A stretch of DNA of 64,000 nt from a virus, in the IMG/VR virus record IMGVR_UViG_3300020056_002227, positions 1-64,000 of that record. One strand, given 5' to 3'. Position 1 is the first letter of the stretch. Each line of letters begins with the position of its first letter. Under the pieces are notes generated by a model, which ran no database searches, was not told the origin of the DNA, and saw only the letters and a list, made by a program, of their open reading frames with translations. The position numbers were made by a program, and so were the translations under genes. Positions 1-64,000 of this stretch are shown piece after piece.

Positions 1-358
1 TGATTGATTGCTGCCTTCCAATCTGTCGCTCCAAGTTAGTGATTTGTAATTCATTATTACCTCCAACCTTCACGGATTGCTCAATGTGAGCTTTTGACAA
101 ATAACCAAAAATACCCATGCTCGTAATGAACATGAGTACGAAAATAGTAAAGCTAAAATAAGTACGGACGAGATAATTGACACGATCCCATTCGTAATGT
201 AACCAGGCAGCAGATACGAGTTTACCAACCTCTAGAATACCAGCCATGATTACAACCGACAGGAATGCGCCGGAGAAAATTGTTGCAAGGCCTACAATAG
301 AGAAATAAGCTGCAACCGTTGCGATAGAAATCGCTGTTAAGAGTGTTAAGTATTTCAA
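1..358 (-). CDS. Conserved multi-TM membrane protein with coiled coil (partial, runs off window start)
   Basis: Hand translation from TTG at 358 after GAGGA: LKYLTLLTAISIATVAAYFSIVGLATIFSGAFLSVVIMAGILEVGKLVSAAWL...TSMGIFGYLSKAH; no stop before base 1. Confidence 0.8.
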   Translation of the reverse strand, partial: MKYLTLLTAISIATVAAYFSIVGLATIFSGAFLSVVIMAGILEVGKLVSAAWLHYEWDRVNYLVRTYFSFTIFVLMFITSMGIFGYLSKAHIEQSVKVGGNNELQITNLERQIGRQQSI

Positions 359-375
359 GACAAGTTCCTCTTGAC

Positions 376-822
376 TTAACGCCTCATTGCGGCATGATCT
401 TTTGCTTCTTGTTCGTCAATGATAGGAACGGCATTCGACTTATGAAGAGTCGAAATGCCTTTCACTAGAGTGCCTGTGTATTTTTGCGGCTCTCTTCGGG
501 GCGTTGGGTTTGTTGTTGATTGAGACGCATTGCTTCTCGACGTCGTGCAGTCTGCCGAAGGGTAGTTTGGTGTATTGCGCGTATACGCCTTGTTCGCTGT
601 CTCATAAGTTTTAAATTCCTTCTTAAGTTTGACTTTCCCGTAGGCATAGTCTATATATTCGTCGAGAGTTTTATACTGGCAGTCATGTAGATGATTCTGA
701 CGGCAGGCCTTATTGTAAGAACGCCATTCAGATTCAAGTTGAGCCATTTTGGTCTTTGTGAATTTAGGTTTGGGCTTTTTCGTATTAAGTGACGAATAAC
801 CCTTCAGTAAGTGCATTGTCAT
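376..822 (-). CDS. Conserved hypothetical T4-like phage protein
   Basis: 148 aa ORF; C-terminal YTGTLVKGISTLHKSNAVPI motif typical of marine myoviruses. Confidence 0.75.
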   Translation of the reverse strand: MTMHLLKGYSSLNTKKPKPKFTKTKMAQLESEWRSYNKACRQNHLHDCQYKTLDEYIDYAYGKVKLKKEFKTYETANKAYTRNTPNYPSADCTTSRSNASQSTTNPTPRREPQKYTGTLVKGISTLHKSNAVPIIDEQEAKDHAAMRR

Positions 823-837
823 AACAAATTACCTAAG

Positions 838-921
838 TGGTGGAGAGGGGTGGATTCGAACCACCGAAGCTTTCGCGTCAGATTTACAGTCTGATGGGTT
901 TAACCACTCCCCAACCTCTCC
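838..921 (-). tRNA. tRNA-Tyr(GUA)
   Basis: GGAGAGG...TCAGA-CTGTAAA-TCTGA anticodon arm, long variable arm, GGTTCGAATCC T arm, encoded CCA. Confidence 0.97.
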
Positions 922-925
922 AAAA

Positions 926-989
926 AGAACCCCAGCGCAGTGATGCCCCCTCATCCGTCGATGGGCAGGTCAACAGTGATAGGGTTCTA
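926..989 (-). ncRNA. Candidate structured RNA immediately 5' of tRNA-Tyr
   Basis: AGAACCCUA/UGGGGUUCU outer stem, inner UGCCC-AUC(GACG)GAU..GGGCA stem, two AUCACUG copies; GC-rich in an AT-rich genome. Confidence 0.4.
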
Positions 990-1145
990 AACTAGAGAAA
1001 TCCTCTTTTCTAAGATTTCAATTTCTTTATCTTTTCGCTTCTGCCACGCTTCTTGAGTGCGACCATTTTTCTCAAAGAACTTAGACTCTTTGAGACGAGC
1101 CAATGCACCTTCACGGCGCGTTCGAATTGCAAATTTACCTCTCAT
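987..1145 (-). CDS. Small basic hypothetical protein (52 aa)
   Basis: GGAG RBS; MRGKFAIRTRREGALARLKESKFFEKNGRTQEAWQKRKDKEIEILEKRISLV (below the ORF-track cutoff). Confidence 0.7.
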   Translation of the reverse strand: MRGKFAIRTRREGALARLKESKFFEKNGRTQEAWQKRKDKEIEILEKRISLV

Positions 1146-1159
1146 AATTGCTCCTTATT

Positions 1160-1234
1160 GAGGTGAGTGACACGGGATCCATATTCCATTTTGGGGGGTT
1201 ACAGGCAGGTTCACCTCCGTGTCACTCGTCCCCC
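1160..1234 (-). ncRNA. Candidate structured RNA or leader
   Basis: 11-bp perfect stem GAGUGACACGG/CCGUGUCACUC enclosing a ~41-nt region; directly downstream of a perfect sigma70 promoter. Confidence 0.45.
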
Positions 1235-1247
1235 TATTCAAAAAAGA

Positions 1248-1276
1248 ATTATAATACAAATGAATGAAAATGTCAA
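1248..1276 (-). promoter_or_regulatory. sigma70-type promoter
   Basis: TTGACA-N17-TATAAT. Confidence 0.85.
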
Positions 1277-1554
1277 GAAAAATATTCGTTATTTTTCTTA
1301 AGGTTCCATCTTTCAAGGATGGGGCCATTTTCGTCCTCGTCCGTGATAATGTAGGCCACGGTCTTTTTGACATTGGCATAACGGTATCCTCGCATGCCGC
1401 AAACACCCTCACCACCTACCCAAACAAGATGAGGATAATATTCACGGTTTCCGTCAAACTCCTCACAATTGTTTTCAGAATACTCGAAGTAGTTTCCAGT
1501 ATCCTTTTCTACAAAGCACCCGATAGGATCCTTAGTGTAGGTGTGGTATGCCAT
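1273..1554 (-). CDS. Hypothetical protein
   Basis: 93 aa ORF with AAGGAG RBS, co-oriented with neighbours. Confidence 0.7.
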   Translation of the reverse strand: MAYHTYTKDPIGCFVEKDTGNYFEYSENNCEEFDGNREYYPHLVWVGGEGVCGMRGYRYANVKKTVAYIITDEDENGPILERWNLKKNNEYFS

Positions 1555-1555
1555 A

Positions 1556-1699
1556 TTATTTCATCTCCTTAAGACGAGCCATGATGACGTCGACGTTACA
1601 AGCGTCGCAACATTCACCTTCTTCAGCTAGGGGGTAAGGGTTGTTACCCCACCCTTCGATCTCTTTGTCACACAAAACACACAACTCAGAATTTTCCAT
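1556..1699 (-). CDS. Small Zn-finger-like protein (47 aa)
   Basis: GGAGG RBS; MENSELCVLCDKEIEGWGNNPYPLAEEGECCDACNVDVIMARLKEMK. Confidence 0.8.
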   Translation of the reverse strand: MENSELCVLCDKEIEGWGNNPYPLAEEGECCDACNVDVIMARLKEMK

Positions 1700-1728
1700 A
1701 AAAGTGCCTCCATCTCAATTACAAGGTA

Positions 1729-1783
1729 ATTATCTCATGGCTAACGCTATGTGTCAACACTTTTCTTAGAATATTTTGGAATA
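1729..1783 (-). promoter_or_regulatory. sigma70-type early promoter with upstream 23-nt motif
   Basis: TTGACA-N17-GATAAT (1757-1729); upstream TATTCCAAAATATTCTAAGAAAA recurs at 47465-47487. Confidence 0.75.
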
Positions 1784-1786
1784 ATA

Positions 1787-2743
1787 TCAAATAATTTCGG
1801 GTTGGTATGGTAATAAGAAGTCTCTAATCGTTTCGTCTTCAAAGATTAGGTCTGGTAGTTGGTCGTGCGGATATGATTTAAGGAAATGGTTGGGCTCACC
1901 ACTAGGAGCAGGTTTACCAACGGCAGGCTCTGAATTCTCTAGCCAATCTTGGTATGACTTATCTCCGTAAGTCCTGCCGTTCCACTCACCGTGGGCATGA
2001 CAAAAAGATCTTGCCTTCAATCTCCTGGTTTTTCCATCACCCATCCAAGAAAAGTGCCATCCCATATCGGGTATAGGCTTTCCGTGTGAATGGGGTGCCT
2101 GGGATACCATCCCAGAATGTCCTGCTCGAATTTTAGTAAAACCAAATGTGGCTACTTTTCTTTTCGTTGCAAGGTAAGCCGAAGATGCCCATGGGTACCA
2201 ATCTCCCTTTTCACCTCGGCTAACATCCCATACTCTTAGATCTGCCCGTCCCTGTAAATATACTAGAGGTACCTTTATAAGAACATTGGGTGCACTAGAA
2301 TCTAAGCGTTTTGTAGTCTCTGCTACCCACCTTATGTGTATCGGGTTTATTATTTCATCAGCATCGCTGTTAATGAACACAGTATCGTCATCAAACATAT
2401 ACAATGCCTGCATGAGAGCGTCTCTGTGTGTTCTTTCACGGATTACAGCTAAAAGAGTTTTTTCATCTTCTGCGTTTCCACCAGAATTGTGGAAATCCAT
2501 CGGTACTGGCTTAAGCCATTTGGAATCATTAATGTGCAATGGTATGTAAATGATCTTATCCATAGGTAGATCAAATTCTTCAGCACACTCTAGGAATTGA
2601 AATGGTACAGGTTGACCGCTATGGGTCTTATTTGCCTCTACGATAACAAATTTATCGACGATATCTTTATACAGATTAATTCTTAGTTTTAAGAGTTCTT
2701 TATTGTAAGGAGCAAAGAACGGAAAGGTATCCACGATCTGCAT
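1787..2743 (-). CDS. Glycosyltransferase family 17-like (beta-1,4-GlcNAc transferase)
   Basis: DTFPFF..ELLKLRI..VDKFVIVEANKTHSG, SDADEI and GWHFSW motifs. Confidence 0.8.
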   Translation of the reverse strand: MQIVDTFPFFAPYNKELLKLRINLYKDIVDKFVIVEANKTHSGQPVPFQFLECAEEFDLPMDKIIYIPLHINDSKWLKPVPMDFHNSGGNAEDEKTLLAVIRERTHRDALMQALYMFDDDTVFINSDADEIINPIHIRWVAETTKRLDSSAPNVLIKVPLVYLQGRADLRVWDVSRGEKGDWYPWASSAYLATKRKVATFGFTKIRAGHSGMVSQAPHSHGKPIPDMGWHFSWMGDGKTRRLKARSFCHAHGEWNGRTYGDKSYQDWLENSEPAVGKPAPSGEPNHFLKSYPHDQLPDLIFEDETIRDFLLPYQPEII

Positions 2744-2752
2744 GTTATGTTT

Positions 2753-2908
2753 TTAATTCCTTTCTTTATCGATAGGATTATCATAGTAATCTGTAAGGCC
2801 TTTGCGCTGTCGTTGTTTCTTTTCTTCTATCATCAAACAAGATTCATAGCAAACACGTAGACCTATTGCAAAAACAACCACTGTTATAATTAATTCTAAT
2901 ACTATCAT
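2753..2908 (-). CDS. Small membrane protein (51 aa)
   Basis: MIVLELIITVVVFAIGLRVCYESC...GLTDYYDNPIDKERN; follows a promoter. Confidence 0.6.
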   Translation of the reverse strand: MIVLELIITVVVFAIGLRVCYESCLMIEEKKQRQRKGLTDYYDNPIDKERN

Positions 2909-2939
2909 AATAAAAAATCCCCGTGATAAAACATATTAT

Positions 2940-2968
2940 ATTCTATCACAGGGTGAGAGGCTTGTCAA
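2940..2968 (-). promoter_or_regulatory. sigma70-type promoter overlapping a terminator-like hairpin
   Basis: TTGACA-N17-TAGAAT; CCCTGTGATA...TATCACGGGG followed by a T-run. Confidence 0.7.
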
Positions 2969-3457
2969 CTATTTTTTTCTCTTTTCCATTAGTAACATAG
3001 CCTTGTCGTAATCTGCCTGATCAACAATACCCTCCCGAAGGAGCTTATCACGATTGACCAAATGTTTGGCTTGAATTTCTTCTTTACTTCCCCCAAAGTA
3101 AGCAACACAGTGACCTTCTTCAATCATCACATCTGTTACAGGCCTCCAAGCATCATTTTTGGCATCATACACATCAAAGTCACCAAGGATTCGACCGAAT
3201 TTACCTTTCATGTCTTCCCCATCTTTGGCAACTTGAGTTTTCAATACACAAGTCTTGCCGAGCAAAGCCTTAAGTCTATTCTTGGCTGCAATACCAAATA
3301 ATTTTTCGACCTTATCACTTGTCCGTGATTCGGGCGTGTCGATACCCATGATTCGAACCCTTTCGTCAGATAAGACGATACCGAATCCCAATTCAATGTC
3401 TACATCAACTGTATCACCATCAACAACACGATTAATCTTTGCTCTGTACTCGTACAT
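2969..3457 (-). CDS. Thermonuclease (SNase-like)
   Basis: RVVDGDTVDV, RVRIMGIDTPES, GKFGRILG. Confidence 0.9.
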   Translation of the reverse strand: MYEYRAKINRVVDGDTVDVDIELGFGIVLSDERVRIMGIDTPESRTSDKVEKLFGIAAKNRLKALLGKTCVLKTQVAKDGEDMKGKFGRILGDFDVYDAKNDAWRPVTDVMIEEGHCVAYFGGSKEEIQAKHLVNRDKLLREGIVDQADYDKAMLLMEKRKK

Positions 3458-3594
3458 TATTTTCCTTGTCCCCTGTATTTCTTTTTAGTTGAATTTTTTT
3501 TATTACAACGAGATCGCGGAGAATTACCAATCGAGGTCTTTTTCTTGACTCGACTTTGCTCAATCATTTTACTGATAATAGATTTCCCTGCCAT
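3457..3594 (-). CDS. Small basic conserved protein (45 aa)
   Basis: MAGKSIISKMIEQSRVKKKTSIG...KKKYRGQGK; TAATG coupling to the nuclease. Confidence 0.7.
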   Translation of the reverse strand: MAGKSIISKMIEQSRVKKKTSIGNSPRSRCNKKNSTKKKYRGQGK

Positions 3595-3599
3595 ATTAT

Positions 3600-3905
3600 T
3601 TATTCCTCTGGAAAGCCTTCTTGTACAAATACCCCAATCGTACCGATTTGACCATCAGTAAGATTCATGGCTTGTGGCCACATCATTTGAGATTGGGGGC
3701 CTACTATCTCACCGTTCTTATAGAGTGTGAGCTTGTTGATTATTTCATCAGCGGATTTATCGTAGAGTGTCGGACCAATTCCACCCTGTCCACGATCACC
3801 GTGACATGCAGAACATGCAACCCATGGTTGCCGAATATCATAGAATCTATCTGCGCTAGCCGGAAACGCAAAGAGAACGGATGCTAAAACAATTAAATAT
3901 TTCAT
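3600..3905 (-). CDS. Exported class I cytochrome c (c553-like)
   Basis: Signal peptide MKYLIVLASVLFAFPASA, CSACH heme motif, GQGGIGPTL, distal Met in SQMMW; GAGGT RBS before ATG 3905. Confidence 0.9.
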   Translation of the reverse strand: MKYLIVLASVLFAFPASADRFYDIRQPWVACSACHGDRGQGGIGPTLYDKSADEIINKLTLYKNGEIVGPQSQMMWPQAMNLTDGQIGTIGVFVQEGFPEE

Positions 3906-3916
3906 AGGGGATAACC

Positions 3917-4072
3917 TCATTTTGTGTCATAATAAATGCATGTATATGTATGACGACCTTCGGTCTCACTACATACCATGCAGCGCTTCTTTGGATCTTT
4001 GTAATCAAACTGTTTATGGTGTTTTTCTTCCCATACAGTTCGATCAGTTAATTTCTTTTCATCTTTAGTCAC
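3917..4072 (-). CDS. Small CxxC-H-C protein (51 aa)
   Basis: GTG start overlapping the glyA end; ...KRCMVCSETEGRHTYTCIYYDTK fills the gap between glyA and cytochrome c. Confidence 0.5.
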   Translation of the reverse strand: MTKDEKKLTDRTVWEEKHHKQFDYKDPKKRCMVCSETEGRHTYTCIYYDTK

Positions 4073-5210
4073 TTAAATACTGCACGATCTTTTTGGCCAA
4101 ATGTGCAAACCAAATCTCATCGTGCCCTCTAGTTGTCTCTGCGGCAGTGCCGATTCTTATACCAGATGTTTCCATGAATGGTCGTGGATCATTTGGTACA
4201 CCGTTCTTATTTACAGTAATTCCTCTGCTCTCGAGCTTATCTGCTGCCTCTCTACCAGAATATTTACTCTTACTCAAATCAAGCAATAGTATATGACTAT
4301 CGGTGCCATCAGTTAAAAGGTTAAATCCCCCATCTCTGAATACACCAGCCATTGCCTGGGCATTCTTAATAACTTGGGCTCCGTATTTTTCGAAGTCAAG
4401 GGTGGACGCCTCTACAAATGCTTGTGCTTTTGCAGCAATGATATTCATCAAAGGACCACCTTGTGTGCCAGGGAATACAGCACTATTGATTTTCTTTGTA
4501 TAATTCGAATCATTCCACAGGATGATTCCACCACGAGGTCCCCGCAGCGTTTTGTGTGTTGTCGAGGTCACAACATCAGCCCATTCAATTGGATTGTCGT
4601 AAACACCCGCTGCAATCAGACCAGAATAATGTGCCATATCTACCATCAATAGAGCACCTACTTGATCAGCAATGAATCTAAATGTCTCCCAATCAATCTG
4701 ACGAGGATAAGCAGAAGCACCGGCAATAATTAATCTTGGCCTATAGTTATATGCCAATTTCATGACTTCATCGTAATCAATATATCCGTTATGATCGACA
4801 CCATACGTTACAGCATCATAAATCTTACCAGACATATTGACCGGTGCACCATGGGAAAGGTGTCCACCAGACGCAAGGTCCATTCCTAGAATTCTGTCAC
4901 CAGGTCTCAGAAATGCTTGAAAGACAGCTGCATTTGCATTTGCACCAGAGTGAGGTTGAACATTGGCGTATTGACACCCATAAAGAGATTTGAGCTGTTC
5001 AATTGCGAAGGTCTCAATCTCATCCATATGATCACAGCCATTATAATAGCGACGACCAGGATATCCTTCTGCATATTTGTTTGTAAAGACAGAACCACAC
5101 AATGCCATTACTTCGTCACTTGCAAAATTCTCGCTTGCAATCAATTCTACTGTTGTCTGTTGGCGTTTCAGTTCTCTTTGCCAGATGCGGTCAATTTCAG
5201 GGTGCAACAA
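4065..5210 (-). CDS. glyA: Serine hydroxymethyltransferase
   Basis: ELIASENF, NKYAEGYPGRRYY, NVQPHSG, GGHLSHG, STTHKTLRGPRGG (PLP lysine), FPGTQGGP. Confidence 0.97.
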   Translation of the reverse strand: MLHPEIDRIWQRELKRQQTTVELIASENFASDEVMALCGSVFTNKYAEGYPGRRYYNGCDHMDEIETFAIEQLKSLYGCQYANVQPHSGANANAAVFQAFLRPGDRILGMDLASGGHLSHGAPVNMSGKIYDAVTYGVDHNGYIDYDEVMKLAYNYRPRLIIAGASAYPRQIDWETFRFIADQVGALLMVDMAHYSGLIAAGVYDNPIEWADVVTSTTHKTLRGPRGGIILWNDSNYTKKINSAVFPGTQGGPLMNIIAAKAQAFVEASTLDFEKYGAQVIKNAQAMAGVFRDGGFNLLTDGTDSHILLLDLSKSKYSGREAADKLESRGITVNKNGVPNDPRPFMETSGIRIGTAAETTRGHDEIWFAHLAKKIVQYLSD

Positions 5211-5224
5211 AATATTTTCTCCTA

Positions 5225-6523
5225 TTAGATTTTTTCGCCTGCTTCGAAGCCTCTAAATGTCTTGAATCTTGGAAACCGCAAAGAATACCCACCGTCTTGG
5301 TTTTGAGTAATCGCGTCACCTCTAACCTCTACCATATGACCAATAATAGAATCACGATTCTCCCAAAAATCATCCCTTTCGGCATCACTGAATCCACTGC
5401 CCACATTCACGCAGACCTGTCTACCGTCATCGATACCTTCACAGACGAGAGCACCAAGTCTCCCTTCATTTCTGCCAGTACCTTCCTCAACTTCTTTAAT
5501 TTCTAATGTGACCTCGATGAATGGCTTTGCCTTCAACCAAGCACGACCACGACTACATTCATAGGGTGCGTCAATATCTTTAATCATAACACCTTCATAG
5601 CCACCTTCTACTGCTGCTTTATTCAGAGCAACAAATCGATCTTGACCTTCGGTGGTATCTAAGTCCACAACTTCGTAGTCTAATGCTTCTACGTGTTTCA
5701 ATACATCTTTATTTTCATTTACCAATTTTTGTACGATGTCACTACGGAACGATTGGGGTTTATCCCAACCACCGGCCTGAAAATCTTCTAATGGTAGAAT
5801 ATCAAAAAGATGCAACACAGCATCGTCACTTTCTACGTTTTCTTTACGGTGTACCTGTTTCATTAAGTCTTGAAAATTTGCACTCATCACCTCGCCGTCC
5901 AAAACAAGAGGGTGGGGTGGTGGTTCATGTTTCCAAGCCTCACGAAGTTCATCACAAATGTGTTCAAAATTGTGAAATTGCTTACCGTTACGGCTAAACA
6001 TTTCGATCTTATCATCCTGAACAATTGTTATAACACGAACACCGTCAAGTTTGACTTCTATCTGCTTGACTCCAACCATTCGTTTTTCGTTCTTTGCACT
6101 ATCACTTGCAAGTGCACAGGTAAATCTTGGAACGGTTCCAGGTGCAACTTTATTTACAGTCTTTTCGCTTGCACCACATCGTAGATCCTTAATCAGAATT
6201 CGACGATACCAATCATTCCATTGTTCTTGTGTACTCTGTGCCATTGCAACAAGAATTGCATCTCGAGCCGCATGTCCGGTGAGAGACCTATCACTCAAAG
6301 AATTAGCCAAAGATAAGAAATCTTCCCAATCGAGGCCTTCGCCCGTAGGGTCTTTCTTTATCGGTACTTGCTTTACACCGAATGTAACCAAAGGATCTAG
6401 TGCCATTCTCAGGCCATCAAAAAACTCTGGATGACCTTCTTCATAAGCGGTACGAATAATATCCTCTTTATATAGACGGCTGTTGTCTAATTCCAATTGA
6501 CGAATGATGTGATCAGGTTGCAT
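5225..6523 (-). CDS. ATP-dependent DNA ligase (gp30-like)
   Basis: EVKLDGVR, LDGEV, GYEGVMIK, WLKAK, SLRFPRF. Confidence 0.95.
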   Translation of the reverse strand: MQPDHIIRQLELDNSRLYKEDIIRTAYEEGHPEFFDGLRMALDPLVTFGVKQVPIKKDPTGEGLDWEDFLSLANSLSDRSLTGHAARDAILVAMAQSTQEQWNDWYRRILIKDLRCGASEKTVNKVAPGTVPRFTCALASDSAKNEKRMVGVKQIEVKLDGVRVITIVQDDKIEMFSRNGKQFHNFEHICDELREAWKHEPPPHPLVLDGEVMSANFQDLMKQVHRKENVESDDAVLHLFDILPLEDFQAGGWDKPQSFRSDIVQKLVNENKDVLKHVEALDYEVVDLDTTEGQDRFVALNKAAVEGGYEGVMIKDIDAPYECSRGRAWLKAKPFIEVTLEIKEVEEGTGRNEGRLGALVCEGIDDGRQVCVNVGSGFSDAERDDFWENRDSIIGHMVEVRGDAITQNQDGGYSLRFPRFKTFRGFEAGEKI

Positions 6524-6773
6524 CAGCAAAACCAAACTCCTTCATAATATAATGACTTTGAACTTCTTTAAAAAAATCACGGTAATCACCGATATATTTA
6601 TCGTCCCACCAGATGTGTGGGATCTTTTGCATATCGACGTTTTCTGAACGAAGAAGACGATAGTTTTTCGAATATGTGATATCACGATATTCGTATTTTA
6701 AACCATACTTCTTAGCAAGGGCAACAGAGTCGTGGCAGAAACCACATTGAGGTGTACCATAAATTACTATCAT
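6513..6773 (-). CDS. Glutaredoxin
   Basis: IYGTPQCGFC, IPHIWW..YIG. Confidence 0.85.
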   Translation of the reverse strand: MIVIYGTPQCGFCHDSVALAKKYGLKYEYRDITYSKNYRLLRSENVDMQKIPHIWWDDKYIGDYRDFFKEVQSHYIMKEFGFADAT

Positions 6774-7108
6774 GGCTTCTTAGTTGAATCTTCCCATTCT
6801 CGTGCAAATTTGATTTTCTGCTCTTCCGACCATTCGACCAAATAATTATTATCTTCATCAAATGTCTCTAGCATCTGAGGCTCATCAATAATTGCTACAT
6901 CGATGATAGTTTCACCTAACCATTTTTGAGAGAACTCTTTGACCTCTTCGCAGGTTACAGAATCTTCCATCCACTGTTTTGCCAGTGTTTCATCAAGTTC
7001 TTTTTCTTCGTTCATGGCCTGTAAGGCCTCTGCGGGAATGAGATAGCGCTGTCTGAAAGAAGATACACAGGTTGCCAGTACGTATTTACCTTCAAGCTCT
7101 TTTTTCAT
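6770..7108 (-). CDS. Hypothetical protein
   Basis: 112 aa acidic ORF, GGAG RBS, own promoter. Confidence 0.75.
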   Translation of the reverse strand: MKKELEGKYVLATCVSSFRQRYLIPAEALQAMNEEKELDETLAKQWMEDSVTCEEVKEFSQKWLGETIIDVAIIDEPQMLETFDEDNNYLVEWSEEQKIKFAREWEDSTKKP

Positions 7109-7133
7109 AATATAGCTCCATGGTTAAAAAATC

Positions 7134-7162
7134 ATTATATCAGATAAAAAGTGTGTTGTCAA
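7134..7162 (-). promoter_or_regulatory. sigma70-type promoter
   Basis: TTGACA-N17-TATAAT with extended TG. Confidence 0.85.
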
Positions 7163-7169
7163 CACAAAT

Positions 7170-7307
7170 TTATAAAAACATTAATCCTATACAGAAACCA
7201 ATGTTTAAGCCTATAGAACACACCAGTACGAAATCTTTGGTAAAACTGGGTGGTTCAAACGTTATTATTTCCGGTTCTACTATTCTGTAGTCGCGTTTCC
7301 TTTTCAT
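7170..7307 (-). CDS. Small membrane protein
   Basis: MKRKRDYRIVEPE...FVLVCSIGLNIGFCIGLMFL; start uncertain. Confidence 0.5.
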   Translation of the reverse strand: MKRKRDYRIVEPEIITFEPPSFTKDFVLVCSIGLNIGFCIGLMFL

Positions 7308-7416
7308 TTGATTTAATAAGCACTCGTGTTCGTGGATCTGATCCAAAGTCTCGAGCATAGACGGTTTTACCTTTATCTGGGCTCTCGTAAATCTTTGGTA
7401 CGTTGTTGCCTTTCAT
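7255..7416 (-). CDS. Small conserved hypothetical protein
   Basis: GAGGAG RBS; IYESPDKGKTVYAR motif common in T4-like marine phages. Confidence 0.65.
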   Translation of the reverse strand: MKGNNVPKIYESPDKGKTVYARDFGSDPRTRVLIKSNEKETRLQNSRTGNNNV

Positions 7417-7429
7417 ATCAAACTCCTCA

Positions 7430-7672
7430 TCAAGTGTTTTTTGCATTATCAAGAATTTTACCCCATATGTATTCGGCCTCTGGAAATTCGACCATCTCAT
7501 CGACTTGCATATCAATATAGTCTAATTCGTCTAATGCAGCTGTCGTGACTTCGAGTTTCCACATATCATGGATTGCTCTTACAAATGCAGCATTATTGAA
7601 TGCCTGAGGCCCGAACTCTTTGAGAAAGTCCTCAAGCCGACTATATTCTTGTCTATCCTTTTTCTGGGGCAT
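7430..7672 (-). CDS. Hypothetical protein
   Basis: 80 aa ORF, AGGAG RBS. Confidence 0.65.
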   Translation of the reverse strand: MPQKKDRQEYSRLEDFLKEFGPQAFNNAAFVRAIHDMWKLEVTTAALDELDYIDMQVDEMVEFPEAEYIWGKILDNAKNT

Positions 7673-8102
7673 TTTTTATTTCTCCTTTCAACCAACCGAT
7701 ACGCTTACCGAGGTGTACTCGTCTGTCATATTCTTCTATAGAGCCTGGGTATCTCCAAGCCCAAACTAGCCAGAAGAGCATGAATAAACCAATGCTAACG
7801 GTAGCAATGGGTTTCAATTGGAGATAGAGAATCCAAACAAAACTAATCGTACAACATACAAGCATAACATACTTTGCTTTTGTTGGATAGACCCTCTTAT
7901 TCGTCCAATTCTGCACATATGGTCCAAAGGTTGGGTGTTCCCACACCCACTTTTCTAATCTAGGTGAACTCTTACTGAAACACCACAATGCTAGAAGAAG
8001 GAATGATGTTGTAGGAATGCCAGGTACAATTGCTCCGATGTAAGCCATACCTACTGATGCCAATCCCCCTGCTCTCCACAAATTTCTACGAATGTTCATC
8101 AA
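7653..8102 (-). CDS. YbaN (DUF454)-family inner-membrane protein
   Basis: [36 protein letters not shown] signature. Confidence 0.85.
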
Positions 8103-9285
8103 ATACTTTCCTCAATGCTGTTACCAAATCATGCATCATACCGTCATCATGTAATGGTGTTGGTGTTATTCTTAATCGTTCTGTACCCACATCTACCGTG
8201 GGATAATTAATTGGTTGAATGTATAAACTATATTTATCTAGTAGTTCATCGCTTATGACCTTACATTTTTTAGCATCACCGACCATGACTGGTACAATGT
8301 GAGTACAGGCTGCATCATGTACCATGAGACCAGCGTCAAGTATCATCTGCTTGAGTGTGGTTGCTCGCTCTTGATGTTTCTCCCTTAACTCATTATGATC
8401 TTTTAAGTAGCGTATTGATGCGATGGCTCCTGCACACACGACAGGTGATGTTGATGTGGTGAAGATGAAGCCGGATGCGATTGATCGAATTGCATCAAGA
8501 ACAATACTATCACCAGCAATGTAACCACCGTGACAACCAAACGCTTTTCCAAGTGTTCCATTGATTATATCTACCCTCTTTTCTCCTATTTTCTCACAGT
8601 ATCCTGCCCCGGTATTACCGTACAGTCCTACTGCGTGTACCTCATCGATATATGTAATTGCACCATATTTTTCTGCAAGATCACATATTTCTTTAATTGG
8701 GGCTACATCCCCGTCCATACTATAAACACTTTCAAATACAATACAAGGTGTTTGGCCATCCAGTTGAGATGTTTGTAGTGCCAATTCTAGTTCTGCCATA
8801 TCATTGTGTTGCCAAATCTGCTTCGAAGCACCACTGTGTCGAATGCCTTGAATCATACTAGCATGATTCTTCGAATCACTGAGATATATCAAATTTGGTA
8901 TGATTTGGGCTAGAGCTACCAGAGACCATTCATTTGCAACATATGCAGAAGTGAATAGAACAGCGCTCTCTTTCTGGTGTAAAAGCGCCAGCTCTTTCTC
9001 TAGTGTTACGTGGAAATGAGATGTGCCACCAATGTTTCGTGTACCACCCGATCCAGCACCTGTCTTATCAAGGGCTGTGTGCATCGCATCAATTACAAAT
9101 TGATTTTGACCCATATTGAGGTAATCATTCGAACACCAATTTACTATATTCTTAGGTGCGTATTTTCCGTACCATGTGGCTCTTGGAAATTCACCTCGTG
9201 TTCTTACGATGTCGTTGAAAATTCTATATTTACCTTGATCCTTTAGATCGGTAATTACCTTCTCAAACGCCGTCTTGTTTATCAT
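8086..9285 (-). CDS. hemA: 5-aminolevulinate synthase (Shemin/C4 pathway)
   Basis: [69 protein letters not shown]. Confidence 0.95.
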
Positions 9286-9643
9286 CAACCTTGTCCCAAA
9301 TATTATCGGCTGTGAACCGATATGCTCCAATACATTTGTATCGAGTCCAGTTGTCAATTAAACTCAAAAGATACTCGTTTTCTGTCTCATACAAATAATA
9401 TATATGGCCAACCTTTGGTACAAAATTATACCGAGCACGATAAACCATCTCAGTTTGTTGGGCCAACTCTACCAACTCTTCGTATTCACGATTTAGTTGA
9501 TTCAGTCTCTCTTCGAAATATTTACTAGCATTTAGACCACGTTCACTTCGAAAGAGGTCAGTGTCCGGTAATTGAATGGCCGGAGCACTGACATTCGACC
9601 CATAAGGTAAAAGACCTGGAGCACTAGGCAGCGTATGCTTCAT
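9263..9643 (-). CDS. DUF2452-like protein
   Basis: [13 protein letters not shown]...[16 protein letters not shown]; family name from memory. Confidence 0.7.
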
Positions 9644-10826
9644 CCCAGCTACCCGACAGACCTGCCACTTCATATTCAGTTACACGATTCTCAAAGAAGT
9701 TGGTATGGTCTGCTCCATTCAGAACCCATTCCAACCAGGGAAGTGGATTGTCTTTGACTCGGAAATTTGGTTTCATACCAAGTTGAATCAAACGACGGTC
9801 GGTAATATATCGAATATACTGCTTGACTTCTGATTTCTCGAGCCCCTCAATCTCACCCATCTTATATGCAAGATCGATGAACTTGTCTTCAAGCTTTACG
9901 ATCTGACGAGACATTTCATAAATCTCTGCCTTGAATTCATCGTCTACAATACGAGGATGTTCTTGGCAGAACACCTTAAACAGTTTGGAATTGCCTTCTA
10001 CATGCATGCTCTCATCACGAATCGACCATTCTACAACCTTACCCATGCCTTTCATCTTACCGAACCGTTGGAAATTCAACAGCATCACGAAAGATGCAAA
10101 GAGGGCAACACCTTCATTGAATACAGATTTGGCAAGTGCCTGACCGAGTCCTCTCATTGTATTTACGTCCGACTCCATCATGTATTCAATCTTGTCGGCC
10201 ATCTCTTTGTATTCAAGGAATGCGTGATATTCTTCAGCAGACAGACCAAGGGTCTCATTCAGTAGAGCATATGCACGTTGGTGAATACCTTCTCGTGCAG
10301 CAAAGGAAGATAGCATGTTACGGACTTCGTTGTTCTTAAACTTAGGAATGAACTGATCAAAATAATTCTGTCCTACAGCAACATCTGACTGAGTAAACAG
10401 TCTCAGGATATTCGTGATATATTCTTTTTCTACCGGAGTAATCTTGCCACCTTTCCAATCGGACACATCTTCAGATAGATCGAGCTCATCTTCAATCCAG
10501 TGTGCCTTCTCATGTCTAGTTGTGATATCGATTGCCCATGGATAATGAAAAGGCTTATAAGTTTCAGAGAATTCGAGTAGACCACCAGAAGACTTTTTAA
10601 TCAAGGTATCTGCGATTGCCATTAGATCATTATAGGTACCAATGTGCTTATCATCGATAAAGATTTGAGGTACGGATCTTACGTTTGGATACTTTTGGTA
10701 AAACGACATGCGTTGCTCTTCATCATCGAGTTTGATCTCGGTAAATGTATAATCATGCTGCCGGAACCATGCCTTTGCTTTTTCACAAAAAGGGCAGAAA
10801 GACTTAGAGTAAATTACTACTTGCAT
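9624..10826 (-). CDS. nrdB: Class Ia ribonucleotide reductase beta subunit with N-terminal glutaredoxin domain
   Basis: N-terminal CPFC..VPQIFI Grx domain; FTQSD, EGIHQRAY, EGVALFASF, RDESMH, NFFENRVTEY. Confidence 0.95.
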   Translation of the reverse strand: MQVVIYSKSFCPFCEKAKAWFRQHDYTFTEIKLDDEEQRMSFYQKYPNVRSVPQIFIDDKHIGTYNDLMAIADTLIKKSSGGLLEFSETYKPFHYPWAIDITTRHEKAHWIEDELDLSEDVSDWKGGKITPVEKEYITNILRLFTQSDVAVGQNYFDQFIPKFKNNEVRNMLSSFAAREGIHQRAYALLNETLGLSAEEYHAFLEYKEMADKIEYMMESDVNTMRGLGQALAKSVFNEGVALFASFVMLLNFQRFGKMKGMGKVVEWSIRDESMHVEGNSKLFKVFCQEHPRIVDDEFKAEIYEMSRQIVKLEDKFIDLAYKMGEIEGLEKSEVKQYIRYITDRRLIQLGMKPNFRVKDNPLPWLEWVLNGADHTNFFENRVTEYEVAGLSGSWDEAYAA

Positions 10827-10841
10827 TGGGGGATTTCCTCT

Positions 10842-11414
10842 TTATTGAGATAATTTAAAATTTGTTTGCGAATGGTGCTTTTCGTCCTGCTGGACTCTAT
10901 ACACCATGTCGTATAGTCTTGCATCGGGTTTCAGGTCATAATAATCAATTGCAAGTTTCGGTGCGGGTGTATTATCTATCTCGCCATGAGATATCATTTT
11001 CAAATAGCTCTCATAACTACGTACTGCTTCTTCTTCGAAATAATGTACCATGAGATGTGCCGTCTTAGGGAAGAAGATATAAAACACAAGATAATAATGC
11101 CAGAATATAAACTGAGCAACGAGAATCAATGCTCTTTCAAACCAATTCGGCTGTGCGATCTCAATGAAGAACATGAGATGCATTCTTTCGTTCTCGGCCT
11201 CTGCCAAGAGTTCTCGTATTTGTGGACCATATCCAGTCTTTAATTTTCTAAGACTGCGCAGATGAATCCACATGCCGGCAACCATACCAGGTACTCCGGC
11301 AATTGTTTCTAATACTACTGCTCTGTGACCATACCTCTTTGCGAAGAATGTATCAGCAAAGAATCGAAACATCTTTGTCTGACCATAGGCAAAGAAATGG
11401 CTTATCCTTGACAT
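10842..11414 (-). CDS. aox: Alternative oxidase (ubiquinol oxidase, di-iron)
   Basis: All four iron-binding motifs: LETIAGVPGMV, EAENERMHL, YFEEEA, QQDEKHH. Confidence 0.93.
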   Translation of the reverse strand: MSRISHFFAYGQTKMFRFFADTFFAKRYGHRAVVLETIAGVPGMVAGMWIHLRSLRKLKTGYGPQIRELLAEAENERMHLMFFIEIAQPNWFERALILVAQFIFWHYYLVFYIFFPKTAHLMVHYFEEEAVRSYESYLKMISHGEIDNTPAPKLAIDYYDLKPDARLYDMVYRVQQDEKHHSQTNFKLSQ

Positions 11415-13186
11415 GCAACGCACTCGTCTTGATTCTCTTCTTTACCGTTGGTAAAATTGACGGGTGCAACCAAAGAATCAAGTTTCTCTCTTTCCACCTT
11501 GGCAGATACGTTCTCAGCCTTATTAGATGTTTCGGTGCGAAGATAGTAGAGACCCTTACAACCCTGTTTCCAAGCCTCGAAATGAACCTTGTGTAGATAT
11601 GATTTAGGAGCACCAGCTGGAAAGAAAACATTCAGAGATTGACCTTGACACAGATGAGTCTGACGATCACCAGCAAGTTTAACCAACCACAACTGGTCGA
11701 GTTCAATTGCTGTCTTAAATACTTCTTTTACATGGTCAGAAAGAAAATCAAGATGTTGGACCGAACCACCAGATGTAATGATCGAAGACCAAATTTCATC
11801 TGTGTTCTTACCGAGACGTTCTAGTTCTTTCTCTAGGTAGGGGTTCTTATTCAGGTGAGATCCAACACGAGTACGAGAGGTGAACGCATTTGCTTTCCAA
11901 GGTTCGATGCTGGGAGATGTATCTACGATCATAGAAGAATTAGCATTGGGTGCAATTGCTAGCATGTGAGCATTCCGGCGACCAGTACCTTTCATATCTG
12001 GTGCTTCACCCTTCTTCTTACCCATATCCAGCGTGGCCTTAACGGCTCTTTCCTTTATCAAAGAGAAAATTTCTTCATTCTTTTCTATTGCTGCATCACT
12101 GCCAAAAGGAATCATGTGTTTTTGGAAATAAGAGTGCAGGCCCATTGCTCCAAGACCGAGAGATCTTTCACGTTCTGCACTATATCGAGCACGAGAAATT
12201 TCGTCTCCAGCATGATCGATAAAGAACTGTAATACATTATCGAGGTAGATAATTAGATCTTCAATCATGGTGGTATCTTTCCAGTCATCGTATTTTTCTA
12301 CATTCACGGATGACAGACAGCATACAGCAGTACGTTCTTCGTTGGTGACAAGATGAATTTCATTACACAAATTCGAACCACGAATTTTCAGGCCCATATC
12401 TTGTTGTGTTTGAGGAAGAGCACGATTTGCTGTATCAATGAAATTCAGATAAGGTTCACCTGTTCGATATCGAGTCTCCAATAGATGTTCCCACAATTTA
12501 CGAGCCTTCATGGTATCTCTTACTGTACCGTCATCTGGATCAATTAGATCCCAATCCGCACCAGACTGAACTGCCTCCATAAACTTATCGGTGATATTTA
12601 CGGCGTGATGTAGGTTCAAATTTTTACGATTTACATCTCCAGTAGGAATCCGCATATTCACGAACTCGATGATATCTGGATGATCACAGTCAATATACGC
12701 CGCATAAGAGCCCTTTCTTGTGCGTCCCTGGCGGTACGCTACCATATCCGCATCAACGGTATGTAAGAACGGCATCGGACCAGGAGCCTTTTTGGATACT
12801 GCTCTTACGTCAGACCAGTGGCCACCAACACCCCCACCTTTAACCGACAACCATCTCAGCTCTGCACTATGGTCGATCAACCCTTCTAGGGAATCGGGAA
12901 CATATGTCAAGAAACACGAGATAGGTAATGCCTTTACTGGTTCACCCTTAACAGGTGCATTAGAAAGGACTGGAGAGGCAAACATGAACCAACCCTTAGA
13001 AACATAATCATAGATTCGTTGCGCTAACTTCAAATCACCATAAGAATATGCCACTGCAGCCCTTGCAAATGCTTGCTGGGGACTCTTCTCATCTTCACGA
13101 CAATAATAATCCTTTAACAGTTTCGATGATTGCTCTGACAGTAACTTGTTTCTCTTGTTATCGATTTGGATTCCAAGGTGATCCAT
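11402..13186 (-). CDS. nrdA: Class Ia ribonucleotide reductase alpha subunit
   Basis: PISCF, GSNLCNEI, VCCLSS, IAPNANSS, KGLYYLR, C-terminal CVAC. Confidence 0.97.
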   Translation of the reverse strand: MDHLGIQIDNKRNKLLSEQSSKLLKDYYCREDEKSPQQAFARAAVAYSYGDLKLAQRIYDYVSKGWFMFASPVLSNAPVKGEPVKALPISCFLTYVPDSLEGLIDHSAELRWLSVKGGGVGGHWSDVRAVSKKAPGPMPFLHTVDADMVAYRQGRTRKGSYAAYIDCDHPDIIEFVNMRIPTGDVNRKNLNLHHAVNITDKFMEAVQSGADWDLIDPDDGTVRDTMKARKLWEHLLETRYRTGEPYLNFIDTANRALPQTQQDMGLKIRGSNLCNEIHLVTNEERTAVCCLSSVNVEKYDDWKDTTMIEDLIIYLDNVLQFFIDHAGDEISRARYSAERERSLGLGAMGLHSYFQKHMIPFGSDAAIEKNEEIFSLIKERAVKATLDMGKKKGEAPDMKGTGRRNAHMLAIAPNANSSMIVDTSPSIEPWKANAFTSRTRVGSHLNKNPYLEKELERLGKNTDEIWSSIITSGGSVQHLDFLSDHVKEVFKTAIELDQLWLVKLAGDRQTHLCQGQSLNVFFPAGAPKSYLHKVHFEAWKQGCKGLYYLRTETSNKAENVSAKVEREKLDSLVAPVNFTNGKEENQDECVACQG

Positions 13187-13195
13187 GATTGCTCC

Positions 13196-13864
13196 TTATT
13201 CGGTTACGTAATCTTTCGCAAGAGGAAAGATATGGTGAATTGCCGCGGCACAAGCACGCGCAAGTTCCATGTGTTCTTTTTGAGTACCATTTGCACTTCG
13301 GAGTTCAATATAGTGAATCCAAGAGCGAATGGTTCCATTGACATAAAGACGAGAGACAGTCAGTCCTTCAGGTAATACTGCCCGGGCTTGTTCTTTAGCG
13401 ATACCATTATCGATAGCCCATTTATATAGTTCTTTAACCTTGTGAATGAGTTCCATCTGTCTCATGTTCCATTTTTCATACAGTCGAGGATCATTAGTAG
13501 CAATAGAATTCTGTCGATTCTTGGGGTCTTGTAATCTTGCCTCTCTAGTTACAAATTCCAAATCTTCAGTGGGGTCTGCATAACGTTGACTGAATTCTTG
13601 GAAACTAAAACTACGATGCCTTATTAGCTGTCTTGCAATATCTCTTGTAGTTTCTACCTCGAGACACGCACTAGCCATTTCAAATGGCGACCAGTGTTTG
13701 TGTTTTGCAAGATACTTTAAAAGCTTTTCACTTGTTTCAGTATTGTATTGATTTGCAGGGTTACTGACTCGAGCACAGAAAGCAATCAAGTCTTGTATAT
13801 CGGATATCCCTTCAGAATCCATTAATCTAGTTGGTTGACTGTAACTAATCAACTTCACATTCAT
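13196..13864 (-). CDS. thyX: Flavin-dependent thymidylate synthase
   Basis: HWSPFE, RQLIRHRSFSFQEFSQRY, EQARAVLP. Confidence 0.97.
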   Translation of the reverse strand: MNVKLISYSQPTRLMDSEGISDIQDLIAFCARVSNPANQYNTETSEKLLKYLAKHKHWSPFEMASACLEVETTRDIARQLIRHRSFSFQEFSQRYADPTEDLEFVTREARLQDPKNRQNSIATNDPRLYEKWNMRQMELIHKVKELYKWAIDNGIAKEQARAVLPEGLTVSRLYVNGTIRSWIHYIELRSANGTQKEHMELARACAAAIHHIFPLAKDYVTE

Positions 13865-13867
13865 TAT

Positions 13868-14887
13868 CTAAGTCCTTTTCCATTGTTGTAGTTTGAGTTT
13901 TGCCTCAAGGCCAGAGTATATATTCGACCTAATAATACTTCCAACATCCGTGCATCCATTGAGTATCATTTCATTAATATCCTTGCCTGGTACATCATGT
14001 GGCCAAATACAAATTTTATATCCCTGTTCAATGACCTTTTCCATGCGTTTGTGGATTTCTTTATTACGAGGTTCTGCATCGAATACAAATACGGCTTTCT
14101 CTTTCGCATTTTTTAGAGCTGAAGTGTTTCCGTCCGCTCCGGCCATAGCCACGGCGTTACGTAAGAAAAAGCTATCGATAGCACCTTCAACCACGTAGTA
14201 CTGTCTACTAAAATCAACTGTGTCTAGGCCAAAGATCTTAGGTCGTTCATCAAACATAATTGTAAGATATCGGACCCCATTGGGATCAAAGCCTCGGGCA
14301 GATACACCGAAGACATTTTTGTCTTCATCGAAAAATGGTATCACCAATCGTGGTTCGTCTCTATCTACGTTTTCGAATTTATTTGGGATGATTGAGTTAA
14401 TCCATCCTTTGAACTTGTTTACGTAATAGAGTCTGTAGTGCTGATTCGGAGGAATCTGCCTCTGGTTTATATATCTTTTGACTGGATGATTCCATTGGAG
14501 TTGACTGATTTTTTTGATGGTTTTTAGTGGATTATTTTTCTTGTTGAATTTTGGCTTTGCAGTCTTGAATTTATCATCTGGAGTAGTCGAGATTGAGTTG
14601 TTAGCTTTCTTGATGAACTTCTCAGCCACATAATCGTTATACATCATAGGGTCTTGGCCCTTAAGGAAGAACGAGAATGATTGACTTGCACCACAATTGT
14701 GGCAGTAATAAAGAAGGCTGTTATCTTTCTCTAGAAGCCAACCTCGGGCCTTAGACCGAGATTTTTGAGAGTCGCCGCAGATAGGGCAACGGAAATTGAT
14801 CTTATAGGGATTGGTAGATCGAATCTTAAAGTTTTCCAACCGACCCGACAATAGTTGGGCGTATTGGATATCAACGAAATCAAGCAT
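13868..14887 (-). CDS. DNA primase (gp61)
   Basis: RCPICGDS..K.RG..YCHNCG Zn finger, EGAIDS TOPRIM, KDINEM. Confidence 0.95.
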   Translation of the reverse strand: MLDFVDIQYAQLLSGRLENFKIRSTNPYKINFRCPICGDSQKSRSKARGWLLEKDNSLLYYCHNCGASQSFSFFLKGQDPMMYNDYVAEKFIKKANNSISTTPDDKFKTAKPKFNKKNNPLKTIKKISQLQWNHPVKRYINQRQIPPNQHYRLYYVNKFKGWINSIIPNKFENVDRDEPRLVIPFFDEDKNVFGVSARGFDPNGVRYLTIMFDERPKIFGLDTVDFSRQYYVVEGAIDSFFLRNAVAMAGADGNTSALKNAKEKAVFVFDAEPRNKEIHKRMEKVIEQGYKICIWPHDVPGKDINEMILNGCTDVGSIIRSNIYSGLEAKLKLQQWKRT

Positions 14888-14922
14888 AATAAAGGGCCTA
14901 ATAGGGTTTAGTCTATAAGGTT

Positions 14923-14951
14923 ATTTTATCATGTTTGTTGGGGAATGTCAA
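14923..14951 (-). promoter_or_regulatory. sigma70-type promoter for the primase-thyX-nrd block
   Basis: TTGACA-N17-TAAAAT with extended TG. Confidence 0.8.
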
Positions 14952-15433
14952 CCTATAATTGAAACAAAATGTTCAAGACCCAAAAATGCAACGGCACCAC
15001 CCAAACCCATGAGGTAATACTTCCAATGCTCAAGTGATCGGAGCCGAGAACCGTGATCATCTAGTTTAGAAGAGAGCTCTATGGATAGTGCCTCTACCTT
15101 TTCTAAGATAGCTTCATCGTGCTTGAGTCTTTGCTTTGCATTATGTTCTGCAAGCTGTTTGTGGTCTCTACGAGAGGATTCTCTATACTCTTCTAGCTTC
15201 TTAGACATTTCTACGACACGGGCTTCATCTTCTTTACGATGTGTCTCAATTCTTTCTTCGAGGTCGTCGAGCTTCTCGGTTGCAATCTTAAGGACCTCTT
15301 CCTGTACAGCAGTCATTTTGGAAACGTCAATTAGTTTCTCCATGCTGCCTTCTACTTTGGAAAAGAAATTCTCAATTTGCTTGATATCTTTCTTAATAAG
15401 GGCAATATCAGTTTTTAAGTCTGATTCAGCCAC
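14948..15433 (-). CDS. Coiled-coil protein with C-terminal TM helix
   Basis: GAGGAG RBS, GTG start; heptads then RLRSLEHWKYYLMGLGGAVAFL. Confidence 0.75.
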   Translation of the reverse strand: MAESDLKTDIALIKKDIKQIENFFSKVEGSMEKLIDVSKMTAVQEEVLKIATEKLDDLEERIETHRKEDEARVVEMSKKLEEYRESSRRDHKQLAEHNAKQRLKHDEAILEKVEALSIELSSKLDDHGSRLRSLEHWKYYLMGLGGAVAFLGLEHFVSIIG

Positions 15434-15512
15434 CTTAAACTCCTCTTAGTTCAGTACCAAAATCATTTTGGTAACCTAGCTATTTATTTTGGAGTAAAAC
15501 TGAATATTCTTA

Positions 15513-15541
15513 ATTATAATACATTTAAGAGAAAATGTCAA
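15513..15541 (-). promoter_or_regulatory. sigma70-type promoter
   Basis: TTGACA-N17-TATAAT. Confidence 0.8.
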
Positions 15542-15549
15542 CAATTTTT

Positions 15550-16293
15550 CTAACCGTGTGCACTGGGTCGATTAGCAAAGTATATCATGAATTCTCTGGG
15601 AAGTGGGTTACCATATTGCTTGTTTATGATAAGATCGTCATTCCAGATAGACTGTTTGATGTGATGATTTTGAAATCTGACCTTACCTTCATCCCAATAA
15701 GGTTTGAAAAACTCATTACGGAACTTCATAAAATCTTCAGCACCAGTATCTGAGTGAGCACGATGAATCTCTAGTGCTATGAAGCTCACATTTTTCTGTA
15801 TCCACTCAAGATTTTCTTTTGTCAGTATGTCGTATTCTCCACCTTCGCAGTCAATCTTCAGAAAATCGATGTGTTCAATTTCATAATACTCAATGAATTC
15901 TTTGAATGTGAGTTTCTGAAAGTCTTCAGCATCTTGGGGTTGATAAATGTGATTTATGTGTTCTTTATTGTTCATGATAGCAGCATGAACAGGAACGACA
16001 GGTGATTGCTTTGCATTGATCACGTAATCGTCGACGTTTTTCATTGCCGTTCGTAACAGTGAACGATTGGGTTCAATCGAATAAACCTTGCTTGCACCAA
16101 GATCAAGAGCGTGCGCAGTAAACATTCCTATACAAGCTCCAACATCAACTACAACATCACCCGGCCGAACTTTATCCCACCAGTCGTAGTCCATAGAGTG
16201 AAAAAATTCATGGCGCATATTTGAAATATGATCCAGGCCAATATTACCTGTATCCATATTCTTATTGAGTGCCTTTCGATTTACGTGGGTCAT
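15550..16293 (-). CDS. FkbM-family methyltransferase
   Basis: VVDVGACIGMF, YSIEPN, FLKIDCEGGEY. Confidence 0.9.
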   Translation of the reverse strand: MTHVNRKALNKNMDTGNIGLDHISNMRHEFFHSMDYDWWDKVRPGDVVVDVGACIGMFTAHALDLGASKVYSIEPNRSLLRTAMKNVDDYVINAKQSPVVPVHAAIMNNKEHINHIYQPQDAEDFQKLTFKEFIEYYEIEHIDFLKIDCEGGEYDILTKENLEWIQKNVSFIALEIHRAHSDTGAEDFMKFRNEFFKPYWDEGKVRFQNHHIKQSIWNDDLIINKQYGNPLPREFMIYFANRPSAHG

Positions 16294-16311
16294 AATAAAA
16301 AGTTTCCTATA

Positions 16312-16467
16312 TTATTCTTTCTTTTCTTCATCAGGGGGAGGCGGGAGACATATTTCACCTCTAGCATTGCCCCAACCATCAGTGGGTAATCTACCACTTA
16401 TATTCACATCAAAACAGGGGGTGGACGCGCATCCAGTGAGGAATACGAGAAGAATACAATATTTCAT
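16312..16467 (-). CDS. Small lipoprotein (51 aa)
   Basis: MKYCILLVFLTGC lipobox; ATGA overlap with the o-spanin stop. Confidence 0.65.
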   Translation of the reverse strand: MKYCILLVFLTGCASTPCFDVNISGRLPTDGWGNARGEICLPPPPDEEKKE

Positions 16468-17024
16468 TTCTCTTCTTTGGCCGCAGCCTCTTCCTCTTTC
16501 GGCTTCTTGGTAGTCACCTCTTTATAATAGACAATGACTTCTCCCAATTCACGAATATATCGTCTGAGTTCTTGCACATTACCAGACATTAATTCATAAT
16601 CTTTTACCGTAGAGGCTACAAAAAGAATATCACCACCAGTGGCGACCTTGATATCATCGATGAATTTATCTAGGTAGGTGTATCCTTCTGGCTGATTTGG
16701 ATTTTCTTTCTCTTCCTGAGAGCAGGCCTTCGGTCTTCTCAGTTGAGGTTCACCATCATCCTTGAGCAGAGGCTCTCCGTTATCATCCAGACGAGGAACC
16801 TGTTTACAAGGGTTGGGGACAAACGCCTCAGAAACGACGTACCACGTTGGGCTTTGGAGGTTGATGGGTCGGGGCATCGTGGGTTGGATGATTTCAATCT
16901 CCACTGGTTTGCTTACAACTTGTATTACCTTTTCTGGTTCAGCACCAAAACCCCATTTACCAAGTATCGAACAACCACTAATTAGACTGGCTGTCGTTAA
17001 GAGCAGCAATACCCTTGCTATCAT
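16464..17024 (-). CDS. Outer-membrane spanin-like lipoprotein
   Basis: LISGC lipobox, Pro-rich, C-terminal DYELMSGNVQELRRYI; overlaps the i-spanin end. Confidence 0.7.
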   Translation of the reverse strand: MIARVLLLLTTASLISGCSILGKWGFGAEPEKVIQVVSKPVEIEIIQPTMPRPINLQSPTWYVVSEAFVPNPCKQVPRLDDNGEPLLKDDGEPQLRRPKACSQEEKENPNQPEGYTYLDKFIDDIKVATGGDILFVASTVKDYELMSGNVQELRRYIRELGEVIVYYKEVTTKKPKEEEAAAKEEK

Positions 17025-17379
17025 TCTCAATCTCCTCAAAAATCTTCTTAGTGCCGTTATTCATACGATTCGCAACCAATCCAGGTTTCATCAATGCCAG
17101 TTTATCAAGATTATGGCGTTGAAAGATAGCCATATAACGGTCTTTCTCTGCATTGATTTCTGAATTACGTTGCTGTAGATTGGTAAGGGCAGCTGCCTGT
17201 TGCTCGAAAGATTCTTTCATTGCAGTCATTGCAGCCTGCTGTTCTTCTATTGCCCCTTCGAGTTTCGATACATTGCCTTTTAGAATGGCGTTATTTGCTT
17301 CTAGGATTTGGTTCTGTTGATAAAACCAACCAGCGGCTCCACCCAAAGCAATTATAATTACAAAGAAAATTTGATACAT
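16978..17379 (-). CDS. Inner-membrane spanin-like protein
   Basis: N-terminal TM plus long coiled coil; KPGLVANRMNNGTK. Confidence 0.75.
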   Translation of the reverse strand: MYQIFFVIIIALGGAAGWFYQQNQILEANNAILKGNVSKLEGAIEEQQAAMTAMKESFEQQAAALTNLQQRNSEINAEKDRYMAIFQRHNLDKLALMKPGLVANRMNNGTKKIFEEIENDSKGIAALNDSQSN

Positions 17380-17681
17380 TATTCTTCCTCAATACGGTAA
17401 TTCAGGCCAGCATTTGCCTTAAAATTAACAGCCTTTTTGTCAGCCGTGATAAAATTAAGTTCTTTCCATGTTTGTTTGGTGATTACTGGAACATTCTCAT
17501 ACACGACATCATCTGAATTGCCAAATTTAGAATCATAAGATACAGTGATCTTATAGGTGGGCTTAGTTGTCCACCACTTCCAAACCCAGCCAATCGCTTT
17601 GAACGGGGCAGTAACGATAGTTACAAACCCCGTCCAAATGGCCTTAAAGGCCTGTATTACCTTTTGCTTCAAATTAGACAT
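17379..17681 (-). CDS. Hypothetical protein
   Basis: 100 aa, TAATG-coupled to the i-spanin. Confidence 0.7.
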   Translation of the reverse strand: MSNLKQKVIQAFKAIWTGFVTIVTAPFKAIGWVWKWWTTKPTYKITVSYDSKFGNSDDVVYENVPVITKQTWKELNFITADKKAVNFKANAGLNYRIEEE

Positions 17682-17695
17682 AACGATAAGATGAA

Positions 17696-17944
17696 TTACT
17701 TCTTAGACTTTTTAGACTCTTCTTTCTCGTCTTCGTCTTCGTCGTCATCAGACTCGTCTTCGGCTTCAGCCTCTTCCTCGTCCTCATCTTCCTCTTCTTC
17801 ATCTTCCATTTCTTTCTTCATCTTCGCCTTGTACTTCTCTTCAAGAGCAGCAGCAATACGAGTAGCAACTTCCTCTTCGAAAGCCTCTTTCATTTGAACT
17901 GGATTCTCATTGAGAGCCTCAGAAACAATCTTCTTAACTGACAT
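17696..17944 (-). CDS. Acidic prohead core/internal protein (gp67-like)
   Basis: Late promoter upstream; D/E tract; AGGAG RBS. Confidence 0.6.
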   Translation of the reverse strand: MSVKKIVSEALNENPVQMKEAFEEEVATRIAAALEEKYKAKMKKEMEDEEEEDEDEEEAEAEDESDDDEDEDEKEESKKSKK

Positions 17945-17975
17945 GATTTTCTCCTTTAAATTAAATTTAGTTTAT

Positions 17976-17983
17976 TATTTATA
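17976..17983 (-). promoter_or_regulatory. T4-type late promoter
   Basis: TATAAATA. Confidence 0.75.
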
Positions 17984-18422
17984 ACGCTTCTAATCTTGCC
18001 ATCAGACGCTCGGCTCTGTTGCCGACCTGACGATACCAAATGCTGTCTCGACCTTCAGGTGCGGCACCTTTCCAATCATGCTCTCGCAGTTTGGTGTTGA
18101 AATTATTAAACTTGCTCAAACGTGGTCGTCCAAGATTGAACAACATGTTGACCAAGACCTCTTGTACTTCGCCGGGGAATCCTTCCCAGTCATCTCCGTA
18201 TAGAGTAACACATTCATCAATTGCGGTGTCAAGGTCACGTTCAAAGCACTCTCGTACTCTTTCTTCAGAGACAGGAGTTCCAACTTCTTGTCCATGTTCT
18301 GGGTCGGACTCGAGTACCAAGTGGCCCACTCCGAAAGTAGCATATCCAAGGTGATCTTCGTAGATTTCATATACTACGCCCTCGTCAATCTTTAATTGTT
18401 CGAATACTGCTTCTCTATTCAT
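17979..18422 (-). CDS. Lysozyme/endolysin (GH24, T4 e-like)
   Basis: EQLKIDEG..YEDHLGYATFGVGHL, NMLFNLG, SIWYRQVGNRA. Confidence 0.9.
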   Translation of the reverse strand: MNREAVFEQLKIDEGVVYEIYEDHLGYATFGVGHLVLESDPEHGQEVGTPVSEERVRECFERDLDTAIDECVTLYGDDWEGFPGEVQEVLVNMLFNLGRPRLSKFNNFNTKLREHDWKGAAPEGRDSIWYRQVGNRAERLMARLEAL

Positions 18423-19018
18423 TTATCTTCCTCTGAAAATTTCTTAAAGGACTGCATTGCCTTTTTCTTGTATTTTTTCTGAGCAGATTTGGACATATGA
18501 GTGCCGTCCATACCTGCAATTGATCCACCACCTACATTATTTGCAGGTGCATCTTCAGTTTTAGGTACGCAATTAGGAACCTCTTTACCGTTCTTCTTTT
18601 TCATACCTACTTGTTTGTGTGTGTCCCAGCACGGATCGCTATCATTTTCTTTGATATAATCATTATACCAAACAATGAATTCTTCCGAAGCCTCTTCTAG
18701 TTTCTCGTCAGAATAACTCTCATTCAACATATTTTCGTTTGAAAATGATTTATATTCTTTGATTAACCAGAGAGCAGCTGCATAAGTTCCAAGACGCGAA
18801 GATCCACCTGGCACCTTGGCCAAGAGCTTCTTAATGTTCAGGATCATCTGATCAAATACTCCGAACGCCTGTCGTTGGGCCTTCTTTGTAAATTTCTTTC
18901 TTTTGATCAGCACATTTCCTTTGTCGTCGATAATTCCTTGTTCGAAAGCTGGCCACTTATCGAAAGGAGTTACCAGTTTTCGAATGAATTGAAAGACTAG
19001 AAATAAATCTACGACCAT
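18419..19018 (-). CDS. Conserved virion/internal protein
   Basis: FIRKLVTPFDKWPAF..GIID; DPCW..VGMKKKNGKEVPNCVP module. Confidence 0.75.
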   Translation of the reverse strand: MVVDLFLVFQFIRKLVTPFDKWPAFEQGIIDDKGNVLIKRKKFTKKAQRQAFGVFDQMILNIKKLLAKVPGGSSRLGTYAAALWLIKEYKSFSNENMLNESYSDEKLEEASEEFIVWYNDYIKENDSDPCWDTHKQVGMKKKNGKEVPNCVPKTEDAPANNVGGGSIAGMDGTHMSKSAQKKYKKKAMQSFKKFSEEDK

Positions 19019-19019
19019 C

Positions 19020-19394
19020 TTAGATCCTTATCAATGTATCCAGTATACCTTGGTCGGATACAATGCTGTCTGTGTGTATTTGTAAATCTTCATACATCAC
19101 GATACTCGGCATATAATTCAGGTAGACCACGAATGGCTTTAAATACTCATGAAATTCTTGGAGCTTCATGAAAAGCATATTCGTGGCACTAGAACCAAAA
19201 ACATTGTATAAGACAATTAAATGATTCAGAATCAACCTTTCCTTTAATTCATTTTCGTATCTATATCGGCCAAAAAGTTTTCTGAGGTATTGAAATCGTT
19301 TCAAATCCTCTTCAAACTCTGACATCTCAGTACACTGAGGATTGTCATAGTGCTTCATAGCATACAGCAGAAAGGTTGATTCTGTCAAATTCAT
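19020..19394 (-). CDS. Conserved T4-like hypothetical protein
   Basis: FLLYAMKHYDNPQC..EF.EDL.RF.YL..LKERLILNH. Confidence 0.8.
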   Translation of the reverse strand: MNLTESTFLLYAMKHYDNPQCTEMSEFEEDLKRFQYLRKLFGRYRYENELKERLILNHLIVLYNVFGSSATNMLFMKLQEFHEYLKPFVVYLNYMPSIVMYEDLQIHTDSIVSDQGILDTLIRI

Positions 19395-19412
19395 AATGAA
19401 GAAAAATTAGGT

Positions 19413-19721
19413 TTAATCAGCAACAACAGCGTCGTCAGTGATTCCTGTCACACCAAGGTCACCAGCTTCAGCAGGAGTAACTTTGAATACACAAAGTGGC
19501 TCTGCCTTGTGGCGAACGTTGTTGTTCTGGTCTGTATAAGTGTGATACAGATTCCATCCTGGTGTTCCGAGTCCTTTTGCACGGTTAGATGCAACTCGGG
19601 CTTCGTCTACGTCGACCAACACTGCATTATCAATGTCATTGGACTTATTAGTATTATTGGCATCATCTTCCAGCCACTTTGGAGCACCTGCAAGATTATC
19701 CGTTTTTGCCCATAGTGCCAT
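19413..19721 (-). CDS. Probable virion structural protein
   Basis: MALW.KTD start; TPGW..Y.TYTD..RHK.E motif. Confidence 0.7.
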   Translation of the reverse strand: MALWAKTDNLAGAPKWLEDDANNTNKSNDIDNAVLVDVDEARVASNRAKGLGTPGWNLYHTYTDQNNNVRHKAEPLCVFKVTPAEAGDLGVTGITDDAVVAD

Positions 19722-19762
19722 TGTTATTCTCCTTTATGTACTTGGGTTTGGTTTACTACTTA

Positions 19763-19981
19763 TTATTCTTTTGCCGCAGCCTTAGGCTTACGACCACCCG
19801 TTGCTGCCTTTTTCTTTGGAGCCGCAGGCTTCTTCTTCGGTGCAGCCTTTTTCTTTGGTGCAGCCTTCTTCTTCGGTGCCGGAGCAGGCTCAGGTGCAGG
19901 CTCTGGCTCGGGGGTCTCTACCTTCATTGGTTGTTCACCAGAAGTAAGTTCCCACCATGTTTTCAACCACTTAAAAATCAT
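19763..19981 (-). CDS. Pro/Lys/Ala-rich histone-H1-like protein
   Basis: PEPAP repeats then four APKKK(A/P)A repeats. Confidence 0.7.
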   Translation of the reverse strand: MIFKWLKTWWELTSGEQPMKVETPEPEPAPEPAPAPKKKAAPKKKAAPKKKPAAPKKKAATGGRKPKAAAKE

Positions 19982-19992
19982 AATATAACTCC

Positions 19993-20763
19993 TTAATACT
20001 TTTTACTTGCTCTCAGGTTTTTGCCCATTTTCTTGAGCTTACTAGCGCTCATTGGTTCACGATCATCGTCACCACAAGAGCTCTCTTCCAAATCAACGTC
20101 TTCGACATTGTATTCTTTACCAGCAAACATGAATTTTGCATCGCCCTTTTCTTTTGCTTTCTTGGCAGCATACATGAATTGCTTTTTATCTTCTTTCTTT
20201 ATGGCCTTAGAGATCGCAGCTCTGCGCTTCTTCAGATATTTATCTGAATCATCCACATCACCATCATTATCGACGTCGTCGTCTTCCTTGCCAACAGCAT
20301 CCAGCTTTGCTTCGTCCATCTCATGGTAGCCTTTGTCATCACAATGCCCACAGCCTTCACCATCACATTTAGGACACTTTACCTTTTCTTCATTAACTTC
20401 CATAGCTTCTAAAATTTTACTGGAATCAGATCCTAACAATTTTTTCAAATCAAATCTTAAATCTGCAATAGGGTCATCACCATAAGTACGATTAGTTGCA
20501 GTCTTTTTACTATAAGACGCCCTATCTTCGTCGTCCATGTCATCCCAATCATCTACAGTATGAAAAAGAGAATTTAAGACCTCATAGTAGTCTTTTTCCT
20601 TTTTAGTACCCTTAAATTGTTTTTCCATTTTTTTTAATTCATCATGGGCCTTTTTCCATGAACCTTTACTCTTAATAGAGCTTTTATTAATAATGGCCTC
20701 ATCCAAATCGACATCCTCAAGAATGTTTTTGACCATAACATCAATTTTATCTTTGAAAGACAT
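19993..20763 (-). CDS. Modular charged internal/virion protein
   Basis: 256 aa; CPKC..GC.HC module; LDAVGKEDDDVDNDGDVDDSDKYLKKRR module. Confidence 0.7.
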   Translation of the reverse strand: MSFKDKIDVMVKNILEDVDLDEAIINKSSIKSKGSWKKAHDELKKMEKQFKGTKKEKDYYEVLNSLFHTVDDWDDMDDEDRASYSKKTATNRTYGDDPIADLRFDLKKLLGSDSSKILEAMEVNEEKVKCPKCDGEGCGHCDDKGYHEMDEAKLDAVGKEDDDVDNDGDVDDSDKYLKKRRAAISKAIKKEDKKQFMYAAKKAKEKGDAKFMFAGKEYNVEDVDLEESSCGDDDREPMSASKLKKMGKNLRASKKY

Positions 20764-20794
20764 TTTAACTATCTCCGTAATATATTATTTTGTT

Positions 20795-21067
20795 TTATTT
20801 ATCTCGTGATGTGATTCGAACAACCAGATTATCAGCACCTTTTAAGAGTCGATGGTATTCATTTGCCTTAATAAAAATTTGCATACCCGGTACTATTAGC
20901 CAAGGTAAACAATTTTCCCATTGGAATTGCCAGCCACCACCACTCAATACTTCTACATAACGGTCTTCATCATCTCTGTGCCATACATATTGAGAATCAT
21001 CTTCAGCGACGCTAAATGTTCTAACGTCTCCTTCGTCAACATATGGGTTACCACCAGTAATTTCCAC
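20795..21067 (-). CDS. Cupin-fold protein
   Basis: WHRD.EDR.VEVL.G.GWQFQ...YHRL.KG. Confidence 0.75.
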   Translation of the reverse strand: MEITGGNPYVDEGDVRTFSVAEDDSQYVWHRDDEDRYVEVLSGGGWQFQWENCLPWLIVPGMQIFIKANEYHRLLKGADNLVVRITSRDK

Positions 21068-21431
21068 CGCCCTTTAGCCCCAATTCTTTTGCATATTTTG
21101 GAAGTCTACATGCCCAATACCCAGAAGACATTTTATCTGTTTTCTGGTCACAATTGTGTCGAGCAGCAAATGATGCCGCGGCACCTCTATCGTTAATCTT
21201 TGAAGTCAGACCACCCTTTTCGTCACCAAATTCTATTCTTTTTATGTTACCGGTATCTGGGTTCTTTACATAAACCACATATTTCTTTTTACCGTCACTG
21301 CGCTTTGGTGAATTCAACTCGGGTTCTTTCTCTTCCTGAAACTCGATCATAGGACGCTCAAGAGGAACCGTGACACCTTCATAGATGCCAAATTCTGTCT
21401 TCAGTCCAGAATGTTGACCGAATGATTTCAT
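21048..21431 (-). CDS. Conserved hypothetical internal protein
   Basis: KKYVVYVKNP..FG...SFAARHNC..K..GYWAC. Confidence 0.75.
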   Translation of the reverse strand: MKSFGQHSGLKTEFGIYEGVTVPLERPMIEFQEEKEPELNSPKRSDGKKKYVVYVKNPDTGNIKRIEFGDEKGGLTSKINDRGAAASFAARHNCDQKTDKMSSGYWACRLPKYAKELGLKGGGNYWW

Positions 21432-21622
21432 CTAAATTTCTTTGCCAGTTGGCCTACAGAAATAGTTTCAAAATCACCGAATTCGTTGGTGATCTTAAAC
21501 TCAATGCTTCTATTAGACGGTATCATTTCAATCTTGTAGTTCTTACCGTCCTTACCTTGGACCATGCCTTTCTTACCAATACTTGGTGCTTTTGCCTCGG
21601 TAAATTCTCCAAAACTTTTCAT
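21428..21622 (-). CDS. Small protein with capsid-targeting-like N-terminus
   Basis: MKSFGEFTEA; ATGA overlaps at both ends. Confidence 0.7.
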   Translation of the reverse strand: MKSFGEFTEAKAPSIGKKGMVQGKDGKNYKIEMIPSNRSIEFKITNEFGDFETISVGQLAKKFR

Positions 21623-22995
21623 GTTTCCTTCCTATTCTTTTTCTGTTTAGCCAATATCTTCTTTTTGGTAGGTTCGTGTAGCATCATTGCTGGTTGAAAA
21701 CCCCGACCATCTTTCAGATCTTTGAATTCTTTAAATTTCTTTACTTTGCTATGCGGTGTATCTTTCTTGAGCTTTTCAGTTGCTTCAGGTGTACCTTCGA
21801 AGCCGGCACCATATTCTTCTTTTGCAAAACCTCGATAATTCAAAAGGTGTTTGGGCATTTTACCGGCTCTAACCATATCTTTGAATACCTTATCAAGTAC
21901 CCTTACATCAAGACCGTGAATCTTTGCTGTCTTTACCAGATTTCTCTCGGCATTGTGAGGGTCTTTCTTGCGAAGGTCTAAGAATGTTCGGACTGCCCTT
22001 TTGTAAATTGGCTTATTGACAGTTCTATCAAGCCACCGAAAAAGATCTGGCATCATAGATTTTAATATAGAGTCATCATCACCGAAAACTCTTTCATCTA
22101 ATTTACCACCAGCATCTACAAATGCTGCAACGGCCATTTGTTGTCTTTTCTTCTCGTCTTTACCTTTGAACTGAGGAGCATCTGATTTTTTGAAATCATC
22201 AATCCATGCACCTAGACCATCGGACACTTTTAACTTTTCTTCTAAAAAATCTTGGCCATTTTCTGTTACTGGGTTTTCATCGGCAAGTAGAGGATCTTGC
22301 TCTTCTTTGATGCCACGAGCCTGTTTTTCACTAGAGATCCATTTCTGTGCAGTTGCATTGTCAACAGCCTTATCGGTAAATTTTCTAGCATCTCTATAAG
22401 CACGAACAGTTTCTTTCTCGTAATCTTTACCCACGGAATTATCTACAACCAAGAAATTGGGTTTACCAAACATGGATTGGAATGCGCCAATATTCTGTTG
22501 TACTGCTTTCCAATAAGCAATAACCTCTTTGTCTGGCAGTGATCGAGGTCTTTGTCTGTTTCTTTCTAGGGCAGTCTCCATGTCTGTATTCACAAAGATC
22601 ATAGCGACATCATAACCCAGACTCTTCAATTTTTTGGATTGATTTAAAATTTTCTGAGGATCTTTACCAGTACCGTCAATTACCAGACCAAGACGACCTT
22701 TGATATATCGCTCTTGTTTCTTTGCAGTCAGGGCTTTTGCTTTGCCACGAATCTCTTGGCCCTTTGTGGAGAAAATTGTCTCTGGGTCCATAACAAGGCC
22801 TGCTTTTTGCATTGCAGACTCGAAAGCGTCATCCGAGTTTACAACCTTATAGCCCATAGAGGTGAGGCCAGTTTTTCCTACGATAAAGGATTTACCAGAA
22901 CCGGGGCCACCTGCTAAGAAAATGGCCTTAAAGATTGCTGGATCGTTAATACCTTCGTCAAGCGGAGATTCTAAGAATTGGGAAAAGTTTTTCAT
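21619..22995 (-). CDS. P-loop kinase (zeta-toxin/PNK-like) with C-terminal extensions
   Basis: FLAGGPGSGKS, VNSDD, LVIDGTG, ALERNRQRPR lid. Confidence 0.8.
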   Translation of the reverse strand: MKNFSQFLESPLDEGINDPAIFKAIFLAGGPGSGKSFIVGKTGLTSMGYKVVNSDDAFESAMQKAGLVMDPETIFSTKGQEIRGKAKALTAKKQERYIKGRLGLVIDGTGKDPQKILNQSKKLKSLGYDVAMIFVNTDMETALERNRQRPRSLPDKEVIAYWKAVQQNIGAFQSMFGKPNFLVVDNSVGKDYEKETVRAYRDARKFTDKAVDNATAQKWISSEKQARGIKEEQDPLLADENPVTENGQDFLEEKLKVSDGLGAWIDDFKKSDAPQFKGKDEKKRQQMAVAAFVDAGGKLDERVFGDDDSILKSMMPDLFRWLDRTVNKPIYKRAVRTFLDLRKKDPHNAERNLVKTAKIHGLDVRVLDKVFKDMVRAGKMPKHLLNYRGFAKEEYGAGFEGTPEATEKLKKDTPHSKVKKFKEFKDLKDGRGFQPAMMLHEPTKKKILAKQKKNRKET

Positions 22996-24999
22996 TTACT
23001 TACCTGAATGATCTGCCCATAGATCAGCATCTGCTGTTGTTCGAGTCTTACCACCTGTGGCAAAACTATTAACTCTTGCAAGACCCCATTGAACTGGAGT
23101 GGTACCAGGTCTGTGCCCTGTTCTCCAAGCTGCAACACCACGGTCGAATACCTTTTTCAGAATATCGTATGCAATGCCGGTCTTTGCAGCCTTGTCCTTG
23201 AGAGATTTTTCTGGGTTACTCTCAAAGATAAATTCTACATCTTCTGCGAGGTTCATAATCTCATCCATGATATCCATTTCGGACTCATTGACGACCTTAC
23301 CGAATTCAGCTGCTTGTTTGGCCCACTTTTCTTTCCAAGCCTTATAGACCTTAAAACGGTTGTCGAATTTAACGCCACCTTTCGCAGCCATTAACATATG
23401 AGGTCTTTTACGAACCTTTTGATCTCCACGACTTGCTTCGAGTAAATCACCTATACTATTTTCAGCGCTTACAACCCATACTCTACCACCATTTTGTTCG
23501 GCAACAGAAAGCATATCATCTTTCTCACCAAGTGCAATGATCTTACGATCTACTACATGTGCGTATGTTGTAGCATCTGCACCGACCGAAGATTCACCCA
23601 CCTTAATTGTTTTGGCTTCACCATACATTTGCTTGAATCTTTTAGTATATTTGGATGGCTTAGTTTTCGCCTCTTTGTCGCCAGGCGCCGGCGTATATGC
23701 TTTTGGGTTGTCGTCATCCATCTTTGCTTTACGAGCAAAATGTGCCTCGCGATCATCTTTCTTATTTTTAGCTACACCTGTGTAATATTTGGAAGACTCC
23801 TCAACATCGATCTTCTTCGACATTCTTTCTTTCTCTGCCTTTTTAACATCGGGCAACTTTTTCTTCACCATATTCTTAATTTTGGTAGCAGAGATTTTCT
23901 TAATCTTCTTTTCGATTGCTTGTTTCTGCGACATAGAAAGGTCGGCGTAGTTCTTACCCTTTGCAAACTTATCTTTTAGAGCATTCTTTACTTGTTTTTC
24001 TGCCCGACCTATGAGCTTTTCTTTAGACGCCTTTTTCTTCATTGATCTTGCTCGGGCCCGTGCAATCTTCTTAGCATGCTTCTTCATTACGATTGCGCGC
24101 TTTCTACGTTGAGCCATATCCATGACCTCATCCAAGGTCATTTCTTCGGAATCTAAGTTTTCCATAACATAAATGTCCTTTGTCTTAAAGTGTTTCTGTG
24201 CTTGCTTGGCAATATCAGATAATTTACCATTACCCGAAAATACTTCATCATCGGAAGGTTCACCCATAGCTTTAGTGGTAAAGAACCAACCACCACTACC
24301 AGAAGCCTTCTTGCCATGAGATCTCATATAGCGATCGTGTTTTACACCTTCGTTAATATCTTCGTCGATACCCATACCGTCCCTCACTGCATCGAATACC
24401 TGTTTTGCTTTTGATTGTAATTTTTTGGGAAGACCCTTTTTAAATGTATTGAGATCATTATCTGCCGCTAGTGCTCTCATCTTAGAGGCTGACATACCAG
24501 ATACGTCATCAGCATCTGGATCTCTTTCACCAGCAGACACGACCTCAATCGAATTAAATTTGTAATCTCGACCGTTATACTTATTCAATAAGGAATTGAA
24601 TTCACTCACACGATCAGATCCAACTACAAGAACCATATTCTTAAATTGCTTTGATAATTGAGCCGCAACTTGAATGATTGTCTTTGCTGTAGATTTTATA
24701 ACGATCTTGCCAAATGCTGCTTGAGCAAATTTGACTTTATCATCGTATGAAAGAGGATTTTTCTTCGGATCTGAAGAGTGGGATAAAAAGATCATGGGTG
24801 TTGCACCACGTTCTTTTGCAACCGAAGCAACCTTCTGGGCAAGTTTTTCATGGCCAGAGGTGACTGGATTCATTCTACCCCAAGACACGACGACCGTATC
24901 TTTCACGGCCTCGTCCAATACTGGCTTAGTGTTAATGAACTTTGAGGCATTAACGCCTTTTTCTTTGGAAACTTTCTTTTTCTTAGTCTTCGGTTCCAT
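22996..24999 (-). CDS. HIGH-superfamily nucleotidyl(cytidylyl)transferase polyprotein
   Basis: GRMNPVTSGHEKL, VVGSDRV, SAGERDPD, SASKMR; C-terminal RGVAAWRTGHRPG..WGLARVNSF module. Confidence 0.85.
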   Translation of the reverse strand: MEPKTKKKKVSKEKGVNASKFINTKPVLDEAVKDTVVVSWGRMNPVTSGHEKLAQKVASVAKERGATPMIFLSHSSDPKKNPLSYDDKVKFAQAAFGKIVIKSTAKTIIQVAAQLSKQFKNMVLVVGSDRVSEFNSLLNKYNGRDYKFNSIEVVSAGERDPDADDVSGMSASKMRALAADNDLNTFKKGLPKKLQSKAKQVFDAVRDGMGIDEDINEGVKHDRYMRSHGKKASGSGGWFFTTKAMGEPSDDEVFSGNGKLSDIAKQAQKHFKTKDIYVMENLDSEEMTLDEVMDMAQRRKRAIVMKKHAKKIARARARSMKKKASKEKLIGRAEKQVKNALKDKFAKGKNYADLSMSQKQAIEKKIKKISATKIKNMVKKKLPDVKKAEKERMSKKIDVEESSKYYTGVAKNKKDDREAHFARKAKMDDDNPKAYTPAPGDKEAKTKPSKYTKRFKQMYGEAKTIKVGESSVGADATTYAHVVDRKIIALGEKDDMLSVAEQNGGRVWVVSAENSIGDLLEASRGDQKVRKRPHMLMAAKGGVKFDNRFKVYKAWKEKWAKQAAEFGKVVNESEMDIMDEIMNLAEDVEFIFESNPEKSLKDKAAKTGIAYDILKKVFDRGVAAWRTGHRPGTTPVQWGLARVNSFATGGKTRTTADADLWADHSGK

Positions 25000-25039
25000 T
25001 CTTTCCCTAGACCTTATTAATAAAGTGATTTGACTCTAC

Positions 25040-25047
25040 TATTTATA
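25040..25047 (-). promoter_or_regulatory. T4-type late promoter
   Basis: TATAAATA 41 nt upstream of the ATG at 24999. Confidence 0.75.
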
Positions 25048-25054
25048 ATAAAAC

Positions 25055-25798
25055 TCATTTTCGGGAAGAATTGACTACTGGGTGGTGTCTAGCACCATCC
25101 CCAGTATAGTAATCACCGAAAGATGCAATCCAATTATAATTCATTACGGAGGAATTTTCCCATATGGTAGAATCACGAACCCAACCTATTGCGGGTAGTG
25201 GATCCATAATTGCCATCGGAACCTCTGTAAAATGTTTTCTACTGCCGAGGAAATACATATTGTCGATAGCAGACCTGACACCATATTTTTCAATTTCATT
25301 TAACATATCTTCTGCCGTATGCCAGGTTATTGCATATGCGTGAGCACCTTCATGACAATGAATTCTTCGTAGATATCTTGGTTTACCAGCGGCAACATGA
25401 TCGAATTTATCTGGATCTGGTGCCTTATAACCAAGAACAATAATCTCACCATTTCTGATAGGTACAGGTCTGGGGTCATGTAACATTAATGCATCGTGTT
25501 CAAGGATAACAGCACATTCTTTATTGTCGCGAATCTTTTTCCAAATCTTAGCATGACCAGCAGTACAATTCTGAGCTGCCTGTACGAAATTGGTTCGATT
25601 AATGTGTCTCTTTAAACCAATCGAATTCCATGCTGCATTTGGATCTACCTGATAGAATCCTTCAAAGTATTCCCACGGCAATCCTACTTCATCACAAGAA
25701 TCTGCGGCAGTCTTCGCATACGCATAAGATGTCTCAGTTGGAATTCTGAGAATATATGCTTTTTCAATTATACTGGTACCTCTATCTACTTCGCTCAT
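25055..25798 (-). CDS. Glycosyltransferase family 25-like
   Basis: C..GH..IW, VILEHDA, GAHAYAIT. Confidence 0.75.
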   Translation of the reverse strand: MSEVDRGTSIIEKAYILRIPTETSYAYAKTAADSCDEVGLPWEYFEGFYQVDPNAAWNSIGLKRHINRTNFVQAAQNCTAGHAKIWKKIRDNKECAVILEHDALMLHDPRPVPIRNGEIIVLGYKAPDPDKFDHVAAGKPRYLRRIHCHEGAHAYAITWHTAEDMLNEIEKYGVRSAIDNMYFLGSRKHFTEVPMAIMDPLPAIGWVRDSTIWENSSVMNYNWIASFGDYYTGDGARHHPVVNSSRK

Positions 25799-26466
25799 GA
25801 TAATTCCAACCCTGTTTCCAATTCAATAATTTTTTCGAAATCTTTTTCGTAGTATTTTCTTACAGCATCTAGTGTTTTCTGGTCATACCATTTATCAATC
25901 AAATTTACTTGTTGTGGTGTAAAACCAGATTTAAATTTTTGTAATGAATTCTGTGGTATCACATTATTCTGTTTTGCGAATGAATCAACATATCTATCTA
26001 ATTTATTATAGAGCCAATATTCACCGTAATCGTATCCATATACTCGTGGGTATTCTGTCTGAAGAATTTTATTTGATGGATCTGAAGCGTGGTACCCATT
26101 TTTAAATATAGACCTAAATTCTTCTATGCTGGGTGTTTCAACTCTCTTCAAAAAGAAGTACAGGCTCAATTGTCTCATTAACGGATCACGAATAACTGTT
26201 ATGATTCGCTTGCGTTCCAAATCCGTGGGTGGTAACATTCGATTCTGAACTAATTCTTCAAGAGTTAGGTGAATATACCGATACTTATCTGCGTATTTGT
26301 ATACGAGTTCTCTTGGTATGTTATTCATAGGCAGACCACAATCATTCACATCTGTCCATTTATCGCCCATATCACAAAAATTTCGTACAAAAAATTCTGC
26401 AAGGCTAGAGCTTGCGTTCTTAGGGACTCTCAAAAATACGAAATTATATTTTTCACATATTACCAT
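25795..26466 (-). CDS. Sulfotransferase (family 2-like)
   Basis: FLRVPKNASSS (5'-PSB), IRDP..R.LS.Y (3'-PB), YEKDF. Confidence 0.8.
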   Translation of the reverse strand: MVICEKYNFVFLRVPKNASSSLAEFFVRNFCDMGDKWTDVNDCGLPMNNIPRELVYKYADKYRYIHLTLEELVQNRMLPPTDLERKRIITVIRDPLMRQLSLYFFLKRVETPSIEEFRSIFKNGYHASDPSNKILQTEYPRVYGYDYGEYWLYNKLDRYVDSFAKQNNVIPQNSLQKFKSGFTPQQVNLIDKWYDQKTLDAVRKYYEKDFEKIIELETGLELS

Positions 26467-26468
26467 TA

Positions 26469-27020
26469 TCACCTCATCTTCGTCATAGAGGGCGACTGTA
26501 TGGCCCTCGTCATGCACGAATCACTATCAAATCGGACCTCACCAAAGAGATAGGTCTGCAATCCATTAATCTTATCAGTATTTTTATTTATCATGTCATT
26601 AAATGACAGCGTATATGTATCAGGCTGAATGGTCCATTTCAAAATTTCATCTAATTCTAATCTAGGCATTTTTCTGCCAGTGTGCTCATTCCAGCGATTA
26701 AAAGATTCCCGAATCTCAGCGGGATTTCTGATCAAAATAATCTTTTTAAATCCTTCTAATAAGGTATGACGATGTGTATTATAACCAACATGAGACACAG
26801 CAAAATGACCGTCTTTTACATAACCAATGGAATCTTTAAATTTAATCTTTCGTGTAAAAAGGCCGGGGTCTTTCTTTGCCTCTTCGATTCTGTTTGCACG
26901 ATATTTCTGAAAACTATTCGCATTTAAATGCATGTAACTCTGGACGATACCAAGTTCGACCAGAAGATTACTGCACAGATATGTTCCTGCCTTGGGCATG
27001 CTAATAATTATAGTCTTCAT
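26469..27020 (-). CDS. Sulfotransferase-like protein
   Basis: ISMPKAGTYL; LIRNP....S. Confidence 0.7.
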   Translation of the reverse strand: MKTIIISMPKAGTYLCSNLLVELGIVQSYMHLNANSFQKYRANRIEEAKKDPGLFTRKIKFKDSIGYVKDGHFAVSHVGYNTHRHTLLEGFKKIILIRNPAEIRESFNRWNEHTGRKMPRLELDEILKWTIQPDTYTLSFNDMINKNTDKINGLQTYLFGEVRFDSDSCMTRAIQSPSMTKMR

Positions 27021-27504
27021 GGTGTTCTATTATAATCCATTTATTCTGTATTGTCAACTCAGAATTCATCGGTGCGTGAATTGTTGTTGGTGTATCGATC
27101 AGTTGATTCCAGTATACCAACCACTCGTCATTAAGTTTTGCTTGTCGTGCTTGCTGAACCCAACCAGATTTATTAAAGACCCTATCAGTAGTTGAATCCC
27201 ATACATCCGAGAATAATAGGTCGAATCCGTACATATGGAACTCTGTATAACCAGAATTTCTCAAATGGTGATAAGCATTATGTCCGGTATTCCATGCGAC
27301 ATTGATGCCGTTCTTTTGAGACATGAATGGCTTTTCTAATATATGAAGTTTGGGATTACCTTGCAAGCGATTGATTACTTTCTTATCACTGGCAAAGATA
27401 ACATCAACGTCAAAATCTGTAATATTAAATCCAGCCTTGAACCCTTCAATATCTTCCGTATAGAATCGATTCGATGGTCCATTGCCTAATAGTATTGCCT
27501 TCAT
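27001..27504 (-). CDS. GNGPS-motif glycosyltransferase-like protein (sialyltransferase/Maf-type fold)
   Basis: ILLGNGPS, NTG..A, MYGFD. Confidence 0.6.
   Translation of the reverse strand: MKAILLGNGPSNRFYTEDIEGFKAGFNITDFDVDVIFASDKKVINRLQGNPKLHILEKPFMSQKNGINVAWNTGHNAYHHLRNSGYTEFHMYGFDLLFSDVWDSTTDRVFNKSGWVQQARQAKLNDEWLVYWNQLIDTPTTIHAPMNSELTIQNKWIIIEHHEDYNY
27029..27057 (-). promoter_or_regulatory. Internal sigma70-type promoter ahead of the sulfotransferases
   Basis: TTGACA-N17-TATAAT. Confidence 0.7.
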
Positions 27505-28034
27505 ACCAATAGATCATAGCCCGTTTTACGAATGCCCCGTCCAGTTGTTTTTACTACAGTCGGAATATTACCCCTGCGAGCATCGATAATTTTCACCCAT
27601 TCATCATGGTCTTTAAGAGTACAGTGAGCGTTTTCTCCATTGGGAAGAATTGCTTTTGCTGGTGCCGTTGCAATACTAAAATAGACCAATTTCTCTGCGT
27701 AACTAAAAATTTCATCGATGACACCATACACAAATTCTTCGGGTATGTGTTCTAATACATCGGTGTTGATAACGCAATCAAATTTACCAATCGGCTTTTT
27801 ATTCCATTCGTTTACACCCGGGTCATATTTCCAGAGTTGCTCAAGATTCCAGTATTGGTGAAGAAGGTGAGGAGCCTGATATTGGGTTCCATGACCGCAA
27901 CCATAATCAAGTAATGATCGACACTCAAATTTTTCTAGCATCTCTTTGATGTCATCCTTGCATCTTATTACCGGATCATTATTTTCATAACCGCCGTTGT
28001 CGTAAAATTGTCTATATTGGTCTAGGTATTTCAT
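27501..28034 (-). CDS. Class I SAM-dependent methyltransferase
   Basis: LLDYGCGHG, YDP, TDVLEHIP, GENAH. Confidence 0.85.
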   Translation of the reverse strand: MKYLDQYRQFYDNGGYENNDPVIRCKDDIKEMLEKFECRSLLDYGCGHGTQYQAPHLLHQYWNLEQLWKYDPGVNEWNKKPIGKFDCVINTDVLEHIPEEFVYGVIDEIFSYAEKLVYFSIATAPAKAILPNGENAHCTLKDHDEWVKIIDARRGNIPTVVKTTGRGIRKTGYDLLV

Positions 28035-28744
28035 TTTAATATCCTTTCATCTTCAAAATCGTCTTTCATTTTGGCTTTGTGATCCCTGTGGTAATGAATC
28101 AGACTTGCATCGAAACGTTTTTCAGTTGGGTTCAACCCCAAATGATAGTTAAATTTGACTGGGAGGGGTGAGTGTTTACCTTCGTGCATAATAAATGTGT
28201 TCAAAATACCTTGATCGAAACCACCCATTTGATTTTCAAGTGCAGTTCTTTTCTTATCTCTTTCTTCTATTGTTTTTGTGAATTCAAACATCTTTCTATA
28301 CATTGACCGTGGAAATACTACAACACCAGAATTAATATGACCATATTCGGCAAACCAATTTAGACCAGGTTTATTTTTCCATCGATTTGTCGACATCATC
28401 CACCAGGCAGATATTGCATATGGATTGCAATGTGGGAATAGATTTTCTGCGGTCGTAGTAGCCATAATATCACTATCGATGAAACAAAGATAGTCAAAAT
28501 TATGAAACCATTTGTGAGTGCCTTCATCCATGAATGGTAGAAAGATACCATAGAACGGAGGAATATCATTGGGTAATTTAGAATCGAAAAATTCGTATTC
28601 AGCACCTATTCTCTTTGCATATGCTGAGATGGAAGTGCGAGACATATTATGATACCCAGTACCGGTCTTTACATAAGCACCAGGTCTGGTTTTTCGTAGG
28701 ACTTCTTGCGAGGGATCTCTGTAATATTGATAAATTAAATTCAT
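28031..28744 (-). CDS. GT-A glycosyltransferase (GT8/GT34-like)
   Basis: FIDSDI, INSGVV, DQG, IHY. Confidence 0.75.
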   Translation of the reverse strand: MNLIYQYYRDPSQEVLRKTRPGAYVKTGTGYHNMSRTSISAYAKRIGAEYEFFDSKLPNDIPPFYGIFLPFMDEGTHKWFHNFDYLCFIDSDIMATTTAENLFPHCNPYAISAWWMMSTNRWKNKPGLNWFAEYGHINSGVVVFPRSMYRKMFEFTKTIEERDKKRTALENQMGGFDQGILNTFIMHEGKHSPLPVKFNYHLGLNPTEKRFDASLIHYHRDHKAKMKDDFEDERILK

Positions 28745-28759
28745 AATAAAAAAATTTTG

Positions 28760-28810
28760 TTAGACTAGCAAATCATTATCCACCAACAATAAATCAAAGG
28801 CAGCTGTGAT
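28760..28810 (-). pseudogene. Remnant C-terminus of a homologue of 28857-29708
   Basis: Frame reads ITAAFDLLLVDNDLLV*, versus ISSSFDIILVDNPA* in the upstream gene. Confidence 0.55.
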
Positions 28811-28856
28811 AAATCCATAATATAGTTCTCCAATTATTTCATATATTGTAATCTAT

Positions 28857-29708
28857 TTATGCAGGATTATCTACTAGTATAATATCAAAAGAAGATGAAA
28901 TAACTGAACCAGTATCACCAGTTCCTCTCACTTCAATATCAGTTTTTTCCGGAAAACGTAAGGGAATTGAATAATTCTGAGTAGTATATCCACCTACGAT
29001 ATCAACAATATCCTTTGTTCTAAATGGTGAACCACCATCTAGTTCTCTTGCTTTTAAAGTAACTGTGACAGCATTATTCATTGGTGCTACACCGATGTTC
29101 CAAGTAGTGAGATAACCAGTTTTTCCAGCTGGTATTGTATAAAGTGCAAGTTGAGTTTGACCCAAACCAGTAGTTGTCCCGCTACCAATAACGCCAATAT
29201 CAGCAAGAACTGTACCACCTCCAGACGCTGCGGTGGATATAAGAACATTACCATCATTTGCCGCTAACACCCCAGCGGTTGCAACAAATGCTCTATAAAC
29301 TCTTAGGAATGAAGCAGTAGAAGCTGCACCATTTACAGTAATCGTTTCTTCAATTTCATTAAAATCATTATCTAAACCTAGAACAGTAACCGTGTGAGCA
29401 CCATCGTTGCCAGGGCCATCGTCACTGCTTGCGCTATATGCATAAATTGTACTATCAGAACCAACATCAAGATATTGATAAAGTCCTCCGTGCATCCAAA
29501 TAGTTTCTGGTATATTTCCTACATTTGGATTTCTACCAAACTTATGTATTGCACTATACCCATCAACGAGTCCAGCTGCAATAGGAATATTCGATGCAAC
29601 ACCAAACGAATTGATAAGATTACCATCTTTATCTGCCAGCAAAAATGCTTCAAATAAAGTTTTATTATCTTGTAGATAAGCTTGGTTGTTTTTATTCCAA
29701 ATAGCCAT
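28857..29708 (-). CDS. Probable virion structural protein
   Basis: HKFGRN..ETIW, YTIPAGKTGYL, EKTDIEVR; G/T/S/A-rich beta protein. Confidence 0.7.
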   Translation of the reverse strand: MAIWNKNNQAYLQDNKTLFEAFLLADKDGNLINSFGVASNIPIAAGLVDGYSAIHKFGRNPNVGNIPETIWMHGGLYQYLDVGSDSTIYAYSASSDDGPGNDGAHTVTVLGLDNDFNEIEETITVNGAASTASFLRVYRAFVATAGVLAANDGNVLISTAASGGGTVLADIGVIGSGTTTGLGQTQLALYTIPAGKTGYLTTWNIGVAPMNNAVTVTLKARELDGGSPFRTKDIVDIVGGYTTQNYSIPLRFPEKTDIEVRGTGDTGSVISSSFDIILVDNPA

Positions 29709-30944
29709 TTACTTTTGCCAGCCTTTAATGTATTCTGTTGAGAAATTGGCCTTACTGAATTCGAGTCGATCAACCAATTTGAGAGAACCTTTACCCAAAT
29801 GATCGATTGCAACAAACCCTTCTTGACCAGTTGCTACAAATCCTGTTTTGGTTTTAAGTAAAGTGGTTAGACCTTCAACGGTATTAAGTTTATTGATTAC
29901 CATGTGCTTTGCATCGACCATTAGATTATATAGGGTGAACACTTTTTCAAGTTCTTTCAGATTGCGCTTGGTAAAAATGGAAAGCGCTGCATCTCGTGCT
30001 TTAATTTGTGTATCTTTCCCTCGCTGTGATTTTTTACTGTCGATTTGAGCTTGATAGTAATCTTCAAGTTCTCGTTGAAGTTCGATGACAAATCCTGCGG
30101 CATCCCCGATGCGGGTTCCCTCGCGGACTTTCTTATTAATAAAGACATTCAATCTCGCATTTAGTGGATCAACACTCAAACTGTTCAACACTTTGGCATT
30201 AATCGTTCTAAACAATCTACCTGCCTGAGAGAGAAGTTCTGTCAATTCTGCTGTTTCTTGTTTTGTAAATGTAGCTGTACCAGCACGATCTTCGAAAGTA
30301 GCATCTACTGCCCAGACGGAGGATGTTGCTTTGAGACCTGGGACAATCTTCTTTCCAAAACTTGCTTGCATTGATTCAAAGTCTGCTCCTCGGTATGTTG
30401 TGTGCCAAACCACACCGATTTTGGATCTTTTGATTTGACGAGCAAGTTCGCTTTTTGCTGGTATCGCGTAAACAATCGTATTAGGATGGAAAGTAATATA
30501 CGATTCTCCATCAATAGTTTCCGTTTGTAAATCTTCTGACGTATAGAGGAAATCACCTTGTATTACTCCTTCACTAATTCCGAGTTTCGAAAACTCAGCA
30601 AGGGCGACCTTGAATTTAGCATTCAGATCACCCGACAAATCATTATCAATCTCTGCGTCTGTCTTATAAATTTTTGGATTTTTATTGAACACACCTTTCT
30701 TTGCAACAAAGAATTTCCCATCAGTAGGATCAATTCCAGCAAAGATAGCCGGAGCTCCATCCCATTTGACGGTAACCGTTACAGGTGCAGAAGCATTACC
30801 TGACAGCATATCGCGTAATGCACGTAAATGGTTAATGACGTTTCGAGTTCCCTTTACTCCGCCATCAATAACTGAGTCTTCAAGGTGCGTCATATGCAGG
30901 TTCTTGCCTGCAGCTTCTTCTAGGTATTTTTTAAATCGTATCAT
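29709..30944 (-). CDS. Conserved T4-like protein (DUF6267-like) with ligase-type motifs
   Basis: KNLHMTHLED, TVKWDGAPA, QGDFLY, QEGFV, LKLVDRLEFS. Confidence 0.75.
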   Translation of the reverse strand: MIRFKKYLEEAAGKNLHMTHLEDSVIDGGVKGTRNVINHLRALRDMLSGNASAPVTVTVKWDGAPAIFAGIDPTDGKFFVAKKGVFNKNPKIYKTDAEIDNDLSGDLNAKFKVALAEFSKLGISEGVIQGDFLYTSEDLQTETIDGESYITFHPNTIVYAIPAKSELARQIKRSKIGVVWHTTYRGADFESMQASFGKKIVPGLKATSSVWAVDATFEDRAGTATFTKQETAELTELLSQAGRLFRTINAKVLNSLSVDPLNARLNVFINKKVREGTRIGDAAGFVIELQRELEDYYQAQIDSKKSQRGKDTQIKARDAALSIFTKRNLKELEKVFTLYNLMVDAKHMVINKLNTVEGLTTLLKTKTGFVATGQEGFVAIDHLGKGSLKLVDRLEFSKANFSTEYIKGWQK

Positions 30945-31948
30945 ATCTTTTTACTTGTACGAGAAAGTTTTGCCTTAGGGAATATACCTACTCTAGCATT
31001 CTTTACAACCTGTCCTGCGGCTCTTGCATCACCGCGTCGAGCTTGATATCGAATAAAGAAATAAGCCTCGAATTCACCCTTGGGGAAATCACCATTGGTT
31101 CCCTTGTGGGTAGAAGTAATCTTATAAGGTCCAGCACCGGTTCCAACGAGAGACATATTACCTAGATGAAATTCATCTACATTACTAATACTTGGTGCAC
31201 CACCATATTCGGGGCCATAAATTGCTTCAAAAACAAGTTGCTTATCTTTAATCTTGCGGTAGAAAGAGTCACCCGATTGAAGACCATTTGGTCTGACTGC
31301 AGCCACATCTTTCATAAAGCTCTCGACGTCTCTATTTCTTGCATATCTCTTAGATGAAAGACCACCGTACTGTTGGTAATCTTTTGCAGTTCTTCCAGCC
31401 TTGTGTGAGATATATGCCTGTGGGTCACCTTGAACATTGACAAGGGTAAAATCTGATTTAGGTTCTTTACGTTCGAATTTACCAGTGGTACTTGCCAGAT
31501 GAGCAGCATCCACGATACGACCATTGATTTCGATTTGAATGGAAGGTAGATTCTCTTTTGCAAGAATGGATGCTAGTTTCTCGTTGAAATCTGCTCTGGC
31601 CAATTCTTCTGCACTAGTACCAGATCCAACACCTTTACCACCAAATGATGGGGTCTTTAAAAAGTCCTTTGGTATAACCAGAGGACCTCGGTTGGTATTG
31701 ACAGTAAGACTAGATTTATTGGCAGGAAATTTGCCGTCATCCTTTGTCATGAAGTCTGTCACATCTTGAAGTTCTGTGACATCAATAATGACCTCTCCAT
31801 TATTCACCGTAGCAAAAGGTGACGCAGTAGCTACCTTTTTGATAAAATTTTTAGGACGATTTTCATCTTTTCTCAGGTCAGGTATGGTCAATTTACGGTA
31901 TGGTATTGCCGATTCTATGAGCTGAGAAAACCTTTTGAAGCCGAACAT
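30941..31948 (-). CDS. Putative PD-(D/E)xK endonuclease
   Basis: E...EPKSDF...YISHK...FQQ-like YQQYGG. Confidence 0.55.
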   Translation of the reverse strand: MFGFKRFSQLIESAIPYRKLTIPDLRKDENRPKNFIKKVATASPFATVNNGEVIIDVTELQDVTDFMTKDDGKFPANKSSLTVNTNRGPLVIPKDFLKTPSFGGKGVGSGTSAEELARADFNEKLASILAKENLPSIQIEINGRIVDAAHLASTTGKFERKEPKSDFTLVNVQGDPQAYISHKAGRTAKDYQQYGGLSSKRYARNRDVESFMKDVAAVRPNGLQSGDSFYRKIKDKQLVFEAIYGPEYGGAPSISNVDEFHLGNMSLVGTGAGPYKITSTHKGTNGDFPKGEFEAYFFIRYQARRGDARAAGQVVKNARVGIFPKAKLSRTSKKI

Positions 31949-31985
31949 CAGATAATCCTATTATTGTATAGATGGGAGTCTCATC

Positions 31986-31993
31986 TATTTATA
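31986..31993 (-). promoter_or_regulatory. T4-type late promoter
   Basis: TATAAATA upstream of 31948. Confidence 0.75.
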
Positions 31994-31999
31994 ATCATT

Positions 32000-33448
32000 T
32001 TATCTCAATTGAACGGAATCGTCAAATACACTGCGGCGCTTTTTACCTCTCAAGGTCGAACCAATATCAGTCTTATCGAATACGGGAGTATCATCATCTC
32101 GTCGACTTGATCCACCCGACTGACCACCACCATTACCATCAATGTTGATATTCTGTTGCGCGCTTTCTTCTAGGTCATAAATTTTCATTTTAGAACGATC
32201 AATACCAACAAGGAATCTGCGATAATAACTCAAATCACCCCATCGATTCTTGAGTTGTTTTAGCATCACCTGACCGAGCTCATCAAGGTGCTCAGAAGTT
32301 ATGATTCCAAGAATGCAATCAGCAGTGTGAGTGATACCCATAGACTCAGAGGTATTGGTGAGATCCACATCAGAGTTGCCGTAGCCGTCACGATTAAACT
32401 GAGAACTAGTAACAACGGCACAATTAAATTCCATAGCGAGACCACGTATTTCCTCCGCAATTGATTTGACAAGTGTGTATGAATTGGCAGCTGCAGCGCC
32501 ACGGACACGAGAGGATGCACAGATGTTGAGGTAATCAACAAACACCACGTCAGGTACAAAGCCCTTCTTCATTCGTAATTCATTTAGAAGATGCCGAAAA
32601 TGACCAGCATGTGCCGATCCAGTCGGATATTCCTTAATCACCAGTTTACCCGGTGTCTTGGTCTTATATCGACCCATTCTTTTTTCATAAACGTCTCGTG
32701 GACACTCACCAAGTTCATCTAGTGTGATATCCATGATATTGGCATCAATACGTCTACCAATTTCTTCTTCAGCCATTTCCATGGTGATATACAACACATT
32801 CTTGCCATACATCAAATGGTTGGCTGCAAAGTGACATTTCAAAAGAGATTTACCACCACCAGTAGTGGCAAGTAGTACAGTCATTGATTTCCGAGGTAGC
32901 CCACCCTTGGTGATCTTGTTCAAAATATCGATATCAAACGGAATTCTTTCTTCCTTTCGATGATAGTATTCATATCGATCTTCAAACTCTTCAAGGAAGT
33001 CGTGACCAACACTAGAATCAAAGTTGATTCCTAGCGAATCAGATAAGATTTTTGGTATCGATCCCTTATCGTTTTCTTTATCTTGGCCATCAAGAATCAG
33101 AATCGCCTTACGGATTGAATTGTATAGGTCTTTATCTTGGCAAAATTTCTCTGTTTCAGCAATCAAAAATTCATTGCTGGTATCCTTGTCGACCTCTAAT
33201 TGATCGACAGCTTGCATTACATTCGTATAAGTGTCTTCGTTTAAATCTTTTCTTTTATCGATGCTGAGTTTAAGAGCCTCCACTGAGGGAGGCTCCTTGT
33301 ATTGCTCAACATAATCAACAAACGTTGAAAAGATTTTTTGAAGAGAGATTTCGTCGAAATAATCTTCCTTAATATAGGGATATACCTTACGGTAGTAGTC
33401 CCCATTAAGAATCAAATTCGACAGTATCGTCTTCTCTAACATCCTCAA
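32000..33448 (-). CDS. Replicative DNA helicase (gp41)
   Basis: ATTGGGKS, YITMEMAEE, IKEYPTG, VDYLNIC, SESMG, KQLKNR. Confidence 0.95.
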   Translation of the reverse strand: MRMLEKTILSNLILNGDYYRKVYPYIKEDYFDEISLQKIFSTFVDYVEQYKEPPSVEALKLSIDKRKDLNEDTYTNVMQAVDQLEVDKDTSNEFLIAETEKFCQDKDLYNSIRKAILILDGQDKENDKGSIPKILSDSLGINFDSSVGHDFLEEFEDRYEYYHRKEERIPFDIDILNKITKGGLPRKSMTVLLATTGGGKSLLKCHFAANHLMYGKNVLYITMEMAEEEIGRRIDANIMDITLDELGECPRDVYEKRMGRYKTKTPGKLVIKEYPTGSAHAGHFRHLLNELRMKKGFVPDVVFVDYLNICASSRVRGAAAANSYTLVKSIAEEIRGLAMEFNCAVVTSSQFNRDGYGNSDVDLTNTSESMGITHTADCILGIITSEHLDELGQVMLKQLKNRWGDLSYYRRFLVGIDRSKMKIYDLEESAQQNINIDGNGGGQSGGSSRRDDDTPVFDKTDIGSTLRGKKRRSVFDDSVQLR

Positions 33449-34469
33449 CCTCGTCAGCCATTAGTAGTTTAAATTTACGTTCAACGAATTCATTGAATCG
33501 GGGATCCGCAACCAGACCTTCGAAAAATTCATCATCAGTCTCAATGTCTTTAGCGCGTTTCTTAGGTTCAATGATTTCACCAGTATCCATATCTACCTTA
33601 TTATACCATCCTTGATTGGCCTTTGTCAAGTGCCCAGATTCAAGTGCGAGATCAAAAAGGGAAGACCATTTCTGAATGCCGGTATCGTATAGTACCTTGA
33701 ATGGAAGTTTTGATTTCTCTTTTACATAGCGAGATTTTTCAATGTTGATCGTAAATTTAAATCCAGCAAGGTCGGTACCATCTTTCTCTTGTGCCTTTGA
33801 GATAATAAAAATCTGATTGGCAGAATAGTAGATGCCCGTACCACCGGATACGATATTTTTCGGGAACAAGCCAATCTCTTTATAGGTATGATTGATTGCA
33901 ACCAATGGAATGTCTTTTCCGGTAAGTTTGGGTGTGACGATGCGGAAGAGTGATTTCAATTGTTTTGCCCGAGACATATCGGCAACTGATTTCTCATTTT
34001 CAGCATCTTCGACCTCTTTACGAGAAGCAAGGTTACCGACAGAGTCGATCATAATAAAAACTTTATCACCCTTATCAATCTCGTTCAATCGCTTAGTCAA
34101 ATCAAATTTGAGTTGTTCAACGTCTTCGATTGGGATGTGTAGAACACGATTTGTATCGATGCCGATTCCTTCTAGGTATTCAGGTGTAATACCATATTCA
34201 GAATCATACAGCATCGCAATGCCGTCATCGTATTTCTTTAGATATGCTTTCATGCAATAGAGTGACAAAAGAGTTTTGAAACTCTTTGATTCACCAGCAA
34301 TCACGGTCAAACCAGGGATCAGACCACCCTTGAGTGAACCACTGAAAGCAATATTCACAATTGGCAACTCTGTCTGGATAGGATCTTTCTCATTGAAGAA
34401 TGTGCTCTTCGACAAGATAGATGAACCCTTGACAGAACCTGCCTTGAGCATTTTATCAAGCAGACTCAT
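33405..34469 (-). CDS. uvsX: RecA-like recombinase
   Basis: GESKSFKT, YDSE, IDSVGNLAS, DMSRAK, SGGTG. Confidence 0.95.
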   Translation of the reverse strand: MSLLDKMLKAGSVKGSSILSKSTFFNEKDPIQTELPIVNIAFSGSLKGGLIPGLTVIAGESKSFKTLLSLYCMKAYLKKYDDGIAMLYDSEYGITPEYLEGIGIDTNRVLHIPIEDVEQLKFDLTKRLNEIDKGDKVFIMIDSVGNLASRKEVEDAENEKSVADMSRAKQLKSLFRIVTPKLTGKDIPLVAINHTYKEIGLFPKNIVSGGTGIYYSANQIFIISKAQEKDGTDLAGFKFTINIEKSRYVKEKSKLPFKVLYDTGIQKWSSLFDLALESGHLTKANQGWYNKVDMDTGEIIEPKKRAKDIETDDEFFEGLVADPRFNEFVERKFKLLMADEVEDVREDDTVEFDS

Positions 34470-34470
34470 A

Positions 34471-34749
34471 TTATTCTCCCTTCAGAATTTGATATAGCTT
34501 ATCTGCAAAGGCATCAAGTTTATCATAACGGTCAGGCCAATAGATATAATCTTTCTCGGGATTAGCCTTAAGATTATTCAGCAGAGGCATGACGGCATCA
34601 TAGATAAGTTGAGCTTTGGCTGCATTCGATTCAGCAGATGCACTGGTTGATTCAGCGACTGCTTTTGCCTCACGAACTACATCGAGTTCATCAGCATCGA
34701 CTGCGGTAAAGCCAAAATCAAAATCAAGTATAGTTTCTTGTTTATCCAT
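34471..34749 (-). CDS. Conserved hypothetical protein
   Basis: FDFGFTAVD..PLLNNLKANPEKDYIYWP.R. Confidence 0.8.
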   Translation of the reverse strand: MDKQETILDFDFGFTAVDADELDVVREAKAVAESTSASAESNAAKAQLIYDAVMPLLNNLKANPEKDYIYWPDRYDKLDAFADKLYQILKGE

Positions 34750-34770
34750 ACGGATCTCCGTTATTGATGT

Positions 34771-34788
34771 GGGGGCCCGAAGACCCCC
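34771..34788 (-). terminator. cUUCGg hairpin after gp32
   Basis: GGGGGUC-UUCG-GGCCCCC; no clear U-tract. Confidence 0.55.
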
Positions 34789-34803
34789 GACGAATTAGTT
34801 ATC

Positions 34804-35733
34804 TTATCCTCGTGCAAGTTCTTTAAAGATAGACAGGTCGTCGTCATCATCAGTAACAGAGTTATCTTCAGAAACAGCAGGAGCTTCTGCAAAGGTAGGC
34901 TCTGGAGCCACTTGAGCAAAAGATTTGCCTAGATCAAGATCATCTGATTCTTCCATGGGTGAAGCCGCAACCGGTTCATCTGCGGTGAGATCAAGTACTC
35001 GGTAGAGCTTGGTCTTCAATTCAGCATATGATTTGAAGTTCTTAGGATCAATCACTTCATTAAGAGAGTGCTCTTGAGTCCATACGCTTTCCATTTCAGA
35101 GTCGTCATCAAAGAGAGGTGCCGGAGCATCAAACTCAGATTTGTCATAGTTGGGGTAACCTTCGAACTGTCGAATCTTCAGTCGGAAGTTTGCACCCTCC
35201 CATAGATCAAAAGGATTTACGGGATCTTCATCTTCGAAGCTAGGATTCATCAAATCATTCAGCTTGTCGAAAATCTTCTTGCCGAACTGATAAAGGAATA
35301 CCTTGCCTTCGTTTTCGGGATTCGCAGAATCCTTTACAACGTAGATGTTGGAGATATACTTGAGTCGACGCTTCTGCTTACGAGCCTGTTCTTTGTCAGC
35401 CTCGACACCAGAATTCCAGAGTTTAGAGTTGAACTCAGATACTGGATCATCTTGGTTGAGAGTGGTCAGAGAGTTTTCGATATACCAAAGACCAGTGGGG
35501 CCTTGGAAACCGTGATCCCAAATTCGCACGAACGGCATTTCTTCACCGGAAGGTGCGGGCAGGAAACGAATGATTGCGAAACCATTGCCAGCCTTGTCCT
35601 TCGTAGGCTTCCAAAATTTGCCTTCGTTTGGATCGGAGTAAGTCTTAGATGAGATTTTTTCAAGCTGCTGATTGAGCTTGTCGAGTGATTTACTGCGGTT
35701 CTTTTTGAGCGCTGCAAAATCTGTAGGTGCCAT
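34804..35733 (-). CDS. Single-stranded DNA-binding protein (gp32)
   Basis: GNGFAIIRFLP, WYIENSLTT, GKKIFDK, NYDKSEF, acidic tail; AAGGAG RBS. Confidence 0.95.
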   Translation of the reverse strand: MAPTDFAALKKNRSKSLDKLNQQLEKISSKTYSDPNEGKFWKPTKDKAGNGFAIIRFLPAPSGEEMPFVRIWDHGFQGPTGLWYIENSLTTLNQDDPVSEFNSKLWNSGVEADKEQARKQKRRLKYISNIYVVKDSANPENEGKVFLYQFGKKIFDKLNDLMNPSFEDEDPVNPFDLWEGANFRLKIRQFEGYPNYDKSEFDAPAPLFDDDSEMESVWTQEHSLNEVIDPKNFKSYAELKTKLYRVLDLTADEPVAASPMEESDDLDLGKSFAQVAPEPTFAEAPAVSEDNSVTDDDDDLSIFKELARG

Positions 35734-35777
35734 ATTAGTTTCTCCTTGTATAGCGTTATATGTGCGATGTATTATCA

Positions 35778-36380
35778 TCAACCAAAATGTTCGCGGACAA
35801 TGTCTTTGAACTTCTTTTCATCAATTACTAGAAAGGGTCTGTACTTTCTAGCAGTTCTTATTATATCACGCGAGACTATTTTGTCAACCAATTTTTTATC
35901 CCAATAATCAAAAATATTTGCAAAGTGAACCAGAAGAGTAAAAGTCTCTAATGAGATCTGCTTTCGCAAATATGTAGTCATCACAATTGGATGTTGGCCA
36001 TCGTGTGATACAAAGTTTGCCTGATAACTATCATCAAGCAATTTTAGATCGGATTTGAACGTATAGGAAAGTGATTCCTGCTTCTTTTTCCAATCTGTAT
36101 ACACCCGTTCACCTTCGTGTTCGAGTATATCTTTCACCCAAATGTTAGGTTTGACTAACATATTGGATAGAATTCTATTTATATAGTCTTCTTTCTGTGC
36201 TAATTTCGCAAAGAAAAATGCATCATTTCGGGCTCTAAAGGAATCCATAGATGCTCTGACCTTACCGTTATACTTATGGTAGTCATACCCATCTGTGGTA
36301 AAATGTTTCTTTAAAGCAAGATATTTTACATACGCCTCAAATGAGGTCTCATTCACATAAGTCGGTGATGTTGGGCTCAT
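35778..36380 (-). CDS. Helicase loader (gp59)
   Basis: YLALKKHFT..YDY.KYNGK; ISLETF; position next to gp32. Confidence 0.9.
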   Translation of the reverse strand: MSPTSPTYVNETSFEAYVKYLALKKHFTTDGYDYHKYNGKVRASMDSFRARNDAFFFAKLAQKEDYINRILSNMLVKPNIWVKDILEHEGERVYTDWKKKQESLSYTFKSDLKLLDDSYQANFVSHDGQHPIVMTTYLRKQISLETFTLLVHFANIFDYWDKKLVDKIVSRDIIRTARKYRPFLVIDEKKFKDIVREHFG

Positions 36381-36591
36381 CTCGTTTCACCATTTTCAAA
36401 TCTACTGCTTCAGTTCGTACTTTCTCTTTTAAGATAGAGGATTTCTTAACGATATCTGCGATTGACTCAATCTCTAGGTTGTTCTTTTCTGCGTAATGAA
36501 CTAGTGCATCAATGTAAGGTACACCATCAGCAATCATCTTAGATATTTCGTGGTGAATTTTTTCGGGCGTCATTTTCACGACAGACATCAA
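36349..36591 (-). CDS. Late transcription coactivator (gp33)
   Basis: YIDALVHYAEKNNLEIE..LKEKV..EA. Confidence 0.85.
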   Translation of the reverse strand: MMSVVKMTPEKIHHEISKMIADGVPYIDALVHYAEKNNLEIESIADIVKKSSILKEKVRTEAVDLKMVKRDEPNITDLCE

Positions 36592-36616
36592 AACCTCCTA
36601 TAGTAAATGAATGATT

Positions 36617-36711
36617 ATTATATCAGGTTTTATGGCATTTGTCAACCATAAAAAACGGCCTGACCAAACGATCAGACCGTTCATTATAATACATTACCCG
36701 TATTATGTCAA
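36617..36711 (-). promoter_or_regulatory. Tandem sigma70 promoters flanking a terminator hairpin
   Basis: TTGACA-N17-TATAAT at 36711-36683 and 36645-36617; hairpin AACGGTCTGATC-GTTT-GGTCAGGCCGTT plus T-run at 36681-36651. Confidence 0.8.
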
Positions 36712-36717
36712 CCTATA

Positions 36718-36966
36718 TTATACAGTAGAAGTGTCTGTACACAGATCCACAATAATAGGTCGATCAACGTCGATGATCTTGTGTCTACCTACAACAGGCT
36801 CACAAATCTCGACATTGTGTTGCACCATAGGGATGGCATGCAAGCCTGGCATCAACTTACTGTAGTATGATGGATTCATAAGTGGGATTACAAGACCTGC
36901 AAAAGAGGCTATAATCATCACAGCAATAATGAAGGCAGTAACTCTCTCTTCAGTTTTGCTTGTCAT
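36718..36966 (-). CDS. Small membrane-anchored protein
   Basis: TM segment near the N-terminus, two Cys. Confidence 0.6.
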   Translation of the reverse strand: MTSKTEERVTAFIIAVMIIASFAGLVIPLMNPSYYSKLMPGLHAIPMVQHNVEICEPVVGRHKIIDVDRPIIVDLCTDTSTV

Positions 36967-36969
36967 TTT

Positions 36970-37194
36970 TTAGATCTCCACCTTCTCGCCCGTACTGGGG
37001 TCAGTAACAGTGTAACCAGCTTCGGCCCACTCTTGGAGGGTTCGACACTTACGTGTCATCAAAGATCCAGTACCGATTTGGATCTTAACTTTGGCGCAAT
37101 ATTCACCTTCTTCATTGATTGTCGCACGATAATCGTCAACAGCAAACGCAGAAGGAGCAATAAGCACACAGCACAATGCAATAAACCTTTTCAT
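36970..37194 (-). CDS. Small secreted protein
   Basis: Signal peptide ending SAFA; YCAK..RKCRT; AAGGAG RBS. Confidence 0.75.
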   Translation of the reverse strand: MKRFIALCCVLIAPSAFAVDDYRATINEEGEYCAKVKIQIGTGSLMTRKCRTLQEWAEAGYTVTDPSTGEKVEI

Positions 37195-37348
37195 GGTTTC
37201 GGCTCCTTAAAATATATTTTGGGGGACTTGAGTGTGAAGAAAAGTAACATTTTACCTCTTTTCACGGTAATATATATACCCGTTCTAAGAGGTTAGTTCA
37301 TATTTTTTTCATTTATTTTTCTCATATAATATATTCCCAGTAGGAATA

Positions 37349-37369
37349 ATGGGGGCATTGCACCCCCAT
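37349..37369 (-). terminator. Hairpin/terminator
   Basis: AUGGGGGU-GCAA-UGCCCCCAU then UAUU. Confidence 0.6.
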
Positions 37370-37373
37370 GAGT

Positions 37374-37784
37374 TTAGCTAGATGGGCATGCAGCTCCATC
37401 TGATGAGGCATCGTATTTCTCGTCACCACAACCATACTTGTTATCGTTGTTAGTATCGCATCCTCGTTGCCAATATTGCATTGTGAAAGTATAACCTTCG
37501 CTCCACGGTGTGTATGCTTTACACCACTCGTGAGTACCGAACGCTTCACCGTCAGTGCCATTATCTGGTGGCACGTAATCTACTTTTTCGGTTGGTACGA
37601 TTTTTTCATATCGCATCGTTTTACCGTTATTGTAGACTGAACGTCTCCACAACTCAGATCGCTTCGAAACGAAAACATATTCGTCTTCAGCAACCGTATA
37701 TACATCACCATTATCGTATGTAATGGTATGCGCCAATGCACTCGTCGAAACAAGTGCCATGATAACTAGCAAAAATTGCTTCAT
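37374..37784 (-). CDS. Secreted 4-Cys protein downstream of the bilin reductase
   Basis: AAGGAG RBS; MKQFLLVIMALVSTSALA signal peptide; aromatic-rich mature part. Confidence 0.75.
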   Translation of the reverse strand: MKQFLLVIMALVSTSALAHTITYDNGDVYTVAEDEYVFVSKRSELWRRSVYNNGKTMRYEKIVPTEKVDYVPPDNGTDGEAFGTHEWCKAYTPWSEGYTFTMQYWQRGCDTNNDNKYGCGDEKYDASSDGAACPSS

Positions 37785-37853
37785 TTTAGATCTCCTTAAG
37801 TTAGTAGCTGCTACGGCATGCACCCCCTCGGGATGCATGAATAGAAACTTCAT

Positions 37854-38597
37854 TTAAGGATTGGGATTGTAAAAAGTGCCTTGATCAACTGGATATAGCT
37901 TTACCTCTTCGAATAAAACGTCTTCTACATACTGCTTAATTTCTTCTTCACCCAATTTCATGGCCTTCAAAGAATTCCAGAGCTGTTGGTTCTTCTTTTG
38001 ATTGATACAGTATCTATTGTGACTTTCCATACGATCCTCGCCCAACCAAAATTGTTGGTGTTCAATCTGTTCAAGATAATAATGGATCAATCTTATTGCA
38101 GTATCACAAAACTGCTCTGTCTCTTCACCCTCACGAACGTTTCCTGCTGCAACCATATGTGGAGAGAAAATTTCTTTTGCCCATTCAGGCAATTCCCTTT
38201 CTGTTTTCCACTCCAAGTCTCTGGTCGCAAGACCAAATGTAGTAATGATGGGGTGTGTTTCGTCGGATACTGGAGAGAAATCGAAAAATGAACCGCTGAT
38301 CTTATTAGGTCCGGCCACAACATCCAATCCCAAGATCGGATAATGGAATGATGTGCCGGGAAAGATATTAATGTGCATCAACCAAAGTTTTGGTTTACCC
38401 TCAATAGGCTCAATGATTTTCAAGTGTGCCTTACGAACGGGGCCAGATTGCCAAAACAGATCTGTCCAACCTTCGAATTCGTGTATGTGTTTTTCATTAT
38501 CAAAGCGCTCCATGTGCTTATCAAATATCTCAATGATATCAGTAGACAGTTTGCGCAAACGATTCAGTAGGGGTGTGTCCATAATATATTCAGCCAT
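37854..38597 (-). CDS. Ferredoxin-dependent bilin reductase (PcyA/PcyX type)
   Basis: RKAHL, LWLMHINIFP, PILGLDVVAG, FFDFSP, RELPEWA.EIFS, YC.NQKKN. Confidence 0.9.
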   Translation of the reverse strand: MAEYIMDTPLLNRLRKLSTDIIEIFDKHMERFDNEKHIHEFEGWTDLFWQSGPVRKAHLKIIEPIEGKPKLWLMHINIFPGTSFHYPILGLDVVAGPNKISGSFFDFSPVSDETHPIITTFGLATRDLEWKTERELPEWAKEIFSPHMVAAGNVREGEETEQFCDTAIRLIHYYLEQIEHQQFWLGEDRMESHNRYCINQKKNQQLWNSLKAMKLGEEEIKQYVEDVLFEEVKLYPVDQGTFYNPNP

Positions 38598-38600
38598 TAA

Positions 38601-39146
38601 TTACTCGTTATTAAATAGTGTGTCCAATTCTTCAAACAGTTTTGTTGCGTATTGAAAACAAATAATTGCTTCATCTACCATACCATCATAAAGCAATTCA
38701 CGAATGCCAGAGATTAACTCTCTCCTGTTTTCAAATTCGTACATGGTACCAGAACCAGGTACCCTCTTCTTAATTATCTGGCCACCGTGCATATCACCGA
38801 AGTGTCGTACATAAAGGTGTGCTAGGAGGTCGTCATTGTCCTCTAGTGAAAGGATATGGTCGATATATTCATCTACGGATCTGAGGTTTTCAGTGATCCA
38901 TGGTAGATTATACTCTTCTTCTAGTTCACATAAATCTGATAATATCTTATCTGCACGGAATACACCACGAAGATCCTGTGCCAGGTGAACTCTTTCTTCA
39001 AGGGTTTGATATATCTCATACTGCGACTTTAAATAGTATTGATACTCGACCGGAGAGATATCACCACTTATTAGTTTGCCAGCAAATTTGGATTGCTCTG
39101 CCATATCGTGGTGTTTTTGAGTTAATTCTTTTAGACTAGATGCCAT
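38601..39146 (-). CDS. Heme oxygenase
   Basis: LKELT..HH..AE (proximal His), LLAHLYVRHFGDMHGGQII, EA..CF; GAGGAG RBS. Confidence 0.93.
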   Translation of the reverse strand: MASSLKELTQKHHDMAEQSKFAGKLISGDISPVEYQYYLKSQYEIYQTLEERVHLAQDLRGVFRADKILSDLCELEEEYNLPWITENLRSVDEYIDHILSLEDNDDLLAHLYVRHFGDMHGGQIIKKRVPGSGTMYEFENRRELISGIRELLYDGMVDEAIICFQYATKLFEELDTLFNNE

Positions 39147-39166
39147 ACGACTCCTCATAATAAGTT

Positions 39167-39226
39167 GGTGCCCCTGTTCGGTAGCAGGGCTGGGGCCACA
39201 CCCTGTCAAGGCTGCGACTGCCTTGA
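39167..39226 (-). promoter_or_regulatory. Structured 5' leader of the heme oxygenase operon
   Basis: UCAAGGC/GCCUUGA hairpin; CAGGGU/GCCCUG stem whose loop GCCCC can pair with downstream GGGGC. Confidence 0.5.
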
Positions 39227-39233
39227 GTGAATT

Positions 39234-39247
39234 TATTTATATAAATA
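39234..39247. promoter_or_regulatory. Overlapping divergent T4-type late promoters
   Basis: TATTTATATAAATA: TATAAATA on minus (39241-39234) and plus (39240-39247). Confidence 0.75.
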
Positions 39248-39276
39248 TTCATTATTACTTTAGTGGAGTTTTTTAA

Positions 39277-40074
39277 ATGATGCTCAATGAGCTAGCCAAA
39301 CAAGATAGAGAGCGATCTCAGGTGTTGGAATCTGGGAAGATACACGCAGTATTGGCCGCAACGGCATATGAAGATCCTACACTAGCAAAACCAATTTATA
39401 AGTCTATGGGTTTCACCGGACTCAAGTTCTTTGAGCATGATGGTGCCCAGGCTTATGCAGTTTGGAACAAAGAACATATTGTTCTTTGCTTTCGAGGCAC
39501 GGAGCCAACTGAGATCAGTGATCTAAAAGCTGATCTTAATGCTTGGCCGGATCGTGGAGAAGTTGGGGGACTTGTTCACAATGGCTTCCAAAACGAGGTA
39601 GAGAAAATCTGGAAGGATGTTCTCAAGACGATTGATTCTAAATCTCATGCCTCAAAAAAGCTGACCATGTGTGGCCATTCGCTCGGAGGGGCAATGGCTA
39701 CCGTGGCAGCGTCCAGACAAAAAGATAGAGTTCATTCTCTCTATACATTTGGTTCACCCCGTGTTGGTAATAAAGAATTTGTCAACGCATTTAGTGATGT
39801 TAAACATTATAGGTTCGTGAATAACAACGACATCGTTCCTACAGTTCCGTTCGCATGGATGGGTTATCGACATCATGGTGAATGCATGTATTTCAATTAT
39901 AAGGGTTACCTGAAAAAATTTACTTACTGGGAAGACTTCATTGACGGTTGGAAAGGTAAGTGGAGAGCCTTACAGAAAGGTCAGGTATTTGACGGATTGT
40001 ATGATCACGGTGCTAACTACTACTGTTTATATACAGCGAGCAACTATGATCAAGAGAAAGATACAAAAGGCTAG
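39277..40074 (+). CDS. Class 3 lipase
   Basis: FRGT, VHNGF, GHSLGGA, YTFGSPRVG, NNNDIVP, DH. Confidence 0.92.
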   Translation: MMLNELAKQDRERSQVLESGKIHAVLAATAYEDPTLAKPIYKSMGFTGLKFFEHDGAQAYAVWNKEHIVLCFRGTEPTEISDLKADLNAWPDRGEVGGLVHNGFQNEVEKIWKDVLKTIDSKSHASKKLTMCGHSLGGAMATVAASRQKDRVHSLYTFGSPRVGNKEFVNAFSDVKHYRFVNNNDIVPTVPFAWMGYRHHGECMYFNYKGYLKKFTYWEDFIDGWKGKWRALQKGQVFDGLYDHGANYYCLYTASNYDQEKDTKG

Positions 40075-40267
40075 AGATTTAATATTTGAAATTGTTGATC
40101 CATTTTGGGACTGGCGCATAGGTACGCCAAATGTTATTGAAAGATTAGAGCGACTAGAAAAAGATAGTCATCCACCAAAAGATCTCTGTGAGTTTGAACA
40201 GTGGGAATCTTTAGATAAACGTCTCAAACAAATAGAGCAAAAAATAAGAAAGTTGGAGAAGCAATAA
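40046..40267 (+). CDS. Hypothetical protein
   Basis: RLERLEKDSHPP motif; TAATG coupling to the next gene. Confidence 0.6.
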   Translation: MIKRKIQKARDLIFEIVDPFWDWRIGTPNVIERLERLEKDSHPPKDLCEFEQWESLDKRLKQIEQKIRKLEKQ

Positions 40268-40461
40268 TGGCTGATAACGATACTCAACGTGAGCTTATGA
40301 ATCATTACAGTAATTATTTAATGGAAGAAGCTAAGTTTGAAAGCAAAGGAGTAAAGGCTGCTGCTGCGAGGGCCAGAAAACATTTAAGTGAAATCGGTAA
40401 ACTGGCAAAGATACGCAGGGCCGAGATTCAACAAAAGAAAAACGAGATGGAGGAAAAGTAA
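40267..40461 (+). CDS. Small basic histone-like protein
   Basis: KFE.KGVKAAAARARK.L.EIGKLAK.RR.EI. Confidence 0.75.
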   Translation: MADNDTQRELMNHYSNYLMEEAKFESKGVKAAAARARKHLSEIGKLAKIRRAEIQQKKNEMEEK

Positions 40462-40622
40462 TGGATTGGTTAAAAGATCGTTTGGAAGAGCGCACTACTT
40501 GGGACGGAGCTGTTCTGATTGGTGCTGGTGTTGCATTTCTAATCTTCAAACCTATTGCAGGTTTGATTGCGTACGGTGCAATTGCTTACGGTGCATGGAC
40601 AATCTATACTAAAGAAGATTAA
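40461..40622 (+). CDS. Small two-TM membrane protein (53 aa)
   Basis: MDWLKDRLEERTTWDGAVLIGAGVAFLIFKPIAGLIAYGAIAYGAWTIYTKED; GGAGG RBS. Confidence 0.75.
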   Translation: MDWLKDRLEERTTWDGAVLIGAGVAFLIFKPIAGLIAYGAIAYGAWTIYTKED

Positions 40623-40832
40623 ATGAAATGGAAATTCTGGGAGGGCGACAGTCCTCCCACACCACCTCAGTCCATTGATGTGATGAAGGACGATACTGAT
40701 CCTTCAGAGGTTAATATTGAAAACGCATATAAGACTAGGTGGATATGGTATCATACCATTTTGGCATTGGAAATTTTGATGACGAATATATTATTGATCG
40801 CTATACTCATTGTTCTATCAATAAAATTATAA
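40623..40832 (+). CDS. Small membrane protein
   Basis: C-terminal TM helix. Confidence 0.65.
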   Translation: MKWKFWEGDSPPTPPQSIDVMKDDTDPSEVNIENAYKTRWIWYHTILALEILMTNILLIAILIVLSIKL

Positions 40833-40843
40833 GGAATTATTCA

Positions 40844-41167
40844 ATGGCAGAAGAAGAAAACAAGACATATCACCCAGCCGATACTAATGGTGACGGTAAG
40901 GTAAGTGCAGAAGAAGAGCGTATGTATCTTGAGTTTAAGAGAAAGGAACTTGAAGATGCGGATGCAATGCGAGATGCTCAACGAAGTATGACATGGTTCG
41001 CACTATTTGGATTGCTTCTTTATCCCTTTGCAGTTGTACTTGCAGACTGGATTGGTCTTGACAGTGCATCTAAAATCTTAGGTGATATGGCTGCTACCTA
41101 TTTCGTGTCTGTTGCAGCTATTGTGGCAGCATTTTTTGGTGGTCAAGCATACTCTGCTAAGAAGTAA
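40844..41167 (+). CDS. Two-TM holin-like membrane protein with an EF-hand-like loop
   Basis: DTNGDGKVSAEE; two hydrophobic segments; AAGGA RBS. Confidence 0.65.
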   Translation: MAEEENKTYHPADTNGDGKVSAEEERMYLEFKRKELEDADAMRDAQRSMTWFALFGLLLYPFAVVLADWIGLDSASKILGDMAATYFVSVAAIVAAFFGGQAYSAKK

Positions 41168-41172
41168 ACTAG

Positions 41173-41193
41173 GTGTCGGGCATTGCCCGACAC
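41173..41193. terminator. Hairpin between convergent genes
   Basis: GTGTCGGGC-ATT-GCCCGACAC. Confidence 0.7.
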
Positions 41194-41200
41194 TTCCCCA

Positions 41201-42007
41201 TCACTCATTATAATCCAAAGATTCCACCGTAAAGAATTCTTTTATGAGTTCGATGTGCTCTGGCATCTTTTTAGATACCCAGACAAAATGTTTGTCACTC
41301 ATCATTCCGGCCAAATGATAGTCGTGTTCTTCTAAAATGTCTTTGGTCTCGACCACATTATAGTCTTCGATTACGATAATTGGTTTGTATTTGTGTATCG
41401 TTCTGCGTGCACCTAAAAGAGCACTTCTTTCATGACCCTCTACATCTAACTGCATCAATACGATATTTTCAAAATCGAACATATCTACTGTATATGAATT
41501 GGTACGAGCACCATCAGTTGCAAGTTGTAGACCACCACTTATATTTCCCTCTGAATCAACATCTTGCTGTGAGAGATCTGTATTCACTAGAATAGATCCA
41601 ACCTCATCTCGTAATGCACCATGAAATAGCACCACATTAGATAGGTCGTTTTCTTGAGTAGAAAGGTTTGATAGGTAGTAATTTTCCATCACGGGTTCAA
41701 AAGCAAAAATTTTGCCTTCTGGGTTTGCCTTTGAAAAAGATGGTAGCATATCACCAAAATAAGCCCCTGCATGAAGTACATCTTTGCCGGGAATTTTCGT
41801 GCATATATGATTGACTAGTTTATGTGTGAGTTCTTCGAATAAGAACCCTCTCATAATACACCGAGAAGCAGGATTATAAAGTGTAGTCTCAGGTACGTAG
41901 AACAGATCTGGCTTTGGATCCCATAGAGTCCACCATTCAACTTTTTTATATTCTATAGGGATCCTTTTATCCCTAATCAAAACTCTAAGAAAATTTGGTT
42001 GTGTCAT
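41201..42007 (-). CDS. FkbM-family methyltransferase
   Basis: LHAGAYFG, FAFEP, LMQLDVEGHE..L.GA. Confidence 0.85.
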   Translation of the reverse strand: MTQPNFLRVLIRDKRIPIEYKKVEWWTLWDPKPDLFYVPETTLYNPASRCIMRGFLFEELTHKLVNHICTKIPGKDVLHAGAYFGDMLPSFSKANPEGKIFAFEPVMENYYLSNLSTQENDLSNVVLFHGALRDEVGSILVNTDLSQQDVDSEGNISGGLQLATDGARTNSYTVDMFDFENIVLMQLDVEGHERSALLGARRTIHKYKPIIVIEDYNVVETKDILEEHDYHLAGMMSDKHFVWVSKKMPEHIELIKEFFTVESLDYNE

Positions 42008-42033
42008 TTAATTCCCATCTCAAATACTAAAAT

Positions 42034-42109
42034 TGGTGCCGGATGCAAGAATCGAACTCGCGACCTTCTCATTACAAGTGAGCTGCTCTGCCTGCTGAGC
42101 TAATCCGGC
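42034..42109 (-). tRNA. tRNA-Thr(UGU)
   Basis: GCCGGAT..CTTGTAA loop..GTTCGATTC..ACCA, 76 nt. Confidence 0.95.
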
Positions 42110-42125
42110 TTGGTGATTTATTTAT

Positions 42126-42698
42126 TTAATCCCATAAATTCTCATAATACTTGCCAAAGAGTCTGAATCCATTTGAGATACGTTTTTGTTCTGCGCGCAT
42201 TCCTTTCATATCATCTGCATCAAAACGCATGAATACATCATCTTTATTTGCTTTACAGTCAAAAGCATAGATCATCTCATCGAGTACCCAATCCCAGCGA
42301 GCAAAAAAGAATTCGTCAGTGTCCCATTCGTTTTCTTTGGGTGGTGCACTTGTACTGCGTAGATTTTTAGGCACATCTTTATCGTCTACATTAGGGCCAC
42401 CGTGTTTGGTTTCTTTGAATTGAATCAGCATGGGAAGAATAATAGGAGCAAGCGTATGGTCCATGCTCCAAGTGTCCCAACGATCAATGTGCACTTTTAT
42501 TTTTTGTTGTCGTCTATCAAACCACAACCAGTTAAACACATTGTAAAAATCTTGGATACGATCATCCAACCAATTTAAACAGCGTTCGAATAGTGTGTAG
42601 TTTCTGGGCCAAGTCACATAACCATACTTTTTAACCATATAGTTATTGAATAGATTACACATCAGTCTGTTCGGGTAATTACCGATTTTGATTTTCAT
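42126..42698 (-). CDS. Conserved hypothetical protein
   Basis: IDRWDTWSMDHTLA.II.PML; WDWVLDEMI.AF; GFRLFGKYYENLWD. Confidence 0.8.
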   Translation of the reverse strand: MKIKIGNYPNRLMCNLFNNYMVKKYGYVTWPRNYTLFERCLNWLDDRIQDFYNVFNWLWFDRRQQKIKVHIDRWDTWSMDHTLAPIILPMLIQFKETKHGGPNVDDKDVPKNLRSTSAPPKENEWDTDEFFFARWDWVLDEMIYAFDCKANKDDVFMRFDADDMKGMRAEQKRISNGFRLFGKYYENLWD

Positions 42699-42795
42699 TA
42701 TTTTTTACCATCGAAATAATCAGTCATCCATACAGCTGCATACCATGCTGCGACAGGAATGACAAATAAAAGGATTACCGAAAAATGCCAGTATG

Positions 42796-42981
42796 TCACT
42801 CACTCTTCCTTAAAGTGTAGCCAGGATATTCTCCGGTGTCTTCACATATTAAAGTTTCTTCCCAAACTAATTCATCACCCTCACTCCAACCTACTTCAGC
42901 TAACAGTTCATCGGGGATGGGTAGAATCAGTTCTCCGGTCTCTGGATCTTCTTGAACTTTTACCGTATACTTACTCATCAT
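42796..42981 (-). CDS. AbrB/MazE-fold small protein
   Basis: GELILPIPDELL..VGW.EGD.L.W; GGAGG RBS. Confidence 0.7.
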   Translation of the reverse strand: MMSKYTVKVQEDPETGELILPIPDELLAEVGWSEGDELVWEETLICEDTGEYPGYTLRKSE

Positions 42982-42991
42982 TTCCTCCGTT

Positions 42992-43067
42992 TGGTAGGAC
43001 TGGATGGGATTGAACCATCGACCTCCCGCTTATAAGACGGATGCTCTAACCTCTGAGCTACAGTCCT
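42992..43067 (-). tRNA. tRNA-Ile(UAU)
   Basis: AGGACTG..TCCGT-CTTATAA-GCGGG..GGTTCAATCC..ACCA, 76 nt. Confidence 0.92.
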
Positions 43068-43071
43068 AAAT

Positions 43072-43148
43072 TGGTCCGAGATGAGGGATTTGAACCCCCG
43101 ACCCCCTGCTCCCAAAGCAGGTGCACTACCAAGCTGTGCTAATCTCGG
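43072..43148 (-). tRNA. tRNA-Pro(UGG)
   Basis: CCGAGAT..CCTGC-TTTGGGA-GCAGG..GGTTCAAATCC..ACCA. Confidence 0.95.
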
Positions 43149-43154
43149 GTTATC

Positions 43155-43862
43155 TTAAGAATAAAAATCATCGATGAATTGCAGCGCCACTTCCATGGTC
43201 ATACCTTCATCGTCGATAGAATAGATTTCCCTGTTACCACTCTTCTGAATCTTATCTTCGGAAATACCGAAAGATTCACAAAACTTACGAAGCTGTTTGT
43301 GCCTCATGTTTAGTACGTCATCTTTCTTTGCCCAGACTGCAACTTTAAGAGAAACAGAGTCCTCAGTAGAAACATCTAAGAAACATTGCATGTGTTGTCT
43401 CGTTGCAAGTTCCATAGAATGGTTTCCAGAGGTGATCGACATTCTATTGATTCGATTCAAAAAGACAGAATAGTTTTCGGTAAACCAATCTGGCAACGAT
43501 TCGAAATTATCGTGTTGATCTTTCTGGAACTCTTCAAAAAGTTCTGAGAATTTAGCCATTACAAAGCACTCCTTATGGTGTCCGGCTACGGAATTATCAC
43601 GTGGATCATATAATGAAATCAAGTAAGATTCAAGTATGAATGATTGCAAGTCGTCCTTATCGTCTCTAAACGATTCAAGATTTCTAGCAATGATGTATAA
43701 ATTATCTGTACTGTAATCCTTGGATTTCACATGGGAGATGGCACGATTTCTATTACCTTTCCCAATGTACACAAATTTATCATCTTCTCTGTATCCGTAT
43801 ACGTATTGACCAAGGGTTTCCCAAAAGGCCATAGGTATGGATTCAAATTCATTCTCAAACAT
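43155..43862 (-). CDS. GIY-YIG (LEM-3-like) nuclease
   Basis: YVYGY..FVYIGKG..NR..SH, then LES.LI..N. Confidence 0.65.
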   Translation of the reverse strand: MFENEFESIPMAFWETLGQYVYGYREDDKFVYIGKGNRNRAISHVKSKDYSTDNLYIIARNLESFRDDKDDLQSFILESYLISLYDPRDNSVAGHHKECFVMAKFSELFEEFQKDQHDNFESLPDWFTENYSVFLNRINRMSITSGNHSMELATRQHMQCFLDVSTEDSVSLKVAVWAKKDDVLNMRHKQLRKFCESFGISEDKIQKSGNREIYSIDDEGMTMEVALQFIDDFYS

Positions 43863-43887
43863 AAATGTCTTCCCGATTTATGTTTTC

Positions 43888-43916
43888 ATTATAATAGGAT
43901 TAAGAGTGCTTGTCAA
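43888..43916 (-). promoter_or_regulatory. sigma70-type promoter
   Basis: TTGACA-N17-TATAAT. Confidence 0.8.
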
Positions 43917-44655
43917 TAAAAATATAGTCTTTTTTATAATAATTTTTTAACCATTCTTCTTGGTGTGGAGTTATCATTTCTCGTGTGATTTTGTAGTTGG
44001 TTCTATTCATCACCTCTTCGGTCTGGAAGAATTTACCGATATCTTTTTTCCACACAAACTGAAACTCTTGGAAGTTCTTGGTATCAACAAACGAACACTG
44101 ATCGTGGAAATGATGCACTTGATGAATATCACGAATTACATCCATATTCTCAAAGAATAAGTGCCATCGGGTCTCATAGTCGAAAGTTGCAAGGTTTGTG
44201 CCATTCAGGTGATGCAAGAATGCATGATTGCCATAACTCCAATATCGCTCGGTCTCAACTAAATAAGCATTGACTGTAGAGAGAAACCTTTCGATGGGAT
44301 CAGTAAATATAACGATAGGCTTTGCAGTCCTTACAATCTCGGGATATCGCGGATCTGATCTCTTTATTGCATGACCTCTATCCCCTCGGCCGTGCTTTCC
44401 GTTGAACAATTCCTTAATGGTAACGGAACCACTTCTTGGTATCTCAAACCAATAGTTCTCTTCGTGTTCCGATAGTTTGTATAAGAGAGGCCACTTATTC
44501 TGATCGCAGTGCCAACATCTACAAAGAGTCTGTAGCGTCTTGGGTAATTGTAAGATATTAGGCCCCTGCTGTAAGTGATCAGCATTTTCGATTTTTACTG
44601 GTTGGGGGTGGCCTACTTGATTAAATTCTTTCAATAACTCATTACGATTTAACAT
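43900..44655 (-). CDS. Sulfotransferase (family 2-like)
   Basis: FEIPRSGSVT, DPIERFLS, HHF..Q, YKKDY. Confidence 0.75.
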   Translation of the reverse strand: MLNRNELLKEFNQVGHPQPVKIENADHLQQGPNILQLPKTLQTLCRCWHCDQNKWPLLYKLSEHEENYWFEIPRSGSVTIKELFNGKHGRGDRGHAIKRSDPRYPEIVRTAKPIVIFTDPIERFLSTVNAYLVETERYWSYGNHAFLHHLNGTNLATFDYETRWHLFFENMDVIRDIHQVHHFHDQCSFVDTKNFQEFQFVWKKDIGKFFQTEEVMNRTNYKITREMITPHQEEWLKNYYKKDYIFIDKHS

Positions 44656-44658
44656 TTT

Positions 44659-44841
44659 CTAGCTCAATTCAAAAATTTCATTTACCTTATCTTTTGGAAT
44701 ATCAATGATCATACCATCGTGTCGCTTCAGAATCCACTGATCGCTTCCTTCATTGTTCAGTTCATCCGGCAATTCACCTGCTTGTTCAAGCTCCACACCC
44801 TCTTTCAATGGGTGTTGATATAAGATTCTTACCTTTCTCAT
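44659..44841 (-). CDS. Hypothetical protein
   Basis: 60 aa, translationally coupled. Confidence 0.6.
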   Translation of the reverse strand: MRKVRILYQHPLKEGVELEQAGELPDELNNEGSDQWILKRHDGMIIDIPKDKVNEIFELS

Positions 44842-45065
44842 TACACCAGTACCCTATCGAATACTTGACTGGTAGAATAAGTATATTCTTTACCATTAGC
44901 ATCGTACATGGTAAATGAGTAGTTCACCTCGCGGATATGATAATCGCCACTAGCAGATTTATAAGTGGTCATCACACTCTTGTCTTGATACGATACATCA
45001 GTCTTTACAGCTGGGTTTACTCGGTAGACATCTCTAATGTCCACGACGTTGTTATTTACTTCCAT
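44841..45065 (-). CDS. Hypothetical protein
   Basis: 74 aa, overlaps neighbours. Confidence 0.6.
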   Translation of the reverse strand: MEVNNNVVDIRDVYRVNPAVKTDVSYQDKSVMTTYKSASGDYHIREVNYSFTMYDANGKEYTYSTSQVFDRVLV

Positions 45066-45276
45066 ACTTCTCTAACTCCGGTTTGTCTGCTTTATTGAAA
45101 ACGTAATTCGAATAGTCTTCAAATAATCTGAGCAACATGCCGTTCTCTTGCACCATTGCCTGGATTTGCTTTCTCTCGTTCGAACCTTTCACGTAGTACC
45201 TGTGGTCGTCGCTGTACACATAATACCAATCATGTGCTTCTAGTAGATCCCACAACTTTTGTACTTCGTTATCCAT
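45052..45276 (-). CDS. Conserved small phage protein
   Basis: L..HDWYY.YSDDHR.Y..G. Confidence 0.75.
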   Translation of the reverse strand: MDNEVQKLWDLLEAHDWYYVYSDDHRYYVKGSNERKQIQAMVQENGMLLRLFEDYSNYVFNKADKPELEKYGSK

Positions 45277-45460
45277 TCAGCACCTGTATCAAACCCCTAT
45301 CCCAATTTTCTGATACGTCTTGTGCGTAATAGAAATTGTTATCTGGTAGTTCTCTGGTTTGGATTAACTTGCCGTCTTCCCACAAATCAACCACATACAT
45401 TTCACCCGACTCTGTACTGGGTGAGGGTACCTTTCGAATCTCGCTGTGTCTAATTGTCAT
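45269..45460 (-). CDS. Hypothetical protein
   Basis: GGAG RBS; YAQDVSENW..G. Confidence 0.65.
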   Translation of the reverse strand: MTIRHSEIRKVPSPSTESGEMYVVDLWEDGKLIQTRELPDNNFYYAQDVSENWDRGLIQVLNG

Positions 45461-45917
45461 GTTTTTCTCCCATGTTGATGAAAGAGTATAGCATTCCAGC
45501 CTCATCAAACATTTGTTTTGAGTGCTGAAACTCTTTTTTCCATTTGTCTGGGTATTTATTGCTTTCTGGCATCACGACTCTCATGATACCACTACTGATT
45601 ACACCCTTTGCACACTCAGAGCAAACTGGCAATCCCCAAATATAGAGAGTAGATCTGTGTAAAGAGACACCATTACCAGCAGCATTATAAATTGCGTTCA
45701 TTTCTGCATGGACAGTATAACGGTACTTCTGCTCTTTATCTAATAAACGTTCGGTGAGATCAGCAACCTTACGAGGAAATCCATTGTACCCAGTCGCTAG
45801 AACTCTACGATTCTCATTAATGATTACAGCCCCTACCTGAGTGCTAGGATCTTTACTCCAGGTTGCAACCTCGCGAGCAAGGCGAAGAAACCTAATGTCC
45901 CAGTGATCATCGATCAT
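45450..45917 (-). CDS. dCMP deaminase
   Basis: SKDPSTQVGA, GYNGFP, HAEMNA, PVCSEC. Confidence 0.93.
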   Translation of the reverse strand: MIDDHWDIRFLRLAREVATWSKDPSTQVGAVIINENRRVLATGYNGFPRKVADLTERLLDKEQKYRYTVHAEMNAIYNAAGNGVSLHRSTLYIWGLPVCSECAKGVISSGIMRVVMPESNKYPDKWKKEFQHSKQMFDEAGMLYSFINMGEKHDN

Positions 45918-46035
45918 TGGAATAACCACCCTTATGCTTGCGATAACCCTTTGACGCAGCTTTCTTGCGATCAGTAAACGTGGCAGGTCGATTGAACTTT
46001 TCCATGTTCTTGGCCACGGGGTTACCTTTAATCAT
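45907..46035 (-). CDS. Small basic protein (42 aa)
   Basis: MIKGNPVAKNMEKFNRPATFTDRKKAASKGYRKHKGGYSNDR; overlaps both neighbours. Confidence 0.7.
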   Translation of the reverse strand: MIKGNPVAKNMEKFNRPATFTDRKKAASKGYRKHKGGYSNDR

Positions 46036-46267
46036 TCTCGGTTTCATCTTTCTTTATGTCCAGTACCTTACCGTCTTTAAAGGGTTGTACCTCGACAACC
46101 GTTTCGTTTTCAATCATTCGAATACACGTGAGTGTGATCTTAAGATCTTGTTCAAGGAAAGCAATTTTACGTTGAAGCTCTTGCAGATGTTCGTAGTATT
46201 GCTCGAGCTCTTTTTCTTTGCGTATCTTACTCTCAATGATATCCGTTAATGTGATGATCTCACTCAC
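46028..46267 (-). CDS. Coiled-coil hypothetical protein
   Basis: GAGGTG RBS; RKEKELE.Y...L.EL. Confidence 0.7.
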   Translation of the reverse strand: MSEIITLTDIIESKIRKEKELEQYYEHLQELQRKIAFLEQDLKITLTCIRMIENETVVEVQPFKDGKVLDIKKDETEND

Positions 46268-46275
46268 GAATCACC

Positions 46276-46485
46276 TCAAAGGCAGGCTGCAACTATTTCT
46301 CGTTGCTCCTTATGATCTCGTACAACACGGGCAAGGTGAGATTTCAGCATGGTAATTGCCAGATCTTTATCATCCGTGCCATACTCATTGAGGTATTTAT
46401 CAGCTAGGGCATCTACAAGGGCGTTAGACTCCTTATAGGTTAAGCCGGAACTAAATTTGAATGTGTCGATGTTATAACTACTCAT
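46276..46485 (-). CDS. Hypothetical protein
   Basis: 69 aa, AAGGA RBS. Confidence 0.65.
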   Translation of the reverse strand: MSSYNIDTFKFSSGLTYKESNALVDALADKYLNEYGTDDKDLAITMLKSHLARVVRDHKEQREIVAACL

Positions 46486-46516
46486 AATATATCCTTACAT
46501 TGGTTTCAAATCAAAT

Positions 46517-46593
46517 TGGCACGCCCGAGAGGATTCGAACCTCTGACCGATGGCTTAGAAGGCCATTGCTCTATCCAGCTGAGCTACGAGCGC
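46517..46593 (-). tRNA. tRNA-Arg(UCU)
   Basis: GCGCTCG..ATGGC-CTTCTAA-GCCAT..GGTTCGAATCC..GCCA. Confidence 0.96.
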
Positions 46594-46594
46594 A

Positions 46595-47026
46595 TTAGAG
46601 TCCATTCTCAAAGCCTTCGACCAGTTTCAACTGCAATCGTCGGGCTTCTTTTTCCCAAGGTTGATCCCAGTACTCTGCATTGGAGAAGTTGCGTTTCTTC
46701 CAATGGGTCAGTTGTGGGTTCAATTCACCACGGGCAAACTGCTTAATGTGTACAAATTCATGAGCAAGAATGCTCATCCAGTTGGAATACAGAGCAACAT
46801 CGATGATGAATGCCCGGGTACTCAGGGGTTCACAAAGACCCTCTGTGGTCGTTCCTCGTTCAACGACAATGTTATTATGAACACGAATCTGAATGGTCGT
46901 TTTGAGACGGCTGATTCCTAGTTGCCTTGCAAAGCTTTCGCAAGCAAGGGTCACCATACCTTGTAGAGATTTGGGTAGTTCACCTTCTTTGGGTCCGCAA
47001 ATCCATAAATCCATAAATCGACTCAC
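46595..47026 (-). CDS. Zincin-like metallopeptidase
   Basis: LAHEFVHIKQ; PWEKEA. Confidence 0.75.
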   Translation of the reverse strand: MSRFMDLWICGPKEGELPKSLQGMVTLACESFARQLGISRLKTTIQIRVHNNIVVERGTTTEGLCEPLSTRAFIIDVALYSNWMSILAHEFVHIKQFARGELNPQLTHWKKRNFSNAEYWDQPWEKEARRLQLKLVEGFENGL

Positions 47027-47178
47027 ATTATTAAAAGAAAGAAAAGGAACAGCACAACCAGGAGAATCGCATTATTGAATGCGAATTCCGCGACCTTGGC
47101 AACCAATCCCAATGCAACGGCGAATACAAATACAAACACCATAATGCAAAAGAGAAAGGTCATGATCACGGGATCCAT
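47023..47178 (-). CDS. Small hydrophobic protein (51 aa)
   Basis: MDPVIMTFLFCIMVFVFVFAVALG...; GTGA overlap with the peptidase start. Confidence 0.55.
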   Translation of the reverse strand: MDPVIMTFLFCIMVFVFVFAVALGLVAKVAEFAFNNAILLVVLFLFFLLIM

Positions 47179-47185
47179 AATTGTC

Positions 47186-47392
47186 TTAATACTCTGCTTC
47201 ACGGTAGGCTAGATCCTCTCGACCGATTTCGCTCAAATCGAAATCTTCAGCCCTGTCTATATAAAGAACAAATTCAGAATTTGACTTGGTGAGATTCTTG
47301 AGAGCCTTTGCATTTTTGCGCTTCTCTCGTCGATCGGCCAACTCCAATTCTCGCATTGCAAGTTCAACATCATCTAGGTCATTGTGGTACAT
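47186..47392 (-). CDS. Hypothetical early protein
   Basis: 68 aa directly after a promoter. Confidence 0.65.
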   Translation of the reverse strand: MYHNDLDDVELAMRELELADRREKRKNAKALKNLTKSNSEFVLYIDRAEDFDLSEIGREDLAYREAEY

Positions 47393-47422
47393 AATATATA
47401 TCTCTTCTCAATTGATGATATG

Positions 47423-47699
47423 ATTCTATCAAGCCCTAGGGCCCCTGTCAACATCTTTTTTCGGTTTTCTTAGAATATTTTGGAATATCGATATAACCAT
47501 TTGAGATGCACTTAGGAATAGATTCATTGTCTGATGGTAGACATTATATAGGGTAGCCGACCTACTGTCAACCCTTTTTTGCAATTTTTTTCAAAAAAAT
47601 TATGAACCGTAAGAAAATCAAATACTTAGCGGATTGACCCAAAAAATATCAATTTTTTTCAAAAAAATGGTTGACAGCCGTGGTCAATCCTGATACTAT
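47423..47699. promoter_or_regulatory. Divergent promoter hub with IHF box
   Basis: Minus promoters 47451-47423 and 47571-47543; plus promoter TTGACA-N17-TACTAT 47671-47699; AATCAAATACTTA (WATCAANNNNTTR) at 47616-47628; A/T tracts. Confidence 0.75.
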
Positions 47700-47725
47700 A
47701 TGATAGTTGAAATGGAGTGGTGTGA

Positions 47726-49555
47726 ATGAAACAGACCGAAGAGTTCCGAATTCTAACAGCGAGACAACACGTCCGTGAACGGATCGGTATGTATATGGGT
47801 TCATCTTCTAAAGAGGAGATCGAACGTTTCGTGCTGGGACAGTGGAAGAAAGCCACGTACGTTCCTGCACTATCGAAGATGGTAGATGAGATCCTCGACA
47901 ATGCGATCGATGAAGCGATTCGAACCAATTTCAAATTCGCCAATAAGATTAATGTATCTATAGATGGCAACAAGGTGATCGTTACTGACAACGGTCGAGG
48001 CATTCCCCAAGATGAGGTGTATGATGAGACGTCGGGTCAAAAGATCCTGCGGCCCGTTGCAGCGTGGACCAAGGTCAATGCAGGTACTTCATTTGATGAT
48101 GAAAGGGTAACGATCGGCACAAACGGTGTCGGGTCTGCTGCCACCAATTTCCTATCGGCCCAGTTTATCGGCCGCACCTGGCAGAACGGCAACCTCATCG
48201 AGGTCAAATGTAAGGGTGGTGCTGAACATACCGATGTAAAAGAGAAACAGCGAGATGGGTCAGGTACGGAGGTGACCTTTGTTGCTGATTTTGACCTTTT
48301 CGAGGTTGACAGTCTTGATGAGCTAGATACGGTCGCTCTGATTGAGGATCGATTGATCAGCCTTCAAATGGCCTTTCCTGAGATTGCATTCTCTTTCAAT
48401 AAGCGCCGAGTAAAGGTATCAGACCTCAAGAGATATGCAGCTCTGTACAGTGAATCATGCGTGATTGAGAAATCGAATAACCTGTCATTCTTCTTTGCAC
48501 CGTCTGAAGATGGTTTTCGAACCAACAGCTATGTAAATGGTGTGAATACTCGACAGGGTGGAACCTACGTCGACTACATCGTTAATGGTGTGATTGAAGA
48601 ATTAGTGTCGATGATCAAACGGAAGCACAAGGTTGAGGTAGCAAAGACTACGATCAAAGGTGGTCTCACCTTCATCAAATTCAGCCGTAATTTCATCAAC
48701 CCCAAATTCGACAGTCAGACGAAAGAACGGTTGACCAATCCCATGTCAAATGTACGAGATCATTTCGAAGCAGCTGGGGTTAAAGATTTCCAGGCCCTTG
48801 CTCGAAAGATTATGGGTACTCCCGATATCATTGACCCGATTATCGAGGCCCAACTAGCCAAGAAGATTGCAGCTGATAAACGTGCTGCAACACTTGCTCA
48901 GAAAAAGCTTCGAAAGGCCAAAGTGGCAAAACACATATCTGCTAACAGTGAAGATGCCACCCTTAAGATTGTCGAGGGTGATTCGGCCATGGGGTTCCTA
49001 TTGAAGGTTCGGGATCCCAATAAGGTCGGGGCTTACCCTCTTCGTGGTGTCATTATGAACACCTGGGATATGGCTCCGGCCAATGTATTGAAGAACAAGG
49101 AATTGAGTGAATTGGTAGCCGTGTTGGGGTTAGATATCAACGACCCAGATAGTGTCGATAATATGACCTATCGAAACGTTGCAACTCTAACCGATGCTGA
49201 CCATGACGGTATTGGTCATATCAGCCCTCTACTGATTGCCTTCTTCTACAAATTCTGGCCTCGACTGCTCAGCGAGAAGAGAGTCAAGATAACCAGAACA
49301 CCTATAATGATCTCTACAAAGGGCACGGATGTTAAGTGGTTCTATACCTATGAAGAGGCTAATTCATTCAAGGCGGAGAACACCAGCTGGAAACATAGAT
49401 ATATCAAAGGCTTGGGATCTCTCCGTGAAGATGAATACAACAGTATTATTAATGATCCGGTCTACGATACCGTGACAGTTGATGATGCTTCAATTTTCCA
49501 AATGATGTTTGGTTCTGATGCTCAATTACGAAAGGAGTTCATGTTCAATGGTTGA
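47726..49555 (+). CDS. Type II topoisomerase large subunit (gp39+60 fused)
   Basis: EILDNAID, DNGRGIP, GTNGVG, EGDSA, PLRG, TDADHDG, YIKGLGS. Confidence 0.95.
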   Translation: MKQTEEFRILTARQHVRERIGMYMGSSSKEEIERFVLGQWKKATYVPALSKMVDEILDNAIDEAIRTNFKFANKINVSIDGNKVIVTDNGRGIPQDEVYDETSGQKILRPVAAWTKVNAGTSFDDERVTIGTNGVGSAATNFLSAQFIGRTWQNGNLIEVKCKGGAEHTDVKEKQRDGSGTEVTFVADFDLFEVDSLDELDTVALIEDRLISLQMAFPEIAFSFNKRRVKVSDLKRYAALYSESCVIEKSNNLSFFFAPSEDGFRTNSYVNGVNTRQGGTYVDYIVNGVIEELVSMIKRKHKVEVAKTTIKGGLTFIKFSRNFINPKFDSQTKERLTNPMSNVRDHFEAAGVKDFQALARKIMGTPDIIDPIIEAQLAKKIAADKRAATLAQKKLRKAKVAKHISANSEDATLKIVEGDSAMGFLLKVRDPNKVGAYPLRGVIMNTWDMAPANVLKNKELSELVAVLGLDINDPDSVDNMTYRNVATLTDADHDGIGHISPLLIAFFYKFWPRLLSEKRVKITRTPIMISTKGTDVKWFYTYEEANSFKAENTSWKHRYIKGLGSLREDEYNSIINDPVYDTVTVDDASIFQMMFGSDAQLRKEFMFNG

Positions 49556-50912
49556 TATCACCGCGTTTGCTGAAGAGGTCAACAATACAAACGACTACCC
49601 AATCTCGGCTGTTGCCAAGAATGAGTGGTTGTCTTTTGCCAAATACACCGTAGAGGCTCGAGCAATCCCTAACATGATTGATGGGATGAAACCTGTTCAG
49701 AGGTTCTACCTCTACTCATCGATTATGAATTCCAAGCGAGATTTCAAAAAGGTCTCTGCTGTATCTGGTATCATTTCTGATTATGGATACAATCATGGTG
49801 AATCCTCTGCTGCTGGTGCTGGACAGTTAATGGCTGCAGAATGGAATAACAATATCTGCCTGGTAGAAGGTCGTGGTTCGTTTGGTACACGATTGATTCA
49901 AGAAGCTGGTGCACCTCGATACGTCTACACCCGACTCCACGAAAACTTTGACCGGTACATTAAAGACATTGATTTGTCCCCGAAACACGAAGACCCAGAA
50001 CACGAACCCCCGGCATTCTATCTACCCACAATCCCTCTGGTTTTGGCAAATGGTACGAAGGGTATTGCAACTGGATTTGCAACTAACATCTTACCTCGAT
50101 GCCCGAAAGATTTGCTCAAAAAGTGCGAAGACTACGTTACCTTCGGTAAGATTACACGAAACCCCAAAATCAAGTTTCCCGATTTTACCGGCAAGGTCTT
50201 GGCTGATCCTGAATCACCCAACAAGTGGATTGCATATGGCTCCTACGAGAAGACCTCGAAGACCGTAATGCAGATTACTGAGGTACCCTATGGGTTCGAC
50301 CGAGAATCATATGTAAAGGTCTTGGATAAACTCGAAGAAGATGGTGATATCGTCGGGTACGATGATCTATGTGATAAGAACGGTTTCCGTTTCGAAGTAA
50401 AATTGAAACAGGTCACATCAGCAAAATGGAATGATGCAAAGATCATTTCCAAATTCAAGCTCAGTAAGTCGTTTGTGGAGAACCTTACTGTGATCGACTT
50501 CGATGGCAAACTTCGTGAATATGATGACCCTCGACAACTGATTGCTGACTTCTGCGAATATCGTCTGGGTGTTTTGTCTCAACGAATTGATTTGAAAAAG
50601 AGTGAACTTGAAGAATTGAACCGATGGTTGAATATTAAGATTCAGTTCATTCAAGCAGTACTGGATAACCAAATTGAGTTTAAAAACAAAAAGAAGGCAC
50701 AGGTTGGAAAGCAGATTCTTCAAAACACGGATGCAATGGAAACTGATGTTGATCGTCTGCTCCGTATAAATATTATGAGCCTCACCGATGAGATGGTGAA
50801 AGATCTCAAAAAAGAAATTGCCCAAGCCAAGAAAGACCTGGCCTTTTGGAAAAAAGAAACACCAAAGAACCAGTTTATCTCCGACCTTGACGAATTGCGG
50901 AATCAAAAATGA
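49548..50912 (+). CDS. Type II topoisomerase medium subunit (gp52)
   Basis: RAIP..IDGMKPVQR, YNHGE, APRY catalytic Tyr, GIATGF. Confidence 0.95.
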   Translation: MVDITAFAEEVNNTNDYPISAVAKNEWLSFAKYTVEARAIPNMIDGMKPVQRFYLYSSIMNSKRDFKKVSAVSGIISDYGYNHGESSAAGAGQLMAAEWNNNICLVEGRGSFGTRLIQEAGAPRYVYTRLHENFDRYIKDIDLSPKHEDPEHEPPAFYLPTIPLVLANGTKGIATGFATNILPRCPKDLLKKCEDYVTFGKITRNPKIKFPDFTGKVLADPESPNKWIAYGSYEKTSKTVMQITEVPYGFDRESYVKVLDKLEEDGDIVGYDDLCDKNGFRFEVKLKQVTSAKWNDAKIISKFKLSKSFVENLTVIDFDGKLREYDDPRQLIADFCEYRLGVLSQRIDLKKSELEELNRWLNIKIQFIQAVLDNQIEFKNKKKAQVGKQILQNTDAMETDVDRLLRINIMSLTDEMVKDLKKEIAQAKKDLAFWKKETPKNQFISDLDELRNQK

Positions 50913-51400
50913 TTACTAACTACCTATCACCGGCATCATTTACAATCTCAATTGAGAGATTGCCAAACGTAGAGTTCTTCACACAGACTCTTACGATCCC
51001 GGATATCTCTACCTCTCCGGTCGAGGTAGCAAATCCACTAAAGGCACTGTATGCGACCGGTGATCGTGTCACCTATGGTGACCTAGACCTCAGCTTTGTC
51101 GTCGACGAAGATATGAATAACTATCTTGAGATTTTGGGTTGGCTCGAAGGTATTGGTTTCCCCGATGATAGCAATCAGTATAAGGCTCTTGAGAGTAGTA
51201 AAGCTGGTATTGTAAGTGATATTCGGGTGATCATTCAAAACAGCCACAAAAACCCGAACATAGAATTCGTATTCACAAACGCATTCCCCACAAGTATGTC
51301 GAGTGTCGAACTCGATATATCTCAATCTGATATCACATACCCAAAGGCAAATGTCTCATTTCGATATGATGATTTTAAAGTGAACAAAATTAATCGTTGA
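50909..51400 (+). CDS. Tail completion/tube-terminator protein (gp3-like)
   Basis: NYLSP..F...RLPNVEFF.Q; F.VDEDM.NY.EI..W; F..AFP. Confidence 0.75.
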   Translation: MITNYLSPASFTISIERLPNVEFFTQTLTIPDISTSPVEVANPLKALYATGDRVTYGDLDLSFVVDEDMNNYLEILGWLEGIGFPDDSNQYKALESSKAGIVSDIRVIIQNSHKNPNIEFVFTNAFPTSMSSVELDISQSDITYPKANVSFRYDDFKVNKINR

Positions 51401-51425
51401 CAGCCTGGTTAAAACTTGATATAAT
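51397..51425 (+). promoter_or_regulatory. sigma70-type promoter
   Basis: TTGACA-N17-TATAAT. Confidence 0.8.
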
Positions 51426-51433
51426 GATGAATT

Positions 51434-51976
51434 ATGAAACCAGTAATTCTATACAAGCACTTTGATCAAAAATTTGTCGATGAGATTTTAGCATTCCGAA
51501 CAGGATCGAGTTGGTTCAAAGGTCATATTCAGACCCAACCCAACTGGCCTACGATATATGATCCTATGACTCGACAAGTAGACTGTATCGAAATCAACGA
51601 TCAGTCCGTAAAGGACTTGCTATTCAAAGCAGCCCAAGAATATAACGATGGTATGGATATCACCCATATCGGCGAAGTACATCTTCTACGATATAATACT
51701 GGTGGTAAATTTATATGGCATTCAGATGTTTTAGAGAAAAGAGAACATCAAAGAAAGCTTACAATGGTCGTTCAGCTGTCAGAGCCAGAAAATTATGAAG
51801 GTGGAAAATTACAGGTTGCTGGGTTTGGAATGGAACCGTTTAGACATCTTGGTGATCTAACCATCTTCCCTTCTAATATGAGGCACAGGGTAACACCGGT
51901 TACCAAGGGAGTTCGATATTCCCTTATCACATGGATTTACGGACCTCCCCGACCATTAGATGAGGATTGGCACTAG
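51434..51976 (+). CDS. 2OG-Fe(II) oxygenase
   Basis: WHSD, RKLT, YEGG.L, FPS..RHRVTPVTKG.RYSL. Confidence 0.9.
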   Translation: MKPVILYKHFDQKFVDEILAFRTGSSWFKGHIQTQPNWPTIYDPMTRQVDCIEINDQSVKDLLFKAAQEYNDGMDITHIGEVHLLRYNTGGKFIWHSDVLEKREHQRKLTMVVQLSEPENYEGGKLQVAGFGMEPFRHLGDLTIFPSNMRHRVTPVTKGVRYSLITWIYGPPRPLDEDWH

Positions 51977-51985
51977 GAGTTTATA

Positions 51986-52423
51986 ATGAGTACTGAAGAC
52001 ATAAGTGAAATGTGGTCAAAGGATGCACCGATTGATGAAACCGATCTCGTATCTGAAAGTCGTCGAATACCCAAACTACACAGCAAATACTATAATATGT
52101 ATTTCAAAGAAGTTTTGCGTATTAAGAAATTGAAAGCAGAATACAAGCAATTAGAACACGACAAACGAGAATACTATGATGGGTCTATGGCTGAAGAGGA
52201 TCTGAAAGATCGTGGCTGGAGACCATACCAGAAAAAGGTTTTGCGAAATGAGGTCGACAAATATATCCAGGCAGATAAAGATATCATCCAGCACAGTTTA
52301 AAGATTGACTATCATACTGCTCGAGCATCTTATTTCGAAGACATCATTAAGATGATTCACTCTCGCAATTTCATTATTAAGAATATGCTGGATGTAATGA
52401 AATTCCAGTCCGGCGATTATTGA
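51986..52423 (+). CDS. uvsY: Recombination mediator
   Basis: W.KD..ID, IPKLHSKY, YY.G, YI.AD, R.F.IKN. Confidence 0.9.
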   Translation: MSTEDISEMWSKDAPIDETDLVSESRRIPKLHSKYYNMYFKEVLRIKKLKAEYKQLEHDKREYYDGSMAEEDLKDRGWRPYQKKVLRNEVDKYIQADKDIIQHSLKIDYHTARASYFEDIIKMIHSRNFIIKNMLDVMKFQSGDY

Positions 52424-52647
52424 TGAAAGAGCAAACTAAGCGAATTCACAAAGAGACATTCACTCAGGTAATTACCGGCATTGTAATTAACTATCCGCTA
52501 AATCTTTTGATGCTCTATACCTTCATAGAGGTCTGGAAAATTCTCGACCCAGTGACAATCAGTATCATGACCACAATTGGATTCACTGTTGTGGCTTACG
52601 CTAGAATCTTTCTGCTCCGTTCCTATTTTTCCAAGAGGTATAAATAG
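52420..52647 (+). CDS. Small membrane protein
   Basis: Two TM segments. Confidence 0.65.
   Translation: MMKEQTKRIHKETFTQVITGIVINYPLNLLMLYTFIEVWKILDPVTISIMTTIGFTVVAYARIFLLRSYFSKRYK
52639..52646 (+). promoter_or_regulatory. T4-type late promoter for uvsW
   Basis: TATAAATA 33 nt before the ATG. Confidence 0.7.
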
Positions 52648-52678
52648 GTAAAACGGCAATGAAAGGTTTATCTAAATC

Positions 52679-54172
52679 ATGGGTGACGTGGTCAACGTCG
52701 AATATATCAATTCAGTTCACATGAAAGTTACTGCTGATCCAGGCATTCGACAAGAAATTTCCGAATACTTTTCGTTCAAACCTGAAGGGTGGCAATTCAA
52801 CCCTAAGGTGAGAGCACGTGTTTGGGATGGCACCATTCGTTTGTATCAACCCATGAGACCAACTCTTTATGTGGGTCTATTACCCAAACTGAGAGAATTT
52901 TGCGAAGCCCGAGACTATCACCTGAATGTACCAGATGAGATCGGCTTAGATGAAAAGATCGACGATGATTACGGTATCGAGTTGGCAAAAGAGATCAACT
53001 GCAAATTCATACCTCGTGATTATCAGAATGATTATGTGGTCAATGCACTCCGCAAGCGACGATCTCTGTCATTAAGCCCCACATCATCGGGTAAATCATT
53101 GATCATTTATTTGATCCAGCAGCATTATTACCAGGCGTTTGGCCATCGCACCCTAATCATTGTACCTACAATATCTCTGGTGCACCAGATGGCCGGGGAT
53201 TTTATGGATTATGGTTGTGACGAGAGTTTGATTTACCGAATCCAAGGTGGTATTGATAAGAATACCAAATCACCTATTGTGATCAGTACGTGGCAGTCGA
53301 TTGTGAAACAACCAAAAGATTGGTTTGCACAATTTAGAGTGGTGTTGGGTGATGAGGCACACACATTCCAAGCCAAATCTCTCACCACAATAATGGAAAA
53401 ATTAGTCGACTGTGAGTACCGACACGGATTTACGGGCACATTAAAATCATCTGAAAGTAAAACTCACCAGATGGTGCTGGAGGGGTGTTTCGGCGAAGTG
53501 AAAAGATATGTTGCAACGAAAGACCTAATGGAAGATGGTACCGTTGCTGATTTTGAAGTCAAGGCGATTGTTCTCTCACACTCTAATGACACGCGCAAGG
53601 TGTTCAAAGATGCACTGCGACAGGTGAAAGATAACAGCAGGAAATACCCGGCTGAAAGAGAGTTCATTGTCAATCACGAGAAACGAAATAACTTCATTAA
53701 GAATCTCGTTCATAGCCTAGAAGGTCAAAATAATTTGATTTTATTTGATCTCGTGGAGAAACATGGCAAGATTCTGGAGCCTCTTCTAAGGAAGGAGGGT
53801 AGAGAGCTACATTTCATTTACGGTGGAACAAAGGGAGAGGAACGTGAAAGAATTAGACACTTGGTTGAAAATGATCCTGATAAGAAACATGACATTCTTG
53901 CCTCTTATGGAGTATTTAGTACTGGGGTTAATTTGCGTCGGCTTGATAATGTAATCTTTGCATCAAGCAGTAAATCAGAAATCAAGGTACTTCAGAGTAT
54001 CGGTAGAACACTACGAAAAGGTAATGGATCAGACAAGGCAACACTCTATGACATTACTGATGACCTCAGTGTAGGGTCATTTCAGAACTACACACTCAAG
54101 CACTTTCGACAGCGCATCGACATCTACTCGAACGAACAGTTCAAATTCAAAATCTATACAATCGATATCTAA
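52679..54172 (+). CDS. uvsW: SF2 DNA helicase
   Basis: PRDYQ, SPTSSGKS, DEAH, GFTGT, LQSIGR.LR. Confidence 0.95.
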   Translation: MGDVVNVEYINSVHMKVTADPGIRQEISEYFSFKPEGWQFNPKVRARVWDGTIRLYQPMRPTLYVGLLPKLREFCEARDYHLNVPDEIGLDEKIDDDYGIELAKEINCKFIPRDYQNDYVVNALRKRRSLSLSPTSSGKSLIIYLIQQHYYQAFGHRTLIIVPTISLVHQMAGDFMDYGCDESLIYRIQGGIDKNTKSPIVISTWQSIVKQPKDWFAQFRVVLGDEAHTFQAKSLTTIMEKLVDCEYRHGFTGTLKSSESKTHQMVLEGCFGEVKRYVATKDLMEDGTVADFEVKAIVLSHSNDTRKVFKDALRQVKDNSRKYPAEREFIVNHEKRNNFIKNLVHSLEGQNNLILFDLVEKHGKILEPLLRKEGRELHFIYGGTKGEERERIRHLVENDPDKKHDILASYGVFSTGVNLRRLDNVIFASSSKSEIKVLQSIGRTLRKGNGSDKATLYDITDDLSVGSFQNYTLKHFRQRIDIYSNEQFKFKIYTIDI

Positions 54173-54180
54173 AATAGTTG

Positions 54181-54209
54181 TTGACTTTTAGCCGAATCTG
54201 GTGTAAAAT
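54181..54209 (+). promoter_or_regulatory. sigma70-type promoter
   Basis: TTGACT-N17-TAAAAT. Confidence 0.65.
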
Positions 54210-54244
54210 GATACCCTAATTTTAATATCGCATTGGAGGTAATA

Positions 54245-54718
54245 ATGGCTAAGAACTATGTAAACAATAAAAGTTTACTGCAAGCCCTCATCGATTACAA
54301 AGCGGCCTGTAAAGAGGCTGAAGATTCTGGTGAACCCAATCCTAAAATTCCAGAATATATCGGGGAGTGTATTTTTCTAATCTCAACCAGACTTGCAACG
54401 AAACCTAACTTCTCTGGCTATTCTTATAAGGATGATATGATCTCTGATGGTATTGAGAACTGCATTCAATATATCCACAATTTTGACCCAGAGAAATCTG
54501 AAAATCCTTTCGCATATTTCACACAGATTATTTGGTTTGCGTTTCTTCGTCGAATCCAAAAAGAAAAGAAGCAAATGTATATCAAGTTCAAGTCCTCTCA
54601 GGCAATGATGACGGAAGCAGCTATCATGGATTCAAGTGACGTTCAGGTGCAACTGAATGAACCACCCGAATACATTGCAGAGTTCATTAAGGAATTTGAG
54701 TCTAAAAACAAAAAATGA
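54245..54718 (+). CDS. Late sigma factor (gp55)
   Basis: YVNNK, PNFSGYSY, MISDGIENC, NPFAYFTQI..FAFLRRI.KEK. Confidence 0.95.
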   Translation: MAKNYVNNKSLLQALIDYKAACKEAEDSGEPNPKIPEYIGECIFLISTRLATKPNFSGYSYKDDMISDGIENCIQYIHNFDPEKSENPFAYFTQIIWFAFLRRIQKEKKQMYIKFKSSQAMMTEAAIMDSSDVQVQLNEPPEYIAEFIKEFESKNKK

Positions 54719-54725
54719 GGTGTGA

Positions 54726-55787
54726 ATGAAAATTGCAATTGTAACAGATATTCATATTGGGGCTCGAGGTGACAGTAGAATCTTTGCTGATTTCCAGCGC
54801 AAGTTTTTCTTAGAGGTATTCTTTCCCTACCTTGACGAGCATGGTATCACCACAGTGTTCGATCTTGGTGACACATTCGACCGTCGAAAGTATGTTAATT
54901 ATTTGAGTTTGAAGCGTGGCCGTGAGTTTCTTTTTGATGAAATTGCTAAGAGAAACATCGACTTTCATGCGTTGATTGGGAATCACGATACCTATTATAC
55001 AAACACCAATGATGTCAACTCGATGAAGCTTCTGCTTCAAGAATACCCATCATTCAAACTCTACGAGGATAAGGCAGAGCACCTACAACTCGGTTCGACC
55101 AAATTTTTAATGCTTCCTTGGATCAGTAAAGAGAATGCAGAATACAACCTCGATATGGTTGCAAACTCTGATGCTAATGTAGTGATGGGTCATTTAGAAA
55201 TGAAAGGCTTCGAAATGATGAAGGGTTCGGTGTGTGCTCACGGCCTTGATTTGAAATTATTTAAGAATTTTGAGAATGTCTATTCTGGCCATTTTCACCA
55301 TCCATCTCGTTACCAAAACCTAGAGTATCTTGGTGCACCTTATGAAATGACTTGGTCTGATTATGGTGGCTCGAGAGGATTCCATGTATTCGATACTGAG
55401 ACTCGTGAGATGATCAAGGTTGAGAACCCGAATCGAATGTTCCATAAAATTGATTATGACGACGAAGATATGACCATTGAAGAGATTGCATCGCTTGATA
55501 CCTCAATGCTCAAAGATACATATATCAAGGTCATTATTAAGAATCGAACAAACGCTTACCTCTATGACCTTTTCATGAGCAAATTAAATGATGAAGGTGC
55601 GGCCGACGTAAAGGCCATAGACGATGCGCTCAATCTTGAGTCTTCTGGTGTCGAAGAAATACTTGACGAGACCAAAGACACGAAAGAAATTCTACACAAT
55701 TATATTGATTCACTTGAAACGTCAATCGATAAAGGCAAAATCAAATCGATGGTTGACGATCTTTATGTAGAGGCACTTAGCTTATAA
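54726..55787 (+). CDS. Recombination endonuclease subunit (gp47, Mre11-like)
   Basis: DIH.GAR, GD.FDRR, GNHD, GHFH. Confidence 0.95.
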   Translation: MKIAIVTDIHIGARGDSRIFADFQRKFFLEVFFPYLDEHGITTVFDLGDTFDRRKYVNYLSLKRGREFLFDEIAKRNIDFHALIGNHDTYYTNTNDVNSMKLLLQEYPSFKLYEDKAEHLQLGSTKFLMLPWISKENAEYNLDMVANSDANVVMGHLEMKGFEMMKGSVCAHGLDLKLFKNFENVYSGHFHHPSRYQNLEYLGAPYEMTWSDYGGSRGFHVFDTETREMIKVENPNRMFHKIDYDDEDMTIEEIASLDTSMLKDTYIKVIIKNRTNAYLYDLFMSKLNDEGAADVKAIDDALNLESSGVEEILDETKDTKEILHNYIDSLETSIDKGKIKSMVDDLYVEALSL

Positions 55788-55788
55788 T

Positions 55789-57501
55789 ATGAGAATAAAT
55801 TTTAAACGTGTGAGATATAAAAATATCTTATCGACGGGGAATACGTTCACTACAATTGAAATGGATGAGAGTCCCACCACTCTTATCAGTGGTACCAACG
55901 GTAGTGGTAAATCAACATTACTTGATGCAATTGTGTTTGGGCTCTATGGCAAACCATTTCGGAAAATCAATAAACCACAGCTAGTAAATTCAATCAACCA
56001 AAAGGGAATGGTGGTAGAGATTGAATTCACGGTCAGTGGTCATGAGTATTTCATACGCAGAGGAATCAAACCTGCTGTATTTGAGATAATGAAGAACGGT
56101 GAATTGATTGACCAAGATGCAGCCAAACGAGACTACCAGACGTATCTTGAGCAGAACATACTCGGCATCAATTATAAATCTTTCAACCAAATTGTTGTTT
56201 TGGGTAGTGCAACTTATGTACCCTTTATGGAATTGCCTGCTCAAGCCCGCAGAGAAATCATCGAAGATCTACTCGATATTCAGGTGTTCAGTACCATGGG
56301 TATTTTGGCAAAAGAAAGACTCAGCAACAATAAAGATGCTATCAACGAAAACTCTTATCAGGTTGAAATCGTAGAATCCAATATTGCTCTCACCGAAGAC
56401 AATAACGATAAGATCCGTAAGATCCGAGAGACTGAGGTCGAAAAGATCCGTGATAAGATGACTACACATATCAATTCTATCGAAGAAAAGAATGAGTTGA
56501 TTTGTAAGATCAATGATGATATGCAAGAGCTATATGCCACAATCGATGACAAGGTAACTGTAAAAGAAAAATTTACAGAGGCTGGTCGATTGAAACAAGA
56601 CCTCGAGACAAAAAATAAGGCAATCGAAAAGGAATTGAGGTTCTATCACGACAACGATAACTGTCCAACCTGTAAACAGGGAATTGACCATGATTTTAAG
56701 AATAATGTTGTGGAAGAAAAATCAAAGCGGAATTTGGAAATCGAATCTGGCCTACACGATATTGCAGAACAGATCAAAAGGTATCAAGAAAGGCTTGATG
56801 AAATTAGTAAGGTGCAAGACCAAATCCAAGAAAAGAGTTTCGAAACCTCAGAAATTAAGGCCGAAATCAAGTCTTCTAAGAGTGCGCTCAATGCTTTCCG
56901 TGAAGAACTACTCGCCGCAGAGAAAGAGGTTGAAGACGTCGATACATCGACCCTCAAAGGACTACAGGAAAGGTTATCGACGTATCAATCTGAAAGGAAA
57001 GAACTCTTAGATGAGCAGACTACTCTGAATGTGGTATCTACCATTCTGAAAGACGGTGGCATTAAGAGTAGAATCATCGCACAATATATTCCAGTAATGA
57101 ATAAGCTGATCAACAAATACCTCGCCGCATTTGATCTGTTCGTTGATTTCCAGCTGGATGAAAATTTCAATGAGGTAATCAAATCTAGGTTCCGTGACAC
57201 ATTCTCGTATGCTTCATTCTCCGAAGGGGAGAAGCTGAGAATTACCTTATCTATTATGCTTGCCTGGAGATCGGTTGCAAAACTGAGAAACTCAGTATCG
57301 ACCAATCTGCTAATTCTTGACGAGACACTTGATGGTGCACTTGATGGAGTTGGTATTGAGAACCTCATTGAGACTTTACACGGCCTGAACTCTGATGACA
57401 ACATTTTCGTTATCAGCCACAGAGGTGATCAATTCGCAGAGAAGTTTGCCTCTCATGTTAAATTTAAGAAGATAAAGAACTTTAGTGAGGTTGCAGCATG
57501 A
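55789..57501 (+). CDS. Recombination ATPase subunit (gp46, Rad50-like)
   Basis: GTNGSGKS, CPTC hook, FSEGE, LILDE, ISH. Confidence 0.95.
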   Translation: MRINFKRVRYKNILSTGNTFTTIEMDESPTTLISGTNGSGKSTLLDAIVFGLYGKPFRKINKPQLVNSINQKGMVVEIEFTVSGHEYFIRRGIKPAVFEIMKNGELIDQDAAKRDYQTYLEQNILGINYKSFNQIVVLGSATYVPFMELPAQARREIIEDLLDIQVFSTMGILAKERLSNNKDAINENSYQVEIVESNIALTEDNNDKIRKIRETEVEKIRDKMTTHINSIEEKNELICKINDDMQELYATIDDKVTVKEKFTEAGRLKQDLETKNKAIEKELRFYHDNDNCPTCKQGIDHDFKNNVVEEKSKRNLEIESGLHDIAEQIKRYQERLDEISKVQDQIQEKSFETSEIKAEIKSSKSALNAFREELLAAEKEVEDVDTSTLKGLQERLSTYQSERKELLDEQTTLNVVSTILKDGGIKSRIIAQYIPVMNKLINKYLAAFDLFVDFQLDENFNEVIKSRFRDTFSYASFSEGEKLRITLSIMLAWRSVAKLRNSVSTNLLILDETLDGALDGVGIENLIETLHGLNSDDNIFVISHRGDQFAEKFASHVKFKKIKNFSEVAA

Positions 57502-58250
57502 AAGGAATTAAAACCCTAAAAACCAAGGGCATGAGTTTCGAAGGATTGGGTGATGATCTGGTAGAACTTCATACTCTCTACATGGAATTCTTCCATAAAA
57601 TGATGTATGATTGGTACTACGAGGTGCAACCGGATGATATTGTGGTTGACATTGGATCGTGTATAGGAATGTTTACGTGTCATGCATTAGACAAAGGTGC
57701 AAAAGAGGTTTATGCAATTGAACCGAACAGAGCACTGCTACGGACTACCCTCTATAATTCTTTCATGCACATATGTAATAATGCCAAATCGCCAGTAATC
57801 CCGATTAACGCATTTGTAGGTACATCAAATGAAAATGGATTTGGTGAATTTGACCCAAACGATGTACCCATGCTAGACTTTAAAGATTTCCTTAAATGGT
57901 ATTATATCGAAAAAATTGATTTTTTGAAAATCGACTGTGAAGGCGGAGAGTACGATATTCTCACCAAAGAAAATCTTCCTTGGATCCAAGAGAACGTAAA
58001 GCATATTGCAGTAGAGGTTCACATGATAAATGAAGAGTCTCGTGAAAAAATCAAGCGGTTCCGTGATGAATTCCTCGTTGGTTTTGAACCTTGGAAAATA
58101 AGGTTCTCGGGAAATGGTATGGCACATAAACTGACAGATAATTTTATTGACAATTATAAGATTGGTGATTGGGGTGGATGCTTCATGGTCTACATCTGTA
58201 ATGAATCTGCGCCACAACTCAAAGACCGACCAGTGGATTTTAAATATTGA
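57498..58250 (+). CDS. FkbM-family methyltransferase
   Basis: VVDIGSCIGMF, YAIEPN, FLKIDCEGGEY; paralogue of 15550-16293. Confidence 0.9.
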   Translation: MKGIKTLKTKGMSFEGLGDDLVELHTLYMEFFHKMMYDWYYEVQPDDIVVDIGSCIGMFTCHALDKGAKEVYAIEPNRALLRTTLYNSFMHICNNAKSPVIPINAFVGTSNENGFGEFDPNDVPMLDFKDFLKWYYIEKIDFLKIDCEGGEYDILTKENLPWIQENVKHIAVEVHMINEESREKIKRFRDEFLVGFEPWKIRFSGNGMAHKLTDNFIDNYKIGDWGGCFMVYICNESAPQLKDRPVDFKY

Positions 58251-58275
58251 CATTTTGGTCTGCTTGTGATAGAAT
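58247..58275 (+). promoter_or_regulatory. sigma70-type promoter for DNA polymerase
   Basis: TTGACA-N17-TAGAAT with extended TG. Confidence 0.8.
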
Positions 58276-58303
58276 ATCACAGTTCATTCAATAAAGGTAT
58301 ATC

Positions 58304-60844
58304 ATGACTTCTTTCTATACATCCGTTGAAAGATTTGGCAACAACATCTTATGGCGCGGATATGAAAATGGCAAGCGCTTTTCGTACCGTGTTCCATTTC
58401 GACCAACTCTCTATCTACACACACCTAAGAAGGGTGGTGATTACAGGTCTCTCGTCGGCAACAAACCTCTGAATCCACACAAGTTTGGAGACATGCGAGA
58501 GGCTAAAGAATTTATCGAAACGTACAAAGATGTTGGTAATATGCAAATCTATGGCACTACCAACTATACTGCTCAATTCATTCAAGAAAACTATCCAGGC
58601 TCAATTGAGTTCGATATTAACCAGATCAATGTTGCATCATTCGATATTGAGGTTGATATTCGTGATGGCTATGCTGATATCGAACAAGCCGATAAAGAGG
58701 TAACATCGATCGCATATCACAGTTCTAGGAGTTCGAAATATACACTCCTTGCTGTAAAAGACTTTGACAAATATGCAACGATTACTGGTATCGATCCAGA
58801 TGATATCGACTTCATCAAATTCGATAACGAACTTCAATTGCTTCGACACTTCGTAGAACTCTGGTCATCTGATTACCCAGATGTTGTCACTGGCTGGAAC
58901 GTGGAATACTTTGATATCCAGTACGTTGTGACCAGAATCATTCGACTGTGTGGTGAAGATTTTGCCAAAAGACTCTCACCTTGGAAACACATTCAAAAGA
59001 AATCACACGAGGTGTTCAACAAAGTTCAATCGACGTATAAGATCTCTGGCATGACTGTCATTGATTACATGGACGCGTTCAAGAAATTCGGTTACAAATA
59101 TGGTACCCAAGAATCTTATAAACTCGACCACATTGCCTATACGGTACTCGGCAAGAAGAAACTTGACTATTCTGAATACGGTAACCTCACGGCTCTCTAC
59201 GATGAGAACCCTCAGCTGTATCTTGACTACAATCTTCGTGATACCCAATTGATCTCTGCTCTTGAAGAAGAAACCAGTCTTCTGGCTTTGGTTATGACCG
59301 TTGCATATGGTGGTGGGGTAGATTATAAAGACGCATTTGGTACCGTGGGTATCTGGGAGACAACGATCTATCGCAGATTGATGTCTGACAAAATCGTGCC
59401 ACCTCTCAAGGGTGGCCCTGGTGATCACTTAGATGGTCTCGTCGGTGGTTATGTAAAAGACCCAGTGCCTGGCATGCACCCATGGGTCGTATCGTTCGAT
59501 TTGAACTCTCTGTATCCACACCTTATGTTACAGTATAATATGTCACCTGAGACATGGGTCAGCGACAGGCGGGAATATGTGACACAAGAAATGGTTCTGA
59601 ATGGAGAATTCCAAAATGATGACCCGTCTGTGTCTGTCTGTGCTAATGGAGTGTGTTTCAGTAATGAAACGGTTGGCATGATCCCCGGTATCATTGATGA
59701 ATACTATAATCGTCGATCTCTGGTCAAGAAACAGATGCTTGCGGTAGAACAGCAACTCGAGGTGGAGACCGATGAGAGAGAAAGAAAGAAACTCAAACGA
59801 GAGGTGAATCAACTCCACAACTCACAAATGTCGATTAAGATTGCCATGAACAGCCTTTATGGTGCTACTGCTAACAGATACTTTCTATACTATATTTCTG
59901 AAATGGCAGAGGCAATCACCACATCTGGTCAGTTGTCTATTCGATATGCTCAGAAATCAGTCAACCAATACATGAATAAGATTCTGGGTACCGAAGACAA
60001 GGACTACATTATCTACATCGACACTGATTCGATCTATGTGAACTTTGCTGATCTGATTCAAGAGGTCTATGGTACCACCGATATCGACCGAAAACAAGGT
60101 GAGGAATTCCTTGATAAGGTGTGCTCCACCAAAATCGAACAGGTGATCGAGCAAGGATACGAGGAACTCAGATCAAAGATGACCGGATATCGTAACGCAA
60201 TGGTGATGAAACGAGAAAAGATTTCAGACCGTGCAATCTTCGTTGCTAAGAAACGGTACATTCTCAATGTGCTCAACTCTGAAGGTGTTCATTACGAGAA
60301 GCCAAAAATCAGTGTGACTGGTCTTGAATCGGTTCGATCTTCTACTCCAGAAATCTGTCGAGAGAAAATGAAACAGACGTTTGATGTGATTATGAATGGT
60401 ACCGAATCTGATACTCAGAAATTCATCAAAGACTTCAAAGATGAATTCCAATCGGCACCCATCGAAGATATTGCAAAGACTTCTGGTACTGACGATATCG
60501 AAAAATACAAAGACCGTACCACCCTATTCCGTAAGGGTACCCCGATTCACGTTCGTGGCTCTATACTATATAATCATCATCTGGCACAGAAAAAACTAAA
60601 TAAGAAGTATGAGTCAATTCAGTCTGGTGATAAGGTAAAACTGATCTATCTCAAGGTCCCCAATCCTATTCAGCAGAATGTGATCAGTTTCCCAGGCGTC
60701 TTGCCGAAGGAAATGGAGTTGACTAAATACATCGACTATGATACTCAATTCGATAAAGTTTTTCTGACACCGATCCAAGGTATCCTAGATGCACTTGGTT
60801 GGTCTGCTGAGAAGATTGATACCCTTGAAGATTTTTTTGGTTGA
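58304..60844 (+). CDS. Family B DNA polymerase (gp43)
   Basis: FDIE, GWNVEYFD, SFDLNSLYP, K..MNSLYG, YIDTDS, KKRY. Confidence 0.97.
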   Translation: MTSFYTSVERFGNNILWRGYENGKRFSYRVPFRPTLYLHTPKKGGDYRSLVGNKPLNPHKFGDMREAKEFIETYKDVGNMQIYGTTNYTAQFIQENYPGSIEFDINQINVASFDIEVDIRDGYADIEQADKEVTSIAYHSSRSSKYTLLAVKDFDKYATITGIDPDDIDFIKFDNELQLLRHFVELWSSDYPDVVTGWNVEYFDIQYVVTRIIRLCGEDFAKRLSPWKHIQKKSHEVFNKVQSTYKISGMTVIDYMDAFKKFGYKYGTQESYKLDHIAYTVLGKKKLDYSEYGNLTALYDENPQLYLDYNLRDTQLISALEEETSLLALVMTVAYGGGVDYKDAFGTVGIWETTIYRRLMSDKIVPPLKGGPGDHLDGLVGGYVKDPVPGMHPWVVSFDLNSLYPHLMLQYNMSPETWVSDRREYVTQEMVLNGEFQNDDPSVSVCANGVCFSNETVGMIPGIIDEYYNRRSLVKKQMLAVEQQLEVETDERERKKLKREVNQLHNSQMSIKIAMNSLYGATANRYFLYYISEMAEAITTSGQLSIRYAQKSVNQYMNKILGTEDKDYIIYIDTDSIYVNFADLIQEVYGTTDIDRKQGEEFLDKVCSTKIEQVIEQGYEELRSKMTGYRNAMVMKREKISDRAIFVAKKRYILNVLNSEGVHYEKPKISVTGLESVRSSTPEICREKMKQTFDVIMNGTESDTQKFIKDFKDEFQSAPIEDIAKTSGTDDIEKYKDRTTLFRKGTPIHVRGSILYNHHLAQKKLNKKYESIQSGDKVKLIYLKVPNPIQQNVISFPGVLPKEMELTKYIDYDTQFDKVFLTPIQGILDALGWSAEKIDTLEDFFG

Positions 60845-60869
60845 CAATCAAAACATTTTGTGTTATAAT
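60841..60869 (+). promoter_or_regulatory. sigma70-type promoter
   Basis: TTGACA-N17-TATAAT. Confidence 0.8.
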
Positions 60870-60894
60870 AGACGAGATATATTAGAGGTACTGC

Positions 60895-61212
60895 ATGAAC
60901 AGTAGTTTAAAAGAATACACCAAAGACACATCGGTCGAGTATGATGACATGCTCGACTATGTCGCAGATGAAAACATCACCGATACACTGTCTGAATTTC
61001 TTGGGGAAGAACAAGAATACAAGCCAACCGTATCACGAGGCAAGGCAGATCCCAATTTTCCAGAATCGTGGCAGACGTTGTATGTGAATTTCGAAACCGA
61101 ACAAGATTATATTGATTTCATGTTGGCAATTGATGAGAAGCCCATGCCCAGATTGAAATCAGTTGTATACAAAGGTGGCCGACAAGATAATGGCATCTTG
61201 GACTTATTTTAG
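60895..61212 (+). CDS. Acidic hypothetical protein heading the modification operon
   Basis: LYVNFETEQDYIDF motif resembles the N-terminal domain of the next gene. Confidence 0.7.
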   Translation: MNSSLKEYTKDTSVEYDDMLDYVADENITDTLSEFLGEEQEYKPTVSRGKADPNFPESWQTLYVNFETEQDYIDFMLAIDEKPMPRLKSVVYKGGRQDNGILDLF

Positions 61213-61220
61213 GAGTTATT

Positions 61221-62447
61221 ATGTATCAACCTGCTCAGACACATGAAGAATTGCAACACGAATGGAAAAATCAGTACATACAATGGTATGCTGCTGGGAT
61301 GCCCTCTTTCCAAGCTCCGAAGAAAGAAATTTTCAAACGGCTACCCATTCACTTCAAGACGCAAGAAGATCGTCAACACTTCAGTGATCGGCTGGGATAC
61401 AATCTAACAAAGAAAACCAATTACGTCTATTACCCAGAAAAGGGCCGTGAAGCAAATCGAATGAACCGTTACGAAGAAGAAGATAACGGTCTGCTTCCTC
61501 GGTACCCGATCTATATTATCAGTAAGGGTCGATGGGATACGCGACACACTGCAAAGTCGCTAGAAGAATTGGGTATCCCTTATTTCATTGCGGTAGAACC
61601 TCAAGAGTATGACAAATACGTAGAGGCAACACCACCGGGTCTTGGAACGGTATTGAAATTGCCGTTTTCTAATCATGGTAAGGGATCTGGGCCTGCACGT
61701 AATTGGTGCTGGGAACATTCACAGGCAAACGGTTTTGAAAGACATTGGTTGATGGACGACAATATCGAGCGCTTCATTCGACTACATAATAACAAACGAT
61801 ATCGTGTTGCTAAGGGTGCGGCTATCTTCCGTGCTACCGAAGATTTTGTAGACCGATATGAAAACATCGCACTTGCTTCTTTTCAATACAAGGCGTTTGT
61901 GGTAGAGGGTTGTCCGTATCAACCGTTCATTCTCAATACACGAATGATGTCCTGTATTTTGATTGACAATAACTGTCCTCACAAGTGGAGAGGCAAATTT
62001 AATGAAGACGTTGATCTCAGTATTCGTGTTCTCAAAGAAGGGCTTTGTACTGTTTTGATGTATGCTTTTGTTCAAGGTAAACTCCGAACCGGTACGGTCA
62101 AGGGTGGAAACACGACTGAGGTGTATGAAGACTATCAGGTAGATGATGAAAACGATCCAGCGTATAATAAATCTAGGATGCTAAAAGAAATGCACCCAGA
62201 TTGTGTTACACTGGCAGAAAGATATGGTAGGGTTCATCATCACGTAGATCTTGATGCAATCAAAAACAAAGATGGGTATCCTGCACGACAAAATGCTTTG
62301 ATATTAAAGAAAGATGTACCCATTATTAATAAGGTAGATAACTACGGAATGAGATTGATGCGCAATTGGGGTACTGATGAACAATACCCAGACCCCAGTT
62401 TTGAGATCGATGAATTCCCTGCTGGGAGGCCTTCAGTTCATGGCTAA
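61221..62447 (+). CDS. TAGT/GREB1-like GT-A glycosyltransferase (probable DNA base glycosylation)
   Basis: YPIYIISKGR, AVEPQE, ARN, WLMDDNI, WRG..NED.DLS, GGN. Confidence 0.75.
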   Translation: MYQPAQTHEELQHEWKNQYIQWYAAGMPSFQAPKKEIFKRLPIHFKTQEDRQHFSDRLGYNLTKKTNYVYYPEKGREANRMNRYEEEDNGLLPRYPIYIISKGRWDTRHTAKSLEELGIPYFIAVEPQEYDKYVEATPPGLGTVLKLPFSNHGKGSGPARNWCWEHSQANGFERHWLMDDNIERFIRLHNNKRYRVAKGAAIFRATEDFVDRYENIALASFQYKAFVVEGCPYQPFILNTRMMSCILIDNNCPHKWRGKFNEDVDLSIRVLKEGLCTVLMYAFVQGKLRTGTVKGGNTTEVYEDYQVDDENDPAYNKSRMLKEMHPDCVTLAERYGRVHHHVDLDAIKNKDGYPARQNALILKKDVPIINKVDNYGMRLMRNWGTDEQYPDPSFEIDEFPAGRPSVHG

Positions 62448-63285
62448 AATATTAATTACTGGTGGTGCTGGCTTTGTCGGTTCACATCTTGCAGAAAGAC
62501 TGGTCGCAGATGGCCATGAAGTTATCTCTTATGATAACTACTTTACCGGATCGAAAGATAATCATGTTGACGGTGTTACCTATATTGAAGGTTGTACGAC
62601 ACTACTGACACCGAATCATTTCTTTGATCTGGATCTTGTATATCATCTGGGTGAATACTCTCGTGTAGAGCAATCATTCGAAGATATTGAACGTGTACAC
62701 AAATACAATATCGAAGGTACCACTCGGGTCTTAGAATGTGTTCGTGAATGGGGCTGTAAGATTATTTACTCTGGTTCTTCCACTAAATTTGCTGACCGTA
62801 ATGACAAAGATTATGTGATGAGCCCCTATGCCTGGTCTAAGGCAAAGAATACCGAATTGGTTAAGATGTATGCTGAATGGTTCGGTATCGATTATGCTAT
62901 CACCTATTTTTATAATGTATATGGCCCGAGAGAAATCGCAGACGGCAAGTATGCTACATTAATTGCTAAATACTCTAAATTGATGGAACTTTCTGGTGTA
63001 TTACCGGTTGTATCACCTGGTACTCAACAAAGAAACTTCACACACATCGACGATATTGTAGATGCTCTGGTTCTGATTGGAGAAAATGGTCATGGTGATG
63101 AATATGGTATCGGTCACCCAGAGAGATTTACTGTATTAGATGTTGCAGAAATGTTCGGTGGTGAGATTGATATGTTGCCTCCCCGGCCAGGAAATCGAAT
63201 GGCAGCAGATGTAATCACCGATAATACACGAGCACTTGGCTGGGAACCAAAAAGAAATCTAGTAGATTATATTACTAATATGTAA
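62440..63285 (+). CDS. NAD-dependent nucleotide-sugar epimerase/dehydratase
   Basis: ITGGAGFVGSHL, SPYAWSK (YxxxK), YNVYGP, RNFTHIDD. Confidence 0.92.
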   Translation: MAKILITGGAGFVGSHLAERLVADGHEVISYDNYFTGSKDNHVDGVTYIEGCTTLLTPNHFFDLDLVYHLGEYSRVEQSFEDIERVHKYNIEGTTRVLECVREWGCKIIYSGSSTKFADRNDKDYVMSPYAWSKAKNTELVKMYAEWFGIDYAITYFYNVYGPREIADGKYATLIAKYSKLMELSGVLPVVSPGTQQRNFTHIDDIVDALVLIGENGHGDEYGIGHPERFTVLDVAEMFGGEIDMLPPRPGNRMAADVITDNTRALGWEPKRNLVDYITNM

Positions 63286-63300
63286 TCAAGGACTAATATT

Positions 63301-64000
63301 ATGATTCAAGTTGAAAACTACATTGAGACCAAACCGTCTTTATTTGCCTTTGTAGAAGATGTTGAACCAGAATCGACGTTCAATGTTGCCGATCTGGTGA
63401 GAGATTTGATTGCTGATTATTCGAATCAAACTGTTCAAAAATATACCGTCTATATTCCATCAAAGGGCAGGTCAGATCAACACACCACTTATGATATCTG
63501 CAAGGAAGAAAATATTCCTTGTAAGGTTGTAGTGGAACCTCAAGATTTTGAGCAATATGCACAGAATATTGAAACAGACGATATTTTGGTTTTAGATAAA
63601 AATGACCAGGGTGTTCAATATGCCCGTACATGGATTAAAAGATATTCGATTCAAGCCAATGAAGAGTATCACTGGCAATTCGATGACGATATGAGATCAT
63701 TTACCATGAGGGTTGATAATAAGAACAAGAAGGTAAGTGTAAGACACGCAATCTCAATCATCGAACAAGTGGCAACCCTTTTCGAAAACTTTGCGGTTGG
63801 TGGTATGACCTCAAGTGCATTTGCTTTTTCTAAGCCAGCACCTGTAAAGACCAATCAACTGGGATACGGTTGTACCTTTATCAATAATGGCTTTGACCAA
63901 GAATGGAGAGATAAGACTGTAGAGGATTGGGATTATACCTTACGTGCATTAGAAGCCGGAATGTGTACCCTGTCATTTTCTCATATCAATTTTCAAACTC
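63301..64000 (+). CDS. Second TAGT/GREB1-like glycosyltransferase (partial, runs off window end)
   Basis: Hand translation: MIQVENY...YTVYIPSKGR...VVVEPQD...YART..HWQFDDD...EDWDY. Confidence 0.75.
   Translation, partial: MIQVENYIETKPSLFAFVEDVEPESTFNVADLVRDLIADYSNQTVQKYTVYIPSKGRSDQHTTYDICKEENIPCKVVVEPQDFEQYAQNIETDDILVLDKNDQGVQYARTWIKRYSIQANEEYHWQFDDDMRSFTMRVDNKNKKVSVRHAISIIEQVATLFENFAVGGMTSSAFAFSKPAPVKTNQLGYGCTFINNGFDQEWRDKTVEDWDYTLRALEAGMCTLSFSHINFQT

Follow-up and report, generated by a model that had tools for sequence, protein, structure and literature searches.

Cyanophages carry PTOX and the bilin genes ho1, pcyA and pebS. [quoted passage not shown] Unlike PTOX, its oxidase is of the alternative oxidase (AOX) type, and psbA is absent from this phage; the host is therefore probably not a cyanobacterium with phycobilisomes of its own.

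Viral genes for 5-aminolevulinate synthase (ALAS) and for hemO/pcyX have been reported before, as an earlier note on this DNA had stated, and valaS, vhemO and vpcyA/X have already been published together in one phage (Wegner et al. 2024, Nat Commun 15:8783, PMC11480375). The conversion of glycine and succinyl-CoA to 5-aminolevulinate was demonstrated only for the CB_2 phage enzyme, and the purpose of HO plus FDBR was termed 'enigmatic' (PMC11480375). The present phage is similar to that system: a single aquatic phage of the T4-like, pelagimyophage-like kind encodes ALAS, HO and a PcyX-type FDBR, the HO and FDBR genes are neighbours with ALAS elsewhere (the 'broken cassette'), and the ALAS has no heme-regulatory motif and groups with phage ALAS. 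It differs in that ALAS lies 29 kb from HO-FDBR and that the FDBR has Lys at the Asp55 position; the text and 11 supplement files of that paper make no mention of DUF454/YbaN, AOX, SHMT or a phage cytochrome c gene. The two-gene hemO-pcyX cassette of marine phages (PcyX_EBK42635, PDB 5OWG; Ledermann et al. 2016, 2018) also has the FDBR directly after HO and shares the His69 and Asp86 equivalents, while the Asp55 to Lys change, conserved across the sub-clade of the window, sets the present enzyme apart from it. Among pelagimyophage auxiliary genes, 'Cytochrome C', 'Alternative oxidase AOX', 'Heme oxygenase' and 'Ferrochelatase' are listed in Table S5 of Zaragoza-Solas et al. (2020, mSystems, PMC7029224). 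This is a list alone, with no linkage analysis, ALAS, SHMT or DUF454, and the main text is silent on AOX and cytochrome c. In the paper on bilin-binding globins (BBAGs; Rockwell et al. 2023, PMC10151467), PcyX and cyanophage PcyA are the only phage proteins named.

The window analysed here is a stretch of 64,000 nucleotides (positions 1 to 64,000 of IMGVR_UViG_3300020056_002227) from an uncultured salt-marsh phage with a record of 169.7 kb. The genome contains the T4-like markers gp32, gp59, UvsX and a gp41-type helicase. Seven heme and respiration genes (cytochrome c, glyA, DUF454, ALAS, AOX, HO and FDBR) had been assigned in the earlier note; profile searches confirmed each family, and together with motif checks showed all seven to be intact at the following coordinates. 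The list also includes their context and one protein outside the window.

3600..3920 (-): predicted exported class I c-type cytochrome, 106 aa (PF00034)
4065..5210 (-): glyA, serine hydroxymethyltransferase (SHMT), 381 aa (PF00464, 485 bits)
5225..6535 (-): ATP-dependent DNA ligase, context (PF01068, PF14743)
6513..6773 (-): glutaredoxin, context (PF00462, 39 bits)
7162-7134 (-): perfect sigma70-type promoter, TTGACA-17-TGnTATAAT with extended TG (12/12 hexamer matches)
7653..8102 (-): small membrane protein of the DUF454/YbaN family, 149 aa (PF04304)
8086..9285 (-): valaS, predicted 5-aminolevulinate synthase, start codon ATG at 9285, 399 aa (TIGR01821)
9263..9673 (-): small conserved ORF between nrdB and ALAS, DUF2452 match (PF10504, 31 bits, cut-off 25)
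9624..10826 (-): NrdB, with a glutaredoxin domain at its N-terminus (PF00268, 240 bits; PF00462, 62 bits)
10842..11414 (-): alternative oxidase of the true AOX type, 190 aa, between nrdA and nrdB (PF01786, 215 bits)
11402..13186 (-): NrdA (PF02867, 366 bits)
13196..13864 (-): ThyX, flavin-dependent thymidylate synthase (PF02511, 145 bits)
37374..37853 (-): conserved ORF that adjoins the stop of FDBR, one hydrophobic N-terminal segment (26-46)
37854..38597 (-): PcyX-type FDBR, 247 aa (PF05996, 67 bits)
38601..39146 (-): heme oxygenase, start codon ATG at 39146, 181 aa (PF01126)
39234..39241 (-): TATAAATA, a late promoter motif of the T4 type; HO lies 88 nt downstream
39240-39247 (+): mirrored copy of the late motif, facing a lipase gene (motif match)
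genome 100610-110098: tail-module protein, 3162 aa, 11 phycobiliprotein-like domains (repeat/motif analysis)

A chimeric contig had been named as one way in which this gene set could prove artificial. The gene set, order and spacing are identical on IMGVR_UViG_3300020347_000003, and an independent seawater run spans 3400-13900 at 95-100% identity, short gaps between contigs excepted. Since the same order was found again in independent metagenomes, the arrangement is not an assembly chimera.

The reading that is modestly favoured from these comparisons is that three separately inherited gene sets, and not one programme, may meet in this T4-like phage, with the bilin set feeding a tail protein. 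The only set travelling together consists of ALAS, HO, the reductase and the DUF454 small membrane protein. The ALAS scores 565.8 bits with TIGR01821 against the curated equivalog cut-off of 338.55, whereas the paralogue models BioF (309 bits) and Kbl (306 bits) each stay under their own cut-off. The PLP lysine lies in GTLGKAFG (residue 270 of the long ORF). By family and PLP lysine, the phage gene is a predicted 5-aminolevulinate synthase. Its sequence contains no CP dipeptide and thus lacks the Cys-Pro heme-regulatory motif, a viral trait. It shares 69-84% identity with phage ALAS in IMG/VR, and 53-55% with alphaproteobacterial ALAS.

The DUF454 gene and the 3' end of ALAS share 17 nt. Its product, with three to four hydrophobic segments, matches PF04304 at 111.2 bits (gathering score 35.1) over model positions 1-114 of 115. 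An assignment as the E. coli YbaN orthologue was rejected (NF007818, 66.7 against a cut-off of 163), and the protein is treated as a family member only. DUF454 also lies directly downstream of ALAS in distant phage loci (L008-L010, L308-L310, L312, L313 and L315), where it is just 40-50% identical and the nrdB is of a different type. It is absent from four bacterial ALAS loci, and also from the native-ALAS genomes G034-G036, the source of three of these loci, which were searched whole.

The heme oxygenase matches PF01126 at 69.7 bits (gathering score 23), and its start codon is preceded by AGGAG. Its sequence shows KHH and GDMHGGQ; by comparison with human HO-1, these presumably correspond to the proximal His and to the distal helix with GDxxGGQ. 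HO is followed by FDBR in 21/21 IMG/VR loci, with gp59 next wherever the contig reaches that far. The FDBR is closer to PcyX (PDB 5OWG; 141.9 bits, E 2e-40) than to PcyA (at most 55 bits), and its LWLMH and LGLDVVAG align with PcyX His69 and Asp86 (numbering counted on the alignment). However, Lys occupies the position of the PcyX-specific Asp55 (PcyA Glu76). The sequence AHLK(I/T)IEP is kept in 20 related FDBR loci, and the canonical AHLD occurs only in L033. Due to this replacement, the bilin product cannot be assigned, and the enzyme was filed as PcyX-type and not as PcyX; from its sequence, four-electron reduction to phycoerythrobilin cannot be assumed. A Fer2 ferredoxin for HO and FDBR was not found in the phage.

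In the first set, ALAS with its DUF454 partner, transcribed with the nrd genes, would raise 5-aminolevulinate. Host enzymes would convert it to heme, as the phage has no later heme-pathway genes. HO, under its late-type promoter, would then cleave the heme ring, yielding biliverdin, Fe and CO, and the reductase would reduce biliverdin to a bilin. The likeliest consumer of this bilin may be the 3162-aa tail-module protein. K-C-x-R-D is invariant in 11/11 of its repeats, and the site K-C-x-R-D-x-G-Y aligns with KCVRDVGYY of phycocyanin alpha (the Cys84 bilin-attachment site). Unlike phycobiliproteins (PF00502), which are free alpha/beta subunits, these domains stand in tandem in a giant tail-module protein. 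The repeats score 20.2 bits with PF00502, under the gathering score of 22.2, with no single stretch above the cut-off, and no lyase gene was identified. The heme-to-bilin set may feed the phage's own putative pigment-binding tail protein. The repeat domain occurs on at least 120 viral contigs, far above the number of HO loci from the close-relative scan. Among psbA-negative records at least 70% complete, FDBR is present in 5/5 with repeats and in 2/9 without (p = 0.02); two half-complete psbA-negative records (G037 and G038) have repeats and no FDBR. A 364-kb jumbo phage record (G040, complete according to CheckV), which was found only via the phycobiliprotein-like motif, contains adjacent HO-FDBR, DUF454, ALAS and repeat domains, and neither AOX nor glyA.

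The earlier note knew of no description of the full combination. That claim loses weight: ALAS, HO and PcyX are already published together (PMC11480375), and AOX, cytochrome c and HO are listed for pelagimyophages (PMC7029224). No earlier description was found in the literature for DUF454 following phage ALAS, even in distant phages, for DUF454 tracking the bilin reductase where ALAS is missing, for the 3162-aa protein with its putative bilin-attachment site, or for the combination in G040.

The published view is that vAlaS maintains host heme-dependent respiration and B12 enzymes, and that in iron-poor water HO and PcyX serve chiefly to free iron or detoxify heme, with the bilin a by-product that has no phage acceptor. 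Heme maintenance and iron salvage are discussed in PMC11480375, and the phage does encode the di-iron enzymes NrdB and AOX, as well as cytochrome c as a heme client. Pelagibacter phage Mosig, with HO, FDBR and ferrochelatase and with no DUF454, ALAS or phycobiliprotein-like repeats, would also fit. However, HO alone suffices for iron release, so that the constant position of FDBR behind HO and its conservation are left unexplained. Neither its association with the repeat protein and DUF454 nor the late-promoter control is accounted for. This view is considered unlikely for the present phage, although it is the strongest of the alternatives.

Co-occurrence of the seven families was surveyed in a matrix of 58 long phage records. 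These records were gathered through anchor genes, and form a biased sample that is not phylogenetically independent. All seven genes occur together only in this genome and its closest relative (G000 and G006), and the single programme proposed in the earlier note fails at this point. The linkage of ALAS, DUF454, HO and FDBR holds up, as they co-occur across separate phage lineages. FDBR was found in 10/11 DUF454-positive records versus 4/47 DUF454-negative ones (p = 2e-7), and the association persists (p = 5e-5) when the DUF454-positive records are collapsed to five lineages, all of which have FDBR.

These associations might alternatively reflect shared ancestry and biased sampling, with independent auxiliary genes piled up in the hyperplastic regions of one lineage and no functional link between them. 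The anchor-gene collection of the records is consistent with this explanation. In the nrdB-anchored sample, ALAS co-varies as strongly with ORF6770 and glutaredoxin, both unrelated, and in other lineages 12-28 kb separate DUF454 from FDBR or ALAS. On the other hand, the ALAS-DUF454 adjacency holds at the low DUF454 identities and beside the different nrdB type mentioned above, FDBR accompanies DUF454 in every lineage, and the whole set is present in the jumbo phage, which was recovered via a fifth, unrelated marker. The absence of any functional link is thus regarded as quite doubtful.

The second of the three sets is respiratory. All four AOX di-iron motifs (LET, NERMH, FEEEA and DEKHH) are present. 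Among PDB entries, mitochondrial AOX matches best (E 2e-32; 3VV9, E 4e-32), and PTOX identity was rejected, the PTOX PHROG reaching only E 7.6e-4. AOX is common, on at least 214 viral contigs and mostly without any heme gene, and its location differs from relative to relative. The cytochrome barely exceeds the PF00034 cut-off (22.5 against 21.3 bits). In its sequence, a hydrophobic leader segment (3-21) is followed by CSACH (residue 36) and Met79/80/85, and the PDB matches of the protein are class I c552/c553/c554 (best E 2.9e-8). A cytochrome c homologue lies at most 1.5 kb from AOX in 22/80 AOX loci, and these show three or more arrangements. The partner of AOX is cytochrome c, not heme oxygenase, and cytochrome c associates with AOX and not with ALAS. 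Judging from their families, the two proteins would act on the quinol/cytochrome chain of the host.

The third set, for nucleotides, would comprise thyX, nrdA, grx-nrdB, glutaredoxin, ligase and glyA. The SHMT scores 559 bits with NF000586 (cut-off 335) and has its PLP lysine in TTHKT. Its gene occurs on 73 viral contigs, mostly without ALAS or another heme gene. The position of glyA within the thyX-nrdAB-glutaredoxin block implies an ordinary role in dTMP supply. ThyX adjoins nrdA, no ThyA was found in the genome, and ThyX is the likely user of methylene-THF from SHMT. Most simply, glyA feeds ThyX, and glycine would be a mere by-product.

Promoter motifs had been read as a split between sigma70-driven synthesis genes and late degradation genes. 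At the motif level, the late half of this split stands: TATAAATA is found at HO-FDBR and is absent between 1 and 17975 of the window, so that none occurs on the nrd/ALAS/glyA/cytochrome block. The motif has 8 copies in the window versus 4.0 expected, at least four of them 30-90 nt upstream of start codons (read from the ORF list). For the sigma70 half, sigma70-like matches show no overall excess over shuffles (30 versus 29.4), and the sole perfect site (7134..7162) lies upstream of the run ORF6770-grx-ligase-glyA-cytochrome c.

In the single programme, SHMT glycine would supply ALAS, new heme would go to cytochrome c, late HO would strip heme and release CO, AOX would sustain quinol oxidation without heme, and Fe would go to NrdB and AOX. 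This is improbable: the promoter split, the joint presence of the seven genes in two records, AOX directly between ALAS and DUF454 in 9 of the 42 loci anchored on nrdB that extend 5 kb or more downstream, and glyA in 4/4 ALAS-positive records of this lineage speak for it, but 11/13 AOX-positive records have no HO, FDBR, ALAS or DUF454, 6/8 HO-positive records lack AOX (Fisher p = 0.41), 8/12 glyA-positive records lack any tetrapyrrole gene, ALAS included, cytochrome c is associated with AOX instead of ALAS, the jumbo phage has ALAS, HO and FDBR with neither AOX nor glyA, and the close relative L002 has AOX deleted with the remaining genes intact.

Two small ORFs beside the tetrapyrrole genes are also conserved. 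The ORF at 37374-37853 has no match in Pfam or PHROG, and is 92% identical 3' of FDBR in L017-L019 and L034. The ORF at 9263-9673 is 73-89% conserved in 7 related loci.

All seven families named in the earlier note were confirmed in the window, with intact catalytic motifs. Their genes, and the thymidylate synthase gene discussed with them, are as follows:

3600-3920 (-), cytochrome c
4065-5210 (-), SHMT (glyA)
7653-8102 (-), DUF454/YbaN membrane protein
8086-9285 (-), ALAS
10842-11414 (-), alternative oxidase (AOX)
13196-13864, ThyX, directly before nrdA
37854-38597 (-), FDBR (PcyX-type bilin reductase)
38601-39146 (-), heme oxygenase (HO)

The virus record (G000) is a single sequence of 169,742 bp, of which the window is the first 64 kb. 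It has a GC content of 40.6% and five tRNAs. No terminal repeat was found in the record, and its completeness is 77% (CheckV). The gp32, gp59, UvsX, and gp41-type helicase genes at 32-36.4 kb assign it to the T4-like phages. No close cultured phage was found: the UvsX shares less than 60% identity with that of any GenBank phage, and a 76% DNA match to Methylophilales phage Melnitz is confined to nrdB. An independent 72-kb IMG/VR contig carries the seven genes in the order seen here. Contigs listed from a seawater metagenome, which has no relation to the salt-marsh source, also cover the region 3.4-13.9 kb except for short gaps between them. These two observations rule out a chimeric assembly, which the earlier note had allowed for.

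The tblastn search of GenBank phages found no true phage homologue of ALAS, DUF454, or cytochrome c; the matches returned were host DNA in poor assemblies, and were rejected. AOX was found in Phage C48C1 only, and the best match to the FDBR was Mosig (35%). The HO-FDBR DNA gave no blastn match. No ferrochelatase, Fer2 ferredoxin, or ThyA was found in the G000 genome, and no further heme-related family among the ORFs at 13.8-32 kb. Metatranscriptome contigs contained scattered 150-400-nt pieces of nrdA, nrdB, AOX, ligase, glyA, ALAS, and the cytochrome region, at a depth of 1-4. These pieces were rejected as evidence of expression or timing, because DNA carry-over is possible and contigs cannot rank genes.

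The seven genes had been interpreted as one heme and respiration programme, in which SHMT feeds ALAS and AOX compensates for HO. The co-occurrence survey suggested in the earlier note was carried out. Close-relative scans of IMG/VR showed the families to differ greatly in abundance. AOX was found on at least 214 contigs, glyA on 73, DUF454 on 22, and HO and cytochrome c on 21 each. ALAS was found on 12 contigs by exact peptide words, and in 31 of the 42 nrdB-anchored relatives with enough flank. Every family was also searched in 30 long records (60-274 kb, plus Mosig and Phage C48C1), where the full set occurred only in G000 and its closest relative, G006. ALAS, DUF454, HO, and FDBR were all absent from 11 of the 13 AOX-positive records; AOX was absent from six of the eight HO-positive records (p = 0.41); and no tetrapyrrole gene was present in 8/12 glyA-positive records. 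The otherwise syntenic relative L002 has lost AOX, leaving a 19-residue remnant. The distribution of AOX, HO, and glyA thus gives no support to the proposed chain. The tetrapyrrole subset of the interpretation is partly supported, but the inclusion of AOX, cytochrome c, and glyA is not. AOX with cytochrome c, and glyA, are other gene sets, which assort independently. A long list of metabolic genes in one phage, however plausible it looks, should not be taken for a single pathway.

The genes fall into a nucleotide set, a respiratory set, and a tetrapyrrole set. In the block that holds the nucleotide set, the gene order is thyX, nrdA, AOX, a glutaredoxin-NrdB fusion, the ALAS insert, and then glutaredoxin, DNA ligase, and glyA. 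ThyX requires methylene-THF, and SHMT is its maker. This ordinary role of SHMT explains why glyA is common in phages that have no ALAS. A decaying glyA copy, split by several stop codons, was seen in a related phage (G022:C1:88909-90002, the record behind L224). The NrdB (9624-10826, -) has an N-terminal glutaredoxin domain, and the second, free glutaredoxin lies at 6513-6773.

The AOX is of the mitochondrial/proteobacterial type, unlike the cyanophage PTOX. Its position is fluid: it fills the nrdA-nrdB gap in the window, and lies directly after ALAS, or elsewhere, in other relatives. A window-type cytochrome c was found on the AOX strand in 24 of 80 AOX-anchored loci. In 22 of these it lay within 1.5 kb, and the arrangement took at least three forms, with the cytochrome gene 21-24 nt or about 950 nt upstream, or about 200 nt downstream. 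AOX was present in 10 of the 21 cytochrome-anchored loci, and cytochrome c in 2/31 ALAS loci. These counts show that cytochrome c goes with AOX, not with ALAS. The periplasmic cytochrome c and the cytoplasmic-face AOX are taken as two branches of host respiration propped up by the phage. Staphylococcal-nuclease-like genes were also seen near the ALAS/cytochrome block, both in the window (2969-3457, -) and in a distant ALAS phage (L008:9505-9984).

A different interpretation may be considered for the tetrapyrrole genes. It is possible, although we judge it rather unlikely, that phages whose hosts are non-photosynthetic bacteria have a pigment pathway of their own, leading from ALAS and DUF454 to a bilin-bearing tail protein and a chromophore-bearing virion. 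ALAS with the DUF454 membrane protein would raise heme, and the late HO and PcyX-type reductase would turn it into bilin. The bilin would then be joined to phycobiliprotein-like domains, at their conserved Cys, in a giant protein of the tail fibre or baseplate. The outcome would be a virion carrying a chromophore, which might be light-absorbing or light-sensing.

Viral ALAS has been reported on pelagimyophage-like contigs, either alone, together with hemO and pcyA/X as a three-gene cassette, or in a 'broken cassette'; one freshwater viral ALAS was shown to be active, and the heme-degrading genes in ALAS phages were called enigmatic (Wegner et al. 2024, PMC11480375). DUF454/YbaN, AOX, and SHMT are not mentioned in the text and supplements of that study, and the sole 'cytochrome c' in its text is host cytochrome c oxidase. 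In Table S5 of Zaragoza-Solas et al. 2020 (PMC7029224), the AMGs given for pelagimyophages include 'Cytochrome C', 'Alternative oxidase AOX', 'Heme oxygenase', and 'Ferrochelatase'; the study leaves AOX and cytochrome c out of its main-text discussion, and ALAS and SHMT are not mentioned in its supplements. The novelty claimed for the combination is thus reduced, as the core of ALAS, HO, and PcyX-type FDBR is already published, and AOX and cytochrome c are already listed. Not found in the literature were the link of DUF454 to ALAS and FDBR, the Lys-variant reductase, and the possible virion bilin acceptor. New here are the association of DUF454 with FDBR where ALAS is missing, G040 as an independent jumbo phage, and the split by psbA. 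The presence of HO and a bilin reductase in phages of heterotrophic bacteria has been a puzzle since the genes were discovered. A pigment pathway, if true, would explain the 'enigmatic' heme-degrading genes beside a heme-building gene. G000 offers a concrete, testable answer, with a candidate virion bilin acceptor, a putative late-promoter-type control of HO-FDBR, and a predicted membrane protein (DUF454) that tracks the reductase in several phage lineages.

ALAS lies directly after nrdB. DUF454 follows it with an overlap (-7 to -13 nt), or 0.8-2.6 kb off, separated from it by one to three small genes or by AOX. The co-variation of ALAS and DUF454 in nrdB-anchored loci (Fisher p = 8e-8) was not accepted as evidence, since the co-variation is equally strong for two unrelated ORFs; within the lineage of the window, the pairing is synteny only. 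Distant phage ALAS loci nevertheless keep the pairing, with a DUF454 only 40-50% identical and an nrdB of a different type; some of these loci lie on phage contigs wrongly binned into MAGs from six unrelated taxa. No DUF454 was found within 6 kb of ALAS at four true bacterial ALAS loci, or anywhere in the three native-ALAS genomes (G034-G036) that lie behind three of these loci and were searched whole. The ALAS-DUF454 pairing is therefore a phage trait.

Phage-type ALAS-DUF454 contigs with phage nrd genes (L308-L313, L320, L321) occur inside MAGs labelled Saprospiraceae, Vibrio, Polynucleobacter, Neomarinimicrobiota, Flavobacteriales, and Melainabacteria. They are probably mis-binned phage DNA, and hosts or taxonomy inferred for ALAS from them would be misleading. 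A phage-like ALAS (63% identity) was also seen on a 96-kb contig of Neisseriaceae bacterium PsAf (L314), apparently a cellular genome, with DUF454 nowhere in the genome. Between nrdB and ALAS in the window, a small ORF (9263-9673, -) matches DUF2452 (Pfam, 31 bits); it is 73-89% conserved in seven relatives and absent from most ALAS-carrying relatives.

DUF454 was found in three further phage lineages without any ALAS, and FDBR was present in every one. Among 58 records, FDBR was present in 10 of the 11 DUF454-positive records versus 4 of the 47 others (p = 2e-7, or p = 5e-5 when the DUF454-positive records were reduced to five lineages). The sole exception, G023, also has no HO and no gp32, so the HO-FDBR slot lies off that fragment. 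The tie of DUF454 to the bilin branch is thus no looser than its tie to ALAS. Its neighbours in the ALAS-less phages include glycosyltransferase, kinase, and CobS-like matches, nothing decisive. CobS-like AAA+ genes (AAA_5 and CbbQ_C) lie 3-5 kb from DUF454 in two such loci, L128 and L132, and in L132 HO-FDBR lies 8 kb from DUF454. These surroundings may be another tetrapyrrole-related neighbourhood.

FDBR directly follows HO in 21/21 loci, and on every contig long enough to show it, the pair lies upstream of gp59 and gp32. The T4 late-promoter core, TATAAATA, was used as the late-promoter motif. It has 8 copies in the window versus 4.0 expected (8 were reached in 4 of 100 shuffles), and, on a reading of the ORF list, at least four of these precede a start codon by 30-90 nt. 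One of the copies lies 88 nt before HO; none was found in the first 17.9 kb of the window, where the genes from thyX to DUF454 overlap or abut and a perfect sigma70 consensus is present at 7162-7134. The promoter split described in the earlier note is partly confirmed, as judged by motifs alone. On the same motifs, an early ALA supply, followed by late bilin production alongside structural-protein synthesis, would fit a pigment pathway.

A 159-aa ORF (37374-37853, -) adjoins the stop of FDBR. Its N-terminus has one hydrophobic segment, and no family match was found for the ORF; four related contigs carry it downstream of FDBR with 92% conservation. Since HO, FDBR, and this ORF abut, they look like one late transcription unit, of which the ORF may be the third gene. 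On the other side of HO, two overlapping mirror-image motifs (39234-39247) separate it from a class 3 lipase gene (39277-40074, +), the mirrored copy lying 30 nt before the lipase. This lipase is conserved beside HO in 13 of the 21 HO loci.

The FDBR scores 142 bits against PcyX (5OWG) and 55 bits against PcyA, and the His and Asp pair is kept. It is closest to PcyX by score, but Lys replaces Asp55 of PcyX (Glu76 of PcyA), so it is not a textbook PcyX. The Lys is shared by all 20 relatives, down to 45% identity; the exceptions at this position are L033, the only one with the canonical Asp, and L132, with a PcyA-like Glu. Absence of Asp55 was given as the reason why a freshwater enzyme forms PCB (Wegner et al. 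2024, PMC11480375). The product of the window FDBR is thus not predictable.

The candidate bilin acceptor is encoded outside the window, flanked by tail-fibre and baseplate genes:

G000:C1:100610-110098 (= L322:611-10099), 3162-aa tail-module protein

It contains 11 repeats, each about 140-160 aa long, in which K-C-x-R-D never varies and the G-Y that follows (K-C-x-R-D-x-G-Y) is near-invariant. In a profile search of the PDB, phycocyanin alpha chains made up eight of the ten matches, with E values of only 0.08-1, and the repeat motif aligns on the phycocyanin Cys84 site (KCVRDVGYY). PF00502 scored 20.2 bits on the repeats, below the cut-off of 22.2. The AlphaFold model of one repeat was confident (pLDDT 88, pTM 0.84), and Foldseek ranked phycocyanins first with this model (E 0.05; E 0.001 was not reached).

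The repeat domain is widespread: a degenerate DNA motif located it on at least 120 viral contigs in IMG/VR, and all 80 fetched loci carry 1-22 repeats in giant ORFs. Some carriers are cyanophages with psbA (G039, G042, G044), the hosts of which produce bilins. In the psbA-negative records with a completeness of 70% or more, FDBR was present in 5/5 with repeats (G000, G001, G003, G004, G040) and in 2/9 without (p = 0.02, from a small and non-independent sample). Against this link, G037 and G038, which are half-complete and psbA-negative, have repeats without FDBR, and Mosig has HO-FDBR without repeats, DUF454, or ALAS. The most telling record is G040, a 364-kb jumbo phage (CheckV complete) found solely via the repeat motif. 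Its HO and FDBR genes are adjacent, DUF454 is 12 kb away, and ALAS is 28 kb further on; AOX and SHMT are absent.
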